A stretch of DNA of 56,051 bases from IMG/VR virus record IMGVR_UViG_3300009163_000041, positions 1 through 56,051 of that record. One strand, written 5' to 3'. Positions within the stretch are counted from its first letter, which is position 1, and each line of letters opens with the position of its first letter. Positions 1-56,051 of this stretch are shown in pieces. Source of the DNA: a virus. Taxonomy: Duplodnaviria; Caudoviricetes. The notes under the pieces are model-generated. The model was given only the letters and a program-made list of their open reading frames with translations. It ran no database searches and was not told the origin of the DNA. The position numbers and the translations under genes are program-made.

Positions 1-14
1 GGGCTTCGCCAACC
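1..14. repeat. Left copy of 14-bp terminal direct repeat GGGCTTCGCCAACC
   Basis: Identical to 56038-56051. Confidence 0.95.
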
Positions 15-38
15 TGTAAACATTTCTAAAAGTAAAAG

Positions 39-494
39 TTATCTAAGTTGCAGGGCTATCCTTCTCCTCATGCGAGCCAGTCTGGATTGCTTTCTAATTA
101 TGATTTTCTTGTTATTCTTAGACTTAACCAGTCCTGCTAGTGCCAGATGATAGTATATAGTGTTGTGATCCTTCTTGAGTATCCTGCTGATGCCTACTCC
201 AGATACGCCTCGCTTGTATAGCTCGCATATAACTTCTCCTCTAAGTTTGCTGGTACTCTCGTCTCTCTTTGTAGATAGTATCAATGTAAACTGTTCTTTA
301 CTTAGCCAGTTCTTTAGGTAGTCGTGAGCCATATCTTCTGGTGTCTTGAACTTTGCCTTGGGCGTTATTACCCCTGTACCTGTTGCCATGCCCTGTGCCA
401 GCCTTTGCAATACTGCTCCCATCTTGTTTAGCTCTATCTCTAATAGGGCTACTCTTTGAGTAATTACTGCTACTCCATTCATTGATTCATTCAT
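39..494 (-). CDS. HTH DNA-binding protein (DnaA C-terminal/TrpR-like HTH)
   Basis: RGVSGVGISRILKKDHNTIYYHL resembles S..IGR...RDHTTV helix-turn-helix; basic C-terminus. Confidence 0.55.
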   Translation of the reverse strand: MNESMNGVAVITQRVALLEIELNKMGAVLQRLAQGMATGTGVITPKAKFKTPEDMAHDYLKNWLSKEQFTLILSTKRDESTSKLRGEVICELYKRGVSGVGISRILKKDHNTIYYHLALAGLVKSKNNKKIIIRKQSRLARMRRRIALQLR

Positions 495-1003
495 TGTCCT
501 TCCCCCTTTGCCATGTTGTTGAATGCTACCTGTATAGTATCTGGTGCTGGCAATGCCAGCATACAGCTTCCATATAGGTAAGTCTCGCCTGTGTAATAAT
601 GTGGGAATATTGTTCCCCTATCTTTCTCTTTCTTAACATCTACCTCTTTTAGTCCTGCCTTTGTAAGCTCTAGGATCTGCTCGTTAAATGGTGCGTTCTG
701 TAGTCCTGCGTAGTGGATGCACTGCTCTTGTTCAAGCGTTCCCAATCTCGCCTTGTTTTCATCCCAGAATTCAAACTGCTTTAGCTCTGGGCATAGGGCT
801 ACTAACTTCTTCCAGTTCTTTCCCTTGTCTGTCATATAGTAGTAGTCACCACAAGTTTCATCCTCAAATACTGCGTGTTCGTTTTCTCTCTTGTTCTTTG
901 TCTTGATCCCCCAGATTCCAGCTATGGAAATGTATGCATCTACCATTGATGCACCAGCCAAGAGGAACTCGTCTCCTACTGTTCTCCAGATTGTGAAGTT
1001 CAT
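491..1003 (-). CDS. Hypothetical protein
   Basis: 170-aa ORF, ATGA-coupled to neighbours. Confidence 0.7.
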   Translation of the reverse strand: MNFTIWRTVGDEFLLAGASMVDAYISIAGIWGIKTKNKRENEHAVFEDETCGDYYYMTDKGKNWKKLVALCPELKQFEFWDENKARLGTLEQEQCIHYAGLQNAPFNEQILELTKAGLKEVDVKKEKDRGTIFPHYYTGETYLYGSCMLALPAPDTIQVAFNNMAKGEGQ

Positions 1004-1257
1004 AGGTCTTCTAGGATGCTGATGAACTTAGGCGTTACAGCTCTCCCAGTTTTCTCAAGAAACTTATCCATATGCTCCAGCCCACCCTTAATTATTTTCT
1101 TGGATGTATGATCGTAGCTAGGCCAATGCTGTTTGATCCCTGTCCTCATAAGCTGGCGCATGTAGGCCAACTGTTCCTCGTTGGCGAATAGCACCACTGC
1201 GTCTCTTGGGGTTTTCGTCTGCTTGTAGTTATATACTGATCTGAGTATTGCTGGCAT
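1000..1257 (-). CDS. Hypothetical protein
   Basis: AGGAGG RBS upstream; coupled to next ORF. Confidence 0.7.
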   Translation of the reverse strand: MPAILRSVYNYKQTKTPRDAVVLFANEEQLAYMRQLMRTGIKQHWPSYDHTSKKIIKGGLEHMDKFLEKTGRAVTPKFISILEDL

Positions 1258-1269
1258 TGTGATTCCTCC

Positions 1270-1383
1270 TTATATTTTCTGTATTGCTAAGTGGTAGAAC
1301 CATATAATCAAGGCGATTGGATACAACCACCAAGGCATGTTGTGTGCGTGAATAATTAGACATGCGATAAAAAGCGTCATCAT
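1270..1383 (-). CDS. Small hydrophobic protein (37 aa)
   Basis: Read by hand: MMTLFIACLIIHAHNMPWWLYPIALIIWFYHLAIQKI; fills the gap between flanking genes. Confidence 0.55.
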   Translation of the reverse strand: MMTLFIACLIIHAHNMPWWLYPIALIIWFYHLAIQKI

Positions 1384-2814
1384 CTATCCCTCCAAATTAA
1401 ATGTCGGCTGATTGATTTCTTCCTCAAATTTCTTCAAGTCATGCTTGGTTGGAATTTTTGAGGGTCTGCGTTGTATCATTTCGTCTGGATTATGGCAAGC
1501 GGAAACGAATGTTGTGTGTTCTGAATTGTGAATATCTTTTATCCCATGATCACGCATCAGTTCGATTCTGGTCTTGTTCCACGCCCTACTGCACTGTCTG
1601 CCGTAGTCTGTGATGTTTTTGTTGATCAAATCGCTCTTGGTAATTTTCCCATACTCATTGATTGCCTCAAGTACGCTCTGTGTCTTGGGAGTCTTTTTAT
1701 CCGTTACCAGCGAGTAGAACGCCTCTGAGAGTTGCTTTGCCTGTATCTTCCAAGTGAATTTCTCCTCTACGATTTGCCTGTTTAAATCGCCCCACAGCTT
1801 CAATTCATCGACTTGGCAGTTCTGGAGATAGTCCAGTTTCTTTAAAAAATCCTCTTTGCTGTTAAACAGGAATGGGTAATTCTTGTGGAACATTTCTGGA
1901 AATGCGTTCTTATTTGGAGCCAGCACGACCTTGCCACAGGCCATCATATCCAGCACAGACATCGACCACATGGAGTATCCGACATGGTAGGAGATCCCGA
2001 ATCGAATCGTGGATAGGAATTGGTAGTAATTGTCATGGCTCTCGAATGATTTCACCAAAAGCTTTTCGTGGTTTTCAACATTCGCTCCGTTGATATTGCT
2101 CACCCATAGTTTTCCTTTGATGTGAGGAAAGATGAAGGATGCCATGTCCTCGAATCTGCTTTCAGCCGATACCCTGTGCGGAAAACCTATCAAATCGTTG
2201 TTTATTTCGCTTTTGTGGGCTGGAATGGAGGTCTTGGGGGTGATGACCCTAGCCTTGCTGTAATCGAGCGTATATTCGCCCAATAGCTCATTTTTCATGT
2301 ACTTCAGCATGTGATCAGACTGTACGCCGATCATATGGCTGTTTTCCCACCCATCCAGAAGTCTAAGAATGTAGGATGGCTCGTAGCCCTTGCTGTCCTT
2401 GTAATCCAACCAGTTAATGTAGGAAAATACTGGGATCTCCTCCCTGCGCTTGTTCGCAAAGGCTCGCAAGGCTCCTGCATGCTCTGGGAGCATCGTCCAG
2501 ATCAGATCAATATCATGCCTGTAGGTATTAAAGTATTCGGAAATTGCGTTTGTGTCGAAGTGGAACCGTGAATTCAGAGCATCATTCACATATGGATACT
2601 TAACCAGTGTCACATTGTTTGGCTTGTTCGGCCAGCAGTGATAGTTCTCTGGTGGAACCAGTACAAAGAAATGCCAATCCTCCACCTCGTTCAGCGCAAG
2701 GATTGAGTTTTTGACAAAGATGAATCCGCTGTCTGCGCTCAGATTGAACTTGTGCGTTACCTTATCCACATTGGATGGATTTAGGTAGATCAAAACCCGA
2801 AGGTTTAACTTCAC
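1384..2814 (-). CDS. GT-B fold (GT4-like) glycosyltransferase with C-terminal extension
   Basis: WSMSVLDMMACGKVVLAPNKNAFPEM and FTWK match the GT4 C-terminal nucleotide-sugar binding region. Confidence 0.75.
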   Translation of the reverse strand: MKLNLRVLIYLNPSNVDKVTHKFNLSADSGFIFVKNSILALNEVEDWHFFVLVPPENYHCWPNKPNNVTLVKYPYVNDALNSRFHFDTNAISEYFNTYRHDIDLIWTMLPEHAGALRAFANKRREEIPVFSYINWLDYKDSKGYEPSYILRLLDGWENSHMIGVQSDHMLKYMKNELLGEYTLDYSKARVITPKTSIPAHKSEINNDLIGFPHRVSAESRFEDMASFIFPHIKGKLWVSNINGANVENHEKLLVKSFESHDNYYQFLSTIRFGISYHVGYSMWSMSVLDMMACGKVVLAPNKNAFPEMFHKNYPFLFNSKEDFLKKLDYLQNCQVDELKLWGDLNRQIVEEKFTWKIQAKQLSEAFYSLVTDKKTPKTQSVLEAINEYGKITKSDLINKNITDYGRQCSRAWNKTRIELMRDHGIKDIHNSEHTTFVSACHNPDEMIQRRPSKIPTKHDLKKFEEEINQPTFNLEG

Positions 2815-3054
2815 TTATACAATCTCTGATTCTTTTTCGATCAATACGGTAAGCTCTACCTTGCCACTTGTTCCCCGAATATTCATCACAAATGGGAGCA
2901 TTTCGTGTAGGAATTTGTGCTTCCTGTTGGCTGTGATCCTCGCTCGCTCGACAACTGCCTTGCGAAGTTCGTCTGGAAGCTCGCCTATCCTCTTTACTGG
3001 ATGCTGTGCCGTGTTGCACAGGTTTACAAAGTCTTTTCTGCTTATGTTTCTCAT
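2815..3054 (-). CDS. Hypothetical protein
   Basis: Abuts GT start; ATGA overlap with upstream ORF. Confidence 0.55.
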   Translation of the reverse strand: MRNISRKDFVNLCNTAQHPVKRIGELPDELRKAVVERARITANRKHKFLHEMLPFVMNIRGTSGKVELTVLIEKESEIV

Positions 3055-3347
3055 ACCATTTGCTCCAATTCTTCCATTCTTTCCTGCTCTTGCTCGGTTA
3101 ATGGTTCAAGCTCTCTGAATCTTTCGACTTTGAATCCCCTTTCCCTGTGGGGAGGAATCTCGCTAACTGGATTAACAAGTTCAGCAAGTGTAACAGCGAT
3201 CTCACCAGCTTCTCCATTCAACCCGACCCCAACTTCCACATCTCGAACCGTGTACACCTTGTCTTTTAAAGGTAGATTCGTGTAGTAAATCAGAATCTCT
3301 GTGGGGAACCTGTCGTCCACGCATATTACTTTTGTACCACTTACCAT
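3051..3347 (-). CDS. Hypothetical protein (SH3-like, KVICVDD...YTVR...RFR)
   Basis: Phage-like small domain pattern. Confidence 0.6.
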   Translation of the reverse strand: MVSGTKVICVDDRFPTEILIYYTNLPLKDKVYTVRDVEVGVGLNGEAGEIAVTLAELVNPVSEIPPHRERGFKVERFRELEPLTEQEQERMEELEQMV

Positions 3348-3370
3348 TTAATGTCTCATGGGAATCTGGT

Positions 3371-3703
3371 TTATGTATATTCTTCCATTGAAAGGGCATC
3401 GAGTGCCATCTTGCCAACCTTGGAGTCCACATCTGCTAAGACTTTAAGTGTGTCCTTTAGCCGTTTGTTTGATGCCTCAAGATGCATGACTCTGAAGTAA
3501 AGGGCTTCGTTTCTTTCCCGCATCTGCTCCAGTCCAGTTTTTAGCACCTCTGCCACTGCATTTTCCTTGGGCTGGATGTTCGTTACGCTGTCCGTAAGGC
3601 TCATGCGATAACACATAGCATCTCCGAAACAGGTTTGACAATCCTTTTTTTCGTCCTGTTTTCTGTCGATATATTCAATGATGGCTGGTGCGTCGATAAG
3701 CAT
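3371..3703 (-). CDS. Hypothetical coiled-coil protein with CxxC
   Basis: AGGAG RBS; 110 aa. Confidence 0.65.
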   Translation of the reverse strand: MLIDAPAIIEYIDRKQDEKKDCQTCFGDAMCYRMSLTDSVTNIQPKENAVAEVLKTGLEQMRERNEALYFRVMHLEASNKRLKDTLKVLADVDSKVGKMALDALSMEEYT

Positions 3704-3811
3704 AGTTTTCTCCTTTTTGGTTTTGGGGTGCGAGTCTCAGATATTGTCAAACAGATCTCATCCGTCCACCAAAAAGAAAAATATTATTCACAGGGGTTGA
3801 TTCGAATAGCA

Positions 3812-4132
3812 CTAGGCATCTACCAAGGCATCTTCGATTTCGCTTCGGATATTCTCAACCTCTTCTGCATCATAATACTCGCCGTCGATTTCTTCCGAGA
3901 TAGACTCATTCCTAATCTCAGAGTCGATCCAGTCCACCTTACCGCAACGAAAATCAGTAGGGGATAGTTCCTCTACGATCCGAGACGGTGAGTAGCGAGA
4001 GTCTCCAATTTTGACTTCTGGATAGATCTCATCCAAGAAGTCCCTGTAGCGTTGCTCTGTATCAATCGGATCTAACTCTGCTTTGACTCGTTTTTCCAGT
4101 TCAGCTTGTACTTTTTTTTCTGTGTTGTTCAT
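3812..4132 (-). CDS. Early-region acidic hypothetical protein
   Basis: GAGGA RBS, MNN start. Confidence 0.75.
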   Translation of the reverse strand: MNNTEKKVQAELEKRVKAELDPIDTEQRYRDFLDEIYPEVKIGDSRYSPSRIVEELSPTDFRCGKVDWIDSEIRNESISEEIDGEYYDAEEVENIRSEIEDALVDA

Positions 4133-4149
4133 GGTTTTATTCCTCTTTG

Positions 4150-4317
4150 TTAGGCTGTTACCAGCCCTGCTTCGATGAATACCTTGGCCGTCCGACCATA
4201 GCTACCCTGTAGCGACCAAGCCAGTCCAGTGCTTACTAGGTACTGAAATAGTTCGATCACTCCAGCTTCATCCAATTCTCCGTTCTCGTAGGCTAGGATT
4301 TGATTGATGTTGTTCAT
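4150..4317 (-). CDS. Small early protein (55 aa)
   Basis: Read by hand: MNNINQILAYENGELDEAGVIELFQYLVSTGLAWSLQGSYGRTAKVFIEAGLVTA; GGAGGT RBS. Confidence 0.75.
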   Translation of the reverse strand: MNNINQILAYENGELDEAGVIELFQYLVSTGLAWSLQGSYGRTAKVFIEAGLVTA

Positions 4318-4568
4318 GCTACTACCTCCTTTTTTTTGATTTTGAAAAGATCGAATACAAAGGTTTCGAATTGATCAACATTACCGAATTTGCATCGATA
4401 CCTGTAATCACTTGTTCCCCTGTCGTATGCTTCCAGAAGTATCGACTCGTCTAATTCAACTGAAACCCAATATTGCGAGCCTTTCCGATTCGTATACAGT
4501 GATGATGGGGTAGCTTTTGAAAAACCGAGCGATTTGATGCGATTCACGATGTTTTCTGTGTTGTTCAT
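4314..4568 (-). CDS. Early hypothetical protein
   Basis: Start reassigned to MNNTEN after GAAAGGA RBS. Confidence 0.7.
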   Translation of the reverse strand: MNNTENIVNRIKSLGFSKATPSSLYTNRKGSQYWVSVELDESILLEAYDRGTSDYRYRCKFGNVDQFETFVFDLFKIKKKEVVA

Positions 4569-4588
4569 GGTTGGTTTCCTTTCTGAGC

Positions 4589-4798
4589 TTATATTTTGGC
4601 AAGTATTTCTGTTAAGGCTTGGGCATATCCTTTGGCGTGACCAAGTTTCTCGCCTTGGTAACAAGATCCAGCATCTTGAGCGTTCTTTTCTAGTTGAGGG
4701 ATTTGTGCCTCTGCCTCTGCCTTGTATTGCTGAATAAGTTTTTTAAGTTCTTCTGTTTTCACTTTCTGGCCTCCTTGGTTGATGGTTTGTTCATTCAT
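4589..4798 (-). CDS. Early hypothetical protein (alternative GTG start at 4762)
   Basis: GGAGG precedes GTG 4762; downstream of promoter 4809-4837. Confidence 0.65.
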   Translation of the reverse strand: MNEQTINQGGQKVKTEELKKLIQQYKAEAEAQIPQLEKNAQDAGSCYQGEKLGHAKGYAQALTEILAKI

Positions 4799-4808
4799 TA
4801 CGCATGAG

Positions 4809-4837
4809 AGTCTATACTATGCTAACCAGCTTTGCAA
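4809..4837 (-). promoter_or_regulatory. Early sigma70-type promoter with palindrome
   Basis: TTGCAA-17-TAGACT; TGCTAA-CCAGC-TTTGCA at 4820-4836; A-rich UP element. Confidence 0.8.
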
Positions 4838-4840
4838 GCT

Positions 4841-5038
4841 TTATTTTTGACTTTTTTTAACTTTCTTTTTAGGCACTTCTTCGAGGAGCTTTCGGTACTG
4901 ATAGGAGTCCAGCCCCTTGTAGGATACCTTGCGGATCTCCTCCAGCACTGCTCTGGGATCTTTTGCCTTCAGTCCCTCATCTGCCTTTGATGCGATCAAA
5001 AGCAGTGTTTTGAAGTAGCTTTCTTTTGAGTTGTTCAT
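4841..5038 (-). CDS. Early hypothetical protein
   Basis: MNN start, 65 aa. Confidence 0.65.
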   Translation of the reverse strand: MNNSKESYFKTLLLIASKADEGLKAKDPRAVLEEIRKVSYKGLDSYQYRKLLEEVPKKKVKKSQK

Positions 5039-5040
5039 TA

Positions 5041-5235
5041 TTAAACTCCGATGAATTCCCGATAGTCGATGAAAAGATCGTCCGAGTAGCTGTACACATG
5101 GTCAGTGCGATCCTTTAGGTTTTTTACGAACAGATACCGTTTCCCAGCCTTGATGAATGGAACCTCTCCATATGGCCGATAGAACGGATAGCTGTTGAAG
5201 TTGTGGTCTGGTTGATGGGGATTTTCGTTGTTCAT
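5041..5235 (-). CDS. Early hypothetical protein
   Basis: GAGGA RBS, MNN start. Confidence 0.7.
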   Translation of the reverse strand: MNNENPHQPDHNFNSYPFYRPYGEVPFIKAGKRYLFVKNLKDRTDHVYSYSDDLFIDYREFIGV

Positions 5236-5259
5236 GTTTTTTCCTCTCTTTCTATAAGC

Positions 5260-5288
5260 ACTCTACTAGATCCAAAGCCGTTTGGCAA
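5260..5288 (-). promoter_or_regulatory. Early sigma70-type promoter with palindrome
   Basis: TTGCCA-17-TAGAGT; TCCAAA-GCCGT-TTGGCA. Confidence 0.85.
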
Positions 5289-5291
5289 GCT

Positions 5292-5642
5292 TTATTTTTG
5301 ATTATGTTTTACCAGCGATATGACCTTGGCTGGATACTCCCATAGGGTAAAGATTGCCGACCTATTCCTTGGATCGTTTATTAGTGACTCCAGCAGTGCC
5401 TCGACTGATTCCTTGTTTGGATTGTTTGCACAAACAGGCCCGAATTTAGAGGTAATCAAATAGTGCTTTTGACCATCCTCCTCTACAATTCCAAACTGGA
5501 ATTCAAGTGGCTCAAATGATCCATGCTTTTCCTTGTGATCTGCCCTAGCCCTCACCAGTTGAGGATCTATTTTTATGGATGGATCATGCTCCCAGCATCC
5601 CCAGTCCTTAGTTTGCCGTGTGGTTGTTTCTTTAATGATCAT
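5292..5642 (-). CDS. Hypothetical protein
   Basis: AGGAGG RBS. Confidence 0.7.
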   Translation of the reverse strand: MIIKETTTRQTKDWGCWEHDPSIKIDPQLVRARADHKEKHGSFEPLEFQFGIVEEDGQKHYLITSKFGPVCANNPNKESVEALLESLINDPRNRSAIFTLWEYPAKVISLVKHNQK

Positions 5643-5682
5643 TATTGCCTCCTTTTTGGCTTCAGAATGCCCCTAGAACTCG

Positions 5683-5922
5683 TCATGGTAGGACATACCG
5701 CCGTCCAATCGTTCCCGACTCAGTCAGAGCCAGAAAGGGCAATAAACGCCGAAACGCTGTGAATCGGAACCGTTTATCTTTCTTTCCTTTCTTGTCGTAG
5801 AGCCGAGTCTTGAACTTCTGCCCTCCGTCAGTGAATGTCTCAATGCAGGACTTGAAGTACCCGCCGTCAGACAGGATTCCAAGTGCCTCTTTCAGTTGTG
5901 ATGGTGCGATGGCTGTGTTCAT
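5683..5922 (-). CDS. Hypothetical protein
   Basis: AAGGAGGT RBS. Confidence 0.7.
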   Translation of the reverse strand: MNTAIAPSQLKEALGILSDGGYFKSCIETFTDGGQKFKTRLYDKKGKKDKRFRFTAFRRLLPFLALTESGTIGRRYVLP

Positions 5923-5932
5923 GTGACCTCCT

Positions 5933-6004
5933 TTATTTTGGTAGTGTTACTGCGAAGACAATCAGATTTCCCAATACAAAAAACAGGACGAATATAAGAT
6001 CCAT
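5933..6004 (-). CDS. 23-aa single-TM peptide
   Basis: MDLIFVLFFVLGNLIVFAVTLPK with GAAAGGAGGT RBS. Confidence 0.55.
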   Translation of the reverse strand: MDLIFVLFFVLGNLIVFAVTLPK

Positions 6005-6015
6005 AGACCTCCTTT

Positions 6016-6381
6016 CTACCAGTACTTCTGGCCTAGTAACGCCTCGTAGTCGTTGTTGATTCCAAGCGGAAGATGATCATCCTCTGGACGCTTGGCCTCG
6101 ATCTCCCTGCACTGATCCGAAGTGAATTGTGAACTTAGGGCGATGGTGGCGACTAACTCTCCCTCCTTGTAACTGCTGGTGATCGTGCTGTACTCGCCAT
6201 TCTCAAGCTCGACCCCAACATAGGCTTTCCCGCCCTCCTGCCGTCCAATCTTTACCGTCTCACCTCGAAAGGTGATCTTAACTACTTTGGAGAGTTGTCC
6301 GTAGGGATTGAGTGCCAGATCGCCGACCTTGAGACTCTCAACATAGTGCCGACTGGGTTTGAATCGCAGTGCGTAGTTCAT
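6016..6381 (-). CDS. Early hypothetical protein
   Basis: GGAGGT RBS; abuts upstream gene. Confidence 0.7.
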   Translation of the reverse strand: MNYALRFKPSRHYVESLKVGDLALNPYGQLSKVVKITFRGETVKIGRQEGGKAYVGVELENGEYSTITSSYKEGELVATIALSSQFTSDQCREIEAKRPEDDHLPLGINNDYEALLGQKYW

Positions 6382-6699
6382 TTATGCAACCTCCAATTGG
6401 CGGGGGAACTCGTAGCTACGGAAGGCATGCGCTTGGTAGGCGATCTCGCCAACTTGATCGCAATACACATCAGCGACCTCGCCCTTGATGGAGACTTTCC
6501 CAGCCCTGCTGAACACCCGACGAACCGTGTAGGTGTCGTTGCTGGCTAGATCCACAGTCACCGAGTATCCATTACTCACTGGAAGACTGATTCCAGTCTC
6601 ACGGCGAATCACCCGACCGCCAGAGATGGCGAGGATGTTTCTGATTCCGATCTGCGCTACCAAGGTTTGTGCGTCACAAGCTATGAATTGATTGTTCAC
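6382..6699 (-). CDS. Early hypothetical protein
   Basis: GTG start after GGAGGT (VNNQF...); ILAISGG...DLASNDTYTVRRV. Confidence 0.7.
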   Translation of the reverse strand: MNNQFIACDAQTLVAQIGIRNILAISGGRVIRRETGISLPVSNGYSVTVDLASNDTYTVRRVFSRAGKVSIKGEVADVYCDQVGEIAYQAHAFRSYEFPRQLEVA

Positions 6700-6741
6700 T
6701 TTGTTACCTCCGTTGTTGGTTGTTTCACTCATTACCCGATC

Positions 6742-6770
6742 ACTCTATTATATTCGAAGCGGTTTGGCAA
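6742..6770 (-). promoter_or_regulatory. Early sigma70-type promoter with palindrome
   Basis: TTGCCA-17-TAGAGT; TTCGAA-GCGGT-TTGGCA. Confidence 0.85.
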
Positions 6771-6779
6771 GCACTATTT

Positions 6780-7403
6780 TTAGTGACCCCAAGAACGATA
6801 ATGAGTACCGCCCTCATGCTTGTATAGGTTGCCATAGATCGGGGATTTGATGCTGTGGCTGGTCTTGCCGTTGTAGGATCGAATCACAAGATTTACCCGA
6901 TTGATTTCATCAGTCACGAACTTATCTTTGGCTGGGGCGCATTCATCAGAACACCAGCTAGTGTCACGAACTGATATTGAGCCAATCTGCCGAAGTTTTA
7001 AACTCCGATTGCCCACAGCTACAATCTGGTAGAACTCACGATTGGTCTGATCATAGCCCCAGCTTGAATAAAGAATATCGCCAACCTTGTAAGGATTAAC
7101 GAACTCTTCCCTAGCCTTGGCGTTTTCGCCAAGTCGCTGTTGCTTTGCATTGGCCTTAGAATCAATATTTGCCTTGATTGTGGCAACATGCGCTTCCGCT
7201 TGCTCAAGATTATGAGCAAAACAATACTTTCCAATAGAATGACGGAAACGACTAGGATACTTTTGCTTTAAGGCAATAAGCCGATCCGATATAATGTTAA
7301 TATAATATCGGGATCTGGATTGATCGCCCAAATCGGAAACTCGAATCTGGTATCCTTTGTAGTTTTCGTTGCTGACTTCTTGAGTTTTAATTTCGTTGTT
7401 CAT
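6780..7403 (-). CDS. Early phage protein (VGDILYSSWGYDQTN.FYQ motif)
   Basis: Motif familiar from uncharacterised phage/plasmid early proteins; GAGGA RBS. Confidence 0.75.
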   Translation of the reverse strand: MNNEIKTQEVSNENYKGYQIRVSDLGDQSRSRYYINIISDRLIALKQKYPSRFRHSIGKYCFAHNLEQAEAHVATIKANIDSKANAKQQRLGENAKAREEFVNPYKVGDILYSSWGYDQTNREFYQIVAVGNRSLKLRQIGSISVRDTSWCSDECAPAKDKFVTDEINRVNLVIRSYNGKTSHSIKSPIYGNLYKHEGGTHYRSWGH

Positions 7404-7437
7404 TTTGGGTTCCTCTCTTTCTTGGTTGTTTTATTTA

Positions 7438-7914
7438 TTACCCAATCACTTTATACAATTCGAAGCTGTTTGGCAAGCCTAATTCTTGGTTTACCAATTC
7501 CTTTTCCAAGCGGATCAAGATTTGGTCACGGATCTGTTGGAACGCATATGGGATGTGTCCGAGTTGATTGTGAATCGACTGAATTGCCTTTGCCGTTACC
7601 AAGTCCTCATGGTTTCCAAAGTGCTTGGCAAGAAGAACAGCGTTCTCCGTGTGTAGGTTATTTTCCTCATTCCGCTTGTGCTGTGCATGAATTGCGCTTG
7701 CTCCAGTCCTTGCCTTCGCCCTACTCTCTTGACGAATCCGAACCGCTACTGGATTGCTTTTGAGGTTGGCGATCAATGCCTTTGCCCAAGGATCAGATCC
7801 AGCCTTGATCTTGCCGTCGAGCAACTCCACCTCGGCAATATCGTTGGCTTCACAATTTGTAGATCCTTCGTTCTCCAGTTCCTGTACTCGCTGTGCGTAT
7901 GTTTTTTTGTTCAT
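7438..7914 (-). CDS. Early hypothetical protein
   Basis: GAGGA RBS; follows promoter 7941-7969. Confidence 0.7.
   Translation of the reverse strand: MNKKTYAQRVQELENEGSTNCEANDIAEVELLDGKIKAGSDPWAKALIANLKSNPVAVRIRQESRAKARTGASAIHAQHKRNEENNLHTENAVLLAKHFGNHEDLVTAKAIQSIHNQLGHIPYAFQQIRDQILIRLEKELVNQELGLPNSFELYKVIG
7448..7476 (-). promoter_or_regulatory. Early promoter embedded in 3' end of upstream gene
   Basis: TTGCCA-17-TAAAGT; TTCGAA-GCTGT-TTGGCA. Confidence 0.8.
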
Positions 7915-7940
7915 GGTCAGTTCCTCGCTTTCTTGGTTGT

Positions 7941-7969
7941 ACTCTATCAGATGCTAATCGGCTTGGCAA
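7941..7969 (-). promoter_or_regulatory. Early sigma70-type promoter with palindrome
   Basis: TTGCCA-17-TAGAGT; TGCTAA-TCGGC-TTGGCA. Confidence 0.85.
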
Positions 7970-7978
7970 GTATTATTT

Positions 7979-8260
7979 TTAGATGGATAGCGCATCGTTG
8001 GCTGTCCAGTCCTCAAATCGCAGTGCCTCCTGCTTGACTGCGCCGTTATCGGTCTGGGCGTTCACCTCGCCCCTCGTTCCCCAAGTGAATGACTCACTAT
8101 TGATGTCTGGGTCTAAGGATGGGAAGAAACGCCGTGCCTCAGATAGCGTTTTAAAGACAAACACCTTGAATTGTCCGAAGCGTCTTACAACTACTTGGAT
8201 GGGGAGTTTGTCCTGTTTGGCTAGTGATCTTAGCTCGTTTACTGATTTTTGGTTGTTCAT
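7979..8260 (-). CDS. Early hypothetical protein
   Basis: GAAAGGA RBS, MNNQ start. Confidence 0.7.
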   Translation of the reverse strand: MNNQKSVNELRSLAKQDKLPIQVVVRRFGQFKVFVFKTLSEARRFFPSLDPDINSESFTWGTRGEVNAQTDNGAVKQEALRFEDWTANDALSI

Positions 8261-8286
8261 GTTGGCGGTTCCTTTCTTTGTTAGGG

Positions 8287-8487
8287 TTAGAGCCAGCCGT
8301 TCAGTGCGTACCAGCTAATATCGCTTTTGATGAAAGCCAGTCTCTGCTTTGGATTTAGTCTGGTATTCCGACAGTGCCTGTATCCGTCTTTGTCGAAGTA
8401 GTAGTACGATCCGTTTTCTCCTTGATGTATCAACACCCCAAGAAACTCTGCGATGGGGTTTAGGATTTCGATTGCTTGGTTGTTCAT
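8287..8487 (-). CDS. Early hypothetical protein
   Basis: GAAAGGAG RBS, MNNQ start. Confidence 0.7.
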   Translation of the reverse strand: MNNQAIEILNPIAEFLGVLIHQGENGSYYYFDKDGYRHCRNTRLNPKQRLAFIKSDISWYALNGWL

Positions 8488-8507
8488 TGTTATGGCTCCT
8501 TTCTTGG

Positions 8508-8753
8508 TTAGTCTGTTACTAGTTTTGCACAGGCTCCACCGTCTGGTGAAAGCCCAAGCACAACAACTCCTTCATCTTCTAGTTTCTTTAAGGTCTTGTA
8601 GTGTATGTAAACTTCACTGCTTGGGATGGCTCCAGCGGTAAGTCTTCCGATGTTTTTACCAGCAACACACCATCCACCATTTAGCTCAAGAAACTTTTCA
8701 GCTTGCTCAAGCCTCAAGCGACTTTTTAGATTTTTGAATTGTGTTTCGAACAT
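8508..8753 (-). CDS. Early hypothetical protein
   Basis: Start moved to MFETQ, downstream of promoter 8776-8804. Confidence 0.65.
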   Translation of the reverse strand: MFETQFKNLKSRLRLEQAEKFLELNGGWCVAGKNIGRLTAGAIPSSEVYIHYKTLKKLEDEGVVVLGLSPDGGACAKLVTD

Positions 8754-8775
8754 TTTGTTTTTTCTTTCTACAAGC

Positions 8776-8804
8776 ACTCTACCATATGCCTACCAGCTTG
8801 GCAA
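8776..8804 (-). promoter_or_regulatory. Early sigma70-type promoter with palindrome
   Basis: TTGCCA-17-TAGAGT; TGCCTA-CCAGC-TTGGCA. Confidence 0.85.
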
Positions 8805-8994
8805 GTATTATTTTTTGATTCTGGGCAGGGGTTGAACCTACACCCAGAACCAGTAATGAGTGACGGTAGTGGATTTACATTGGAACTACCTTGCTCCTTT
8901 CTTTGTCCGAGGTTTCTAATGCGATGAGAGTACGCCGAGGGGATTAAATTTGAAACACCAAGTACTGTAAGAGTCTTACAGTTTTCGAGAGGAG

Positions 8995-9420
8995 CTAGTC
9001 TTTAACGACCCACACCGAAGCGTATTTGTGGGAGTCTGCGAAACGATCTGCTGATGATTTGCTGATGAAGAAAATATCTACGACAGGAAGTTTTCCCTTC
9101 GATGCTGTCTTCTCGATCACTGCCGTTCCTGTGTCGTGAACTTGTCTCACTCCAACGCCCTCGATCATCAGCTTTGTTCCGTAGTCGAATATCCTTGGAT
9201 CACATGCAACGCTGATTCCCTCCTTGAGCGTGTAGCCCGATGAGGATTGAAGCCTTCTTGTCCAGCAATCTTCGTTCCGATGGTAGGTGGTTAGCCTTAC
9301 CTTGATCTTTTTGGGTTCAGCCGTTTTTGATTGTCCAGTCGAAATTGAAGGCATCCCAAGGTTTCCGAAACTCGTCACGACCATCGTATTCACTAGAAGT
9401 GCAATTAAGCACTTCCGCAT
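8995..9420 (-). CDS. 3D-domain (MltA-like) cell-wall protein with signal-like N-terminus
   Basis: LTTY...SSSG...SVACDP...GTKLMIEG...VHDTG...VDIFF; start MRKCLIALLV at 9420. Confidence 0.75.
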   Translation of the reverse strand: MRKCLIALLVNTMVVTSFGNLGMPSISTGQSKTAEPKKIKVRLTTYHRNEDCWTRRLQSSSGYTLKEGISVACDPRIFDYGTKLMIEGVGVRQVHDTGTAVIEKTASKGKLPVVDIFFISKSSADRFADSHKYASVWVVKD

Positions 9421-9736
9421 AGTTACCCCATAGCGCAGTGAAACCGTGCCATAAGTGAGGCGGGATTGTGAGGGTTTGTTTTTTGTGTTCACTTAATATA
9501 TATGACCAGCTTAAGTTGCGGTCTGGGCAGTAAATGCCAACTAGAATCGTGCCTTTTATACAGCAAAACCTGTCAACTTGGAATTTGTGTAGATGCCAAG
9601 CCTTGATTACATTGGGAGCTACCCCAGTTACATAAACCTGTTTAATCTCACCGTCTTGCGATTTCCGTGCTATTTCATATAGCATACCCCTACCGTCTAG
9701 ATGAAGCTTCTTTTCCTCGAAGTATGGATCGCTCAT
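9317..9736 (-). CDS. dTDP-4-dehydrorhamnose 3,5-epimerase-like cupin (RmlC family)
   Basis: DGRG, KAWHLH, LTIPPHLWHGF, EYD..DE.R..WD motifs. Confidence 0.8.
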   Translation of the reverse strand: MSDPYFEEKKLHLDGRGMLYEIARKSQDGEIKQVYVTGVAPNVIKAWHLHKFQVDRFCCIKGTILVGIYCPDRNLSWSYILSEHKKQTLTIPPHLWHGFTALWGNYAEVLNCTSSEYDGRDEFRKPWDAFNFDWTIKNG

Positions 9737-10041
9737 TTCTTTGCCTTTTTACAGAATTCCACACTGTATTCAATACCCTTTACGAATGCCCAATTCAGTA
9801 GAGCTTTTTCGTCTTTTAGAATTCCGACCCTAGCCATTTTCAACAATACGGCCTTGGCGTTATCTGGAATATCCACATCCAGCTCAACCATCTTTATTTT
9901 TCTGGTTGCGAGTATTTTGATAGCTGGGAGATCTTTTTTAGGATCTTTGGGTTTGTCGGTTGTTGCCCAAGCTTTCTCGCCCATTTTGACTCGTTTAATT
10001 GCTCTTTTGATTTCTTCTTTTTTTTGCTCATTCTTCTTCAC
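9733..10041 (-). CDS. Basic hypothetical protein
   Basis: Overlap-coupled ORF. Confidence 0.6.
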   Translation of the reverse strand: MKKNEQKKEEIKRAIKRVKMGEKAWATTDKPKDPKKDLPAIKILATRKIKMVELDVDIPDNAKAVLLKMARVGILKDEKALLNWAFVKGIEYSVEFCKKAKK

Positions 10042-10246
10042 CTTCTGTTTCCTCCTTTGTTTCGGGTAAGTATCCCCAGTTGTTTATGCGCTTGTAAGTC
10101 TTTATAGCCGTGTCTTCAATAAAGGATGGGTCAACTACCTCTCCGTTCTCCGTCTTCGATTCTAGCACCCTTGTGGCTCCATTTTGGCATGCTAATTTGG
10201 CATAGTACCGTTTCCCATTCTGATTGAACCAGATGACGGTACTCAT
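10028..10246 (-). CDS. Hypothetical protein
   Basis: ATGA coupling. Confidence 0.6.
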   Translation of the reverse strand: MSTVIWFNQNGKRYYAKLACQNGATRVLESKTENGEVVDPSFIEDTAIKTYKRINNWGYLPETKEETEGEEE

Positions 10247-10548
10247 CTCTTAACCAGATAATCTTTTGCATAAGCCCAAGCTGGGTTCATATGAATCTTA
10301 ATATGACACTCAAAGCACACCGCCAAGAAAAACTCTACCTCGTTGAGCCTGTCCCCAAATCTCCCCCTGCGATGGTGAATTTGAGTCGCAATTTTACATT
10401 GGCACACTTGGCAGACTGGCGTGTTGCCTAGAAACTTCTCTCGCACATCAGAATAAACCTCGTTCTGCTTTCGTCTCTTGGTAGAAACTCGGCGTAGTTT
10501 CCCGCCTCGCTTGAGTGGGGTTTTGCGCTTGATGGGAGAGCGTTTCAT
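10243..10548 (-). CDS. HNH-type endonuclease
   Basis: CQVC...IHHRRGR...VCFECHIKIH; start MKRSPIKRK. Confidence 0.75.
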   Translation of the reverse strand: MKRSPIKRKTPLKRGGKLRRVSTKRRKQNEVYSDVREKFLGNTPVCQVCQCKIATQIHHRRGRFGDRLNEVEFFLAVCFECHIKIHMNPAWAYAKDYLVKR

Positions 10549-10718
10549 TTTTGTCTTAATAAAAAACAATAAGCATATAAAAGACAAAATAGTCCATCAT
10601 ACCATTGAAAATCGTGCCATCTAAGACTTCTGGAAATGATAATCCAAATAAAAGTGAAATGTATAAACCACGCTATTTTTTCAGCGAGCATATCTATAAA
10701 ATTAAATATGTTTTTCAT
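10545..10718 (-). CDS. Small membrane protein (57 aa)
   Basis: Read by hand: MKNIFNFIDMLAEKIAWFIHFTFIWIII...; ATGA-coupled on both sides. Confidence 0.5.
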   Translation of the reverse strand: MKNIFNFIDMLAEKIAWFIHFTFIWIIISRSLRWHDFQWYDGLFCLLYAYCFLLRQK

Positions 10719-10789
10719 CGGTCAAAGAACGGCAGAATCAATCCTAGCAAGCCGAGGGCGGTAAGAATGATTGGGAAGCATTCGTTCAT
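10715..10789 (-). CDS. 24-aa hydrophobic peptide
   Basis: MNECFPIILTALGLLGLILPFFDR; ATGA-coupled on both sides. Confidence 0.45.
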   Translation of the reverse strand: MNECFPIILTALGLLGLILPFFDR

Positions 10790-10920
10790 TTCAATAGTTT
10801 GGATATGGATTCAAACATCCAGACAAATACATAAACAAGAATAATGCATGCCCAAAATGTTATATTTATAAGTACAATTCCAAGCACAATTCCAATCCCA
10901 ATCTTTAGTCCTAGTATCAT
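10786..10920 (-). CDS. Small membrane protein
   Basis: MILGLKIGIGIVLGIVLINITFWACII...; ATGA coupling. Confidence 0.55.
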   Translation of the reverse strand: MILGLKIGIGIVLGIVLINITFWACIILVYVFVWMFESISKLLK

Positions 10921-11150
10921 TTTTTTCTTTTGGCTGTTTCCTTGAAGTAAGCCTCCCACTCCATACAAGCCTTGAGTCCCTCTGCCTTATCGGTAAATCG
11001 CCACTTGAATTCAGGTGGTATTCCACCGAAACCAAATCTCGAACCCATTGGATTGACCGAAGATCCAGTATCAATCATAAGATTCCAGCATCCCTCGTCC
11101 TGCTCCAAGAAAACCTTATAGTTTGTTATAAAGCTCGACAATGGGTTCAA
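10917..11150 (-). CDS. Hypothetical protein
   Basis: 77-aa ORF in operon. Confidence 0.55.
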   Translation of the reverse strand: MNPLSSFITNYKVFLEQDEGCWNLMIDTGSSVNPMGSRFGFGGIPPEFKWRFTDKAEGLKACMEWEAYFKETAKRKK

Positions 11151-11739
11151 GATCTTTTTTGATTAGTTGTTTGCGTTCTTCCGACCATTTATCAACAGGC
11201 ATCTTTCTGGATTCCTGCTTCAGCCACCGCACACCCTCTTGCGACCAAGCAACAAGATTGAATGATGGAGAAACTAGCTCATCGTCGATCTCGTTGTATT
11301 CAGCAAGAGTCTTTCGCATATTGATCCGTAGCTCTGAAACAGTCCACTCGTTCTCATTGGCCTTCTCAAGCCACTTCTTTTGTTCCGAGATTTCCAATGC
11401 GGCCACTTCACGATGATGTGACCAAGATAAGGTTTGAAACCGATTCTGTGCGGGAACCTTTGATGAAACGAAATTACAAGCCTTCAAGTAATCCTGCCGA
11501 TGCTTTGTCACTGCTTCTGCTTGGCTGTACTTCTGACCGTAGGTATGCTCACCGAAAACAAGCCAATCCCCAATCCACCAATTTAGGCTGGATTCCATGC
11601 CTGTAAGAACCTTCCCTACATCTAGCCATTTCTCGATTGTGTGCTTGCCTTCGATGACCAGTTCCATTGGCTTGAACTGAAAGCCGTCTAGGGTAAGTCC
11701 CATGGGTTGTGTAATTGTTATTTCATTTTCGTTTTTCAT
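11116..11739 (-). CDS. LmbU-like DNA-binding/regulatory protein
   Basis: WWIGDWLVFGE..YG..Y and LSWSHHREVAAL...WL..A....WTVSELR. Confidence 0.7.
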   Translation of the reverse strand: MKNENEITITQPMGLTLDGFQFKPMELVIEGKHTIEKWLDVGKVLTGMESSLNWWIGDWLVFGEHTYGQKYSQAEAVTKHRQDYLKACNFVSSKVPAQNRFQTLSWSHHREVAALEISEQKKWLEKANENEWTVSELRINMRKTLAEYNEIDDELVSPSFNLVAWSQEGVRWLKQESRKMPVDKWSEERKQLIKKDLEPIVELYNKL

Positions 11740-12286
11740 GTTTTATTTTCCTATGGTTTGCGAGTCTATAAGATTCTCTCGATAGTTGAGATTTCATAAG
11801 TCTCGGCGGGGATAAGTCAAGCTTTTCGCAAAGTGAAACAAGTTGCTTGTCGAGAGCCTGCTTAGAAACTCCATACTTCTTTGCCAGATCGGTGAGAGTA
11901 ATTCCTTGCCGAAGTCTAATACCAGTAGCACAGGCATAAAGATCTGCCGTCTTTCTAGGGTTGGATGAGTCCACAATTGAACATATGACCTGTGCGATAG
12001 CCTCCCAGACCTTTTCTGAAAGCTGACTTTCAACATACTGGGTGAGGGCTTCTTGTACCGTGATAGACTTATTGGAACTGTGAATTGCCGACAGGTAGAT
12101 TTTTTCCACGACAATACGAAACTCCGATAGTGTTTTTGGAATTGGTTCTCTGAATGAGTGAATTGATTCACGAATTGAGTCTTCTATTGTATCGATGTTT
12201 TTTGATGGATCATCGTAATAACTAGCCGAATTGGAATCTGCTGGATCTTCCATGAGGTTGATTTTTATACAACATATAGATCCCAT
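11723..12286 (-). CDS. C-terminal HTH protein (sigma region-4-like)
   Basis: GITLTDLAKKYGVSKQALDKQL. Confidence 0.6.
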   Translation of the reverse strand: MGSICCIKINLMEDPADSNSASYYDDPSKNIDTIEDSIRESIHSFREPIPKTLSEFRIVVEKIYLSAIHSSNKSITVQEALTQYVESQLSEKVWEAIAQVICSIVDSSNPRKTADLYACATGIRLRQGITLTDLAKKYGVSKQALDKQLVSLCEKLDLSPPRLMKSQLSRESYRLANHRKIKHEKRK

Positions 12287-12303
12287 GTAAACACATTTTG
12301 TGT

Positions 12304-13005
12304 TTATTCATATGGGCTTCCAGCATCCACCCATGCGTAGCGATCCTTGTAACCCAGCCGTTTCCAAGCTGGATCACTTTGGCATGATGACTGGCTAGGC
12401 TTTGGTTTAATTTTAACCTCAACCGTACCTTCGCATTTGTTTAGCCAGTTCACAATAAATCTAAGGGTCATTCTGCGCCCCTGTCTTGTGGCAAGCCAAG
12501 CTTTCATTTTGCGAAGTTCGTCCTCAACTTTTACGCCTCGCTTCCGATGCTCCTCTAATACTTTAGTTAGCTTATCTTGATCATTATCTGTATTAGTATT
12601 ATCAATGCTATTACTATTGCTATTGCTACACACATCGTTTGGACAATGACTAGACACTAGCTCTTCTAATCTGTTGTTAGACTTACTCTTACGCCATTCA
12701 GCCTTTTTTGACTCCTCCCGAATCATTCTGCGACAGAACGCCATTCCATCACTAGCTCTTGCATATACCCCAGCCTCAACGAGTTCCCTATCGAGAGCCG
12801 TAACCTCATCAGAAGAGAGGTGGAGTTTTCGCTCCAACTGCTCCCTTGTGATGGGGCTAGAGTCTGCATTCAATAAGTACCCCCGACGAGGGCTGTTATG
12901 CATGATTAGGAGAAGCTCAAACCAAAAGCCCCTAGCCGATATAGACAAGTGATGTGTGTCACTTGCCCAATCGGAAGGAAAGAATTTAAAGTAAGGTAGC
13001 TTCAA
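12304..13005 (-). CDS. Replication initiator-like protein (DUF1376-like N-terminus)
   Basis: LPYFKFFPSDW.SD...LS..ARG.W.ELL..M; C-terminal F.VNWL. Confidence 0.7.
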   Translation of the reverse strand: MKLPYFKFFPSDWASDTHHLSISARGFWFELLLIMHNSPRRGYLLNADSSPITREQLERKLHLSSDEVTALDRELVEAGVYARASDGMAFCRRMIREESKKAEWRKSKSNNRLEELVSSHCPNDVCSNSNSNSIDNTNTDNDQDKLTKVLEEHRKRGVKVEDELRKMKAWLATRQGRRMTLRFIVNWLNKCEGTVEVKIKPKPSQSSCQSDPAWKRLGYKDRYAWVDAGSPYE

Positions 13006-13769
13006 TTGATATGTGGGTAATACTTATTAGCCCACTGCCAATACGCCAGAATTCCGAGGAACGCTGGCTTTGCTTTTGCCAATTCCTGTTCGTCCCATTT
13101 GTGAAGCTTGATCTGCAAGTCTTCCGTGGAACTAAACAGGATGTTCGCACAGGCCACATCTTCACCCAGTGCCAGCCGATAGGCCGACAACTGAATGCAG
13201 TACGAGTCCCATGCCGTCAATTTCTTGCCCTTGGGATCAGAAGTTTTAAGGTCAAGCAAAGTGCGCTCTCCCTTTGTCGTTCCATCCTTTAGGTATGCGA
13301 GTGTATCGAATCTTCCAGCGAATCCGTACTCTTTACAGATCACCACAGATTCAGATTGCTCAATCGACAAGATGTTTTCCGACTTCCACTCCAGAAGCAT
13401 CTCGACCCGCTTTTTATCTAGATCAGTCTGCTCCTCAAGCTTAATGGTATCCAAGCCTTCCCACAAAGAGTGGATATGTGTACCCTTTTCCATGGCCTCA
13501 CGGCTCTGGGCATTAGAGTCTTCATCCACCCTTTCGATGAATTGGTCATCAGTTTCTCCACGAATCCTCTGAAGGGTAAGCAGTGAAAGCGCAAACCTTT
13601 CCCGCTTGTAGTTTTCTAGGCCGTAGTTCTTGCTGGCAGACATGGCGGTAGTTACCGATGGGAAAGCCCTACAAGGTCTTGCCATCCGTAGCCCACCCTC
13701 AACTGCCATTCCATACTGGTCATAGAAGTGACCAAACCCCTGTTTCTGTGCTGGTATGATTGTAGCCAT
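13002..13769 (-). CDS. PD-(D/E)XK exonuclease
   Basis: PSVTT, GT.IH, FAGRFD, LLDLKTS, QLSAY. Confidence 0.85.
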   Translation of the reverse strand: MATIIPAQKQGFGHFYDQYGMAVEGGLRMARPCRAFPSVTTAMSASKNYGLENYKRERFALSLLTLQRIRGETDDQFIERVDEDSNAQSREAMEKGTHIHSLWEGLDTIKLEEQTDLDKKRVEMLLEWKSENILSIEQSESVVICKEYGFAGRFDTLAYLKDGTTKGERTLLDLKTSDPKGKKLTAWDSYCIQLSAYRLALGEDVACANILFSSTEDLQIKLHKWDEQELAKAKPAFLGILAYWQWANKYYPHIN

Positions 13770-13770
13770 T

Positions 13771-14505
13771 TTAGAACGCCTCCGTTTCGTTTAGATCATC
13801 GACATCGTTTGCGGCCGTATCCAAGGCATCGCGAAGCTTCTGGGAAGCATCATCGATTTTGCCCTTGAATGGTTGTGGGTTCCACTCACGAATCCACCAA
13901 TCCAAGCTCTTTGGAGGTAGATTGCCCAAGGCAGTGCCTTTGTTCTTACCGAAGTGAATCACTACTCCTCGCCAGTCTTCACCGCTTTTAGAGCCATTTA
14001 CAGGCGATTTTTCGCTATTCCCTTCAGTAGTGTGGCTCTCGACTGGCTGTTCCAGTTCGATCTTGGGTGCTGGCTTGGCTTTGATTACTGGCTGTGCCTG
14101 TCCTCGACCCATCGCCATTTCACCGTCATCATCCTCCTCTGCGACTACTCCGACCATAGATGCCAAGGCATACCGCCGTGCGTAGGTGATGGCAGACCCG
14201 ATTGCTTGCGGATCGTTCTTAATAGGATTAACTGGATAGACTCCACGCAACCACTGTCCCGACGAATGAAGCAGAGTCGTTACCAGTGCCGTCTGGCCGT
14301 TGATGATCGTTGTGGGTTGAGTCACCACAAGGTCATTCGCTACCAGCGCAGATTTACAGGCATCCACTACCGAGCCAAAGTCTGCGTATTTCGACTTGAA
14401 GAATGGGTTGTCATTCTGCTTTTTGGCAACCTTCATCTTATCCCAAGCACTGATCAGTGCCTTAGAGATCAGATCTGTTTTTTCTGATTGTAACTGCATT
14501 TCCAT
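13771..14505 (-). CDS. erf: ERF-family ssDNA annealing protein
   Basis: NPFFKSKYA, LLHSSGQW, GSAITYARRYAL...EDDDG. Confidence 0.9.
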   Translation of the reverse strand: MEMQLQSEKTDLISKALISAWDKMKVAKKQNDNPFFKSKYADFGSVVDACKSALVANDLVVTQPTTIINGQTALVTTLLHSSGQWLRGVYPVNPIKNDPQAIGSAITYARRYALASMVGVVAEEDDDGEMAMGRGQAQPVIKAKPAPKIELEQPVESHTTEGNSEKSPVNGSKSGEDWRGVVIHFGKNKGTALGNLPPKSLDWWIREWNPQPFKGKIDDASQKLRDALDTAANDVDDLNETEAF

Positions 14506-14515
14506 ATTTTCTCCT

Positions 14516-14878
14516 TTATGATTTTAATTCTCTAGTCTGAAAGAATCCAGCCAACTCTGGCTCTTCATCCATCAGAATCCTTGCATAGCGTGAGGAATAG
14601 TTGTTGTTAAGCTTAAAGTCTGGATCGGTTGTTTCCAATGCCCTGTGGAATCGGACAACCTCCACGATGGCTTTAATTCCATAGTGATTCCAGCCCTTGC
14701 GCCTCAACTGTAATGCCCGATCTCGAAGAGCCGTGTAAACCTGTGGGTTTTCAGCGTGAAACTCTTGAAACTTGGCCTCAAGCCGTGATTCGTCTTCGAA
14801 TCCAAGCTCGCACTGTTCCGCAACCTCAAGCATGGATTTTTGCCTTCTCGAAGTGTTTTTTCCAACGGATTTTAGCAT
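14516..14878 (-). CDS. Conserved-type phage hypothetical protein
   Basis: FH.ENP.VY...FKLNNNY..RYAR pattern; true start probably 14833. Confidence 0.7.
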   Translation of the reverse strand: MLKSVGKNTSRRQKSMLEVAEQCELGFEDESRLEAKFQEFHAENPQVYTALRDRALQLRRKGWNHYGIKAIVEVVRFHRALETTDPDFKLNNNYSSRYARILMDEEPELAGFFQTRELKS

Positions 14879-15035
14879 TCAATCGGTTCGCCTTTGTTTT
14901 AGCGTCTGATCTTTTGCTTCCACCCTTGGCTCCAATCGAAGCCATATATTTTCTGATTAGTGTATTTGGTTCCATGTGTTCTCCTTTATGCAGAGCCGTT
15001 TTGACTTTGACAAGTGTTTTCTTGTCCAAGATCAA
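14826..15035 (-). CDS. Small basic protein
   Basis: IGAKGG...K..ANR.NA..RW motif. Confidence 0.55.
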   Translation of the reverse strand: MILDKKTLVKVKTALHKGEHMEPNTLIRKYMASIGAKGGSKRSDAKTKANRLNAKIRWKKHFEKAKIHA

Positions 15036-15234
15036 ATATGGCTTGCGTTGCCTGTCCTACTGCCTTTGCCAATTCAGTCTGCCCAGAATGAATGGCTTCC
15101 GACACCTTGCAGAAATGTTCCCGCAAGATTTTGTTTTCTTTTTTGAGTCTGGAGTTCTCTTCCTCCAGCTTTAGCTCAAACTGTTCTGCCTCGTATCTCA
15201 TTTGATTTCCTCCGTATGTTTTGCGGTAAGACAT
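14986..15234 (-). CDS. Coiled-coil hypothetical protein
   Basis: GGAGG before MRYEA (15201). Confidence 0.55.
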   Translation of the reverse strand: MSYRKTYGGNQMRYEAEQFELKLEEENSRLKKENKILREHFCKVSEAIHSGQTELAKAVGQATQAIFDLGQENTCQSQNGSA

Positions 15235-15327
15235 TTGATCTCGTCCAAGAGTTCAAACAGTCTCCCATATTTAGGGTCATTTACTGGAAGCTCCTCCCAG
15301 TATGTCATCGCACTGAACCACGCACCA

Positions 15328-15633
15328 TTAACACTCCAGCAGAGGTTTTTGATTATCGTAGTTGCGCTTTGGCGGGTAGGGTTTTCCGACAGCTTGCCTC
15401 GCATGGTACGAGCCAAAATCGTAGCCAGCCCAATAGGCGAGTCCGTCAGCTTCTTTGATTTGTTTCTCCGTTTGGTCGTGTTCATATTCTAGATCCCAAC
15501 ATTTCCTTCCTATGTAGTATCCGAGGGCGAAAGCCTGTCTCTCGACCTCAGATGTTTTCAGTGATCCATAACCATCCCCCACCTTTGGAGGATTGTAAGG
15601 ATGTTTAGTAACATCTTTGTTCTGCTGTGACAT
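15328..15633 (-). CDS. Hypothetical protein with two A(F/Y)xxGYxxG repeats
   Basis: AFALGYYIG and AYWAGYDFG; start uncertain. Confidence 0.45.
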   Translation of the reverse strand: MSQQNKDVTKHPYNPPKVGDGYGSLKTSEVERQAFALGYYIGRKCWDLEYEHDQTEKQIKEADGLAYWAGYDFGSYHARQAVGKPYPPKRNYDNQKPLLEC

Positions 15634-15922
15634 GTGTTCTATCGAAGACCACATTCTCCGCAATTTCAATCATTCCTTTAGATGGCTTTTTTACTAAAGT
15701 ATCACCGTCATAAATCTCTAGGCCGTCGATCCACATTTCATGCCCCTCCGACTCCCAGCTAGAACGCTTATCACTGCCTCGCATCCCCCAGAATTCATAT
15801 GACCCGATGCCTACCCTCTCCCTGTAACAGCGATGAAACGCTACGCCGACACAGTTGTACTCTTTGCCCTCAAATTGAAATTTGAGTTCGTCAAAATATA
15901 TTTCATGTTCTTGTGAGTTCAT
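15605..15922 (-). CDS. Hypothetical protein
   Basis: Possible leaderless start after promoter-like 15929-15957. Confidence 0.65.
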   Translation of the reverse strand: MNSQEHEIYFDELKFQFEGKEYNCVGVAFHRCYRERVGIGSYEFWGMRGSDKRSSWESEGHEMWIDGLEIYDGDTLVKKPSKGMIEIAENVVFDRTHVTAEQRCY

Positions 15923-15938
15923 GGTTAGTTCCTACAGA

Positions 15939-16187
15939 TTACGATGCGGATTGGCAAGAATTATTTTGCTCCCTTGCCTTTATAACTTTTTTGGCGCATT
16001 TCGGACAAGTTGGCAGTCCGTTCTGGTCTTCAATCGAAAGATCGTAACAAATGTATTTCCCACTGATTTTACAACCAAACGATCCGTTGACCAAGGCATG
16101 GGTATGATAAGCCCAGTCCCAATTCTTTTTGAAGAAGGGATGGTCGCTCATATTCCCACCAGTCTGATAGATCTCTATTTGGTTCAT
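15939..16187 (-). CDS. Small Cys/His-rich putative zinc-binding protein
   Basis: HTHA..GC...C...TCPKC; ATG 6 nt after -10. Confidence 0.65.
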   Translation of the reverse strand: MNQIEIYQTGGNMSDHPFFKKNWDWAYHTHALVNGSFGCKISGKYICYDLSIEDQNGLPTCPKCAKKVIKAREQNNSCQSAS

Positions 16188-16193
16188 GGCTAT

Positions 16194-16222
16194 ACCCTAT
16201 ACGATACCAACCAGCTTTGCAA
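16194..16222 (-). promoter_or_regulatory. Early/middle promoter with palindrome heading the recombination-replication operon
   Basis: TTGCAA-17-TAGGGT; TACCAA-CCAGC-TTTGCA. Confidence 0.8.
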
Positions 16223-16270
16223 GCATTATTTTAGGCTTGCGTAAGGCATTGATGACATCAGCCTAACGGT

Positions 16271-16618
16271 ATGGCATCAAAGCTTGAGGCGAAATTCCTG
16301 TTCTACTGGAGATCATCCAATGGTACTTCCTTGGAGGTTGAGTACCGATTCTGCCCAGAGCGCAAGTGGAGATCAGACTTTGCCGATGTAAACGCCAAGT
16401 GCCTTTTCGAGATCGAGGGCGGTCAGTGGATTATGGGCAGACATCAGCGGGGATCTGGATTCGCCAAGGATGCCGAGAAGTATAATGTGGCAAGCTATCT
16501 GGGATGGAAAGTATTCCGAATCACCCCCTCGATGCTTACCCTAGACTATGTGGAAGATCTAATCAGAATTTGCCGAGGTCTTGCGGTTTCAAACAGCTTT
16601 ATTTCTGGGAAGCACTAG
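16271..16618 (+). CDS. DUF559/Vsr-like endonuclease
   Basis: EYRF..ERKWR.DFA...EIEGG.W..GRH.RG.GF..D.EKYN.A...GW.V.R. Confidence 0.8.
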   Translation: MASKLEAKFLFYWRSSNGTSLEVEYRFCPERKWRSDFADVNAKCLFEIEGGQWIMGRHQRGSGFAKDAEKYNVASYLGWKVFRITPSMLTLDYVEDLIRICRGLAVSNSFISGKH

Positions 16619-16895
16619 GCTTGTTCACTACTCGATAATGATTGATCGGCATAATCCTTCTTCCTGTGACATCTACAATTCTGAACTTCTTGACTTCCAG
16701 AATTCCTTTCTTGCACATATCGGCCAGCATAAGATGTCTGCCACCACCCCTTGTATAAGTTAATCCAAAGTTCTCCATTACCTCTCCAACTTTTACCCAT
16801 TCTGGGGGAACATTGTCCTCTAGAGTTTGAATGTATCCAATAAGCGTAGAAGCCCACTTGCCTTCGATTGGCTTGTTCGGCTTTCTTTGCTTCAT
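16599..16895 (-). CDS. Hypothetical (winged-helix-like) protein
   Basis: ATGA-coupled to phosphoesterase. Confidence 0.55.
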   Translation of the reverse strand: MKQRKPNKPIEGKWASTLIGYIQTLEDNVPPEWVKVGEVMENFGLTYTRGGGRHLMLADMCKKGILEVKKFRIVDVTGRRIMPINHYRVVNKPSASQK

Positions 16896-17635
16896 ATAAT
16901 CTTAAAGTCAGTAGATACAATCCAATCACCACTTACTTTTCTGGCTTGATGCACAATGAATCCTCCGTTGTTTAGTAACAATCCATACACAAATCCGTTC
17001 TCTTGAGCAAGCGAAGAAATTGTGGCTCTGTTGTACTCGTAATCAAGACGGCAAAGGCACCCAGCGATCCAGCCCTGCCGAGGGGTCAAGCCCTCAACGG
17101 TTGCCTGCTGAATAGTGTGACAATGCCCCATCACGATATTCTCTCCGTAACCTTGCAGAGTTTTGCGAATTGCCATAGCTCCGTGGGCATACCCATGCAG
17201 AAATAAAAGCCTGCCCTCACGATGAATTCCTTTTCTTTTGTCGTATGGGTAAATTATCGTTCCCTGCTTCTTGCACAAATCCTCGATTTCATTCACTCCG
17301 TTTTGGGCTGCGTCCCGCTTCAGGCCATCCTCAACATCGTTATCTGCCAGATCCCATAAACGCTCACAATGATTTCCCCTCAGATAAACATTCGGCTTCC
17401 ATTCTTTTAGAAATTCCATTCCCATCGCCACATCGTCTGCGATGCTATCTGCCTTCTCTGCGTTGCCTGCTTTTTTGCGAAGGCAACGAAAGTCAAAAAG
17501 ATCGCCTCCAAAAATCTTTACATCTGGCTTAAAAGACTTGGTGAATTCGTATAGCTTTTTAACGACAGACTGATCTGCCATATCGCCGTGAAGATCAAAT
17601 GAAGCGATGAACTTACGATGCTTCATTTTATCCAA
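16892..17635 (-). CDS. Calcineurin-like metallophosphoesterase
   Basis: DLHG, GGDLFD, GNH, HG, GHCH motifs. Confidence 0.9.
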   Translation of the reverse strand: MDKMKHRKFIASFDLHGDMADQSVVKKLYEFTKSFKPDVKIFGGDLFDFRCLRKKAGNAEKADSIADDVAMGMEFLKEWKPNVYLRGNHCERLWDLADNDVEDGLKRDAAQNGVNEIEDLCKKQGTIIYPYDKRKGIHREGRLLFLHGYAHGAMAIRKTLQGYGENIVMGHCHTIQQATVEGLTPRQGWIAGCLCRLDYEYNRATISSLAQENGFVYGLLLNNGGFIVHQARKVSGDWIVSTDFKII

Positions 17636-17897
17636 GTAGCTTTATGATTTTCTTGCGGAGGTAGGTCGCACTTTTCTTGGACTTTGCATCCTGTACTAGT
17701 TCGCAGGCTTTTTCCGCAAAAGCAAGGTAATAGTTGGCTAAATCTAAGATTTCCTGCATGATCTCACCCATTAGTGGCTTCTCTTCCAGCTTGGTTTGGT
17801 ACTTGGAGTATCCCTTTAGGTACTTGTCATACATTAAGCCCTGCATCTTTTTCGATAGCCTCCTGCCGTGAGCCAGCCTGTCCTTTGGGATTTTCAA
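17628..17897 (-). CDS. Hypothetical (MazG/dUTPase-like helical) protein
   Basis: KY.KG..KY...EIMQEILDLANY. Confidence 0.5.
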   Translation of the reverse strand: MKIPKDRLAHGRRLSKKMQGLMYDKYLKGYSKYQTKLEEKPLMGEIMQEILDLANYYLAFAEKACELVQDAKSKKSATYLRKKIIKLLG

Positions 17898-18382
17898 CGA
17901 AGCCCTCTCCCGCCAACCGTTCTCCCAATGCCCTTTAATCGATCTACAATGGGGCTAAAAATGCTCTTAGTCTTGCCAGAGGACGCTTGTGCCAGCTCTC
18001 GCCAGCTTGCAAAGTTTGCATCTTCAAGATGAGGCAATTCCCAAGATATGGCTCTAAGCCCAAACTCCCTGCCAATTCGCTGTGCTTTTAGATAGCTTGC
18101 GGTATCATCCCAAGATGTTTCCTTTCCCTTTACAGGAACATAGTCTATCGCCCTTCCGTAGTTGTGAAAGCTCTGACCTCCTTTGGCATTTGTTATAATT
18201 TTGCCACCCATCGTTCTTCCGTGCCTATATAGTTTGTCTTGATCTTCATTGGATCGAAACCCGCAATACACCAGAATCTTTAATCCTTCTGCACCACACT
18301 CCTCATACCAGCGAATCACTCTTTCCTTGAAGTCTGGTTGTAGTCCGTCAAATACTTTATAGCTTCTTTCCTCGTAGTTCAT
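17894..18382 (-). CDS. Endolysin, M15 family peptidase
   Basis: FRS.EDQ.KLY..GR...ITNAKGGQSFHNYGRAID...WELPHLE. Confidence 0.9.
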   Translation of the reverse strand: MNYEERSYKVFDGLQPDFKERVIRWYEECGAEGLKILVYCGFRSNEDQDKLYRHGRTMGGKIITNAKGGQSFHNYGRAIDYVPVKGKETSWDDTASYLKAQRIGREFGLRAISWELPHLEDANFASWRELAQASSGKTKSIFSPIVDRLKGIGRTVGGRGLR

Positions 18383-18612
18383 TTATTACGCTCTACTTCG
18401 AGTTGATATTGAAGTTCGTTAATTGTTTGAAGAGCATCCCTCGCCCAGCCTTTCACATCATCGTTGGACTTCATCACTTCTTTAAAGCGATAGTCCGTAG
18501 TGAGAAAGGTTACTGTGTCTGTGGGAAGAAATTGCGAGTCTGTGTTAGCGCAACCACCAAGGAATGCCGTTACTACCAGAGAACAGGCGATCAATTCGAT
18601 CTTTGTTCTCAT
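18379..18612 (-). CDS. o-spanin-like lipoprotein (Rz1-like)
   Basis: MRTKIELIACSLVVTAFLGGC lipobox; overlaps upstream small ORF. Confidence 0.65.
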   Translation of the reverse strand: MRTKIELIACSLVVTAFLGGCANTDSQFLPTDTVTFLTTDYRFKEVMKSNDDVKGWARDALQTINELQYQLEVERNK

Positions 18613-18706
18613 TCCGCTTTTTTCTGATCTCGGATTCTTTTTGTTCCTTTGTAGTCGGCCAAAGCCGAAGAAGCAGGTCAATTATGGCTCCGATTAAGCG
18701 AATCAC
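18545..18706 (-). CDS. i-spanin-like protein (Rz-like, 53 aa)
   Basis: Read by hand from GTG: MIRLIGAIIDLLLRLWPTTKEQKESEIRKKRNENKDRIDRLFSGSNGIPWWLR. Confidence 0.55.
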   Translation of the reverse strand: MIRLIGAIIDLLLRLWPTTKEQKESEIRKKRNENKDRIDRLFSGSNGIPWWLR

Positions 18707-18882
18707 TTTTGATCTATATGAAGTCCGATAGCCTTTAGAAAGAAAACCACTTTTTCTAAAATGCTATCATCAGCGGGAGTGGGGGTCAGCTTCACAATAA
18801 TCCGAGCAAGGATAACCACCGCCCCAGCCACAGCCACAATTGAACCAAAGTTTTCAGTCGCCCAAGAGATAATGTTATTCAT
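18703..18882 (-). CDS. Holin-like membrane protein
   Basis: TM segment plus IVKLTPTPADD; start MNNIISW at 18882. Confidence 0.7.
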   Translation of the reverse strand: MNNIISWATENFGSIVAVAGAVVILARIIVKLTPTPADDSILEKVVFFLKAIGLHIDQK

Positions 18883-18896
18883 ATATACTTCTGGGG

Positions 18897-18902
18897 TGTC
18901 AA
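18897..18902 (-). promoter_or_regulatory. Late TTGACA motif heading lysis genes
   Basis: TTGACA 14 nt before ATG 18882. Confidence 0.6.
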
Positions 18903-18913
18903 TATGATATGTC

Positions 18914-19948
18914 CTATGCGTTGAAGTTAATATACTTGCGTGGCCTCCAGCGAATATGTCCCACGAATTCTCCATCTAACTCGTGATATGCCTCATGAAT
19001 CTCTATTTCATCCGTTCTCTTGCCATCCTCTCCGACTTTTCTTTTTACATGGCTACAAAGAATATGCGGAATCACGCACATTTTTATATCGGCTGGATGC
19101 CATCTGCTCCAGCATAAAAACAAGTCTTGAGTTCCTTTTAGTTCATACCCCTCAAAGGTAGCTAGAGAGAGAGCTTTCTTGTTCATCATGGTACAACCAA
19201 GGCCAACCCAATCCGTAGGGAGTATTGCCCCTCGCCCGATGGCTGGATAAGCAGAATCTAGCCACCCCCTTTGCCTCCATCCCTTTGACTGAAGCTCAAA
19301 TATGTTCCCCTTGGGGGGACAAGATTTTATCTTTTTATTTAGTTCTTCCCACTCATTTAGTTCTGAATCTTTTGGCTTTTCCTTCTTTTCAAAAAGCTCC
19401 TTACTTCGTTCTTCTCGCTTTTTTATTTGTTTTTTTAGTTCTGCTGGAATAGTTCGTTCTTCTTGCTTAAAGTCTTCTGCAATGTGATGCTGTGGACTTC
19501 CCCTTCCACCTAAGAACTGACCATTTGGATAAGTAACCATTGCAATCCCATAGTATCCATCATCAAACTCAAGTGCCTGCAAAAGAACCTTGAGTGCATT
19601 AGGGGGAACAAGAACATCGCTTTCTATTGACCAGAATATGTCCGAGTCTAGTTCTCTGGCTAAAGAAAAAGCCTTCTGCTGAATTCTTGCTATGATTAGC
19701 TGGGCATCGTCTTTATAGGCTTTTTGAGAGTCTTCGACACCGATTGACTTTATAATATGAGTTGTCCATCCAGCTTGATCTGCCCTTGCCCTAATAGCTC
19801 TGCACTTTTCCTCGCATTCGTCTGAGGTGTCCGTGCTTACTATAATATTACCAGAAAATCCTTTTACAGATGCAATAAAATGCTCAAGCCAAGAATCAAC
19901 AGAGTAACACCATCCTTTTGTAAAATATACCCCGACACATATCTTCAT
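18914..19948 (-). CDS. GT-A fold (GT2-like) glycosyltransferase
   Basis: FWSIESDVLVPP, WVGLGCTMM, QDLFLC, CSH. Confidence 0.75.
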   Translation of the reverse strand: MKICVGVYFTKGWCYSVDSWLEHFIASVKGFSGNIIVSTDTSDECEEKCRAIRARADQAGWTTHIIKSIGVEDSQKAYKDDAQLIIARIQQKAFSLARELDSDIFWSIESDVLVPPNALKVLLQALEFDDGYYGIAMVTYPNGQFLGGRGSPQHHIAEDFKQEERTIPAELKKQIKKREERSKELFEKKEKPKDSELNEWEELNKKIKSCPPKGNIFELQSKGWRQRGWLDSAYPAIGRGAILPTDWVGLGCTMMNKKALSLATFEGYELKGTQDLFLCWSRWHPADIKMCVIPHILCSHVKRKVGEDGKRTDEIEIHEAYHELDGEFVGHIRWRPRKYINFNA

Positions 19949-22401
19949 ACATCTATATATGTACTTCCAATATAGCTTGTAAAGTTAAAAATAGTATTGC
20001 TATATGATGCTCCAGTATCCCAAAATCTTATTGTTCTTGAATCATATCCAGAAGCTCCAATCCAATCTTGGGCATAACCTCCTAAGAATTGAATTCCTAT
20101 TGAATCTTCAGGAATTTCCCCTTTTCTGCGAAATACATTCATTGGTCTTAAAACCATAAAATTACTCGCACTAAATGTAGCGTCGGCATATGTAGTTGTA
20201 TAGCTACTAGTAGAAAAAGAATCAATCTCCGTTATTATTTCTGTGACATAATATGCACAAGGTAATAGTGATATAAAAAGATCATCACTTTCACCTGTAA
20301 ATACTCCCGAATTGCCTATGGTTACCCAATCTGGAAGACTTCTTACTGATTTATTTGGAGAAACAAATATGCCTTTAATAATTTGAAAAGCAGAATATGC
20401 TGAATTTACATCATTGTATCCCACAGAATCTGCATCTGAAAATGTAATTCCCCTATAAATAGTTGTTGACGCACCATTTGGCATAACTCTTGTTATGCTG
20501 GCATTTGTATAAGCAACTGCCCATGTTGTGTAAGCTGTAAATGATGTATCAGTTATGCTCGATGATTCTGGAAGTATAAAAGTTGCAACAAATGGATCAC
20601 TTATATTTGCTACGCCAGCAAGGATTTTTCTCGTAAATGTTGTTTCTGTTGTTTCTTCTGTATTGGAAATTTCCGATATTATAGTAGTAAATGTATCTCC
20701 AATACCAAAAGCTGGAAACTCATAATCTTTATATGCCTTACTATTTAAAATTGAAAATATTCCATTATTTTTGCTTAAATTTGAAGCATTATATGTAATT
20801 CTATTTTTAAAATAATATATTTTTGGCTGTTCACTAAATGACATTTGACCACCGCTTACTGCCACATTAGAATATATATTTCCATAGCCCGCCCAATTTT
20901 CATCATTGATAATAGTTGGACTGTAGACAGTCTGGGAAGCAGGGAATAGTGAATCAATAATGGTCTTTGTAAACGCAAGCTCTGCGGAACCTTTCCAACT
21001 TTCAAAACGAAAAATACAAGATTCTCCTTCAATAGTAGTAATACCTTCAGATTGACCATTATTTACTGTATAATAATTTGTACTTCTAAAAGTGCTGAGA
21101 GGTGCTAAAAAGGTCTTCTCTATTGTAGCATATGTTAAAGTTGTTTTACTTATTGTCGTAAATAACATACTTGAATCAACAAACTCTCCCTGTTCTTGCA
21201 AGACTCCGTTCATTTGTGTTTGCACAGTCGCAGTGGTTATAACAGTTCTTGTTGTTATATAGTTAGTACCTACCATGCTAGATGGGTAACTATACATTTC
21301 AAAAGTGCTTTGCTGTGTAGCTCTGCTTGTGTAGTTTGTGCTTTCGGATGCAAAATCTCCATTGTTTCCGTCATATAAGTAATCCAGTATTCTTTCTGAT
21401 GCATCTGATGAATATGAGATTGTTGTATATTCATTTGTTAGTGTAGTCGTAGGAAAGGAACTTGTGCTAGAGAATATGTTTTCTGTCGCAGAAGTAGGCA
21501 TATTGTCTGTGAACTCTTGATTGTTATTTGTTATGACTGTATTAGAGAATGTTGAGATATCTGTTCCGCTAAAAAAATCAGTGTTTGGAGAGCTTAAAAA
21601 ACAAGCATACGGACTAATTTGCTCCCCATCTGCGTTTGTGTCCGTAATTAACGTATAATCACTATTGTTGCTATTGATACCTGTTCCAATATGATGATTT
21701 ATGTCGGTTGTTACAGATTTTGTTGTCTGAAATTCAATGGCAGTATTTGCTGTTTGTCCTATTATAGTTGATATATTGTAAACGGTTTCCAAGAAAGTAT
21801 AGTTGGTGTTAGCTTGTTGTGTTACTACTATTACTATAGTAGTAGATTCTGTAGTAAAGGATGGGGCGGTATATGTTGTGCCTTGAAGTGTATCAAAAAA
21901 AGATGGTACTGCATTGTATGCGCCCCCAGTCGTGTCGGTTCCATCCCAAGATGTGCTAAATCCTGCACCAATTCGACTTATATAGCCACCAAAATGAGCG
22001 ACAGTAAAAGCTCCCTCCACACTAGCCCCGAAGCTGAAGCTATCGGTAAATTCATATCCACCGACAGCATACAATCCAGTATAGTATGAATATGGCGCAG
22101 CAGAACTAGTAGTCATCTCAAAGCTAAAGGCATCAACACCTATAGTTCCAAAAGCTGAGTCAATTGGATCATTTAGTAAATTAATTAATTCCTCAGCCAC
22201 ACTATAAGTTATGTATCCATTGAAGTCTGTGCTGAAACTACTAACCGCAATTGCATAAAGTGTTTCGAATGTATTATTACTAGTTATTGTGTTATTTTCT
22301 TCTGCACGAGTATATTTATTACTTACACTAGAACTAAATGCACTTACTGACTGTGCATAAATAGAAAACGGACTAAAGTATGTGGTAAGATGTGTATACA
22401 T
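19945..22401 (-). CDS. Very Ser/Thr-rich, Lys-poor tail/receptor-binding candidate
   Basis: 818 aa from MYTHL; visibly AT-rich DNA; end of tail operon. Confidence 0.6.
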   Translation of the reverse strand: MYTHLTTYFSPFSIYAQSVSAFSSSVSNKYTRAEENNTITSNNTFETLYAIAVSSFSTDFNGYITYSVAEELINLLNDPIDSAFGTIGVDAFSFEMTTSSAAPYSYYTGLYAVGGYEFTDSFSFGASVEGAFTVAHFGGYISRIGAGFSTSWDGTDTTGGAYNAVPSFFDTLQGTTYTAPSFTTESTTIVIVVTQQANTNYTFLETVYNISTIIGQTANTAIEFQTTKSVTTDINHHIGTGINSNNSDYTLITDTNADGEQISPYACFLSSPNTDFFSGTDISTFSNTVITNNNQEFTDNMPTSATENIFSSTSSFPTTTLTNEYTTISYSSDASERILDYLYDGNNGDFASESTNYTSRATQQSTFEMYSYPSSMVGTNYITTRTVITTATVQTQMNGVLQEQGEFVDSSMLFTTISKTTLTYATIEKTFLAPLSTFRSTNYYTVNNGQSEGITTIEGESCIFRFESWKGSAELAFTKTIIDSLFPASQTVYSPTIINDENWAGYGNIYSNVAVSGGQMSFSEQPKIYYFKNRITYNASNLSKNNGIFSILNSKAYKDYEFPAFGIGDTFTTIISEISNTEETTETTFTRKILAGVANISDPFVATFILPESSSITDTSFTAYTTWAVAYTNASITRVMPNGASTTIYRGITFSDADSVGYNDVNSAYSAFQIIKGIFVSPNKSVRSLPDWVTIGNSGVFTGESDDLFISLLPCAYYVTEIITEIDSFSTSSYTTTYADATFSASNFMVLRPMNVFRRKGEIPEDSIGIQFLGGYAQDWIGASGYDSRTIRFWDTGASYSNTIFNFTSYIGSTYIDV

Positions 22402-22988
22402 TATGATGCAAATACCCAAGAGTACCAAGAACGATACGGAAGCTGACCAAACTGAACTCCCGCTATTGTTTCTTTTATCATTTCTTGAGGAATCGCCATA
22501 ATGGGAGATGTGCCTATTGTTCTATAGGGTGTTAATTCATTATCTATATAGTAAAGACTAACTTTGAATGAAATTGGAGCAACTTCTGGCGTGGTCTCAA
22601 CTGGCTCTGGTGGAGATGCTTCTATTTTAACTTCTGCTTCTTGGATTTGTTTTCCATCGGTTGTGCATTCTAAATTAACATAGCCCATCTGTAGTGAAAA
22701 TGTCGTTGCTGTATTGTTTTGAATAATTCCATTGATAGTGCCAGCTCTAATTCCAAACCAAGGGGCACTTACTGTTCCACCAAGATATATTTGATATGGG
22801 TAAGTTATATTTATTGAAGAAGTTGCTTTTTGAGGTGAGTTGATAGAAATAGTAGTTCCCCCAGAACCTCTTTTGAATGTTCCACCTACTACAGAATTTA
22901 TCTGCGACTCACGAATGGAATCAACGATCCCATTGATCATATCTGCCGTGATTTTTTCTCCAACTTGATATTTTCTTAATGCTGGCAT
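22401..22988 (-). CDS. Tail protein
   Basis: G.KITAD.IN.IVD.IR N-terminus; start MPALRK. Confidence 0.65.
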   Translation of the reverse strand: MPALRKYQVGEKITADMINGIVDSIRESQINSVVGGTFKRGSGGTTISINSPQKATSSINITYPYQIYLGGTVSAPWFGIRAGTINGIIQNNTATTFSLQMGYVNLECTTDGKQIQEAEVKIEASPPEPVETTPEVAPISFKVSLYYIDNELTPYRTIGTSPIMAIPQEMIKETIAGVQFGQLPYRSWYSWVFAS

Positions 22989-22989
22989 A

Positions 22990-23742
22990 TTATGATGCTG
23001 GAGGAGCTGAAACAGGGGTTCCGTATATGTATTCGTTCCATCCATTCCTATCTGAAGCTCTAAACTCTTGAGTTACATTGTATGTAGTTCCCTGCTTTCT
23101 GTATGTTATACTTGTACATAGCCAGTTTTTGCCAGTTTGAATAGTCGGAAAACCAGATGTTCCAGACATTATCTTTCCAACTTTAGAGAGGTCTGGCCTT
23201 GTCGTAGTTGAATAAGATCTGCAATATGAAATGTTTGGGTTAAGATAAGACTGGACACCAAATAGATTTCTTTTTGCATTTCTTGTAAATCCAAGAAACT
23301 CTCCATCTTCGGAAAATAATGCACCTCCAGATGTTGATGTTTCGCCCTGCGTAACAACACCTCCAGAAAACTCCACGATGCTATCTGAATTATCGTGGCT
23401 TACAATAAAGTTATAGTTTGAAGCTATTGGCTCTTCTCCTGTGGAGCCAATAAGACTTGACTCAACTACTGCTGAAGCCGATGGTGCGACAGCACTAGAA
23501 GCTCTTCCTTCATATTGTATTGAATATTCTGTAAAGTTTCCAGATTGTGCAGATATTGAAAAGCCGACAACAGATAGAGATTGACCATCTACGGACTTTG
23601 TTGTGCCAATAGGGGGTGGAGCATATGAAGATCCAACCTTTGCAATTATCTTTTCAACATACTTTGCAATTCCATCATTTGAGACAGAATAAGATGTTTC
23701 GCTTAGTAGTCCGTCAACATATCCGATGTATGTAGCACTCAT
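22990..23742 (-). CDS. Tail tip protein, paralog B
   Basis: EEPIAS, GGALF..DG.F..F, GVQSYLNP, GKNWL, GWN..IY shared with 23742-24482. Confidence 0.7.
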   Translation of the reverse strand: MSATYIGYVDGLLSETSYSVSNDGIAKYVEKIIAKVGSSYAPPPIGTTKSVDGQSLSVVGFSISAQSGNFTEYSIQYEGRASSAVAPSASAVVESSLIGSTGEEPIASNYNFIVSHDNSDSIVEFSGGVVTQGETSTSGGALFSEDGEFLGFTRNAKRNLFGVQSYLNPNISYCRSYSTTTRPDLSKVGKIMSGTSGFPTIQTGKNWLCTSITYRKQGTTYNVTQEFRASDRNGWNEYIYGTPVSAPPAS

Positions 23743-24482
23743 TATGCAGTATAGTAAATGGTATTATTCCAACCACTAAAACCACTTGATAGATATTCTT
23801 CCGTAATTTCGTATGAGTTACCGCCCCCCCTCCAAGTTAGGCCAGTAAGCATCCAATTTCTTCCGCTTGCAATTGTAGGCTGATCTCCAGATGGATTTGA
23901 ATATATATAGGCAAGTTTCGCAGTAAAGGAAGAAGATGGTGGAGAATTTTGCGTATATGTTCTCCTGTATGTCACTCTTGGAGAAAGAAAGCTTTGAACT
24001 CCCGTAAAGTTATTTGTGGCTGTTTTGCTAAATGCAACAAATAATCCGTCAGCATTAAAGATTGCACCTCCAGTTCCTCCGCTTCCCTCAGTAGTTGCAC
24101 CACCAGAGGCTTGTACGATAGAAGTTGTAAATGCACCTGTAGATGCCGTAAATGCTGGATGTGAAGCGATTGGCTCTTCTTGAGCAGTTGCAACAACCTC
24201 ATAGATTGAGAGATCTGTTGCCCCAGAGGTTGATCCTGCACTGCTATCTCCACCTTGATATGTTTTTGATACTTCCGCTATTCCGTCTTTAATTCTTATT
24301 TCAATAGTCGAAAGGCATACCGTGGTTCCGTTTGTAGTAGTTGATGATCCAATTACTCCTGTTACTTGATTTCCATTTTGATAAGCCACAACGGATGTGT
24401 ATGAGACTTTTCCAGACTTATCATACGAAATCTGCTCGCTTAAAGTGACGGGAAATACGCCTCTAAATACAGGAACTGGCAT
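23742..24482 (-). CDS. Tail tip protein, paralog A
   Basis: Directly after TMP; EEPIASHPAF, GVQSFLSP, GRNWML, GWNNTIY. Confidence 0.7.
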   Translation of the reverse strand: MPVPVFRGVFPVTLSEQISYDKSGKVSYTSVVAYQNGNQVTGVIGSSTTTNGTTVCLSTIEIRIKDGIAEVSKTYQGGDSSAGSTSGATDLSIYEVVATAQEEPIASHPAFTASTGAFTTSIVQASGGATTEGSGGTGGAIFNADGLFVAFSKTATNNFTGVQSFLSPRVTYRRTYTQNSPPSSSFTAKLAYIYSNPSGDQPTIASGRNWMLTGLTWRGGGNSYEITEEYLSSGFSGWNNTIYYTA

Positions 24483-24484
24483 AA

Positions 24485-26632
24485 TTATCTCGCAAGGGTT
24501 GCAGTTTGTGAGGTATTGTCTTTTCTGTCTAGCTTTTTATCTAGATTTTTCAAGATTTCAGTTTGCATTTTTGATTGGTCTAGTTGTTTTTGGTTAATAT
24601 TCAAAAGTGGATTACCGCCAAAAGCACCACCACCTCCACCTATTCTTTGTAGGCTGGAAACTCCCTCGGATGCGTTGCCACCACTCATAGACTTTACCTT
24701 TGCTCCTAAAACTTCTGCTCCAACAACATCTCCCGCTCCCTCTGCACTTGCCTTGCCAGCAACGGCAATAGCAGAAAGCATCCCTTTATATTTTGCAAGC
24801 TGATCAGTAACCTCCTTCGATTGTTCTCCAAATTTAATATTAGCCCCAATAAGTGCATCTACTCCAGTTTTAACTCCGTTAAATGCCTCTTTAGCACCAA
24901 GGGCAATTTGATTAATTCCTTCATTTGCACTTCTTGAGTTTATCTGAAACTCTCCAAGACCAAACTGAACTCCATTCTCTAGCTTTTCCTTGAGTAGATT
25001 CCCAAATTCTTTTTGATCTGGAAGTGATTTATCAGATGCTAAAACACTTGCTGATGCAATTGCACCTCCGATTGCTCCACCCCTTGCAAATCCCTTTCCG
25101 ATAGTTGCAAAGTTTTTAAATAAAGAGTCAAATGCCTTGGTTGCATATAGTACGGCAAACTCAATACCTGTCTGAAAATATGCAATAGGGGTCTCAAATG
25201 CCCTCAAAAGCATAGCTCCAACGACCTTTGCGAAGCCAGTAAACACATCAATGAGGCCACTTGAAAGACCTTCTAGTGCGTCCGTGGAAAGAAGTTTATT
25301 TAGATAAGCAGATACAAATTTAGCTGTTCGCTCAAATAAGTCTTTAAATACAATTACAGATGTCTCAAATGTTGCTTTTAAAAGATCAAGAAGCATACCA
25401 CTTTTAAAGGCACCAGTAAGAACTTCTATTCCGAATCTAATCTGTTGCCCTAGTTTTGCTCCAAATCCAGCCAGTATATCTCCACCCTCAAAAAGCTTAA
25501 AAAGCTCAAGGATTGAAGGAGCTACTGCTCCAGCCATTTCAACAAAGAAACCACGAAAGAATGAACCAGAGTCACGAAGTTTTGCTGAAATCTTTGAGAA
25601 ATTATCTGCATTTCTTGCAAGAGATTGACCAAGCTGAGATTGTTTTGTGCCTAGCTCTGCAAATCCAGCCTCTTTGAATATTCCTTTTAGGGATGCCCCT
25701 GCTCTTCCAAAAATCGCAAATGAAGCAGCGGTTTGTTCTGCCGATGTGGAGAGACTTGATATTGCTTTCCCAATGACCATAAACTGTTGTTCTGGGGTCA
25801 TCTTCATCAAATCGTCCACATTCAGTTTTAGACGAGCTAACATATCATTTGTTGGCTCTCCGTCTGCGTTTACTCCAGTTAAAGCTCTCTGCATATTCTG
25901 TAATGCAACAGCACCAGACATTGAACTAACTCCAGAGTTTTTTAATAACTTCTGCAAATCAACAAGGAAGGGAATGCTTGCACCAGTTCTACCAGCAAGA
26001 TTCTTCATCTCGTCGCCCATCTCGATCGCACTCAATATTCCAATCTTAAAGAATCTATCTAAAGCACCAAAAGCAAGGCCAAGACCTCCAACCGCCACCC
26101 CAACTGGTTTTAATATGTTTAAAAAGCCACGAAAAGCACTTGAAACAGCACCGCCAACGGATGCAGTTGCACTTTTAGCCATATTTGTAAGACCACTTGC
26201 TACCGATGAAATTCCAGATAAGGCACTTTTTGTTGCTCCAGATATGGCTTGTAGTGCTTTTGCAGTTCCAAAAATAGAAACTCCAGCAACAATAGCAGAA
26301 GCTCCAATAACCTTAAATGTTGTAGGAATCTTTGAAAGCACATCCCCAACTTGAGATGCAAATGTTTTCAAATTGTTAAATCCATCTGAAACTCTTTTTA
26401 ATGCTGTTGGGAGTGCATTAAAAATAGACTGCAAATCTTTTGCCCCTTTTGCGATTATACTGATCCTCTCAGACACCCCAGTAACAAAATCAAAAACTTT
26501 CCATGTAGTTTTTGCTATATTCCCAACGGCACTTAATGAGCTTCCAAAAGACGCAAGCTTTGCCTTTGCGTTATCAATTCCAGAAGTAAATTTAGATACA
26601 TCAACCGAGATTGATCCTTGTGCTGTTTTCAT
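24485..26632 (-). CDS. Tape measure protein
   Basis: Long Ala/Gly-rich helical ORF; LA.RTG, IFGRAG, SSLQRIGGG; downstream of frameshifted chaperone. Confidence 0.85.
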   Translation of the reverse strand: MKTAQGSISVDVSKFTSGIDNAKAKLASFGSSLSAVGNIAKTTWKVFDFVTGVSERISIIAKGAKDLQSIFNALPTALKRVSDGFNNLKTFASQVGDVLSKIPTTFKVIGASAIVAGVSIFGTAKALQAISGATKSALSGISSVASGLTNMAKSATASVGGAVSSAFRGFLNILKPVGVAVGGLGLAFGALDRFFKIGILSAIEMGDEMKNLAGRTGASIPFLVDLQKLLKNSGVSSMSGAVALQNMQRALTGVNADGEPTNDMLARLKLNVDDLMKMTPEQQFMVIGKAISSLSTSAEQTAASFAIFGRAGASLKGIFKEAGFAELGTKQSQLGQSLARNADNFSKISAKLRDSGSFFRGFFVEMAGAVAPSILELFKLFEGGDILAGFGAKLGQQIRFGIEVLTGAFKSGMLLDLLKATFETSVIVFKDLFERTAKFVSAYLNKLLSTDALEGLSSGLIDVFTGFAKVVGAMLLRAFETPIAYFQTGIEFAVLYATKAFDSLFKNFATIGKGFARGGAIGGAIASASVLASDKSLPDQKEFGNLLKEKLENGVQFGLGEFQINSRSANEGINQIALGAKEAFNGVKTGVDALIGANIKFGEQSKEVTDQLAKYKGMLSAIAVAGKASAEGAGDVVGAEVLGAKVKSMSGGNASEGVSSLQRIGGGGGAFGGNPLLNINQKQLDQSKMQTEILKNLDKKLDRKDNTSQTATLAR

Positions 26633-27000
26633 TAGAATTTAGAAAATGCCACCTCCAAGGCTTTATCAAGCTCCTCTTGCTTTCTTTCTGCCAAGAGCCT
26701 AGCCATAACGCTAGAAGCTTGGTTGCGTTTATTTTTTACAAAATTACGGCCAGCCCAAACTACATCTGGAGTTTTCCATTGATTTGTGATAAACCATTTT
26801 TTCTTATTAAAGCTGAACCATTCCTTGCCGTTTCTGCCCTTGCTCAATACTGCCTCTGTTCCCATGGCCTTTCTCCAAGCCTCCTTGCCCATTTTATTGA
26901 GCCTTTCAGAAGATCCAGACAGACTTTTAGCCACATCGTCCTTGAGTGCGTCAAGTCCATATAGTAGCTCCTTATCGTTCCATGTAACTGATATATTCAT
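26632..27000 (-). CDS. Tail-region hypothetical protein
   Basis: Coupled to neighbours. Confidence 0.6.
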   Translation of the reverse strand: MNISVTWNDKELLYGLDALKDDVAKSLSGSSERLNKMGKEAWRKAMGTEAVLSKGRNGKEWFSFNKKKWFITNQWKTPDVVWAGRNFVKNKRNQASSVMARLLAERKQEELDKALEVAFSKF

Positions 27001-27203
27001 ATCCCTATCTGTCTTTCTATGTCAGCTTTCCTTTTTACTTGATCGCTTCCCCACTCTGTACTTATTCCGTTCATTCTCCATATACAGTGCTGATACTGGA
27101 ATCCCCTAGAAAGCGGAAGTTCGTCCAGTATGAACTCTTCCGACCATCCTGTTTGGGAGGCCAGAGTGATCACATACGAAGCGACCCACTCTGGCTCTGC
27201 TAG
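26997..27203 (-). CDS. Tail assembly chaperone -1 frameshift extension (gpT-like)
   Basis: -1 frame open: LAEPEWVASYVITLASQTGWSEEFILDELPLSRGFQY...IGI. Confidence 0.8.
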   Translation of the reverse strand, partial: LAEPEWVASYVITLASQTGWSEEFILDELPLSRGFQYQHCIWRMNGISTEWGSDQVKRKADIERQIGI

Positions 27204-27610
27204 TTTGGGGAGTCTCCTCCGCTTGAATTGTTACTATCCTTGGGGGATGCAATTGCAAGACCAGAAGAGGTAATAATCTCCTCAATCATTTTGCCAGCCT
27301 CGTTTAAGTCCGAAACATTCAGCTTATCAGCCCACTCAAGAACAGAACCCCAAAACTTCTCTTTACTATATGAATTCACTCGAACTTGCACAATCGGGGC
27401 ACAGTGAATATAGATAAAGGAAAGAATATCAAACTCTGGATTTTCGCTTTCGCCACCTGTAATCAGCTTATTCCCTACTTTTTTGCATATAAGAAGCGAT
27501 CCAGCCGTGAATGGACGCAGTTTCAAGTCTCTGATGCTTGATTCCTTGGGAACAAAGGCATCAGATCGTGTTTGGCTTAATGCTTCCTCGTCATTTAATA
27601 GATCATTCAT
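27200..27610 (-). CDS. Tail assembly chaperone (gpG-like)
   Basis: LRPFTAGS motif; ends in slippery C CCA AAC TAG. Confidence 0.8.
   Translation of the reverse strand: MNDLLNDEEALSQTRSDAFVPKESSIRDLKLRPFTAGSLLICKKVGNKLITGGESENPEFDILSFIYIHCAPIVQVRVNSYSKEKFWGSVLEWADKLNVSDLNEAGKMIEEIITSSGLAIASPKDSNNSSGGDSPN
27203..27209 (-). other. Programmed -1 frameshift heptamer CCCAAAC
   Basis: X XXY YYZ in correct phase immediately before stop. Confidence 0.8.
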
Positions 27611-27984
27611 AGTTTTTTCATTATCCTTTTCTTTTCTTCTGCACTTGCATTTTTAGGGTAAAGTAAAACTTTATCTCCATATCTGACTCGCACCATAGGA
27701 ATAGATTGTTTAATGGTATCTAGTAGCCGATCACGATTATGAGCATATGCCCAAAGATAAGCTAGTGGCTCTTCAGAATTCATCTTTTCAAGGCCACCCT
27801 TCCACTTGTTTGCATCTGTTGTTACTAGACCATTTGAATCATCAAAAAGAAAAGTTACATCCGTTTTTCCATTTTCCTCAACACAGCAAGAGCCTTGATC
27901 TTTAAGCTTGTGTCCAACTGTTAGTAAAGCACAAGCTAACTTAATATTGTTTGTGACGTAAATATAATCGCCAGAATTTAGCAT
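27607..27984 (-). CDS. Hypothetical protein
   Basis: T.NIKLACALLTVGHKL pattern. Confidence 0.65.
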   Translation of the reverse strand: MLNSGDYIYVTNNIKLACALLTVGHKLKDQGSCCVEENGKTDVTFLFDDSNGLVTTDANKWKGGLEKMNSEEPLAYLWAYAHNRDRLLDTIKQSIPMVRVRYGDKVLLYPKNASAEEKKRIMKKL

Positions 27985-28024
27985 AGGAATCTCGGTGGGA
28001 ATCTGTTTAGGGTTTAATTAAGCA

Positions 28025-28387
28025 TTAAGAAATACCATCACGAACAACAATTTTGTATTTAATTTTTACAAAATCTTCTGATGATTTTGTTGCGGTAACT
28101 TCCTCTACAACATAAGCTCCAGAAATAGTTGAAAAACCTGTCAGTCCAGCATTAGAGGGAGTAAGTGTTCCACCCTGCGTTACGGAGTTAGTTGCCGTTG
28201 CATATCCCTCAAGGCTATACTCATCTTTTTTGCCAGTATAGGCAACTGCTGCCGTGCCACCGCTGATATTCTTTGCTTCAACTTTATTTGAAGAAGAGCT
28301 TACTGAAATATTTGTAGCAATCATTGTGGCTTCGCCAGTCAAAATACCAAAGCTAGTTGCTGTTCCCTTAATAATTGCTACTGCCAT
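28025..28387 (-). CDS. Tail tube-like protein, paralog B
   Basis: Small beta-rich; SFG, VE.KN..G...AVA, YVVEEV...KSSEDF. Confidence 0.6.
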   Translation of the reverse strand: MAVAIIKGTATSFGILTGEATMIATNISVSSSSNKVEAKNISGGTAAVAYTGKKDEYSLEGYATATNSVTQGGTLTPSNAGLTGFSTISGAYVVEEVTATKSSEDFVKIKYKIVVRDGIS

Positions 28388-28391
28388 AAAA

Positions 28392-28751
28392 TTAGCTCGT
28401 TTGTCCTAAGTTAGCCCATCCACTTGCGGATAATTGCACTTCGGCAAATCCATCATTGGTAAATGTTCTTGAGGAAGATTCAATATACAGAGAGGTTTGG
28501 CCTCCAGTTAAAAATGTGTTTGCAGCTGCACTAACCAATTCACCAATTCCAGCAGATGCAGAACCGCTAACAATTGTCATAGAAATTGATGTGTTCGGAT
28601 TTGAAATAGCAACTGCCTTAAAAGTTCCGTTGCCACCCATAAGCTCAACTGGATCACATTTGATGGTTTGCTCAAATGAGCGAACAACGGCACTATTAAA
28701 GTCCGTAGTTCCAAAAGAGAGAGTGGTTAAACCGATAGTTGTGAGAGCCAT
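28392..28751 (-). CDS. Tail tube-like protein, paralog A
   Basis: SFG, VE.M..NG...AVA, YIESS..T.TNDGF. Confidence 0.6.
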   Translation of the reverse strand: MALTTIGLTTLSFGTTDFNSAVVRSFEQTIKCDPVELMGGNGTFKAVAISNPNTSISMTIVSGSASAGIGELVSAAANTFLTGGQTSLYIESSSRTFTNDGFAEVQLSASGWANLGQTS

Positions 28752-28767
28752 TCTAGTTTACTATTTG

Positions 28768-28773
28768 TGTCAA
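28768..28773 (-). promoter_or_regulatory. Late TTGACA motif
   Basis: 16 nt before ATG 28751; its TGA is the upstream stop. Confidence 0.6.
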
Positions 28774-28994
28774 CCTTTACGCACGAGCATTTCTTTGATT
28801 ACTTCCCAAGAAACCGTCATAATTGCACCGACAACGGCTATCATGCCTAAAGCCTTGTGCTTCAATGCCTCAAGAACAGATACCCTATTTGATAGATCAG
28901 CAAAGTTTGAAAGAGACTTTTCCACCATACTACACAACTGCACCTGCCTTTCCTCCATTCTTGCGAGCCGTTCTTTGATGGTTATCTCAGTCAT
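28770..28994 (-). CDS. XhlA-like coiled-coil plus C-terminal TM protein
   Basis: ERLARMEE...RVSVLE then hydrophobic tail. Confidence 0.6.
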   Translation of the reverse strand: MTEITIKERLARMEERQVQLCSMVEKSLSNFADLSNRVSVLEALKHKALGMIAVVGAIMTVSWEVIKEMLVRKG

Positions 28995-29164
28995 TTTTTC
29001 CACCAGTCTGCACCATCTGGAATATGAGCTAGGATGGCTTTCTGTGCTTCTCTGAGGCTCGTAGTGAGGTGAACGGCTGGCTTTCCGTCAATGTAGCCTA
29101 ACGATATGAAGCCCTCGTCTAAAAGGTACTGCAGGGCTTGGCAGGCTTGGTCGTCCTTGCTCAT
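28991..29164 (-). CDS. Hypothetical protein
   Basis: Start MSKDDQ, ATGA-coupled. Confidence 0.55.
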   Translation of the reverse strand: MSKDDQACQALQYLLDEGFISLGYIDGKPAVHLTTSLREAQKAILAHIPDGADWWKK

Positions 29165-29286
29165 TTGCTGGGAGTTCGGCCTGCGTCCTCGGCAGCTTGC
29201 ATATCGCTGTAGTTCGGCAGTCCTGTGTTGTCCGTCTTTGGAGAACATGAGCAGAGCAAGAGGGTGATGAGGAGGAGGAGGGGCAT
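29161..29286 (-). CDS. Small lipoprotein (41 aa)
   Basis: MPLLLLITLLLCSC lipobox-like. Confidence 0.55.
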   Translation of the reverse strand: MPLLLLITLLLCSCSPKTDNTGLPNYSDMQAAEDAGRTPSK

Positions 29287-30053
29287 TACTGGACATCGAG
29301 AAGCCAATGTGTTGATTGAAGAATTGCAGATGGCGAGCTTGTGGGAAGGGATGAAGAGTTTGAACAATGAATCTCTGGACCAAATCTATTTGTACTTGTA
29401 TCGTTGGTTGGCCCACCAGTTAGGGTTAGCAAAGGAGTCTGCCCTATGTTTATCGCTGGGTTAGTTTGTGAATCTGCTCCATATAGATAGATGTTTCCTG
29501 CTCCGTCCGATTCAATTACCACACCAAAAAAGCGATTGTCAGATGACGCAAGGCCAAAACCATTTGTTAGCGTTGTGTAGGAAGTTGGGGTTAAGTAAGA
29601 CGAATTAAACCCAATTAGCCTTGCTTGGATAACCCCAGATTGCAGGGCAAATTCAGCACCAAAACCCTTAATTGTAAGGCCATTAACCCCTGCCAATGGG
29701 GCATCAGTAGCATTTCCAGTACCTCCAAATACAATTCTGATGACAGAGTTTGTACTTGCTAAATTCATCATCCCACCAATCGAAAATCTAATTCTCTTTG
29801 AATAATCAATTTTACCAGCACTTGCCGTCATTAGTGCGGAAGTTGGGTCGAAGTAACCTGCTTTAGATGTTCCATTTGCCGCGGTGCCAGCATTTAAATT
29901 TATGTTAAAACCGCCAGTATTTCCTATTGAAGCCACGCCACCAGTGCCAGTTACTTTTGTGTAAGAACCAGCCAATCCAACCCGATACATCTTCATTCGC
30001 CCAGAGGCAAAAAGAAAGCTATCGATGTTGCTAGGATTCCTAACGAGAGGCAT
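29286..30053 (-). CDS. Beta-rich virion protein
   Basis: GGAGGG RBS; Gly/Ser/Thr-rich; follows fibre gene. Confidence 0.6.
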   Translation of the reverse strand: MPLVRNPSNIDSFLFASGRMKMYRVGLAGSYTKVTGTGGVASIGNTGGFNINLNAGTAANGTSKAGYFDPTSALMTASAGKIDYSKRIRFSIGGMMNLASTNSVIRIVFGGTGNATDAPLAGVNGLTIKGFGAEFALQSGVIQARLIGFNSSYLTPTSYTTLTNGFGLASSDNRFFGVVIESDGAGNIYLYGADSQTNPAINIGQTPLLTLTGGPTNDTSTNRFGPEIHCSNSSSLPTSSPSAILQSTHWLLDVQ

Positions 30054-30063
30054 CTTCCCCTCC

Positions 30064-31833
30064 TTAGCTAACTTCCGTCACCCGCGCAGTCCCAGCGGTG
30101 GCGAACACAGCCGAGTGGGTGATCGTCGTTTGGTGGTTTGGCACTTCGTAATAATCCCCCGCCGATAGGCGCACTTGATAGGCGATGGTGGTGCATGTTG
30201 CCCCAGCGCAGATATGCAAATTACCCGCCCCCTCGTTGAAAATTGTCAGCACTTCCCTTGTCGCATTATAATTAGCCAGCACGGTAGAGGCGGTTGTGCT
30301 GGTAAAGTTAGAGGTGGTGACTGCCGTGCCTTGAACGGCGAAGGTGTTGGCGGTGACTGAGCCAGAGATGGGCGGGAGGGAGGAGATGGTGACGCTGTTG
30401 CCGATGGTGACTGTGCCAGCGATGCTTAGTGGAGTGCCAGTAGTCCCATACTCTGTGCCAGAATCATTTATTAGGGAAACGCCAATTCGATTTCCGTTTC
30501 CAAAGTTTTCTCCGCTTTTGCCAATCTGAATTGGAACAAATGTATTTTCAAAAGACTCTTTCCCAAAAACATTTGCCGTCACCGTGCCAGAGATGGGCAG
30601 AGGGTTAGTTTGAGACAACATCTCACCATCTGAACCATTCTCTTGAGGAATCCAAAGCACCGACCTAATTGTATTTAGGTCTACATCCGAAATGCCCGCA
30701 ACAACACTTTCGAAGCCAGAAGGATCAGCAAATATGGCAGGGAGGGAGCCGATGGTGACGCTGTTGCCGATGGTTACACTTGCAATAGATACTGGCTGAG
30801 TGGCTGGGAAATTAAGAATCGATGTAGAGCCTGTAACTACTGCTGTGCCGAAGGTGACAGATGCTTGGGTAAAGGTTACCGAGGGAGTACCGCTGATTGA
30901 AGCTGTAACAGAACCAATTTGTGCTGTTCCTGCTGCAATGGTGACTCCGTGAGTCGCAATCTGCGTAAAAGTGACAGACGGAGTTCCGATAATGCTTGTT
31001 GAGCCAGTAATAACTGCAGTTCCGAATGTGACCGATGCCTGCGTAAAAGTAACAGTTTGTGTCGCTGGGAAATTAAGAATAGAAGCCGAGCCAGTTATTA
31101 CCGCTGTCCCAAAAGTAATAGAAGGTGTTCCAGAGATGCTTGCAGTAACTGAACCAATCTGGGCTGTTCCAGCACCAATTGTTACACCATGCGTAGCAAT
31201 TTGCGTAAATGTTACTGATGGAGTTCCAATGATACTGGTAGAACCTGTGATTACTGCAGTCCCAAAGGTAACAGAAGCTTGAGAAAATGTGACAGATTGA
31301 GATGCTGGAAAGTTTAATACAGATACAGACCCAGTAATTGTAGGCTGACTAAATGTTACAGATGCTTGCGCAAATGTAACTGTCTGCGTGGCTGGAAAAT
31401 TAAGAATTGATGTTGAACCAGTTACTACCGCTGTACCGAAAGTAACAGAAGCTTGAGAAAATGTGACAGAAGGAGTTCCAGATATAGTAGCTGTAACACT
31501 TCCACCAATGGTAACAGACGAATTTGCTATAGTAACTCCGTGTGTAACGATTGATCCAATGGTTACAGTACCACCGATTGTAACAGCAGATGCCCGAAGC
31601 TGTGTGTCCGTAAGGCCACCAGTAATCGTTACTTGACCTAGTGTAACCGTAATGTTTTCTAGAGCATTTAAGGTATTTGGTCCCAGCTCCACACCAGAAA
31701 CCGCCGTTGCTATATCTGTAATACCTTGCGTGCCGAAGGATATAACCGTATGTGCTGGGATATGAGAGTTACTTACAAGAATCGTTGAAAGCGTGGTTAA
31801 AGACTGATTCCCATCACGAATTGGTAGTGGCAT
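30064..31833 (-). CDS. Fibre-like protein with Thr/Ser/Val repeats
   Basis: Repeats ASVTFGTAV(V/I)TGSTSI, LNFPA.Q.VTF, GTPSVTFTQIATHGVTI; start MPLPIRDG. Confidence 0.75.
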   Translation of the reverse strand: MPLPIRDGNQSLTTLSTILVSNSHIPAHTVISFGTQGITDIATAVSGVELGPNTLNALENITVTLGQVTITGGLTDTQLRASAVTIGGTVTIGSIVTHGVTIANSSVTIGGSVTATISGTPSVTFSQASVTFGTAVVTGSTSILNFPATQTVTFAQASVTFSQPTITGSVSVLNFPASQSVTFSQASVTFGTAVITGSTSIIGTPSVTFTQIATHGVTIGAGTAQIGSVTASISGTPSITFGTAVITGSASILNFPATQTVTFTQASVTFGTAVITGSTSIIGTPSVTFTQIATHGVTIAAGTAQIGSVTASISGTPSVTFTQASVTFGTAVVTGSTSILNFPATQPVSIASVTIGNSVTIGSLPAIFADPSGFESVVAGISDVDLNTIRSVLWIPQENGSDGEMLSQTNPLPISGTVTANVFGKESFENTFVPIQIGKSGENFGNGNRIGVSLINDSGTEYGTTGTPLSIAGTVTIGNSVTISSLPPISGSVTANTFAVQGTAVTTSNFTSTTASTVLANYNATREVLTIFNEGAGNLHICAGATCTTIAYQVRLSAGDYYEVPNHQTTITHSAVFATAGTARVTEVS

Positions 31834-31848
31834 ATAGGTATTCCCCTT

Positions 31849-31854
31849 TGTCAA
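31849..31854 (-). promoter_or_regulatory. Late TTGACA motif
   Basis: 15 nt before ATG 31833; its TGA is the upstream stop. Confidence 0.6.
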
Positions 31855-32348
31855 ATAACCGCTAGGTACTGTGAGTTCAGATAGTCGCTAAAGTCAAGCT
31901 CTGAAACTCCATCACCAGTAGGATCTGGTGTAACGATGGCAGAAATGACCAATCCCCTATTCCAAGCTGTTTTAGCTATTTGTATAGTAGGAGTTTGCGA
32001 AGAAATCCTAGCCATATAAACATGAAGGTCAATTGAGTTGTCTTGAATCTCAAACTGAAGGCTTTGCCCAGCTCCATAAAGAGAAGCAAAAATATCCAGA
32101 TAGGTAGAATCAAAGGTGCTGGCCGATACCTTTGCCGAGGTGTCTGAATAATCCACAGAAACTTCCATCTCATACACACCGCTGTAAGGTGTGACTAGCT
32201 GGCCTACTGGCTTTGCGGAAATTGCAATATAAGGAAAAAGCTTCGCACCTATCCGTGTAGTTGTATAAACATTTACACCTGTTACGGCAGAAAATAGGGA
32301 AGCTACGGATTGCTCAAGCTGATAGTCTGGTGAATTCGAAATACTCAT
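31851..32348 (-). CDS. Tail completion/terminator-like protein, paralog B
   Basis: E.SVA...VTGVN.YT.T...L.P..AISAK...P..G.Y shared with 32345-32770. Confidence 0.6.
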   Translation of the reverse strand: MSISNSPDYQLEQSVASLFSAVTGVNVYTTTRIGAKLFPYIAISAKPVGQLVTPYSGVYEMEVSVDYSDTSAKVSASTFDSTYLDIFASLYGAGQSLQFEIQDNSIDLHVYMARISSQTPTIQIAKTAWNRGLVISAIVTPDPTGDGVSELDFSDYLNSQYLAVI

Positions 32349-32770
32349 TTAGAAGTCACCTTTATATCCATAATAATATCTTTAGCCCAAGTCCGTGTCG
32401 GTGCTACAATTCTCTGCCCGATGCTTTTAATGTTTGCTATGTAAAACTCAAGATTCGCTGAAGCTGTAGTCATTTGTGAGGCTAGGTTCGGGTCTGTATA
32501 AAATGCCTGCTGAATCTCAAAGAACTTTGAGTCATATCCTTGATTTGAGGATGTATCAGCCCTAGCTACATAAGATATTGTAGCAGTAAGATCAAAAATA
32601 CCTGTGAACGGAGCAATCTCTTCAGAGTTAATTTTAGCACTTATAGCTACAAACGGAAGAAGCCTTACGCTATCTACTGTAGATGTAAAAATATTTACCC
32701 CAGTAACACTCGCCGTGGTAATGGCGGTTGCTAGGGAATTCTCTACATCTTTCTCAATTGAAGTGGTCAT
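32345..32770 (-). CDS. Tail completion/terminator-like protein, paralog A
   Basis: ENSLA...VTGVNIFTST...LLPFVAISAK...PFTGIF. Confidence 0.6.
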   Translation of the reverse strand: MTTSIEKDVENSLATAITTASVTGVNIFTSTVDSVRLLPFVAISAKINSEEIAPFTGIFDLTATISYVARADTSSNQGYDSKFFEIQQAFYTDPNLASQMTTASANLEFYIANIKSIGQRIVAPTRTWAKDIIMDIKVTSK

Positions 32771-33090
32771 CCAGTTGTAATTTCAGCCACATCAATGTTA
32801 TACGAAACTCCATCAGCCGATATAGTCCAGCGAGCAACCATTCGCTCTGTCGCCCCAACCGTGCAAAGAGATCCCACCACAGGAGGAGCAGACACCACAG
32901 AAGCAGGCACGATGAGAGTTTGGGTGATGTTATAGACCTCTCCTCCGACTTCCAGTTCAGAAGTAAAAGATAGGTCAGTTACAGAAGCGGAAACGGCATT
33001 GGTAGCCAAGCCAGTAACCACGGTATAAAGATCGCTGATTAGCTCGTTTAGGTCTGTTCCAAAAATAGTGGTATCTAATCGTCCTGCCAT
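32767..33090 (-). CDS. Head-tail joining protein (gpFII-like position)
   Basis: Small acidic beta protein at head of neck module. Confidence 0.55.
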   Translation of the reverse strand: MAGRLDTTIFGTDLNELISDLYTVVTGLATNAVSASVTDLSFTSELEVGGEVYNITQTLIVPASVVSAPPVVGSLCTVGATERMVARWTISADGVSYNIDVAEITTG

Positions 33091-33106
33091 ATTACATATA
33101 TAGCTC

Positions 33107-33112
33107 TGTCAA
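33107..33112 (-). promoter_or_regulatory. Late TTGACA motif
   Basis: 16 nt before ATG 33090. Confidence 0.6.
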
Positions 33113-33186
33113 TTTCGCGCCCCACAACCCCACCAGTAAGCCTATCAGAGCGTTTCTAGGGGCATTTCTGAGCGATTTTAGGCCAT

Positions 33187-33849
33187 TTAAAGGGTAATAA
33201 TATTCGCCCCAAGCGTGTAGTCGTCTTGATATACTCCTGTTGGCACTAGGTCATAAGACTCCCTAACGGCAGAAGCTATTATGGCTGGAGATGAATTTAT
33301 CCCAAGAAAGTTCCTAGCCCTTTGAATAAGAAAGGGCATATAGGCAACTGAACTGCAACTTATCGCCCTCAGTCCGTTAATATCAAGCTCGTTCGGACAT
33401 AAGACTACTAGATTTTCCTTTCCGTATATTCCAATAGCTTTTTTGATCACAGCCATTGGATCGTGCCTAACCATCTGACTTATGCCAAAAGGAGCAACAA
33501 GGTCATAAACTCCAAGGTCTGGAGCCATCCAAATATTATCTAAGACGATCCTTTCATCAACCGCCTCTGGAAACTCGCCTCCAAACACAAATTTTTCCCA
33601 TCTTCTATCGCTTGCCCTGTATTCCTCATAAAGCAAAGGCCACACTTCCCTGTTGAACACATAGTCAAACTTTTCATAGGCATCGTTAATTTTCTTATGC
33701 TTTACATAGGTTGTGCATTTTAAAATATCCGCATATTCATCCTTGCACTCAAAAAATACCTCGTCGCCCCTATCTGCAAACAGCTTCGCCAACGGCAACA
33801 TTCTTAATATGTCGCCCAATCTCTGGTGATATTGTATTAGAACTTTCAC
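33187..33849 (-). CDS. GT9-like glycosyltransferase
   Basis: RLGDIL..LP.AK N-terminus; LIQRA..FLGINSSP..IA.A. Confidence 0.7.
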   Translation of the reverse strand: MKVLIQYHQRLGDILRMLPLAKLFADRGDEVFFECKDEYADILKCTTYVKHKKINDAYEKFDYVFNREVWPLLYEEYRASDRRWEKFVFGGEFPEAVDERIVLDNIWMAPDLGVYDLVAPFGISQMVRHDPMAVIKKAIGIYGKENLVVLCPNELDINGLRAISCSSVAYMPFLIQRARNFLGINSSPAIIASAVRESYDLVPTGVYQDDYTLGANIITL

Positions 33850-35699
33850 CCAGCAAAATATTCGGTAACTTTATGCTCCAATGCTTTTTCGGCTTCAAGC
33901 AACTGGATCTTCCTGCCCTTCGTATCTCTAGACTTTATTGCCAAGTCTGCATTACTTTTAGTATAGGTATCCAACTGCTCATTATCCATAGATCCTCGCA
34001 GTCTTGCTGGCACTCCGCATCCTGTGCAGAAATGCTTAATCTGACCCTCGAATTCTCGAATTGGCTTTTTCCACCACCCCTCAACTACTGGATGTCCGTT
34101 GTCTGTTCCCCTCGCAAGATCGAAAGAAGCTGCGACCTCACAAAAATACGCCCTTAGATTCCCCTTGTTCTGAACGATTGATGCAGACCATTCCCTATTT
34201 ACATCACATCCAGCGATCTTCTCCCACATCTCCTTTTCTGGATATAGGTCTTTTACTGCCGTAAGCAAAGGTGCGTGATGCGAGTTTCCGACATAATATC
34301 CTCCGTTGAATCCACGCTGATTGACCATTACATTGTGAAGATCTTTAAGCTTTTCATTTGCCCTTTCCTCGTTATGAGGATTTAGATTTAAGCCTCCGAA
34401 TGTCTTTTCAATTACCTCACGATGCTTAAAGTAGTTGTTTGTCCATAGTCCCCTTTGGTGCTGATTCGGAATCTCCTCACGAAATACCTCGCATAGCTTT
34501 TCAAACTGCGTATGCACACAGGGATTACCCCCGATCATGGCAATAATTCCCCCAAAATCCTTGAGACTGCGAAGTGCTAAACGGAAGTTTTCTGGGGTCA
34601 TCTCCCATAGCGAGTCTTGATTTTTAAGAAGGCGAGTGCAGTTAGAGCAAGCCAAATCGCACTTGTTCGTCACATCCACGCAGATAATGTGCATATGCTC
34701 TGGGCTTCTCATCTTGCCAATAGCAATATCGGCGTAAGATTGACTCTCAAGATTCTCGGCTACTTTTTCCATAATAAAATCCTTTTCAAATATATGTCTA
34801 TCTTTGACTATGTTTTTCTGCTTTTCTTTAATCTCACCAATAGATAGCCGTTGGATAAAGTCAGTCAAGCCAAACAAGTGCCGTTCCTCTGTGACATAGC
34901 AATACTTGCTCCAATCAATTTTGTCTCCAAATGGAAGCACATATTCGTCTGATACCAGTATCGGTATTGAGCCATTGAGTAAAGCCTCTGCGAATCGAAA
35001 CGACCATCTTCCGTACCCAGCAGGACATAAGGTGAATACCGACCTAGCCATAAGATCGTGGTAGGTGATTTCTCCTAGCTTCTGATTAACCTCTAGTGGA
35101 GTTCCAATCACAACTTTATCGCTTTCAAATCTTCTCTTAAACTCCAGCAATCTCCCTCCACGGATATGATCTGGAGGAAGGTGAAGCTGGGTCATGCTTC
35201 CCATAAATGAAAGCAGAATGTCCCTTTCAACGCTCTGATGTTTTATAGGCTGGGATTGATAGGGTAAAATCGCTATATCCTGCTTGTGTAGGCTTGCCAA
35301 TGACTCAAGTACAATTAGAATAAAGCGATTATCCATCCAACTATACTTTTTATCGTAAGCTCGAAGTGGGTTGGCTTCGTGCGTCATCTCGTACTTTGAC
35401 TCTGCTCTTTGTCCTACATCTCCAGTTGAAACAAGGATATGCCTTCCCCTGTGAAGATAGGCACAATGATTTACAAGAAGTTCTGGATCGACATTTGCGA
35501 ACTGCAATCCAGCCGTGAACATAGGGACAAAGAAAAAATCGGCTTCGTCTGGGTCTTTCGTTTCGTATTTCTTGAAGAAGCTATAGAAATCCACCAAGTA
35601 CTGAAGATGTGGGTAGAGTCTGTTTAGCTCTGCATAAAATAGATTTCTCTGCCATATCTCATTTGATAATATGAGATCGTGGTAGATAAATATTTTCAT
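33846..35699 (-). CDS. Exostosin (GT47)-like domain fused to radical SAM domain
   Basis: DPDEADFFFVP; SVFTLCPAGYGRWSFRFAEALLNGSIPILVSDEYVLPF..IDW; then CDLACSNC and IGGNP. Confidence 0.8.
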   Translation of the reverse strand: MKIFIYHDLILSNEIWQRNLFYAELNRLYPHLQYLVDFYSFFKKYETKDPDEADFFFVPMFTAGLQFANVDPELLVNHCAYLHRGRHILVSTGDVGQRAESKYEMTHEANPLRAYDKKYSWMDNRFILIVLESLASLHKQDIAILPYQSQPIKHQSVERDILLSFMGSMTQLHLPPDHIRGGRLLEFKRRFESDKVVIGTPLEVNQKLGEITYHDLMARSVFTLCPAGYGRWSFRFAEALLNGSIPILVSDEYVLPFGDKIDWSKYCYVTEERHLFGLTDFIQRLSIGEIKEKQKNIVKDRHIFEKDFIMEKVAENLESQSYADIAIGKMRSPEHMHIICVDVTNKCDLACSNCTRLLKNQDSLWEMTPENFRLALRSLKDFGGIIAMIGGNPCVHTQFEKLCEVFREEIPNQHQRGLWTNNYFKHREVIEKTFGGLNLNPHNEERANEKLKDLHNVMVNQRGFNGGYYVGNSHHAPLLTAVKDLYPEKEMWEKIAGCDVNREWSASIVQNKGNLRAYFCEVAASFDLARGTDNGHPVVEGWWKKPIREFEGQIKHFCTGCGVPARLRGSMDNEQLDTYTKSNADLAIKSRDTKGRKIQLLEAEKALEHKVTEYFAG

Positions 35700-36244
35700 T
35701 TAATCTTTAACCAGCAATCTCGTATAATTTCTGGGGCTTCAACAAGCTCATCCACGGCACGAATTACTCCGCTATGTGCCAAAATATAGTCATGCCCAGC
35801 AAGTATTCCTCCATTTTTAACCTTTGGCATCCAAGCAAGAATGTCTGCCTTTACCGATTCGTACCTGTGGTCTGCGTCTATAAAAACCGCATCCAGAGAT
35901 TGGTCTGCATACATTTTTGAGGCCGAAACGCTGTCAGTCCTAATCGGATTGATAAGATTTATAACTGGCCGAAGATTATCGATAAATGTTCCGAAAAGAG
36001 AGTTTTCCTTTATGTCGCTCATATCCTTATGCTCGTCTGAGCCAGACCAAGTATCTACGACATCAATGCGTAGCTTTTTGTGTTGTGCCTCAACCGCAAG
36101 ATAAGATGTGCTTGCCCCCTTCCATGCCCCAACCTCCACGATATGACCTCCCTCTGGAACAGATTCAACGATTCTCTTGTAAATATCTTGATAGTTAAAC
36201 CACTTCTCTCCAAATTTATCATCCATCCAGTAGTGCTGAATCAC
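35696..36244 (-). CDS. Class I SAM methyltransferase (Methyltransf_24-like)
   Basis: VEVGAWKGAS, VDTW, VFIDADHRY, GGILAGHDY. Confidence 0.85.
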   Translation of the reverse strand: MIQHYWMDDKFGEKWFNYQDIYKRIVESVPEGGHIVEVGAWKGASTSYLAVEAQHKKLRIDVVDTWSGSDEHKDMSDIKENSLFGTFIDNLRPVINLINPIRTDSVSASKMYADQSLDAVFIDADHRYESVKADILAWMPKVKNGGILAGHDYILAHSGVIRAVDELVEAPEIIRDCWLKIK

Positions 36245-37920
36245 TTGTTTCGTTGCTCAAATATCTTTTTACCAAGATCGTAGTTTGCAACTGCATTATG
36301 CTTTTGGAATACCTCGTCCTGCGGTGCGTTTGTAAAGAATGGGTTATTATGTTTAAAAACCAAGTCTCGTCCGTCCACTTGAATTTCTTTTGTCCGTAGC
36401 GTGAACTCGTTATCAGAAAAGATGCCACTACATTCTGCGTATTCTGGTGCGAATAAATTGCCTCCCAAGTAGTCAAGAGTAGGCTTTGTGCAGATTGCGA
36501 TGCACAGAAGATCGTCTTTTCTATATCCGTCTGATACCGCAAGGACAGCAGGCTTTGTAGGGTCTGGAAGTCTTTTTCGGATTTCCTCATCCCATCCCAG
36601 CGGAGGAACAAAATCATCAGATACTTGAACGATATACTTGCCCTTTGCCTGCTTTGCACAGGCGTTCCAAGCACCCACACACTTTCCATTCGGAGTTATG
36701 ATCTTCTCATTTCCTCCATACTCATCTGCATCTACATCTACCCCTAGAATGTGCTGAATCTTGTTAGGCTGTTTTGCCATCGCCAGCCAAGCCCATCTTG
36801 CACCTTGAAATCCAGTAGGTCTTGCCGTTGCGTGGCATAGCGTAATATCAACCTCACCAAAGTTTTTAACTTTATCTTCTTGCAAAAACTTAACCAAAGC
36901 CTCATCGCCTAATACTCTTGCACAACGCTCATAAAGGTCTGGAGCCTCCCACTTGTAAATAGCTTCTTTTGTAGTCCAGTATGCGATATTAGGAATTGGA
37001 ATTGAACAGGCTGAACGAGCAAGAGCAAGTGCTTCTATGTAGTGTTTTCGAGTGTAGTAATCCTCTGCAATGTAGAATAGTGCCTCGATTCTATGTGGGG
37101 CGAGTGCGTATGCACGAAAAAGCTCCTCACGCTTTGCTACTGGGTCAGAAAGAGAGCGACCAACAATAGTGTGACATTGAACACGAAGAATTGGATCAAG
37201 TGTTGCGTCAGCTAATGCAGTTTTTGCGTGTTGCATCGCTTGATCATACTTTCCAGACAAAAAGTATTCCTCTGCTTTGTAAAAGCGAAACAGATAATTT
37301 TCACGGATAGCTTCGTCTAAAATCCTGTGGTTTCTCGTTACGCTTGAGCCTTTGTGATCTATCGGTGCGTGAGTGATGAGACCAGTGTGTGTTCCAAGTG
37401 CCTTTGCACCTTCTGTGGATGTTGGCTTTAGTTGTTCGTGAACTGGATATTTCCATTTGAACTTTTTATTACGAGTTATGCGTTCACGGACAGGACACAG
37501 GCCAGCCAGAGGAACGGAATATCCAGCAAAAATGCAGTCGTGATCAGTTACCTTTTCGGCTATCGCAAAGAAAGCTTTTTCAGATCCTTCTGGCAGAATA
37601 TCGTCTGCATCAAACCACATACAGAACTCTTTCGTGCAGGCTTCTAGTGCCGTGTTTCTTGCGTCTGCAAAATTATCCAGATGCTCCCAATGACTAGTAT
37701 CATCTTTATTTTTATAGACTACTACTTTTGCCCCAAGCTTACTTGCTATTTCATTAAGAATCGGAAGCCCTTCTTCCGTGTGCTTGCCCATCGCAGAGCA
37801 AAGCACGATTTCGTCTGGCTTTAGTGCCTTGAAAGACTCCAAGGCTCTTGTGATATACTTGGATGCACACTCCCTAGATACGATTGCGTAAAGGGATAGG
37901 GTAAATGGGAATCTGTCCAT
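36241..37920 (-). CDS. GT2 glycosyltransferase + TPR + second GT-A domain
   Basis: FADARN.AL...WFDADD, W..PVHE, TPR-like helices, QVSDDF.PP.GWD, DNEFT. Confidence 0.8.
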   Translation of the reverse strand: MDRFPFTLSLYAIVSRECASKYITRALESFKALKPDEIVLCSAMGKHTEEGLPILNEIASKLGAKVVVYKNKDDTSHWEHLDNFADARNTALEACTKEFCMWFDADDILPEGSEKAFFAIAEKVTDHDCIFAGYSVPLAGLCPVRERITRNKKFKWKYPVHEQLKPTSTEGAKALGTHTGLITHAPIDHKGSSVTRNHRILDEAIRENYLFRFYKAEEYFLSGKYDQAMQHAKTALADATLDPILRVQCHTIVGRSLSDPVAKREELFRAYALAPHRIEALFYIAEDYYTRKHYIEALALARSACSIPIPNIAYWTTKEAIYKWEAPDLYERCARVLGDEALVKFLQEDKVKNFGEVDITLCHATARPTGFQGARWAWLAMAKQPNKIQHILGVDVDADEYGGNEKIITPNGKCVGAWNACAKQAKGKYIVQVSDDFVPPLGWDEEIRKRLPDPTKPAVLAVSDGYRKDDLLCIAICTKPTLDYLGGNLFAPEYAECSGIFSDNEFTLRTKEIQVDGRDLVFKHNNPFFTNAPQDEVFQKHNAVANYDLGKKIFEQRNK

Positions 37921-37926
37921 GCTTTT

Positions 37927-37954
37927 AACTTAACAATGACGCATACTGTGGCAA
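37927..37954 (-). promoter_or_regulatory. Promoter for glycosylation cluster (likely leaderless)
   Basis: TTGCCA-16-TAAGTT with extended TG; ATG 6 nt later. Confidence 0.55.
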
Positions 37955-37956
37955 GC

Positions 37957-37996
37957 AAAAAAGAAAAAGGGGGACAGGACTTTCGCCCCATCCCCC
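37957..37996 (-). terminator. Rho-independent terminator after major capsid gene
   Basis: GGGGGATGGGGC-GAAA-GTCCTGTCCCCC followed by TTTTTCTTTTTT. Confidence 0.85.
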
Positions 37997-38020
37997 TTTC
38001 TCTATGAACTAACCAACCAA

Positions 38021-38983
38021 TTACGAAGCGGAGTAAGAGGTCGTGATCAACTGCATCGCAGTAGAGTCGATGACCTTGACCACACGATTCGAACGCACCC
38101 GAAGGATGTTCGAACGGCGACCTTCATCACGATAGCTCTCAGCAACGAAAGGAGCAGAAGCATCTTCGCTCCAGACAATCGTGCGACCCGCACCACCAGA
38201 GGCGAAATCGCCACCAGCAGTTTGACCAACCGCCACATAGGTTGTGGGGAAGATGAACGAACCGCTGAAGGTCTGACCTTTAGCCGCGCTGTTCTTAGCC
38301 GCTTTTCCAACCAACACTTTTTCAACGCCAGCCGCTTGAGCGATTTCAACTTCCGACAACAGACGGCGAGAGTCAGTCGCAACAACACCGAAGAACTGAT
38401 TCTGTGTCAGCGGAGAACGCCGAACGAGATCAAATACTTCTTGATTCATAACAACCGTGTTGGCGATCACACCCTGCTTCAGCAAACGCTGTTTAGCAGC
38501 TGCGACATCGGCCACAAAGTTAATCGTGGAGAGGTTGGTAACAGTGTAGTTGACCAAAGCGGCGGTTGCGGTGAAGGTGCTGGCATTAAATAGGGTTGTC
38601 GCACATTCGGCTTCGTGCCCAATTTGAATGTTGCGGAGAAGAATCTTCGCAGTTTCAGTCTCCAAACCGAAGAAGCGAGATACATCCGAAGCCAACGCAT
38701 CTGGTACAACCTCTTCCAAGCCGTATTCCACGCATGTGAAATTATCGTTATCGAACGCCCTCGAAGAGCGAGGATATGAGCTGCCGGGAGCCACCAAGGA
38801 GGCATCGCTGTTCAAAAGTTCAGCGTTGCCCAAGTTAAGCTTGAGGTACTGTCCAGCACGAACTGGGCTGTTGTAGATCGGGAACAAATCGGTTCCGATA
38901 AATCCCTGATCTGCTTGGCTGGCCTGAATGACCGCCGTTGTGATGTCGCCACGAAGAGTGGCGTTAGAGGTTAGATAAGACAT
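38021..38983 (-). CDS. Major capsid protein (lambda gpE-like)
   Basis: 320 aa after decoration gene; LFP, ANTVVM...FD.V pattern; GAAAGGA RBS; strong terminator. Confidence 0.8.
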   Translation of the reverse strand: MSYLTSNATLRGDITTAVIQASQADQGFIGTDLFPIYNSPVRAGQYLKLNLGNAELLNSDASLVAPGSSYPRSSRAFDNDNFTCVEYGLEEVVPDALASDVSRFFGLETETAKILLRNIQIGHEAECATTLFNASTFTATAALVNYTVTNLSTINFVADVAAAKQRLLKQGVIANTVVMNQEVFDLVRRSPLTQNQFFGVVATDSRRLLSEVEIAQAAGVEKVLVGKAAKNSAAKGQTFSGSFIFPTTYVAVGQTAGGDFASGGAGRTIVWSEDASAPFVAESYRDEGRRSNILRVRSNRVVKVIDSTAMQLITTSYSAS

Positions 38984-39001
38984 TTTTTTGTATTCCTTTC
39001 T

Positions 39002-39355
39002 TTAGCGGGTGTAGAACACTTCGATGACATCGCCAGACGCACCAGCGTTCCGAACGACACCAGCAGTGATTGCGCCACCAGCAGTGGAGGTTGAAACTTG
39101 ACCATTGATCGCTTGATAAACGAGCGATCCAGCCGTCACCAAGCTCGCACAACGAGCAAAGTTCGAGTTTTGGAAGAGTTTAACAAAGCCAACAGAACCG
39201 CTAACCACATCCTGCTGAAGAACGCCGATAGCGTTTCCTGCCGTGGTTGCGACCTGTGCCGTGTTGTCAGTAGTAGTCATGCTGACGATGCTGTTGGCCG
39301 TCACCGTAGAAGCGAAAGCCAGCGAGGCAAAGCCAGAATCAAATTGAGTTGCCAT
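39002..39355 (-). CDS. Head decoration/cement protein (DUF2190-like)
   Basis: AIGVLQQD, AG..VY...NG.V, A..SGDVIEV. Confidence 0.8.
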   Translation of the reverse strand: MATQFDSGFASLAFASTVTANSIVSMTTTDNTAQVATTAGNAIGVLQQDVVSGSVGFVKLFQNSNFARCASLVTAGSLVYQAINGQVSTSTAGGAITAGVVRNAGASGDVIEVFYTR

Positions 39356-39373
39356 AGTTTTGTTTACCTTTCT

Positions 39374-39907
39374 TTAGAAGCTTTTGCTAAAGCCACCAGC
39401 GGAAAGCTCTTTCCGATATTGTTCTGTGTATTTTCCAACACAAAGACGAAGAGCTTCGCCCTTGGAGATGTTATTTGCTTTCATCTCAAAATTGACTAGT
39501 TCCGAAAAGGTTTCTGGCTTTTTCTCGTTAACAGCGGGAGCCGAATGAGAAATAGGAGCCGACACCATCTTGGAGAGTTCGGTGCGGATTTCATTCAGCA
39601 CACCAGAAAGCTCGATCTTGCCAGCCTCAACAGCAGACATTTCAGCTTTTTCTTCTCTCTTTTTCTTGGCCTGTTCCGAATAAGGAAATGCACCCATATC
39701 CTCAGTAGGATTACCTTCAGCACCTTTCTTATCGATTTTAACAGCAGGAGCAGAAGCTTTTTCATCAACAACAGCTTCAGTCGAAGGATTCATTTTGGCT
39801 TCGAGGGCAGATAGGCGGGTAGCAAATTCTTCCATATACTTCCCGAAATCTTCCATGTTATAAGAAGGTGCAACCTTCTTTTCGGTGGTGTCAGTCGTAG
39901 TTTCCAT
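39374..39907 (-). CDS. Nested in-frame scaffold (internal start METTT)
   Basis: TTGACA 39925-39930 lies 17 nt before in-frame ATG; lambda C/Nu3 arrangement. Confidence 0.55.
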   Translation of the reverse strand: METTTDTTEKKVAPSYNMEDFGKYMEEFATRLSALEAKMNPSTEAVVDEKASAPAVKIDKKGAEGNPTEDMGAFPYSEQAKKKREEKAEMSAVEAGKIELSGVLNEIRTELSKMVSAPISHSAPAVNEKKPETFSELVNFEMKANNISKGEALRLCVGKYTEQYRKELSAGGFSKSF

Positions 39908-40903
39908 ATTACTCAAATTAACCTTGTCAACTACTATACGACCAGAATCCGCTGAAAATAAACCTGTTGGGTTAGAAGCGGGGTGCTGAACTAGGTCTGC
40001 GGAGTACAATTCAGAACACCTCGCAAGGTCAAAATTTGACCCATTTAGCTCTGATTCTCCACTGAACGAAATCGAAATCCCAAACGCATCTGGGATCTCG
40101 GAGGCCAGATCCATGTAATATTTTGCACGATCTTGGCGACTCTTGAGAAAAGTCAAATCAGCGAGAAGTTTGCTTCCGCTTTCGTCAATTCTGAAGTTCG
40201 TGAGTTTGCCGATAATATCAGCAATCCCTGCTCCGTGATTTTCATTTACCTTTACTCCACCCTTAAATTGCTCTGCACAATTCTTAACCTGTTCTAGGGT
40301 GGTGCCGTCAATTTCAAGCTGATGGCCTTTTGCCATGCCTGTAGTTAATACCGAAACTCCTTTTAGGGTCATATTATCGCCCTCCTCGTAGTTATAATTT
40401 TTCTTTTTAGATGCACCCTGTCCTTGAATAACTGCTGTGGGAATCGTTCCCGCTGGCGCACCGCCACCAGAAGTTCCTCCAGCAGAGGTCATCAGATCCT
40501 CTTCTTCGTACTCAGAGGTAGATCTTCCAATGGCTGGCTCAATATCCGTAGAATCGCTTCCCGACTCGCTATTGTTTTGTAGATCCTCTTCATTATTATC
40601 AAAAATCTCAGATGCAATTTCAGCACGATCAGAGGCATCGGGGAACAGCCCAATCATGCCCTCATCAGCCACGAAACGACCCATAAACTCTGCAAATGTC
40701 TCGTCCTCGCTAGGAGTTAAAAGAGTGCTATCAGATGCCAAATTCTTCTTTTTCTGCTTCTTTTTGGTTTCCCTAAAGATGCTTGCCCCTACTGCATACC
40801 GCTGTTTATTATCCGTATAGTCCTTAACGGCAGTGGAGTTACCCATGAATTTTGACATGAAATCAGCGAGATTCTCGCCTTTTTTGGGGGTAGGTAGGGG
40901 CAT
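39374..40903 (-). CDS. Prohead protease-scaffold fusion with N-terminal repeat region
   Basis: AKGH...D, NHG..I..IIG, FGISISF, SADLV..PA.NP.GLFS; coiled-coil C-terminus. Confidence 0.75.
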   Translation of the reverse strand: MPLPTPKKGENLADFMSKFMGNSTAVKDYTDNKQRYAVGASIFRETKKKQKKKNLASDSTLLTPSEDETFAEFMGRFVADEGMIGLFPDASDRAEIASEIFDNNEEDLQNNSESGSDSTDIEPAIGRSTSEYEEEDLMTSAGGTSGGGAPAGTIPTAVIQGQGASKKKNYNYEEGDNMTLKGVSVLTTGMAKGHQLEIDGTTLEQVKNCAEQFKGGVKVNENHGAGIADIIGKLTNFRIDESGSKLLADLTFLKSRQDRAKYYMDLASEIPDAFGISISFSGESELNGSNFDLARCSELYSADLVQHPASNPTGLFSADSGRIVVDKVNLSNMETTTDTTEKKVAPSYNMEDFGKYMEEFATRLSALEAKMNPSTEAVVDEKASAPAVKIDKKGAEGNPTEDMGAFPYSEQAKKKREEKAEMSAVEAGKIELSGVLNEIRTELSKMVSAPISHSAPAVNEKKPETFSELVNFEMKANNISKGEALRLCVGKYTEQYRKELSAGGFSKSF

Positions 40904-40917
40904 ACACCATCAAAAAG

Positions 40918-40948
40918 TGTCAACTGCTATATGTGTAGTATCTTGACA
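40918..40948. promoter_or_regulatory. Back-to-back TTGACA motifs for divergent late genes
   Basis: Minus 40918-40923 is 14 nt before ATG 40903; plus 40943-40948 is 14 nt before GTG 40963. Confidence 0.65.
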
Positions 40949-40962
40949 GGTTGGGCAGTATT

Positions 40963-41712
40963 GTGCCCCTTTCGATAAATCACCTATTAGCTTTAGATTG
41001 GAAAACTTGGGTATGCAGAAATAATCCAGCCGATGCAAGCCCAGTAAGTATTTTTGCTTTTAGTGATGGTGTGACAACTCAAAACAAGACACTTTGGGAT
41101 GGGCTTCCTGTTGTTTGGCAACATCCAACAACGGCAACAACACTTTCAATTGTAACTACAGCCACTACTGCGGATACAGGCGGGAAGATTTTAATAAACG
41201 GCCTAGATTCAAATTGGAACGCAATTACAGAATCCATTACTCTTAACGGAGTCACTCCAGTTGCTACCACGAATTCATTTATTAGAGTAAATGGATTGTC
41301 GATGACCGCACCAGCCAGCGGTGGAACTACGAATGTTGGAACAATTACAGCAAAGGCAAACTCAACTACTTTTGCACAGATCAATCCCACCATCGGAAGA
41401 ACGCAAGCTGGTATATATTCTGTTCCTAATGGATATACTTTGTATGTTTATTCTGTCGATTGTTATAGCGGTGATGCTGGGAGTGGAACAAATTATGTCA
41501 CATTTAATGTTGCGGTAACCCCCAATGCATCTCCTACGCCAGTAACTTTTGATCTTCTTCAGACAACTTGGCTTGGTAACTTTTCAGTTCAAAGGATTGT
41601 TCCCCAAATTCAATACCAGAAAACAGATATTGAGTGGCAGTTTAAAGTAAATAGCGGAACGCAAAGCGTCAGCCTTATCGTGCAGGGAATGTTGCTGAAG
41701 AACGCAGACTAG
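40963..41712 (+). CDS. Thr-rich beta virion-type protein, inverted
   Basis: I.GLD.NW..ITE.ITLNG.T.V.T...F.RVN, N.GTIT, YSVP.GYTLY; GTG start inferred. Confidence 0.7.
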   Translation: MPLSINHLLALDWKTWVCRNNPADASPVSIFAFSDGVTTQNKTLWDGLPVVWQHPTTATTLSIVTTATTADTGGKILINGLDSNWNAITESITLNGVTPVATTNSFIRVNGLSMTAPASGGTTNVGTITAKANSTTFAQINPTIGRTQAGIYSVPNGYTLYVYSVDCYSGDAGSGTNYVTFNVAVTPNASPTPVTFDLLQTTWLGNFSVQRIVPQIQYQKTDIEWQFKVNSGTQSVSLIVQGMLLKNAD

Positions 41713-41800
41713 AATAATTTAAAGACAAAATGGATCACCAGCATATAAAAAAAGCTGGCTAGAATCCACCCGATGCAAATATGTTTTAGATCTCGATAGT

Positions 41801-42022
41801 TCATGCTTCCTCCTGTATTGCCAGATCCGCTAGTTTGTTCTCGATCTTGGTCTTAACGGCAACGATTGCGCCGTACTCTGTTTCGGATTCCACATTATGA
41901 GGCCATACCCTTCTGCCGTCCCTACCTAGCAGTACCCAGCTATCCGTATCTACTTCTACCGCCCTGTCGCATTTAAGGACAGCCTTCAGATCGTCTGGAA
42001 GATTTAAAACAATTGTGTTCAT
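41801..42022 (-). CDS. Early-type hypothetical protein
   Basis: AGGAGG RBS. Confidence 0.65.
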   Translation of the reverse strand: MNTIVLNLPDDLKAVLKCDRAVEVDTDSWVLLGRDGRRVWPHNVESETEYGAIVAVKTKIENKLADLAIQEEA

Positions 42023-42031
42023 GTTGCCTCC

Positions 42032-42307
42032 TTATACTGGCAGAAGACTTGCGATCTTCTGCTCAAGAGTCGTTTCCGCTACTGCCGTGCAACTACAGGT
42101 CTTGGGATCAACCTCGAATACCCGATAGAGTACTTCAATCACCTTGTAATAGCCAGCCTTTGCCTTGGTTGGCTTATCGCCTGTGATTGCCCACAGCAGA
42201 TATTGACGGACATTACTGTTCTGGGAACCGTACAACTGGAATATTCTGGACGGCAGAATACCCAATTGGTTGATTGCTTTCAATGCTCTCTCTTGTTTGC
42301 TGTTCAT
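42032..42307 (-). CDS. Early-type hypothetical protein
   Basis: CCAAGAAAGGA RBS. Confidence 0.7.
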   Translation of the reverse strand: MNSKQERALKAINQLGILPSRIFQLYGSQNSNVRQYLLWAITGDKPTKAKAGYYKVIEVLYRVFEVDPKTCSCTAVAETTLEQKIASLLPV

Positions 42308-42337
42308 GGTTTTTGTCCTTTCTTGGTTTCGGGTTGC

Positions 42338-42553
42338 TTACCAAAAGTTCGACAGGAGTTTTTCCTCTTCCTCTTTACTTGCAATATGGAAGCTGTCCTT
42401 ATCGACTTGATCCACAAGCTTTGGATCTTCTTTTAGCCACCTATTGCGAGCGTTTTTATAGGCATCCCTACGGCTGATGCCAGACGCAGTGTTCCATCCA
42501 CCATCCTTAAAGAAGTAGGTGTAGCTTTTAATTTTTTTAACTTGGTTGTTCAT
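42338..42553 (-). CDS. Early-type hypothetical protein
   Basis: GAAAGGA RBS, MNNQ start. Confidence 0.7.
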   Translation of the reverse strand: MNNQVKKIKSYTYFFKDGGWNTASGISRRDAYKNARNRWLKEDPKLVDQVDKDSFHIASKEEEEKLLSNFW

Positions 42554-42571
42554 TGTTATATTCCTTTCTAG

Positions 42572-42913
42572 TTAAACCGCCAATTGCAGATTCCGATCCT
42601 CGATGTATTTGACGAAGTGAGCGATGGTCTGATCGTAGTTTTTGGAGGCCAACTCATCCAGCACACTCTGACTGAATCGTTTTGCCGTCTTGATGAATTG
42701 CTTTACACCATTAAAAGCCACATAGCTTTCGACTACATACCCGACCTCCTGCCGTTTCTCGACTGCCTTTACCGACAAGTAGTAGCCACGCTCTTCGTTT
42801 TTTGAGCTGAAGTAATTCACCCCACCCTTGCTGTAGAACAGATTGACTTTGTAGTAGTGGTTGGGCTTTGCCTCGATTGGGATTTCTTTGATGGTTTTTG
42901 TTTGGTTGTTCAT
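42572..42913 (-). CDS. Early-type hypothetical protein
   Basis: YSKGG.NYF....RGYYLSV...RFS pattern; MNNQ start. Confidence 0.75.
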   Translation of the reverse strand: MNNQTKTIKEIPIEAKPNHYYKVNLFYSKGGVNYFSSKNEERGYYLSVKAVEKRQEVGYVVESYVAFNGVKQFIKTAKRFSQSVLDELASKNYDQTIAHFVKYIEDRNLQLAV

Positions 42914-42940
42914 GGTTTCGTTTCCTTTCTTATTGTGGCA

Positions 42941-43453
42941 CTAGATTACATTATCCAGAGCCGTTTGGCAAGAAGAATCTTTAGTTGGCTTGACGCATTT
43001 TTTGTAAACTTCTGGGTGAAACTCCTTCAGGTACTCAAGCTCATTTCTTGTTGTCTCAAGCTCGCCCCTGTTTAGGTTTAATTCGTATTGAGCGTGATGG
43101 GTGAGTTCGTGAACAAGCGCACATAGGATCTGAATTTCCCTGTCCACCTTCAGCCCTGTTGTGGCTTTTTTGGAAACATTCAACGATTTTTTATCGTATA
43201 AATACAGATCATCTCTTGTGCCAATACAGGTATTGGGAGCGAGATATTTACCGCACTCCACTTGATTCCTGTAATATCTGGATCTGCTGTAACTACCGCT
43301 AAAGATGTATTCGGTAGTGGTGAAGTCCACGGAAGGATATTTGACCTGTAGCCAGCTTACCGCTTTTTCAATGAATGCTGGGATTTGATCTACAAGCCCT
43401 CTTGGTACTGAGTTTCGAATGGTTACTTTGGGGTTGGTTTGGTTGTTTGTCAT
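42941..43453 (-). CDS. Zincin-like metallopeptidase-motif protein
   Basis: LVHELTHHAQ (HExxH) plus downstream E; leaderless start MTNNQ. Confidence 0.65.
   Translation of the reverse strand: MTNNQTNPKVTIRNSVPRGLVDQIPAFIEKAVSWLQVKYPSVDFTTTEYIFSGSYSRSRYYRNQVECGKYLAPNTCIGTRDDLYLYDKKSLNVSKKATTGLKVDREIQILCALVHELTHHAQYELNLNRGELETTRNELEYLKEFHPEVYKKCVKPTKDSSCQTALDNVI
42943..42971 (-). promoter_or_regulatory. Early promoter with palindrome
   Basis: TTGCCA-17-TAATCT; TCCAGA-GCCGT-TTGGCA. Confidence 0.75.
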
Positions 43454-43459
43454 GGTGGT

Positions 43460-43488
43460 ACTGTACATCATTCCAACCCGCTTGGCAA
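43460..43488 (-). promoter_or_regulatory. Early promoter with palindrome
   Basis: TTGCCA-17-TACAGT; TTCCAA-CCCGC-TTGGCA; ATG 6 nt later. Confidence 0.85.
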
Positions 43489-43535
43489 GCATTATTTAAT
43501 CTTTTTTTACCCTCTAAAATTATTTTATTTTGTTG

Positions 43536-43564
43536 TTGACTTCGAAGCCGTTTGGCAGTACACT
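43536..43564 (+). promoter_or_regulatory. Divergent early promoter with the same palindrome
   Basis: TTGACT-17-TACACT; TTCGAA-GCCGT-TTGGCA; ATG 6 nt later. Confidence 0.85.
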
Positions 43565-43570
43565 CCTCCC

Positions 43571-44422
43571 ATGATCAAAAACATCCAAGACATCCAAAAG
43601 CTGAAACCCACCGAAATTCGCAAGCTCTCGAAAGCCGAACTGGAGGAGATCGTTCCTCTTATTCGTGCCGAGTACAAAAGATATAAGTCGTTCGCCAGTC
43701 TCATTGAAAATGATTCCGAACGGCATGAAGCTGTAAATACAGAATTTCGGCTAGATGAGTTGTATCGTGCTGGGCAGAGTCGCTTGGAGAAGTATGCCAA
43801 GGAAGAGCGCAAGGCTCTTCGTGAGTCCAAGCAGAATTCCAAGGAGATTGAGCGCAAGCGGATCGAGGATCTTGCCTCCACTCTCCGCAAGAACTTGGTT
43901 CCTGTTGAGAATGCTCTTGTTAAATCAATCATTGAGCGTGACAACATCCGACTCGGAAAACAGGAAGAATTCTTCAAGTCGCTTCCCACCCCCTATGTGG
44001 TCAAATTCATTTATGGCTACTCGGACAAGAAGGATGAATTCGACTACAGCGTTTTCAGCCAAGAGTATCGCCGTTTCTGGGAAACGGAACGGTTGGCAAA
44101 CGACTTTCCTCTTCGCAGGGAGCAAGTCACCAAGAAGTTAGAACTGGACGCAAAGATCGAAAAAGATGCAAAAGACTATGCCAAGATTGCCTGTGACGAG
44201 TTTGCGTTCAAGATCGTGCAGAAAACAGAGAAGGAGATCAAAGAGCGTGGCACTGATGACAAGATCGTTTCGACCTCCTACGAGGGTAATGTGAATCCTT
44301 GGGATGGCGGTCAGGTGATCGTCACCACGACCAAGGGCAAGTATGTCTGGAACACCAAGGTCATCCTGAACTTCTCGAAGTACGGACTACCCTTCAACCA
44401 GTGGCCGACTCGGTTGGCCTAG
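43571..44422 (+). CDS. Early hypothetical protein
   Basis: Leaderless start MIKNIQ; C-terminal I.N.SK.G..F.QWPTR. Confidence 0.75.
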   Translation: MIKNIQDIQKLKPTEIRKLSKAELEEIVPLIRAEYKRYKSFASLIENDSERHEAVNTEFRLDELYRAGQSRLEKYAKEERKALRESKQNSKEIERKRIEDLASTLRKNLVPVENALVKSIIERDNIRLGKQEEFFKSLPTPYVVKFIYGYSDKKDEFDYSVFSQEYRRFWETERLANDFPLRREQVTKKLELDAKIEKDAKDYAKIACDEFAFKIVQKTEKEIKERGTDDKIVSTSYEGNVNPWDGGQVIVTTTKGKYVWNTKVILNFSKYGLPFNQWPTRLA

Positions 44423-44541
44423 TCCTTCTTGGAATCTTTGGTCTTCTTGATCTCTTTGAGTGCTTCGATCATGTTGTCCAGAGATTTGTCATCACGGCTG
44501 GACAATTCATCTGCCAGTGGATCAGTCGAAGAGGTTGCCAT
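44419..44541 (-). CDS. 40-aa charged peptide overlapping the polyprotein stop
   Basis: Read by hand: MATSSTDPLADELSSRDDKSLDNMIEALKEIKKTKDSKKD. Confidence 0.45.
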   Translation of the reverse strand: MATSSTDPLADELSSRDDKSLDNMIEALKEIKKTKDSKKD

Positions 44542-47500
44542 GGGTTGCCTTTACTGGAGCAGTGCCTTTGCTCCGATCTGCGTTTCCGTCAAGAGAGTAA
44601 CCGATGTCGGCTATCTCCTCAGAGGTAATTTTGTTCCAAGTGTTCCTAGCTTGTTGGGCTGATCCCTTGATGTAATTGTAGGGAACATAGCGTCCATTGG
44701 GTTTATTGAATCGCTTGGAAGCTCTGGTCAAAGCCACTTTATCATCCACATCCACATGAACTATCCCGATTTTATATCCAACCGATTTTAGAGTTTTTGC
44801 CATGTCTGCAACCTTATTAGAGTTTTTACCAGTGATGTCGATCAAAAGATTGTGATTTTCCATAACTGCCCTTGGGAATACGATCTTCTCGGATATAAGC
44901 GCAGACTCCTCATGGAACGCACCAGCATTCCAGCCCTCAAATCCTTTTGACTTACCCTTAACGGAATCTGGATCGATCTTAGTTGTTTCTTTTCCGTTTA
45001 GGATCTTTTCTGCAAATGGTCTTCCAGTAGTCGTTTTCCCGCTGGCTGGAGATCCCATGAGAATTACTGCAATAGGATTGTCCGACTTGGCTTTGGGATT
45101 CAGTTCGCTTTCAATAACGGAATCCTTCCACGCCTTGTGTTCTGGGGTTGGGTTTTCAAATGTTTCTACGATGTCTTTCTTCTGGATGTATCGCTTGGGA
45201 TCTCTCAGCGACCAATGGGTTACTGGGGCATTCTCCGAACCCTCTGCTTCGGCAACTTCCTTTTGCAATTTGGCCATCTTTTCAATTGTTATTTTAGTTT
45301 TTGGCTCTGCATTTAGTCTTTCAATCTCTTTTTCAATTTCATCAATTGTAGTGCTTGTTTCGGATTCTTCCTCGCCTTTGGATGATTTCCCCTTTGCCTT
45401 TCCCTTGGCTCCTCCACCGCCCCCCCCACCCTTCCCAGACCATCTTCCCTTTTCATCCCTTGGCTGATCTGGATTGTAAAACTCGATTTTCTCTCCGTTG
45501 TATTGGAAAACGAATGATTCGATTGCTACCGCTTCGTCAAACTGGAATCCCTCGGAACCATCATCTGGAAGTTCAATCACGATGGGTACATAAATCAACT
45601 TACTTCCATCTGCCAACTCTTTTGTCGCCACAGGGGATGGTTTGGGGCCGTTCTCGTAAACATATTTCCTAATCGAATCGACCTCGAAGATCTGCATTTT
45701 TTTGATGGCACTTGGAGATACTGCGCCGTCCTTGGTAAAGATTTTTGACACAGCCGCCAGCCCAGTTTTGCCCATCTTTTGAGCCTTGGTTGTTGGGATG
45801 TTGTCGGCAACGCTTTTAAATCCATCTGCCAATACGCTGATAATCCCGATCATTTGCCTCCCGCCAATCTTGGGCGATGACCCAGAACGCAGTACGCCGT
45901 ACTCCATGGCTAGATCCAAACTGTCCGTGCTGTACACCTTGCCACCACCCCAAACGCCACTTTTAGAGGGTTTTAGGCCGTCTCTTCGTATGTCTTTAAG
46001 CACATCTGCTGAAGTTCCGTGATAAAGGGTAGTTGCCTCCCCAGTCTTTTTGCTTGCCTCCGCTGGATTATCTTGCGCCCACCTTGGGGTGGGTGTAGCT
46101 CCTTCAGCTATTGCTCCACCCCCAGTCCACTTTCCAGAGTTATCTCTCTGTTGGTTTGGATCGTAGAAGTCTATCGCTTGATAGCTCCTGTAATAATTAC
46201 GCCCTCCCCATCGTTGTACTCCGAGGCGAACACGATTCGGGAAAGATCGCTCATAGTTGTCGATGATTGATTTGTAGGCTTTTTTTCCTGCAATCCTTGT
46301 GTCTCCACCGATGAACTCTCCGACTCCCCTGACTGCTTCTGATTTTCCATTTATTGCTCCTAGAAATTTGGCAACATTAGCGGTCAACTGCGATCCTTGG
46401 TCTAGGATTGTTACGCTAGTCTTGGCTCTGTCGCCTACCATTGTTCTAAAACTAATCCCATTGTCTGACAATATTTTTCTGACCTCATCCATTGGCCTGT
46501 CTGCTGAGATTTTATGCAGAATATCGGGACCGTCCTTCTTCTTCTGAAAGGCGACAACTGCCTTTTGGTTTAGGCTCGCCCCCAGCTTGGATGCCGTGTA
46601 TTTAAGTTGATCAAAGTCCTTCACTCCCTTTACATCGATCTTAATCGAATTCTCTGCCCCATCTTCCCAGTCACCCACCCCAGACTCGACCTTCCCATTC
46701 ATGTCTTGCTTTTTGATGGCATCTCTTGCGATGCTAACGGCTCTCGCATGTTCGGGCGAATCGATCATCTTTTTCGCCTCTTCGTAATTCATGTTCTCTT
46801 TAATGTTTGGAGAGACAAGGATTTCACCGCCAGAACCACCACTACCAGTCCACTTGCCAGATGCATCTCTCTCTTGGTTTGGATCGTAGGCGAAAGTAGT
46901 TACCTCAAATGTCTTCTTTCCCTCAATCTCTTCACGAATGGCAACTGCAATTGCATCTGCCAAGTAGTCTGCCACATCGTCCATGTCTGGATCTTTTTCG
47001 AGCGTTACAACATTACGGTTTGCCGACATGGGGCGAACCCCGATTCCCTTGCGTACTATGTTTGATACTTGCCTACCGCCTTCAACTTTTCTGTATTCGG
47101 CTACTGCACCTTTTACGAATCCCCTAAATGCAGATTGACCAGCAACTATACCCCCTAGTTGTGGGTTAATTAAGGCTCCAATAAGAATCTTATACCGATC
47201 TCCGTGTGCGCTTTTTATTGCCTCAATGCCTCCTTGAGATCCGATGCTGATCGTTCTAGCAATCCCACGCAAAAACTGCTGGCCGTTGTCACTAGCAAGC
47301 CAATTTTTGATCTGATAGGCTTTAGAAGCCCCATATTGGGTAGCCATCTTAGCTCCATTCGCAATAGCTGTAACGCCCTTTATAGCCCCTTTTACGCTCG
47401 ATTTTGCCATATCTAGGGCTGGATTTCCCCTTTGAGCCTTCTCGATGAGCTTGCCCTTGAACCCACCGCCACCACCACTCCATTTGCCAGACTCGTCTCT

Positions 47501-47947
47501 TTCCTGTGATGGATCGTAAAGCAGTGTTGCCCCTTGTTCCTTTAGGGCTAATAGATCTGCCTTTAATTGTTCGAAGTTGGTCTTGTCGGTAATCGGACCC
47601 CCAACTATCCATGCATCGCAAGTTCTCAGTGAGGCGCATTTAAAATCAAAGATTTCGCAGTAACCCAGATCGCCAGCTTGCTCAACTTCCTTTGCATCCA
47701 TCCCAATCCCCTTTGTAATACATCCGATAAGCCTTGTTGTCTGGTTGAATCCAGCGCAGTTCCCGCAACGCATCGTCTTGGCTTCTTTAACCGATCCACC
47801 AAAGATCTTTGCTTTCGCCGTCCAGTATTCCTCATTCGGCTCCTTGGGATTGGCGGGGCCGTAATGTGCTACATCAATAGCCTTCTGCCGATTGGCTAGG
47901 TTGGTTTTGATGTCCTGTGTTGGGAGTGGACACTTACTCTCAGCCAT
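44522..47947 (-). CDS. Multi-module head-associated protein (HiPIP-like, SAM-lyase-like, ART-like, zeta-kinase modules separated by YDPxQxRDxxGKW repeats)
   Basis: Repeats at aa 144, 354, 595, 824; CGNC..C..C..CDAW; GDW.DG.ENS...LNQKAV; LYHGTS...VYST; MGSPASGKTT, IDPD, HEES, GRYVP. Confidence 0.8.
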   Translation of the reverse strand: MAESKCPLPTQDIKTNLANRQKAIDVAHYGPANPKEPNEEYWTAKAKIFGGSVKEAKTMRCGNCAGFNQTTRLIGCITKGIGMDAKEVEQAGDLGYCEIFDFKCASLRTCDAWIVGGPITDKTNFEQLKADLLALKEQGATLLYDPSQERDESGKWSGGGGGFKGKLIEKAQRGNPALDMAKSSVKGAIKGVTAIANGAKMATQYGASKAYQIKNWLASDNGQQFLRGIARTISIGSQGGIEAIKSAHGDRYKILIGALINPQLGGIVAGQSAFRGFVKGAVAEYRKVEGGRQVSNIVRKGIGVRPMSANRNVVTLEKDPDMDDVADYLADAIAVAIREEIEGKKTFEVTTFAYDPNQERDASGKWTGSGGSGGEILVSPNIKENMNYEEAKKMIDSPEHARAVSIARDAIKKQDMNGKVESGVGDWEDGAENSIKIDVKGVKDFDQLKYTASKLGASLNQKAVVAFQKKKDGPDILHKISADRPMDEVRKILSDNGISFRTMVGDRAKTSVTILDQGSQLTANVAKFLGAINGKSEAVRGVGEFIGGDTRIAGKKAYKSIIDNYERSFPNRVRLGVQRWGGRNYYRSYQAIDFYDPNQQRDNSGKWTGGGAIAEGATPTPRWAQDNPAEASKKTGEATTLYHGTSADVLKDIRRDGLKPSKSGVWGGGKVYSTDSLDLAMEYGVLRSGSSPKIGGRQMIGIISVLADGFKSVADNIPTTKAQKMGKTGLAAVSKIFTKDGAVSPSAIKKMQIFEVDSIRKYVYENGPKPSPVATKELADGSKLIYVPIVIELPDDGSEGFQFDEAVAIESFVFQYNGEKIEFYNPDQPRDEKGRWSGKGGGGGGGAKGKAKGKSSKGEEESETSTTIDEIEKEIERLNAEPKTKITIEKMAKLQKEVAEAEGSENAPVTHWSLRDPKRYIQKKDIVETFENPTPEHKAWKDSVIESELNPKAKSDNPIAVILMGSPASGKTTTGRPFAEKILNGKETTKIDPDSVKGKSKGFEGWNAGAFHEESALISEKIVFPRAVMENHNLLIDITGKNSNKVADMAKTLKSVGYKIGIVHVDVDDKVALTRASKRFNKPNGRYVPYNYIKGSAQQARNTWNKITSEEIADIGYSLDGNADRSKGTAPVKATHGNLFD

Positions 47948-49956
47948 TATTCGCTCCGTGCTTTGTCCAGTTGACCGACAATCTTTTTAGCCCTTGATAG
48001 TCCAGCATCACCGCCCCATCCCATGTATGCTTGCCATCCTTTGCCTTGTTCGCTCCATGTCGAACCCTTCTTGTCCACTTCATGCCGTGAAAGGAAGCTG
48101 TAAATCCTACGCCAAGTGCGGGGAGAAAGCTTTTTGCGTCCGATAATGTCCCTAGCTCTTGCGATTCCAACCTGTGTCATTCCACGCTGGCTGGCTGGCT
48201 TTTCAGCTCTTACCCGCAAGGCAGACTTGGCAGACTCGACCATCCCATCACTAGGGTAAAGATCAATATCAGAGATGCTCTGCATCTCGATTGCGTCCAG
48301 TACCATTTCTGCATCTTGTGTTGTAAATTCTTTTGATGTGCTTGTGCGCCTTGCCCTAGATGGAACATAATCATCCTCTAAGTGCTGTTGCTTTATCTTT
48401 GCTACTTCTTCTTTAGGCTGTTGATCTGGAGCCTGTGGCTGTTCTTCTGGTGCTGGTACTGGTGCTTGCGCCTGTGGGAACGCTGGCATTGATGGCTTGA
48501 AAGCCTCGGAAATAGATTCGATTGGCACATCCATCTCTTTTGAAAGATCCTTGGCAAACTTAACCTCATAGGCTCGTTGCCGTAGTGCCTCTTCATAGTC
48601 CTCTCCTTTAGCTCCGTACACCTCAGCAGCCGTTCTTAGCCCCGCCTTAAACTCGCTGATATTTGCTTGTGAATCGCGGCCTACATCAATGGTGCTATCT
48701 GAAGGGTAAATCCACTTGCCCTTTGTGAAATTGCTATTGGGCGGGATTTTGCCCCTAGAAATTCCGTCTGCGATTACCAAGTTCTTGATCTTATCAAAGA
48801 AGCGATCTTCTAGGATATTCTGCCAACGCTTGAATGTGCGTGAGGCCAGAGCCATCTCAAGTCGTACAGTTGGACCCCCAAGCTTGGAGAGATCGTAGCA
48901 GAATCCGAATGGAAGATTAAAGGCCAAGGCAATCATGTGAACGATCAGATCCACATACCCTTGAAAAGCTGAAGATGGGCGATTGCTTTCAAACATTTTC
49001 ATCTCAGAGCCAGTAGGGATATAGTTAATTTGACCCCTCTGCATGTTTTCAATGTTCATCGTATTACCATACGAATCTGTCTGCGCTTGGTTAAAGTAGG
49101 ATGCGGGATCGTCGGAAGATCCTGTCGCATTCGAAATTGTCATAATTCGGAAAGCCGCGTTTTTTACGGCAAGGTTTTCTGCATCCATGGTTTCAGCAAG
49201 ATCCTTGCAATAGTTAATAACAGAGGCCAGATGACTACGACCACGAACCTCATCCAGCCGTAGGGGATCGTAAATAAATAGGAAAGACGATGCGGGTACT
49301 TCTTGTGCGTCCGTATAGAAATTGCCCTGCGTCCGTCGATAAACTTTGTATGATTCAGTGCGTCCGAATTTGTCAAACTTAACTCCACCAATGTATTCTT
49401 GGCTAGAGGTTGGGTTGTCGAACATGCCTCCGATGCGATCAGCCTCTACGGCTTGAATTCGAATATCACTGTTAGGATCTACTTGATCTCCAATTGACCT
49501 CTCTCTAGTGATCACGAACCCAACATCGCCGTCACGAAGTACAGAACGAAGAGCAAGATGAGACAAGGCGTGGAAATTATTCCTACCAAAAAAGTCGCAC
49601 TTCCTTCCCCAAGCCGACCAGTAATCCTCATATATCTGATCGATATTTCTATCTCCAGTTCGAGACATATATCTGAAATTACCAAGGGCATACTGCGAGA
49701 ATTTCAAAAGGATAGATCGGATGATTGGATTGTTGTCTTCCAGATCACGACCAGCTTTAATCAATTCAATACGCTCAAATGTGGAATTGTATCCCTCACC
49801 ACCAGACAATGGCCGTGATGGCAATCTGTCTCTAAGGGGATATGCTCCAGCGAATCTTGTTAATTCGGTGAGCTTGCACTTATCGGCAAGTCTTTTTACC
49901 CCGAATTTGGGATTAATCGCAGTAAGAGCTTTTTCAAAAAAATTCAGACTAGGCAT
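47947..49956 (-). CDS. Lambda-family portal protein with C-terminal extra domain
   Basis: R.L..NNP, LRDGD, EADRI, GGV.FD.FGR, R...VRG; TAATG coupling to next gene. Confidence 0.9.
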   Translation of the reverse strand: MPSLNFFEKALTAINPKFGVKRLADKCKLTELTRFAGAYPLRDRLPSRPLSGGEGYNSTFERIELIKAGRDLEDNNPIIRSILLKFSQYALGNFRYMSRTGDRNIDQIYEDYWSAWGRKCDFFGRNNFHALSHLALRSVLRDGDVGFVITRERSIGDQVDPNSDIRIQAVEADRIGGMFDNPTSSQEYIGGVKFDKFGRTESYKVYRRTQGNFYTDAQEVPASSFLFIYDPLRLDEVRGRSHLASVINYCKDLAETMDAENLAVKNAAFRIMTISNATGSSDDPASYFNQAQTDSYGNTMNIENMQRGQINYIPTGSEMKMFESNRPSSAFQGYVDLIVHMIALAFNLPFGFCYDLSKLGGPTVRLEMALASRTFKRWQNILEDRFFDKIKNLVIADGISRGKIPPNSNFTKGKWIYPSDSTIDVGRDSQANISEFKAGLRTAAEVYGAKGEDYEEALRQRAYEVKFAKDLSKEMDVPIESISEAFKPSMPAFPQAQAPVPAPEEQPQAPDQQPKEEVAKIKQQHLEDDYVPSRARRTSTSKEFTTQDAEMVLDAIEMQSISDIDLYPSDGMVESAKSALRVRAEKPASQRGMTQVGIARARDIIGRKKLSPRTWRRIYSFLSRHEVDKKGSTWSEQGKGWQAYMGWGGDAGLSRAKKIVGQLDKARSE

Positions 49957-49959
49957 AAA

Positions 49960-50385
49960 TTATTTCTTTTGACAACTGCCCTGCTCGTATGGCTTAACCC
50001 CTGCGACTGGCTCGTATCCTTCCCAGCATCTTCCCTCTTCTTTGCCCATGTTTTCATTTGTAGCCTTTTTTCTCGGAATCTCAATATTAAACCCAAGCTT
50101 CTCAATATATTGGAGAGCATCATCGTAATAGTGTGCAACAATATTTGTGTCGGTTGTTGGGGGTATCTTGGTATTCACTTGGTAAGCCCTAGCAATACCT
50201 TCTTTAGATTGTTTTAAAAGCTCTTCTTTTATGCGGTAATATTCAGCTTTATCTTCTTCGTTTGAAGGATGCTCTGCCCTTGTAATCTTATGAGAAAGAT
50301 CCATGAGTTGTTTAAATAGTGTGATTGCCTTGCTTGAATCTCCAAGCATTACAAGGGCTTTATCAATCAAGTTTAGTATTTTCAT
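49960..50385 (-). CDS. Head-region hypothetical protein with C-terminal CWxGY...C motif
   Basis: RCWEGYEPVAGVKPYEQGSCQKK. Confidence 0.65.
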   Translation of the reverse strand: MKILNLIDKALVMLGDSSKAITLFKQLMDLSHKITRAEHPSNEEDKAEYYRIKEELLKQSKEGIARAYQVNTKIPPTTDTNIVAHYYDDALQYIEKLGFNIEIPRKKATNENMGKEEGRCWEGYEPVAGVKPYEQGSCQKK

Positions 50386-50386
50386 A

Positions 50387-50860
50387 TTATTGAAGTGTTA
50401 ATAAGTACTTTAGCCTGTTTAATTCACCTACCACTCCGTCTCGTAGATTGAGCAAATCGGTGTCGGATGGCTTTACGCTCCGTGTGAATTCGCCCATTAA
50501 AAAGTCGATTGTCTGATTTGCAAGAGTAACTCCAGCTCCATCTGCAAGATTCATAAGAGAGATATTGAAGTTGTTGTTTGCGTAAGCTCTTCCATATCTT
50601 CCGAAATATGTCTCAAGAAGTTCGTCAATTGAATTGCCTAGGATCTCGTAAATCTTGCCAAAACTCTTATGATGACTGAAGCTTTTGGTCTGCCAGTGAT
50701 ATATTCGGAATTGATTCTGAGTGTAAAGTAACTGCATTACAATGACTTCCGCATTGTTCTTTGGGGAAATCTCTGTCAAAACCTCTACTGGAGCTTTAAC
50801 AATTTCAAAATCGTTTTTCATCTTATCCACTTTTTCAATCATTTTATCGAGATGATTCAT
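50387..50860 (-). CDS. Ferritin/Dps-like protein (DUF5856-like)
   Basis: HWQTKSFSHHKSFG..Y...D.L.E.Y.G.YGR; L.N.RD....LN...YLLTL. Confidence 0.8.
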   Translation of the reverse strand: MNHLDKMIEKVDKMKNDFEIVKAPVEVLTEISPKNNAEVIVMQLLYTQNQFRIYHWQTKSFSHHKSFGKIYEILGNSIDELLETYFGRYGRAYANNNFNISLMNLADGAGVTLANQTIDFLMGEFTRSVKPSDTDLLNLRDGVVGELNRLKYLLTLQ

Positions 50861-50875
50861 ATTTATCGCTATTTA

Positions 50876-50881
50876 TATCAA
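50876..50881 (-). promoter_or_regulatory. Late motif variant TTGATA
   Basis: 15 nt before ATG 50860. Confidence 0.5.
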
Positions 50882-50886
50882 CTAGA

Positions 50887-51144
50887 TTAATTTCTGCCAC
50901 CCCTTGAATAGTCTGGGAAAGTGCGATTGATTCTGGCTCTTGAGCCACCCAAGCGATTGATAGCCGCCGTGCATTCCATGACTGTATTCTGTAGCTCCTG
51001 TAAATTTGCTCTTGTAAGTTGTCTTCCACCAATGCTATATGATGCTCCAGTCTTTAGGATGGCTTCGATTGCTGTTAGGGTTTCTGTTCGAATTTGTGTA
51101 ACTGTGGCTAGGTCTAAGCCGTAATATACACCTTGAATAGCCAT
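50887..51144 (-). CDS. gpW-like head completion protein
   Basis: AI.AIL..GASYSIGGRQLTRANL.EL between terminase and portal. Confidence 0.8.
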   Translation of the reverse strand: MAIQGVYYGLDLATVTQIRTETLTAIEAILKTGASYSIGGRQLTRANLQELQNTVMECTAAINRLGGSRARINRTFPDYSRGGRN

Positions 51145-51157
51145 GCTTTTGTATAGC

Positions 51158-51163
51158 TGTCAA
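51158..51163 (-). promoter_or_regulatory. Late TTGACA motif
   Basis: 13 nt before ATG 51144; its TGA is the upstream stop. Confidence 0.6.
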
Positions 51164-51342
51164 CTCTTGCGCTTATATTTACGCCGTTGTTTTACTCGCT
51201 TCCAGATAACTTCATTTTTATCAAGACTAATTGAGATGTACATCATTTTGCTATAAAACCCATACCCAAGCCCTGTGACCATCATAAAATAACTGAATAT
51301 ATGGCCGATGCTATAAAACATATAGGATAGAATTGTATTCAT
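51160..51342 (-). CDS. Small hypothetical protein
   Basis: ATGA-coupled to terminase. Confidence 0.55.
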   Translation of the reverse strand: MNTILSYMFYSIGHIFSYFMMVTGLGYGFYSKMMYISISLDKNEVIWKRVKQRRKYKRKS

Positions 51343-53132
51343 TCTTTAACCTCTTCAATTTCAATTTTGTCATCTTGAGGCACTGGCATGCATCCCGACA
51401 ACATGGCTCCAACTAGGTTCATGCATTCTGCGTCCATCAAATGGTTGTCTTTGCGAATTCTGTGCCACACCATTTTAGTCCTTCCAGAAAGGGGATTATA
51501 CTTTGCCCTCTTTACCTCTGCGCTTAAATGACTGTGCCAGTCTTCGGGGCAATCGTCTGGTATTTCCCATTTCGACATCTTGCCATTCTTTAACAAGCTT
51601 AACATGTCTTTCACAGATGGATTTGACCATCGAATGACAGGGCATTTAGATTTAATTAGCCCTTCTGCCTGTGCTGTTCTTCCAGTTCCAGATAGAGGAT
51701 CTCCCCAGTTTATTGTGCTGTATGGTCTTATCATTCGTCCAGTTGGCGTGATGTGAACGAACTGCGCCGAGTCAGATCCAAGCAAACAAGTCCATCCCCA
51801 CTTACAGGATTGAAAGTAAACCTCTCTGGTATTTGAACCGCTATCGCAAAATACCATTTTGTCTGTTACTTTCCAGTCTAGTTGCAAGGCTCGCAACGCA
51901 TCCCATGATTCTAGCCTTCCACACCATTCCAGCTTTGACTCTCCATTGTTTTTCCATCCACGCACGACTACCCACATGTGAAACCCCTTCGCTTCTTGGA
52001 TGTCTGCTGTGATGATTCGCTTTTCGCAACCCTCAAACTTCTCGCCCATCTTATATCCAGATCCAGATATTTTTGTCTGATTCTCCTCCTCGACCTCTAC
52101 CCAAGGCTGGGCAAGCACTGAATTGACGAAGTTCTGTAATCCCATGACGCTCTTCTTGTCGTTTAGGAACTGTACGCACAGCTTTCCAAATGTTTCCCAA
52201 GGGGAATAGATGCCCGAAAGGTGGTAGGATTTCACTTGAGGCTCTGGATTAAGGTTTGTTGGCTTCCATTTGCCCATTCTAAGCATCTTTGTCTTGTGAC
52301 CATCAGTTATCCTTCCTTTGCACGAAACGCACTCATAATAGGCACTGGAGCGCACTTTTTCGTTATCCCACTCACCATCTGCGTTCTTGGCATTCTCATC
52401 CCATTTTACTTGAGGCCAAGTAAGAACCTGTTCTTCGTTACAAAAGGGACATGGAACATAATAGTACCTCTGATCTCCTCTCTTGAAGCTTTGCCAGATA
52501 TGGCCGTAATCTGTAGTTGGAGTGGATGTTTGTACCGTAAGTGATAAGGGGTAAGTTTTCGTCCTAACCTCTGCCAACTGAATTGAATTGGCTTCCTTAG
52601 ATGTTGCCTCCGACATCTTATCAGTTTCATCGCAAATCAATAATCCTACAGAGCGTGAGGCGAGGTTGGCTGGAGAGTTACTGCCAAAAAACCAGACCGA
52701 CATTTTATCAAAATGCTGTTCCATCAGCTTGTACTTATCCAGATTCTTTGGCTTATGTCGTGCTAATGCCTCGCAATCGTCCACCATGGGCAACCAGCGA
52801 TACTCTGAGAATGATCTGGCTAGATTCTCGTTTGGCATGACCCACATGGTAGGAATAGGCTTTAAATCCAGTCTGTACGCCAGCCCAGCTAGGATCGATG
52901 TAGTTTTGGCTGTCTGCGCCCCCCAGCACAGGATCATGGTTCGCAATCGCTCGTCTCTAAAGTTCTCCAGTGGTTCACGAACATATGGGGTGAGTAGGGT
53001 TGAATACGGTCCCGCAGTCGAGGACACTCGATCTGAAAGGTAAAGATTAGACTCAGCCCACTCTGTAACCGAAAGATCCTTCTTTGGTATCCAGAATGTT
53101 TGGGCGAGAAGCTCTAGCTCTTGCGTGGTCAC
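51339..53132 (-). CDS. Terminase large subunit, lambda GpA family
   Basis: TPY.RE, GAQTAKT, LICDE.D, STPT, GDQR.YYVPCP.C, H.MDA. Confidence 0.92.
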   Translation of the reverse strand: MTTQELELLAQTFWIPKKDLSVTEWAESNLYLSDRVSSTAGPYSTLLTPYVREPLENFRDERLRTMILCWGAQTAKTTSILAGLAYRLDLKPIPTMWVMPNENLARSFSEYRWLPMVDDCEALARHKPKNLDKYKLMEQHFDKMSVWFFGSNSPANLASRSVGLLICDETDKMSEATSKEANSIQLAEVRTKTYPLSLTVQTSTPTTDYGHIWQSFKRGDQRYYYVPCPFCNEEQVLTWPQVKWDENAKNADGEWDNEKVRSSAYYECVSCKGRITDGHKTKMLRMGKWKPTNLNPEPQVKSYHLSGIYSPWETFGKLCVQFLNDKKSVMGLQNFVNSVLAQPWVEVEEENQTKISGSGYKMGEKFEGCEKRIITADIQEAKGFHMWVVVRGWKNNGESKLEWCGRLESWDALRALQLDWKVTDKMVFCDSGSNTREVYFQSCKWGWTCLLGSDSAQFVHITPTGRMIRPYSTINWGDPLSGTGRTAQAEGLIKSKCPVIRWSNPSVKDMLSLLKNGKMSKWEIPDDCPEDWHSHLSAEVKRAKYNPLSGRTKMVWHRIRKDNHLMDAECMNLVGAMLSGCMPVPQDDKIEIEEVKE

Positions 53133-53656
53133 AGTCTAAAATCCTCATAGATTGAAAGAAGTTTAGTTCCCATTGGGTAAAGGATCTTTTCGTCCTCTGT
53201 CTGGCAAATAACATTTCTGGGATACTTTAGAAGGTCAAATGACCAGTTCAGAAGAACATCATCCATCTGCATGTCAGTGAAAATAATGTCTCTGGCTGGA
53301 CGCATCCTCCACAGGAATTCAATCCCTGTCCTGCTAATGTTGTAGCGTTCTGGAAGATTCGGAGCGATTCCAACCCAAGAGCGCATTTTGAATCTTGAAA
53401 GCCTGTAGATCATATCTATGCAAGCTTGCTGGCTATTCCCGCAAAACCACACAGGATAGCCCTTGGCACTTAGTGTCTTTGAGTTTTTCTTTTCGGTGCT
53501 TGTGTGTGGAGAGAAAAAGAATAGATGCGGGTAGATCGTATGCCCTATGCAGTCTTCAGCTAGAAAGATCGCAGATTTTGCGTGTCTGCTTTTAGGATCT
53601 CCGCAACAGATGATGGCCGCCTCATCTGGCTTTTCATACTTATCCGAGATTCCCAT
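53129..53656 (-). CDS. Hypothetical protein
   Basis: Between ParB-like gene and terminase; start MGISDK inferred. Confidence 0.55.
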   Translation of the reverse strand: MGISDKYEKPDEAAIICCGDPKSRHAKSAIFLAEDCIGHTIYPHLFFFSPHTSTEKKNSKTLSAKGYPVWFCGNSQQACIDMIYRLSRFKMRSWVGIAPNLPERYNISRTGIEFLWRMRPARDIIFTDMQMDDVLLNWSFDLLKYPRNVICQTEDEKILYPMGTKLLSIYEDFRL

Positions 53657-54239
53657 GGGTTTCGTGAACGCATGCCAATATGATATTGGCGATTCCCTCA
53701 ATTTTCTTGCTCTCCCCGATCTGCTTGACCTTCCCCATTAAATCCTTCAAATCTTTTTTTTCCACATAAAGCGGAATCATTTCCACATCGCCTGTCTCAA
53801 TTTCTTCTTTCATGTCCTCAACTTCTGGTGGCGCACCAGTAAGCATTTTTTCGATCTCCTCTTTGGAGAATCCAGTCAGTTCAATATTTAGTTCTGTTTG
53901 ATCAATCTCTTCGAGTAAGTTTTTGAGTGCTTCGTTGTCAAATTCCCCCGAAAGGTTGTTGAGTGCGAGGTTGGCGACTTTCTCCTTGTCCTCTGGTAGA
54001 TCGACTGCCCAGACATCGACTTCCGTGCGCCCCATAGCTTGGTAGATCTTAAACCTCTGATGCCCCCCAATGATCCTATTTCCAGTCCGAACATTGATCG
54101 TGATGGGTTGAATGTCTCCAAGCTCTCCAAGGCTTTTCGTGAGGCGACCCAACGCCTCTGGAGTAATTTTTCGAGGATTGTAACCAGCCCCTTGTATCTC
54201 ACTAAGCTTTAACCTCAATATCTTGGGGTACTTGTTCAT
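53640..54239 (-). CDS. ParB/Srx-like N-terminal domain protein
   Basis: YNPRKI, L.KSL...G..QPI.IN, IIGGHQR, ANLALN..SGEFD. Confidence 0.85.
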   Translation of the reverse strand: MNKYPKILRLKLSEIQGAGYNPRKITPEALGRLTKSLGELGDIQPITINVRTGNRIIGGHQRFKIYQAMGRTEVDVWAVDLPEDKEKVANLALNNLSGEFDNEALKNLLEEIDQTELNIELTGFSKEEIEKMLTGAPPEVEDMKEEIETGDVEMIPLYVEKKDLKDLMGKVKQIGESKKIEGIANIILACVHETHGNLG

Positions 54240-54894
54240 TTGCAGTTAAAATGGTTTCATTTTCGTCCAAGTCAACATCTTTCATATCCCCCAGCTTGCC
54301 TCCTTTCGTTTTCTCAATTACTGCGATGATCTGCTTCACCCCATCAGCAATTGCATCTTTAGCAAGTTCTGGATCGCTTGGGTTCGCCCTTCTGCAAACA
54401 CTAGCCCCAAGTCCCTCCATTAGATTGCGAATGGTCATCATGTATCTGGCAAAGATGTTTCTCGCCACATCTGCATCTATCTTTGATCCCATCGCAACCT
54501 GTAACGACTCGACTTTGATCTCTGCCTCCATCCTGCTTTTCACTGCTTCACGATGCGCCTTGACCAAGCTTGGCAATTTATGGGTTTCGTTGTTTACCTG
54601 TGCATTATGCAAAATCGCATACGATACCTTTTCAGTATTTCTTGCCCTAGCCAAGCATCCATAAATATCGTCCCTAGAAAGATCGCCCTTGCTTACTGGA
54701 ACTGAAGTGTCCTTTGGGATAACAACCCCTCCAGATATGCTGTTTGAGGGAAGCTTTCCAGATCGCTCCCTGTTGTTTTCCCTCCAAGCAGTGGCGTTCT
54801 CAATCGTATCTGTTGGCATCCCCTTATTTTTAAGCTTAGAAATATAGGGCTGGGAGCATCCCCAAGCGTCTGCTATTTCCTGTAGTGTTACCAT
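54202..54894 (-). CDS. Terminase small subunit (Nu1-like)
   Basis: N-terminal HTH TLQEIADAWGCSQPYISKL..GMP...W; coiled coil; upstream of GpA. Confidence 0.7.
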   Translation of the reverse strand: MVTLQEIADAWGCSQPYISKLKNKGMPTDTIENATAWRENNRERSGKLPSNSISGGVVIPKDTSVPVSKGDLSRDDIYGCLARARNTEKVSYAILHNAQVNNETHKLPSLVKAHREAVKSRMEAEIKVESLQVAMGSKIDADVARNIFARYMMTIRNLMEGLGASVCRRANPSDPELAKDAIADGVKQIIAVIEKTKGGKLGDMKDVDLDENETILTANEQVPQDIEVKA

Positions 54895-54940
54895 TTAGTA
54901 CCTATAGGTTCATTATAACCCCAAACAAGACTTATTTGCC

Positions 54941-55969
54941 CTAACCCTGCTTTCTGAATACAAATACTGGCTCAGACTTGTACCCGCCTTTTGTTATTGA
55001 GCTTAACAATAGCCTAAGAGTCTCAACATGGGCTAAACCTTGCTCCAAGCATATTTTGACTGTATCGCTTTCAAGCGTTTGATGGGATTTAACATTCGCT
55101 ATATTTATGATTAGATGGCCTCCAGCCTTTAGGCCAATAAGGCAGTTCTTGATGGTTTGACCAAGAAACTTCTCGTTCCAGCTTTCCTTCGATTCAAATT
55201 TCTTATAGCTCTGGGTTTCCTCGTCAGAATATTTTTCAGTATTAAAATAGGGTGGAGAGGTGAAGCATAGGTCTAGGGTATTTGGCGTTGGCACAAAATC
55301 CTCGCTTCCGCATTTTAGGACAGTTGCATTCATGCTTGGGAAAAGCTCATTCTTCATTTTCATCAGCCCATCGAATGTTTCCGAACAAGGCTCAGTTCCA
55401 ATATACCAACCAACGACTCTGGATATTAACGCACCCAAAAGCCTTCCCCCATATCCACATGACATATCCCAAACTATTCCTCCCTTTGGGCAGTACTTTT
55501 TGTAAATTGCGCCAGCGGCTGTGGGTCTAAAGTTCGATACCCCCTGCGTTCCACTATAAGTTCTTAATGCTTTTCGTATTCCAGATTCAGAGAAATATGT
55601 GCCTCTTTTTAGCCTTCTCCTAATGGCCTTCATAAATAGCTCGTCATCAGAGTAAACCTCGAATGGGGTCTTCATTTTGTTGGATCTTACCTCCCATGAG
55701 TGGGGGAAGTACGACCAAGCCAAGGCTAGGCCATGCATGGTCATTCGTATCTTGTCTTCCTCAATGATCCCATCCCCACTTCTATCGAAGAACCCCTGTA
55801 GTTTGCCAAGCTCCTGTATTTTTTCTTTCTCTGAGAATTCGTAATATGGGAATCCCATCGATCTGTAATGTTTAAAAATATCTTCAGCGATTTTATTTAC
55901 TCCATCTTCTGAAAGATATTCCCACTGCTCTCTGCTAATTCTTCCCTCGATCAGCATGGGCAACTTCAT
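54941..55969 (-). CDS. Amino (N4-C/N6-A) DNA methyltransferase
   Basis: D.SCGYGGRL, YIGTEP, FTSPPYF..E.Y. Confidence 0.8.
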   Translation of the reverse strand: MKLPMLIEGRISREQWEYLSEDGVNKIAEDIFKHYRSMGFPYYEFSEKEKIQELGKLQGFFDRSGDGIIEEDKIRMTMHGLALAWSYFPHSWEVRSNKMKTPFEVYSDDELFMKAIRRRLKRGTYFSESGIRKALRTYSGTQGVSNFRPTAAGAIYKKYCPKGGIVWDMSCGYGGRLLGALISRVVGWYIGTEPCSETFDGLMKMKNELFPSMNATVLKCGSEDFVPTPNTLDLCFTSPPYFNTEKYSDEETQSYKKFESKESWNEKFLGQTIKNCLIGLKAGGHLIINIANVKSHQTLESDTVKICLEQGLAHVETLRLLLSSITKGGYKSEPVFVFRKQG

Positions 55970-56037
55970 TAAATTATTATTTGTATTTTATGTTATAACT
56001 TAATGTTCAGTAAGTTATGTAGTTAACAATTTGATCG

Positions 56038-56051
56038 GGGCTTCGCCAACC
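56038..56051. repeat. Right copy of 14-bp terminal direct repeat
   Basis: Identical to 1-14. Confidence 0.95.

Follow-up and report, generated by a model that had tools for sequence, protein, structure and literature searches.

RESULTS

A TTGACA box precedes structural and lysis genes. The window analyzed here is the whole 56,051-nucleotide stretch of IMG/VR virus record IMGVR_UViG_3300009163_000041, from a phage of the Caudoviricetes (G000 below). Between 18.9 and 51.2 kb, an exact TTGACA, a -35-like hexamer, was found at eight start-linked sites, and a ninth site carried TTGATA (Table 1). An initial annotation made from the sequence had listed these nine sites, and all of their coordinates and gaps to the start codon were confirmed. 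The TGA within the box also serves as the stop codon of the upstream open reading frame (ORF) at 51158, 31849, and 28768, as had been noted. The gene names given earlier fared unequally: named families backed the gpW-like and Dps/ferritin-like genes, together with the portal, capsid, and endolysin genes, but "protease," "scaffold," "tube," "fibre," "neck," and "holin" matched no named family and denote gene position only. Profiles aligned from residue 13 of the annotated gpW-like product and from residue 3 of the holin-position product (PHROG); the latter alignment, which covers the 59-aa form, supports the start codon at 18882. Among the gpW-like genes, variation at third codon positions began right after the ATG (GCT/GCC/GCA; ATT/ATC/GTT/GTG/GTA; CAA/CAG).

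Table 1. Boxes, the genes that they head, and associated features in the window
Feature	Position	Strand	Gap and start codon	Gene or remark
TTGACA-N12-CGCA, box outside the late region	3729-3750 (TTGACA, 3745-3750)	-	41 nt to ATG 3703	25-nt leader with a strong Shine-Dalgarno sequence
TTGACA box	18897-18902	-	14 nt to ATG 18882	59-aa phrog_9685 protein, head of the lysis block; endolysin (17894-18382) downstream
TTGACA box	28768-28773	-	16 nt to ATG 28751	119-aa gene, "tube" by position only; TAGTAA in spacer, 6 nt before ATG
TTGACA box	31849-31854	-	15 nt to ATG 31833	589-aa gene; Shine-Dalgarno-like AAGGGGA in spacer
TTGACA box	33107-33112	-	16 nt to ATG 33090	107-aa gene; box in a 96-nt intergenic gap; TATATA in spacer, 6 nt before ATG
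Strong intrinsic terminator	37966-37999	-		After the major capsid gene; 6/6 genomes
TTGACA box	39925-39930	-	17 nt to in-frame internal ATG 39907	177-aa nested product of the 509-aa ORF, "scaffold" by position only
TTGACA box	40918-40923	-	14 nt to ATG 40903	509-aa head-maturation ORF, "protease" by position only; left half of the divergent pair
TTGACA box	40943-40948	+	14 nt to GTG 40963	249-aa gene, phrog_8198; sole plus-strand gene of the region; right half of the divergent pair
TTGATA module, 22 nt	50861-50882	-		Adjoins ATG 50860
TTGATA variant box	50876-50881	-	15 nt to ATG 50860	Dps/ferritin-like gene, phrog_858, DUF5856
TTGACA box	51158-51163	-	13 nt to ATG 51144	gpW-like head-tail adaptor gene, phrog_118, DUF6148; TGA of the box ends an upstream 60-aa ORF

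The whole window held 19 copies of TTGACA on both strands, versus 39.2 ± 5.7 in shuffled sequences. Twelve were on the coding (minus) strand, and 7 of these 12 stood 13 to 17 nt upstream of an ATG opening at least 50 codons. When all 4,096 hexamers were scored against every such ATG, TTGACA ranked first at this distance, with 7 of its 19 copies there (background, 2.04%; binomial P = 5.9e-8; runner-up hexamer, P = 3e-4). The positional enrichment over background that had been suggested as a check was therefore present. In four related genomes, gene-internal TTGACA was depleted relative to synonymous shuffles (sense, 20 versus 42.2 expected; antisense, 10 versus 25.7). Since the word ranked only 194th and 285th of 3,860 hexamers by depletion, this adds little weight to a promoter function.

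The box is conserved in relatives. The exact hexamer was kept by every orthologue detected among 25 related viral contigs and five fuller relatives, although the spacer varied, and the gap to the ATG was kept with shifts of 1 to 2 nt at some genes. The comparison with related phages proposed earlier thus bore the signal out. The 51158 box was exact in 30 of the 30 related loci holding the gpW-like gene, at a gap of 13 or 14 and with 17 different flank or spacer versions; for the 40918 box, all 11 related loci kept the exact word and gap 14, over nine spacer versions. The 39925 box and its gap of 17 were present in 6/6 genomes, although the adjoining codons varied. Also found in 6/6 genomes were the 33107 box (gap 16 in five, 18 in one) and the 31849 box (gap 15 in five, 14 in one). 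The 28768 box occurred in the 5/5 genomes with the gene, and the 18897 box, at gap 14, occurred in 5/5 genomes with four spacer versions. In the phage and its five fuller relatives, six genomes whose kinship makes counts over them not independent, 46 of 69 coding-strand TTGACA words stood 13 to 18 nt before an ATG opening at least 50 codons; the fractions were 9/9 in G003 and 7/7 in G004. At 77 distinct sites, sequence information was confined to (A/T)G-TTGACA.

The box lacks a canonical -10 and interchanges with canonical promoters. With gaps of 13 to 17 nt, normal geometry would place the transcription start 12 to 16 nt inside the ORFs. A scan for sigma-70-like promoters found a -10 at 16 to 18 bp downstream for 0/8 TTGACA boxes; the TTGATA variant alone scored 9/12, with AATCAT as its -10. 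No conserved G was seen at -10/-9 relative to the box, as a sigma-54 -24 GG would require, among the 77 distinct sites, and the sites shared no upstream -10 or other upstream element. The canonical promoters of this phage comprised eight units (TTGCCA/TTGCAA/TTGTTT/TTGACT, N16-17, TAnnnn) ending 6 to 10 nt before the ATG. Their -35 words were TTGCCA, TTGCAA, and TTGTTT on the coding strand and TTGACT on the other strand; TTGACA did not occur among them. To judge from this arrangement, the ordinary promoters of the phage appear to be leaderless in design. The small-terminase-like gene had a canonical unit in most relatives and TTGACA at gap 15 in four loci. Immediately downstream of the T-run that ends the capsid gene terminator, G000 had CTTGCCA-N16-TAAGTT-N6-ATG, and G002, G003, and G005 had TTGACA-N16-ATG. 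At both of these orthologous positions, the box stands in place of a canonical promoter.

A weak -10-like TAnnnn followed the box by 1 to 5 nt in about half of the gene groups. Relative to the ATG, it occupied the register that the -10 has in the ordinary leaderless promoters of the phage. A TA at 11 to 13 nt before the ATG had a group-weighted frequency of 0.55 over 25 gene groups versus 0.33 ± 0.075 with shuffled spacers, and 4 of 1,000 shuffles reached 0.55. Roughly half of the groups had no such -10-like TA; among them was "MPL" (mostly the "protease" gene), in which all 14 versions lacked it. Of the 77 distinct sites, 48 had T and 16 had C as the base before the ATG; in G000, this base was T in 5/7 box genes versus 15/60 others (P = 0.02). 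The usual preference at a transcription start is for a pyrimidine at -1 and a purine at +1, and the T or C before the ATG fits it.

The divergent gap requires a promoter. In the 59-bp divergent gap at 40904-40962, the two boxes are inverted relative to each other and 19 bp apart (TGTCAA-N19-TTGACA). In relatives, the plus-strand place was taken by an unrelated 95- to 97-aa gene, also under a box at gap 13 to 14, and no other candidate promoter for the plus-strand genes was found within the 59 bp. Two unrelated plus-strand families under a box in different relatives require a promoter of their own there, so the argument for promoter function that the initial annotation drew from the back-to-back pair has become stronger.

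Translation signals at box genes. At 13 to 17 nt, the box falls outside the 5 to 10 nt before the start codon expected of a Shine-Dalgarno (SD) sequence. Scored against a generic anti-SD tail, SD duplex energies averaged -1.9 kcal/mol in the box genes versus -4.8 kcal/mol in the other 60 ATG genes (Mann-Whitney P = 0.019). Most box genes have a weak SD sequence, as described before, with the exception of the gene at 31833, the 1/7 with a good match. In relatives, several spacers hold good SD-like words (AGAAAGGA, AAGGAG, GGAG). On a leaderless message these words would be of no use, and they would agree with transcription beginning at the box or upstream of it; read-through transcripts could still make use of them.

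Some boxes are not tied to a start codon. The TTGATA module was found before the Dps-like gene in 11 loci, 15 nt from the ATG, and before the portal gene in 14 loci, at 18 to 19 or 29 nt. At the box outside the structural region, TTGACA-N12-CGCA was invariant in five sequence versions, and its distance to the ATG was 40, 41, 45, 45, and 48 nt. The invariant CGCA 12 nt downstream of this box points to a putative functional position on that side. With a conserved box lying there, outside the structural region, the signal is not strictly late.

Candidate readers of the box. Searches with PHROGs and Pfam found no gene for a sigma factor, an RNA polymerase, or a known late activator. Genes like those for gp55 and gp33 were likewise not found with PHROGs or Pfam, to an E value of 0.5 for 34 small proteins, a search that remote homologues could escape. 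The two helix-turn-helix (HTH) proteins named earlier as candidates gave matches under the Pfam cutoff: HTH_38 for protein 39-494 (E = 0.005) and HTH_3 for protein 11723-12286 (E = 9e-4). The confident model of the latter (pLDDT, 87.5) had only a generic three-helix HTH, and structure searches with it returned a best VIA Z score of 5.3 and Foldseek E values of at least 0.25. With weak HTH matches from sequence and model as their only backing, neither protein is supported as a reader of the box. The RNA runs searched for the phage and its relatives included none containing the phage, and our literature search found no description of such a box.

DISCUSSION

We consider it probable that TTGACA is the core of a compact promoter specific to the phage that acts at the DNA level and leaves little or no leader. 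RNA polymerase would start about 14 to 18 nt downstream of the box, and the message of the first gene of each unit would have no leader or only a few leader bases. The box may be read by region 4 of the host sigma factor, moved into a new position by a phage factor; alternatively, the phage may have a DNA-binding protein dedicated to it. A 6-bp signal by itself is a weak promoter specificity. After comparison with relatives, the late promoter of compressed geometry proposed in the initial annotation is the best-supported reading, except that "late" does not hold strictly in view of the box at 3745.

Several properties of the box would also suit an mRNA element (UUGACA) for translation initiation, which would stand in for the SD sequence, enhance initiation, or be bound by a phage RNA-binding protein where the ribosome footprint has its 5′ edge. 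The box is strand specific, its distance to the start is tight and gene specific, SD pairing in box genes is weak, and the start-associated sequence (SAS) of cluster K mycobacteriophages, a start-linked motif with a proposed role in translation (PMC3203893), offers a precedent. However, two conserved boxes lie at variable distances from the ATG (40 to 48 nt; 15, 18 to 19, or 29 nt), one of them with a strong SD sequence of its own, and some spacers have a normal SD sequence beside the box. At corresponding positions in related genomes, the box and canonical promoters also replace one another, in one case just behind a terminator, and the plus-strand genes of the divergent gap require a promoter regardless. 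No fold signal was obtained (mean minimum free energy z score, -0.25), the box was unpaired with a mean probability of 0.54 (range, 0.07 to 0.98), and UUGACA did not pair with the generic anti-SD tail. An initiation element in the RNA, which had been offered before as the alternative, is weakened by the variable distances, the promoter interchange, and the missing structure signal, and we regard it as unlikely.

Since TTGACA is the word of sigma region 4, the box might instead serve a polymerase started elsewhere, as a late-regulator site or as a sigma-dependent pause or loading site in antitermination, pausing, or repression. Early elongation complexes that contain sigma can be held at a -35-like element (PMC3326312), and the inverted pair in the divergent gap could suit a regulator, but single boxes are not palindromic and no common promoter element lies upstream of them. 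Region 4 pausing is limited to the first ~15 nt of the transcript according to that study (PMC3326312), and the plus-strand genes of the gap are without another candidate promoter within 59 bp; such a role is distinctly unlikely. If the 5′ end of the message lay at or before the box, through an upstream start or RNA cleavage, the SD-like words of several spacers would be used, and two sites do have TATAGT or TATAGC 2 nt upstream of the box. Against this, no upstream -10 or other element is common to the sites, no RNA structure for a structure-specific nuclease was seen, and the invariant CGCA lies 12 nt downstream of the 3745 box; such a 5′ end is very unlikely. Finally, the box matches the sigma-70 -35 consensus perfectly and could be an ordinary -35, in which case transcription would start within the annotated ORFs, ~30 nt downstream of the box, and the true start codons would lie further down. 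This is highly improbable, given the 0/8 boxes with a -10 at 16 to 18 bp, the third-position variation in the gpW group, which sets in immediately behind the annotated ATG, and the profiles that align from residues 3 (holin position) and 13 (gpW-like).

A compact leaderless promoter read through TTGACA would have partial parallels in known systems. T4 late promoters have TATAAATA at -10, a word that gp55 reads together with gp33 and the sliding clamp; there, too, one short element serves as a promoter and is repeated before many late genes, but the word and its position differ. With canonical sigma-70 promoters, the box shares the -35 consensus hexamer and often a TAnnnn in the normal -10 register to the ATG, whereas hexamer and -10 register are 1 to 5 bp apart here versus 16 to 18 bp. 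To our knowledge, sigma regions 4 and 2 of a normal holoenzyme cannot span a separation of 1 to 5 bp. One possibility, which we regard as doubtful, is that the phage appropriates sigma in a new way: region 4 of the host sigma factor would be released from the beta flap by a small phage protein, and the holoenzyme would read TTGACA 1 to 5 bp upstream of a weak -10-like word. Promoters with a 17-bp spacer (host and early phage) would then give way to promoters with a collapsed spacer, from which late messages begin at the start codon, with a signal common to several unrelated phage families of one host phylum. In lambda PR′, the spacing between the -35-like and -10-like words is 1 bp. In lambdoid early elongation and Q-loading complexes, region 4, once freed, similarly reads a TTGAC-type word at a noncanonical distance, but as a pause of an already started complex that serves antitermination, not initiation (PMC3326312).

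The SAS and ESAS of cluster K mycobacteriophages resemble the box in being short, asymmetric, and in one orientation just before many start codons, with ATG preferred, in sometimes containing the upstream stop codon, and in being kept across relatives before different gene families (PMC3203893). The SAS differs in its length of 13 bp, its distance of 3 to 7 bp from the start codon, its SD core AGGAG, and its restriction there to nonstructural genes (PMC3203893), whereas the box has 6 bp, stands 13 to 17 nt away, has no SD sequence, and mainly precedes structural and lysis genes. Dense leaderless late promoters have been described in the Thermus phage Lalka27a, and in YS40 as cited there (bioRxiv 10.64898/2026.04.20.719267). 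Most of their transcripts begin with the A or G of the start codon itself, the conserved -10, TAGGGT, lies 6 bp upstream of the start and is accompanied by a C at -25, and half of the sites have 5′-end data (bioRxiv 10.64898/2026.04.20.719267). As proposed here, many promoters run through the late genes in place of a single antiterminated operon, two opposed late promoters share a short gap by the prohead protease gene, and a phage factor is inferred to shift the specificity of the host polymerase (bioRxiv 10.64898/2026.04.20.719267). Unlike in those phages, the invariant element here is TTGACA 13 to 17 nt before the start codon, not a -10, and a -10-like word accompanies it in only about half of the gene groups.

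If the box is a promoter, it would define a phage promoter class whose sole invariant is the -35 consensus word, unusable by any known holoenzyme geometry. It would imply a new way to direct RNA polymerase, through a remodelled host sigma factor or a new phage factor, and leaderless messages would be in wide use among phages whose host group has received little study. The 59-bp divergent gap lends itself to in vitro transcription. The box also helps in annotating these uncultured phages, since start codons and transcription units can be called by it; in the window, 3 of the 7 minus-strand box-gene starts disagreed with the longest-ORF call.

Position and enrichment of the TTGACA box

All nine sites listed in the initial annotation, eight TTGACA hexamers and one TTGATA variant (here called the box), were recovered at the coordinates and start-codon distances assigned to them, and the ORF ends confirmed that the TGA of the box serves as the upstream stop codon in three cases. 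The 56,051-base window is a complete virus record in which the minus strand carries almost every gene. TTGACA occurred 19 times on the two strands together, against 39.2 ± 5.7 in shuffles. On the coding strand, 7 of 12 copies were placed 13 to 17 nt before an ATG opening a long frame; on the other strand, one of seven preceded the GTG of the region's only plus-strand gene by 14 nt.

Positional enrichment was then measured independently of gene calls. Every ATG opening at least 50 codons on either strand was considered, and all 4,096 hexamers ending 13 to 17 nt upstream were compared. The enrichment over background expected from the initial annotation was evident: TTGACA ranked first (7/19; background, 2.04%; P = 5.9e-8), and the second-best hexamer reached P = 3e-4. 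Among boxes with one mismatch, 4 of 298 coding-strand sites preceded true gene starts, compared with about 3 expected by our own estimate, and TTGATA alone was conserved. Gene-internal TTGACA was about 2-fold depleted on both strands (20 versus 42.2 expected and 10 versus 25.7, by synonymous-codon shuffles in four genomes). This depletion is real yet unremarkable among hexamers and was given little weight; it ranked 194 and 285 of 3,860, and many restriction-type words were far more depleted.

Conservation in related phages

A scan with the large terminase retrieved 25 related viral contigs (73 to 98% identity) and two distant ones. Five fuller related records (G001 to G005) were read whole and compared with the window (G000). 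The linkage extended to these relatives: 46 of 69 coding-strand TTGACA copies in the six genomes, which are kin, so that conservation counts are not independent events, lay 13 to 18 nt before an ATG opening at least 50 codons, including 9/9 in G003 and 7/7 in G004. The exact hexamer was found at orthologues of the gpW-like gene in 30/30 loci, the "protease" gene in 11/11, the 107-aa and 589-aa genes in 6/6 each, and the "tube" gene and the head of the lysis block in 5/5 each ("protease" and "tube" are named by position only).

The gap between box and start codon was gene specific with few exceptions, and the spacer sequence was free to vary; the lysis-block spacer, for example, had four versions, each of 14 nt. 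Even among related genomes, an invariant hexamer beside a freely changing spacer shows that the word and its distance are under selection. When 77 distinct sites were aligned on the box, information outside the hexamer was limited to A/T at −2 and G at −1. An extended motif was rejected, as there was nothing past the (A/T)G preceding the box. The box is a real and strongly conserved feature.

Gene content and ordinary promoters of the phage

Product names were taken from PHROGs and Pfam (see the table). Neither database named a sigma factor, an RNA polymerase or a known late activator in the window, and none of these turned up when 34 small proteins were scanned against Pfam at relaxed thresholds. 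An Rfam search of the window returned zero family matches. A tRNA scan found none in the window and 37 other related loci; the sole tRNA of the related loci was a tRNA-Met of G005 (L016:2370-2442; same gene, L041:9550-9622), with no TTGACA upstream. A DNA search of cultured phages with the window gave no match, and relatives of the portal protein were all at 30% identity or less, with no close cultured relative. Sampled words of 31001-41000 were present at 22 to 23% in four DNA-type runs of one study (contigs only), and none of the run matches for this stretch was an RNA run.

Features of the window with their coordinates
Feature	Position	Strand	Source
Large terminase	51339-53132		PHROGs/Pfam
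gpW-like adaptor	50887-51144		PHROGs/Pfam
Dps-like protein	50387-50860		PHROGs/Pfam
Portal	47947-49956		PHROGs/Pfam
Major capsid protein	38021-38983		PHROGs/Pfam
VanY-type endolysin	17894-18382		PHROGs/Pfam
Tape-measure-like protein			PHROGs/Pfam
Erf and exonuclease			PHROGs/Pfam
Glycosyltransferases and methyltransferases, several of each			PHROGs/Pfam
Canonical units, first hexamer	54928, 43488, 37954, 16222, 15957, 6770, 4837	minus	
Canonical unit, first hexamer	43536	plus	

A conserved canonical promoter unit was found eight times in the window. It consists of an A-rich stretch, CTTGCCA/CTTGCAA/CTTGTTT, N16-17 and TAnnnn, and one of the eight, on the plus strand, reads TTGACT. All eight units end 6 to 10 nt before an ATG, most commonly 6 nt. 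The first genes behind them would therefore routinely be without a leader, and the ordinary promoters of this phage look leaderless. Because canonical promoters abut ATGs, a start-codon-linked position is expected for any promoter here. The unit at 43536 is also evidence that the plus-strand gene at 43571-44422, which diverges from 42941-43492, is real.

Replacement of canonical promoters by the box

The small-terminase-like gene has a canonical unit upstream in most relatives (e.g., CTTGCCC-N17-TATAAA-N5-ATG), and in four loci of the G002 group this unit is replaced by TTGACA at a gap of 15. Another case was found after the capsid gene, where a strong terminator (37966-37999, minus strand) is kept in 6/6 genomes, with compensatory stem changes that preserve pairing. 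Directly past its T-run, G000 has CTTGCCA-N16-TAAGTT-N6-ATG, and G002, G003 and G005 have TTGACA-N16-ATG. The region between this terminator and the head-tail genes holds an inserted cluster (33846-37920, minus strand) of glycosyltransferase (GT47-like, GT2), radical-SAM-like and methyltransferase genes, under its own canonical promoter; in the same three relatives its place is taken by a gene of 96 aa preceded by a TTGACA box.

In the 59-bp divergent gap (40904-40962), the two boxes are separated by 19 bp, and both lie 14 nt from the start codons that they precede. Relatives have in place of the 249-aa gene an unrelated gene of 95 to 97 aa, with a box at a gap of 13 to 14. The proposal that this gap argues for promoter function was upheld, since the plus-strand gene requires a promoter in or near these 59 bp and the box is common to the unrelated replacement gene.

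Two other sites separated the box from the start codon. The box at 3745-3750 had five sequence versions; in all of them an unvarying CGCA follows after 12 nt, the ATG is 40, 41, 45, 45 or 48 nt away, and the leader has a strong Shine-Dalgarno (SD) sequence. TTGATA belongs to a conserved module of 22 nt. In 11 loci this module precedes the Dps-like gene by 15 nt, and in 14 loci lacking that gene it precedes the portal gene by 18 to 19 or 29 nt. As both vary in their distance to the ATG, these arrangements show that the start codon itself is not what fixes the place of the box, and point to a putative fixed functional position 13 to 17 nt downstream of it, mostly the A of the ATG.

Weaker support for a promoter came from the spacers. 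The base preceding the ATG at the 77 distinct sites was T in 48 and C in 16; in G000, T was found at 5/7 box genes versus 15/60 others (P = 0.02). TA in the register of the canonical −10, 11 to 13 nt upstream of the ATG, had a group-weighted frequency of 0.55 over 25 gene groups, against 0.33 ± 0.075 for shuffled spacers, and 4 of 1,000 shuffles reached this value. It is seen, for instance, in TTGACA-gc-TATACA-aaagc-ATG (gpW), TTGACA-gagc-TATATA-tgtaat-ATG (107-aa gene) and TTGACA-caaa-TAGTAA-actaga-ATG ("tube"). TA was absent from 14/14 versions in the "MPL" group (mostly the "protease" gene).

Interpretation of the box

On the sequence comparisons, the most probable reading is an apparently undescribed compact promoter, in which the box would be the upstream element and the messages would be leaderless or nearly so. 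Transcription would start about 14 to 18 nt past the box, usually at the A of the ATG. Good SD-like words in the spacers of several relatives, among them the phage's usual AGAAAGGA past the capsid terminator, weigh against this reading; they would suit transcription that begins at the box or upstream of it, or could serve read-through transcripts. That the box is instead an ordinary −35 is very improbable. The hexamer itself matches, but a consensus scan found the −10 hexamer missing 16 to 18 bp downstream at all eight TTGACA boxes, and with normal −35 geometry transcription would start within the ORFs, as the initial annotation had pointed out. The annotated ATGs are clearly where coding starts, because variation in the gpW group is of the wobble type from codon 2 and the family-profile alignments begin near the N termini of the annotated products.

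An mRNA-level translation signal is unlikely. The placement near start codons and the weak SD noted in the initial annotation fit such a signal, and SD pairing was indeed weaker at box genes than at other genes. However, the box is not complementary to the anti-SD tail and is too distant from the start codon for an SD, and the 3745-3750 box is followed by a leader with its own SD. No RNA structure signal was found around box sites, which makes a structured RNA element less likely but leaves a linear one unaffected. A regulator or pause site ranks next and is also doubtful. Lower again, and improbable, is a processing or initiator site.

For the compact promoter, one conceivable reader would be host sigma region 4, repositioned through a phage factor, and another a dedicated phage protein. 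Region 4 is able to read −35-like words at noncanonical positions in early elongation complexes (PMC3326312). Position 4 of the box is strictly A, versus C or T in 7/8 canonical −35 words (the plus-strand TTGACT has A), which hints at a different reader.

The nearest working analogue is the dense array of leaderless late promoters in Thermus phages. There a distinctive −10, TAGGGT, precedes the start codon by 6 bp, and opposed late promoters lie next to the gene for the prohead protease (bioRxiv 10.64898/2026.04.20.719267); the box differs in element and geometry. Of known phage motifs linked to start codons, the start-associated sequences of cluster K mycobacteriophages come closest, but they include the SD and lie 3 to 7 bp from the start (PMC3203893). 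A full-text literature search gave, in the text it made available, no description of a TTGACA word at such a distance from phage start codons.

Candidate readers

Two helix-turn-helix (HTH) proteins had been put forward as candidates. For the 11723-12286 protein, a first model was poor (pLDDT 57) and a second, from 90 remote homologues, was good (pLDDT 87.5). The model matched generic HTH folds alone (best VIA Z, 5.3 over 49 residues; Foldseek E ≥ 0.25), and from it the protein is predicted to bind DNA and to carry a generic three-helix HTH. The nonsignificant Foldseek rows (E, 0.25 to 1.7) repeatedly named sigma factors and sigma region 4, which were not counted as evidence. Against Pfam, the 90 family members gave MarR_2 (13), Sigma70_r4_2 (3) and Sigma70_r4 (2), all weak. 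The 39-494 protein had a weak HTH_38 match.

The start of the 11723-12286 gene is overlapped by 11116-11739 (minus strand; 207 aa), which matched the LmbU-family transcriptional regulators (NCBIfam NF038070; E = 3.9e-31; 108 bits, below the 125-bit cutoff). The LmbU-family palindrome has a GCCGGC core. This protein was not supported as the box reader: GCCGGC has zero occurrences in the window, and the box is not palindromic.

Host hints and other observations

Among prokaryote genomes, the only match was a 2.5-kb contig assigned to a MAG of the Terrimicrobiaceae (Verrucomicrobiota), and no capsid gene match was found in that MAG. This contig is a hint, unproven, of a Verrucomicrobiota host. 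Capsid relatives at 25 to 30% were present in 3/401 Verrucomicrobiota genomes, and their surroundings had no box pattern (one possible site in 96.7 kb). A Verrucomicrobiota contig with a distant capsid relative (L047; G241:C52:1-16738) had 20 TTGACA in 16.7 kb, mostly ATTGACA; 19 were without start-codon linkage, and the exception was at a gap of 14.

Restriction-type words were strongly avoided over the whole window (CCWGG, 0 versus 86 ± 9 expected; GGWCC, 6 versus 64 ± 8). In four related genomes, ATCGCG, AGCGCT, CTGCAG, CTTAAG, GGATCC and ACGT-containing words were far under the synonymous-shuffle expectation. Methyltransferase-like genes were found at 35696-36244, 53640-54239 and 54941-55969.

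A 1,141-aa protein (44522-47947, minus strand), whose gene adjoins the portal gene, has a C-terminal Zeta-toxin/kinase-like domain (PF06414; E = 1e-17; residues 953 to 1111). The first 930 residues are unassigned, and an Atlas search with them was without a match. Judging from where its gene lies, the protein may be packaged in the head. About a dozen small genes in 3812-8487 and 41801-42913 (minus strand) start with ATG AAC AAC (Met-Asn-Asn) and share the SD word AAGAAAGGA. They may form a paralogous family of small early proteins.

Follow-up and report, generated by a model that had tools for sequence, protein, structure and literature searches.

The window, that is, the whole 56,051-nucleotide stretch analysed here, comes from a virus of the Caudoviricetes (IMG/VR record IMGVR_UViG_3300009163_000041). 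It carries a head-assembly block in the order terminase and portal genes, polyprotein gene, protease and capsid genes, so that the polyprotein gene is flanked by genes for TerL, portal, protease and capsid protein. The features that concern us in this block are as follows.

49960..50385, minus strand: 141-aa gene 5' of the portal gene; homologues in relatives have a C-terminal copy of the tag described below and an additional module
47947..49956, minus strand: portal protein, lambda family, 669 aa (PF05136, E 6.6e-47; phrog_21, E 3.5e-52)
44522..47947, minus strand: putative polyvalent cargo polyprotein P0001, 1141 aa, an open frame without internal stop
39374..40903, minus strand: predicted prohead protease P0002, 509 aa, with an N-terminal extension and C-terminal scaffold-like helices, assigned by fold
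38021..38983, minus strand: major capsid protein, 320 aa (phrog_1005, E 7e-27)

The TAA of the portal gene overlaps the ATG of the polyprotein gene (taATGg), which bears out the TAATG coupling reported in the earlier note, and each of the 21 related loci with both genes has the polyprotein gene directly 3' of the portal gene and on its strand. The region downstream of it varies among relatives; in the window the downstream ORFs have no family matches, and an immunity gene was not recognised beside the polyprotein gene.

Pfam and PHROG searches with P0002 gave no match, and its assignment comes from the predicted structure. The AF2 model of the core domain has a pLDDT of about 90, and Foldseek against the PDB finds T4 gp21 (5jbl, E 1.9e-3), with herpesvirus proteases among the weaker matches. 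Matches in BFVD are stronger (1e-10 to 1e-5), numbering 162 at E <= 0.001 and including named capsid maturation and prohead proteases, and the His and Ser of P0002 are invariant. The predicted fold is that of the T4 gp21 and herpesvirus assemblin prohead proteases, with protease activity likewise predicted; a protease had been proposed at this gene, and the model agrees and adds the scaffold-like helices.

The polyprotein itself is divided by four copies of a 13-residue tag.

47519..47947, minus strand: module M7, N-terminal, seven Cys, 'HiPIP' in GenBank phage records (aa 1-143)
47480..47518, minus strand: tag 1, YDPSQERDESGKW (aa 144-156), LL before, SGGGGG after
46889..47479, minus strand: Gly linker and module M1, Gly/Ala-rich, helical (aa 157-353)
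46850..46888, minus strand: tag 2, YDPNQERDASGKW (aa 354-366), FA before, TGSGGSGG after
46166..46849, minus strand: Gly linker and module M3, alpha/beta, possible SAM-lyase-like fold (aa 367-594)
46127..46165, minus strand: tag 3, YDPNQQRDNSGKW (aa 595-607), DF before, TGGG after
45479..46126, minus strand: linker and module M0, possibly ADP-ribosyltransferase-like (PARP/Tpt1-like) (aa 608-823)
45440..45478, minus strand: tag 4, YNPDQPRDEKGRW (aa 824-836), EF before, SGKGGGGGGG after
44525..45439, minus strand: Gly/Lys linker, coiled stretch and module M4, predicted zeta-toxin-type kinase (aa 837-1141)

The tag consensus in this ORF is Y[DN]PxQxRDxxG[KR]W. The four copies with their Gly linkers, the five unrelated modules between them and the lack of a MuF domain had all been described from the DNA, and each description holds: coordinates and flanking residues are exact, clustering by sequence keeps the inter-tag segments apart from one another, and neither PF04233 (none at E <= 1 in Pfam) nor TIGR01641 is found. 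A strict regular expression finds no further copy in the six frames of the window, where 4e-6 chance matches are expected from six-frame residue frequencies, and none of 20000 shuffles of the ORF matched it. Because the four DNA copies differ from one another at synonymous positions, the tag is evidently conserved as a peptide and not as DNA. The stretch at tag 4 also matches phrog_12708 ('head maturation protease') near its N-terminus, at positions 3-41. AF2 models the whole polyprotein poorly (mean pLDDT 46.5); the low-confidence regions of that model, taken with the module boundaries in relatives, suggest that the tags lie outside the folded domains.

A firm function can be assigned to one of the five modules, the kinase. 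M4 matches Zeta_toxin PF06414 at E 9.8e-18 (64.7 bits; curated cutoff 22.3), its Walker A motif is GSPASGKT, and Foldseek returns, at E 5e-8 to 2e-4, zeta (3q8x, 1gvn) and PezT (2p5t), all three with probability 1.00, as well as AvrRxo1, so that the prediction of a zeta-toxin-type kinase is a strong one. The resemblance of M0 to ADP-ribosyltransferases (ARTs) is weak. Pfam PARP is reached at E 0.05 in the window's own protein and at up to E 9.7e-6 in homologues from relatives, which also match PTS_2-RNA (E 0.0068), and the RNA 2'-phosphotransferase model NF002013 gives E 0.0059, all these profile matches being below curated cutoffs; the HGTS and YST motifs are invariant, the third catalytic position is E or D, and the model here is of low confidence. 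For M3, which has no Pfam match, a SAM-lyase-like fold is a weak lead from structure prediction: Foldseek finds phage SAM lyases 6znb (E 2.5e-3, TM 0.49 over 120 columns) and 6zm9 (E 9.8e-3) with a model whose pLDDT is only about 60-70, and Atlas feature matches to S-AdoMet_lyase clusters score 0.78, under the 0.9 mark. M1 occurs in 78 inter-tag segments of relatives; Pfam, Atlas and standalone-homologue searches with it were empty save for one 611-aa protein, and no hydrophobic stretch of transmembrane grade was found in it. The seven Cys of M7 are invariant, its tblastn matches, in uncultured and lake phages, are genes annotated 'high potential iron-sulfur protein', and in 26 of 26 portal-type matches it is fused to the portal C-terminus. 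A protease domain was not found in the polyprotein.

Searches for the polyprotein returned 157 homologues. Tags number one to six in 91 of 94 relatives, and across these 94 the cassettes are inserted, deleted and reordered exactly at the tags, with modules that cluster cleanly. The order is M7, M1, M3, M0, M4 here and leader, M0, M1, M2 or leader, M0, M3, M4 elsewhere. The additional modules of relatives (GNAT and others) are flanked by tags in every case, and domains in relatives also include ADPrib_exo_Tox, zeta and, in relative P0020, ART-PolyVal PF18760 (E 7.6e-17). Reuse of the tag with different modules between copies, which had been predicted for related phages, is thus what these relatives display. 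At the level of sequence, each cassette after the first module consists of tag, Gly-rich linker and module. A tagless joint also exists, in relatives where ART and the Cys-rich module are fused without one.

The tag extends far beyond this lineage. A profile search matched 3291 protein-cluster representatives at E <= 0.001, of which 475 reach 1e-10 and 32 reach 1e-30; single proteins have as many as 10 tags, and the median spacing is 246 aa. The tag occurs in 43 IMG/VR stretches and in at least 120 genome stretches, and the hosts among the matches listed range over Actinomycetota, Alphaproteobacteria and Bacillota. Judged by its sequence, the tag is a peptide-level signal common to thousands of phage and prophage proteins. 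In prophages it follows portal, MuF or protease domains and precedes toxin domains. Pfam was run on 107 tag-bearing genome ORFs among the matches listed: the carriers comprise 24 matches to four portal families, 5 MuF, 2 DUF2213 and 1 ClpP, and the toxins comprise Tox-REase-5 (8), RNAse_A_bac (4) and ADPrib_exo_Tox (3), with CDI toxins, EndoU, PBECR, Acb1 and zeta as other families. A similar motif had been named in the earlier note for MuF-linked phage toxins; the same motif is indeed present there, and in portal-linked proteins even more often. The Cys-Cys motif CGTGxGGFxxGNxC was considered as a second header type.

Homology tends to end at the tag. Among 92 pairs with homologous pre-tag parts, the post-tag parts are unrelated in 76; 90 of 168 upstream-derived alignments stop between residues -5 and +50 relative to the W of the tag; and, for 9 unrelated proteins with several tags, 6 of 7 assigned domains fit inside one inter-tag interval. 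The tag may also stand near the start of a protein: 55 of 145 representatives have their first copy no more than 30 residues from it, and 14 of 95 upstream-stop-closed genome ORFs among the matches listed have theirs no more than 15 from it. Some tags come 2-5 residues after the start codon, and a PHROG head-protease family has the tag at its N-terminus. Of 555 tags, 490 have D, S or N at position 2 and 417 have P at position 3; within the polyprotein's own family, E, S, A or D takes the place of this Pro in some copies. The 12 residues that follow are Gly/Ser/Thr-rich (G 25%, S 13%, T 12%).

The reading that we favour, at a probability of roughly 0.55, sees in the tag a cargo header that is read as the head assembles, with the capsid-carried modules being swapped at headers. 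The polyprotein would be carried in the capsid near the portal and would leave with the DNA; the header would get its module into the head, retain it there and/or allow its release as a separate piece. Because all cassettes share one header, recombination could swap, add or drop modules with delivery kept. The modules (the zeta-type kinase, the ART-like enzyme, possibly the SAM lyase) would act early in the infected cell, and we infer their injection and anti-defence roles. Placement of the polyprotein inside the head draws on context, namely gene position, the M7-portal fusions and the company that the tag keeps. Of the earlier interpretation, then, the modular chain, the reused tag and the prohead protease stand, and its head location is argued from context only. 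Portal fusions keep the tag even though a loading signal would be redundant there, and therefore loading alone is an insufficient explanation.

A bolder version of the header reading is more tentative. It takes the tag as a portable, near-universal cargo header of tailed-phage capsids, read by a conserved feature of the assembling head, so that whichever protein follows it would be loaded and later delivered with the DNA, and serving as a socket for swaps of counter-defence and toxin modules, with CGTGxGGFxxGNxC as a second, interchangeable header. Neighbours of tag-bearing genes did not yield a single common partner family, and the tag is present with ClpP-type, S78-type and DUF2213-type proteases and with differing portal families; a conserved reader is hard to name for these reasons. 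Some tag-bearing genome ORFs resemble ordinary toxin-immunity pairs (an Imm52 neighbour), and so the tag may not be limited to capsid cargo.

It is rather unlikely that P0002 cuts just 5' of each tag to give five head proteins, with the tag as the new N-terminus and as a loading or ejection signal. This proposal has in its favour the prohead protease fold with its invariant His and Ser, and the upstream residues in this lineage, where 103 of 126 distinct contexts have F or L at position -1, E or D is frequent at -2, and I, T or V stands at -3. In addition, where the gene is split in relatives, the split lies about 13 residues before the tag and a leader of the 'SYNSKKIEF' type is retained. Outside the lineage, however, the tag is conserved but its upstream residues are not; where a tag lies 2-5 residues from a start codon, there is nothing in front of it to remove; and a tag that accompanies differing portal and protease families is a poor fit to a site for the protease of one lineage. 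A different candidate maturation cut site is available, at two places in the window.

40424..40438, minus strand: TAVIQ at the joint of N-extension and protease core in P0002, candidate maturation cut site
38924..38938, minus strand: second TAVIQ, aa 16-20 of the major capsid protein, likewise a candidate cut site for maturation

The motif PAGTIPTAVIQGQG is found at the former joint in 60 of 120 P0002 homologues, and capsid proteins of relatives have TALIQG or ALIEAP at the latter position; a shared 5-mer equally near the capsid N-terminus arose by chance in 63 of 5000 shuffles. TAVIQ followed by G or A is the only motif common to the capsid N-terminus, the protease-scaffold protein and polyprotein junctions of relatives, and it is the likeliest candidate for this lineage's protease site. 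It is unlike the tag or its upstream residues and is absent from ORF 44522-47947. One relative's polyprotein does have TAVIQG at a module joint, so that the protease probably has access to chains of this kind.

Somewhat less probable again is that the tag has no part in capsid loading and serves mainly as a handle, for boundaries or for recombination, in a polymorphic-toxin system, perhaps with a role of its own in release (self-cleavage or a hairpin stop). The breaks of homology at the tag in most related pairs, the gain, loss and permutation of cassettes there, the toxin domains that follow and the immunity-like neighbours would all fit, as would positions 2 and 3: Asp-Pro and Asn-Pro are labile linkages, and a Ser is able to attack the bond before it. 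Yet the free variation of synonymous sites argues that DNA identity is not what is conserved, the Pro is replaceable in the polyprotein family, and N-terminal tags on standalone proteins and on a head protease family would be unexplained.

An improbable alternative is that the tag acts during exit or after ejection, either as a site for a conserved host protease or as an unfolded leader (hairpin plus Gly linker) by which modules are threaded through the portal and tail channel. Conservation from Actinomycetota to Alphaproteobacteria and Bacillota, among the matches listed, would be easier to account for by a factor common to all hosts, or by a physical constraint, than by diverse phage proteins, and a flexible Gly/Ser/Thr-rich stretch always follows the tag. 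Against this, the host factor cannot be named, and a head maturation protease family also begins with the tag; no ejection of head maturation proteases is known. Finally, a late cytoplasmic multi-enzyme with the repeats as mere linkers, to which the single firm assignment (the kinase) would be no obstacle, is very hard to reconcile with the conserved gene place between portal and protease/capsid genes, the fusion of the first module to portals, the strong association of the tag with portal, MuF and protease proteins, and 13 near-invariant residues that far exceed what a linker needs.

Polyvalent effector proteins and those fused to portal or MuF domains are already known from genomics, and the polyprotein, with its place in the head-assembly block, is a phage-type polyvalent protein in the sense of Iyer, Burroughs, Anand, de Souza and Aravind (2017, J Bacteriol; PMC5512222). 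As there, unrelated effector domains are joined in one polypeptide among the virion genes of a portal-terminase phage: at least two effector-type domains are present (zeta firmly, ART weakly, and three more modules), the setting is one of virion and packaging genes, and the domain repertoire is shared, namely ARTs (ART-PolyVal in a relative here), a zeta-like kinase and GNAT. That paper describes portal- and MuF-fused effectors and predicts their packaging and injection, with release proposed via internal zincin metallopeptidase domains, whereas the polyprotein here has none. No conserved inter-domain tag is described in the text of it that was searched, and no description of the tag was found in the literature searched on such proteins. 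The locus is tidily built, a header being followed each time by a flexible linker and then a module, and this bears on how phage cargo is recognised, loaded, freed and swapped.

The MuF polymorphic toxins of temperate phages (Jamet et al. 2017, PMC5576092; Zhang et al. 2012, PMC3482391; Bxa, PMC11699363) likewise place a variable toxin end on a head-internal carrier, with homology that breaks at the joint. The main text of Jamet et al. (PMC5576092) mentions no motif, linker or cleavage. Some MuF proteins have the same tag between MuF and the downstream domain; the polyprotein differs in having no MuF, a portal as its carrier link, and several modules instead of one toxin.

MARTX-type toxins are secreted bacterial toxins in which swappable effector modules in one chain are freed as pieces after delivery, by means of their own cysteine protease domain; the polyprotein differs in that a protease domain was not detected. 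The VENN motif of CdiA marks the boundary between conserved delivery parts and the swappable toxin ends behind them, and is, like the tag, a short conserved peptide at such a boundary. This boundary theme is treated in general for polymorphic toxins in PMC3482391. Motifs of the VENN type belong to secretion systems and not to the phage head, and the tag is repeated per chain and also N-terminal.

The capsid signal of T4 is N-terminal only, is confined to T4-like phages and is removed by the T4 protease, whereas the tag is also internal, is repeated, comes after portal, MuF or protease domains, and keeps its sequence in phages of very different kinds. The internal proteins of T4 are diverse anti-defence proteins whose sole shared part is this capsid targeting sequence, which brings them into the prohead and with which foreign proteins can be loaded (PMC3012670). 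The likeness, a short conserved peptide at the head of otherwise unrelated proteins, is one of analogy. If the header proposed here suffices for loading, it would be a general handle for packing chosen proteins into phage capsids; the T4 targeting sequence is a comparable handle in T4 only, and thousands of protein families, with hosts from Actinomycetota to Proteobacteria, share the proposed header in conserved form.

The ORF at 44522-47947 (minus strand) lies in a complete virus record of 56,051 bases (100% complete by the CheckV estimate, G+C 43.7%) and encodes 1141 residues. As the earlier note had reported, it contains four copies of the 13-residue tag Y[DN]PxQxRDxxG[KR]W, each followed by a glycine-rich stretch, and its start codon overlaps the stop codon of the gene upstream, as expected from the claimed coupling to the portal. 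A motif pattern search of the whole window in six frames found no fifth copy. The number of tag matches expected from composition is 4e-6, and none of 20000 shuffles of the ORF yielded a tag. The DNA of the four copies differs at synonymous sites, arguing that the peptide is the conserved level of the tag. No near-identical match to the polyprotein region was found in cultured phages. The N-terminal module and the tags are located as follows.

47519-47947, minus strand: M7, Cys-rich N-terminal module, annotated HiPIP in GenBank phages
47480-47518, minus strand: first tag
46850-46888, minus strand: second tag
46127-46165, minus strand: third tag
45440-45478, minus strand: fourth tag

The tags split the polyprotein into five modules (M7, M1, M3, M0 and M4, from N- to C-terminus). 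M7 (aa 1-143) has seven invariant cysteines and resembles lake-phage genes annotated 'high potential iron-sulfur protein'. M1 (aa 157-353) is helical and Gly/Ala-rich; the Atlas search gave no usable match for it, and outside such polyproteins it was found in one protein only, as a shorter standalone form. A transmembrane M1 was rejected (maximum Kyte-Doolittle mean over 19 residues, 1.19). M3 (aa 367-594) may be phage SAM lyase-like, on two separate but weak leads: Atlas features point toward phage SAM lyases with a weak score of 0.78, and a moderate-confidence model matches the phage SAM lyases 6znb (E 2.5e-3) and 6zm9 (E 9.8e-3) in Foldseek. M0 (aa 608-823) is possibly ART-like, with matches that all fall below curated cutoffs. 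Both profile and fold identify M4 (aa 837-1141) as a zeta-toxin-type kinase. No MuF domain was found in the polyprotein, in agreement with the earlier note. AF2 prediction of the whole chain gave a mean pLDDT of 46.5, with only M3 and the zeta module modelled; the isolated beta-bridges that it places between tag positions 7 and 13 fall where confidence is low, and they are not relied on.

A protein search with the polyprotein returned 157 matches, and 94 of the 120 matches listed are polyproteins, all but three of them (91/94) with 1 to 6 tags. Segments of the relatives' polyproteins cut at the tags cluster cleanly into module families, which upholds the view that the tags separate unrelated modules. 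The proposal that related phages carry different modules between tags was also borne out: modules are gained, lost and reordered at tags. An extra module, for example GNAT, sits between two tags in one protein and is missing from a close relative; M3 is missing in one relative, and module order varies among sub-lineages. In many relatives a leader of 12-25 residues is followed directly by the first tag. The expectation that module boundaries in homologues coincide with tags held in part: cassettes are bounded by tags, but some joints have none, and in one sub-lineage an ART and a Cys-rich module are joined without a tag. The portal-tied gene follows a cassette grammar of header (the tag), flexible linker and module.

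A second motif can take the place of the tag. The same modules are joined in three relatives by CGTGxGGFxxGNxC plus a Gly linker, and some proteins have both motifs.

[DN]-CGTG[AS]GGF[KQ]xGNxC plus Gly-rich linker: Cys-Cys joint motif, in P0034, P0035 and P0042 (proteins of relatives), in loci from L167 on, and at L009:8715-8756 (coordinates within the locus)

The Cys-Cys motif occurs in at least 120 IMG/VR stretches and is very common after portal domains; 67 ORFs that carry it gave 44 matches to portal families, and also matched S78 proteases, MuF and ARTs.

M7 itself is found on portal proteins in 26 of the 120 matches listed (P0097-P0122), on the C-terminal side, and these portal proteins have no tag; in one of them M7 lies inside the C-terminal part of the portal. 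The carrier is the portal in these 26 relatives and the polyprotein in others, and M7 seems to be present once per phage, whichever gene carries it. In a lake phage with a cultured host, Actinomycetia phage DSL-LC01 (L165, record 52800-63785), a Cys-rich 'HiPIP' gene lies in the head block, between a 'hypothetical protein' CDS of ~3290 aa and three 'capsid maturation protease' genes.

The tag extends well beyond this lineage. A back-translated pattern found it in 43 IMG/VR stretches, including a MuF-type protein in which the tag precedes an HExxH domain, as well as small proteins starting with the tag. A slightly wider pattern found at least 120 stretches in bacterial genomes, and the hosts among those listed are mostly Alphaproteobacteria and Actinomycetota, with some Bacillota and others. 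When 107 genome ORFs with the tag were searched with Pfam, there were 24 matches to four portal families (one member may fall under two of them), 5 to MuF, 2 to DUF2213 and 1 to ClpP. The toxin families downstream of the tag in genome ORFs include Tox-REase-5, bacterial RNase A, ADPrib_exo_Tox, CDI toxins, EndoU, PBECR, Acb1 and zeta. Among 92 pairs with homologous pre-tag parts, the post-tag parts are unrelated in 76. When 168 alignments starting well upstream of the tag were followed, 90 ended between -5 and +50 residues from its last residue, while 64 continued past the tag and 14 ended earlier.

A tag profile of 30 columns, built from 78 tag segments and searched against 1.84 billion representatives, matched 3291 proteins at E<=0.001, 475 at <=1e-10 and 32 at <=1e-30; against PDB sequences it gave 0 matches at E<=10. 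The new proteins among the 150 matches listed have up to 10 tags each (by regular expression), with the consensus [FY][DSN]P[DNS]QPRD[ED]xG[RK]W[TS], and a median tag spacing of 246 residues; in 55/145 no more than 30 residues separate the first tag from the start. In nine unrelated multi-tag proteins, six of seven Pfam domain assignments fall within one inter-tag interval, the exception being a weak match. A very large number of head-associated carrier-toxin proteins share the header. A Bacillota MAG has three tandem small genes that each open with the tag (L091:373-1743); two start with Met-Ala-Gly plus the tag, the third has Met-Ala-Gly nine residues after its first possible start codon, and together they resemble a row of cassettes, each led by a header.

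The genes around the polyprotein are those of a head block. The gene upstream encodes a lambda-family portal, and a portal gene followed by a polyprotein gene on the same strand was found in all 21 related loci that hold both.

Beyond the portal, further upstream: a 141-aa gene, a DUF5856 gene and the large terminase
Downstream of the polyprotein: a variable run of small genes, then the 509-aa gene, a 117-aa gene and the major capsid protein

The DUF5856 gene (50387-50860, minus strand), between terminase and portal, is kept in relatives and belongs to a PHROG family with the annotation 'starvation-inducible transcriptional regulator'. The 141-aa gene (49960-50385, minus strand) lies directly upstream of the portal; relatives have it extended by a tag and an extra helical module (L015:2207-3142, L024:7185-8120, L026:4092-5030), and so its product may also be a head-associated carrier. 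Two long plus-strand ORFs amid the minus-strand block, 43439-44422 (327 aa) and 40951-41712 (253 aa), have homologues in related loci and are therefore probably genuine genes of a variable accessory region. Directly after the capsid gene comes the gene of a 559-aa glycosyltransferase family 2 and TPR protein (36241-37920, minus strand). The polyprotein family also occurs on two contigs binned in a Betaproteobacteria MAG (L100:5351-7642, with three tags and a portal upstream, and L054:5223-6428), which may point to the host or may reflect chance binning of a phage contig.

The 509-aa protein (39374-40903, minus strand), which the earlier note had called a protease, has no Pfam or PHROG match. 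Its core was modelled by AF2 with pLDDT about 90 over roughly 130 residues. Among solved structures, Foldseek ranks the T4 gp21 capsid assembly protease first for the core (E 1.9e-3, TM-score normalised by target 0.50), and herpesvirus proteases come next. At E<=0.001 the core also matches 162 predicted viral structures, some of them named capsid maturation or prohead proteases. These fold matches, together with a His and a Ser invariant across 36 aligned relatives, support the protein as a predicted protease-scaffold fusion. The sequence PAGTIPTAVIQGQG lies at the joint of N-extension and core in 60/120 homologues, and also at a module joint in the polyproteins of five relatives. The motif TAVIQ has exactly two copies in the whole window.

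40424-40438, minus strand: TAVIQ at the N-extension/core joint of the protease-scaffold protein
38924-38938, minus strand: TAVIQ at capsid protein residues 16-20

The capsid-protein position reads TALIQG in relatives and ALIEAP in more distant ones. Of 5000 shuffles, 63 produced a shared 5-mer this close to the capsid N-terminus, and the sharing is thus a lead rather than proof. TAVIQ is a candidate site of maturation cutting, in which Q (E in distant relatives) would precede the cut. T4 gp21 cuts Glu-specifically, and a candidate site with Q or E fits both this specificity and the gp21-like fold.

TAVIQ is absent from the polyprotein ORF. Since the residues before the tags are semi-regular in this lineage, the strict model, in which the phage protease would cut just upstream of each tag, is conceivable here but less likely. 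In a scan of 149 of 291 candidate ORFs beside the 107 tag-bearing genome ORFs, picked at random, the best 25 of 89 families included terminases and other phage genes and no single protease or partner family. An HExxH ORF two genes downstream of the polyprotein (42941-43492, minus strand; 183 aa, motif HELTHH) was considered as a dedicated processing peptidase and rejected as a conserved partner, because it has no family match and its similarity in related loci is limited to fragments of 38 and 23 residues, in 2/26 of them.

A header serving as a mere spacer is ruled out, since thirteen near-invariant residues far exceed a spacer's need, and the varying synonymous sites likewise rule out a DNA recombination handle. 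The tag stands at the extreme N-terminus of many proteins, a head-protease family included, which suggests, by analogy, a signal read in trans. The tag is also kept in portal fusions, which are loaded in any case, and this suggests an additional function, for example in release or exit. A complex prediction of the portal (669 aa) with the first 200 polyprotein residues (M7 and the first tag) scored 0.00 and speaks neither for nor against. The N-terminal positions and the persistence in portal fusions, with neither spacer nor DNA handle left, favour the tag as a cargo header read in head assembly.

Neither the tag nor the cassette grammar is described in the full-text search results or in the passages retrieved from Iyer 2017, Jamet 2017, Zhang 2012, Bxa and Apk2, with the supplementary alignments of Iyer 2017 a place where the motif might appear; a search with the motif as text was swamped by unrelated 'HPRD' matches. 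The polyprotein adds a new member to the known polyvalent class. Its chain would travel inside the head and be delivered along with the DNA, as passages of earlier work propose for polyvalent, portal-fused and MuF-fused effectors (PMC5512222, PMC3482391, PMC5576092). As a signal read in trans, the header would resemble the T4 capsid targeting sequence, as presented in passages of PMC3012670.
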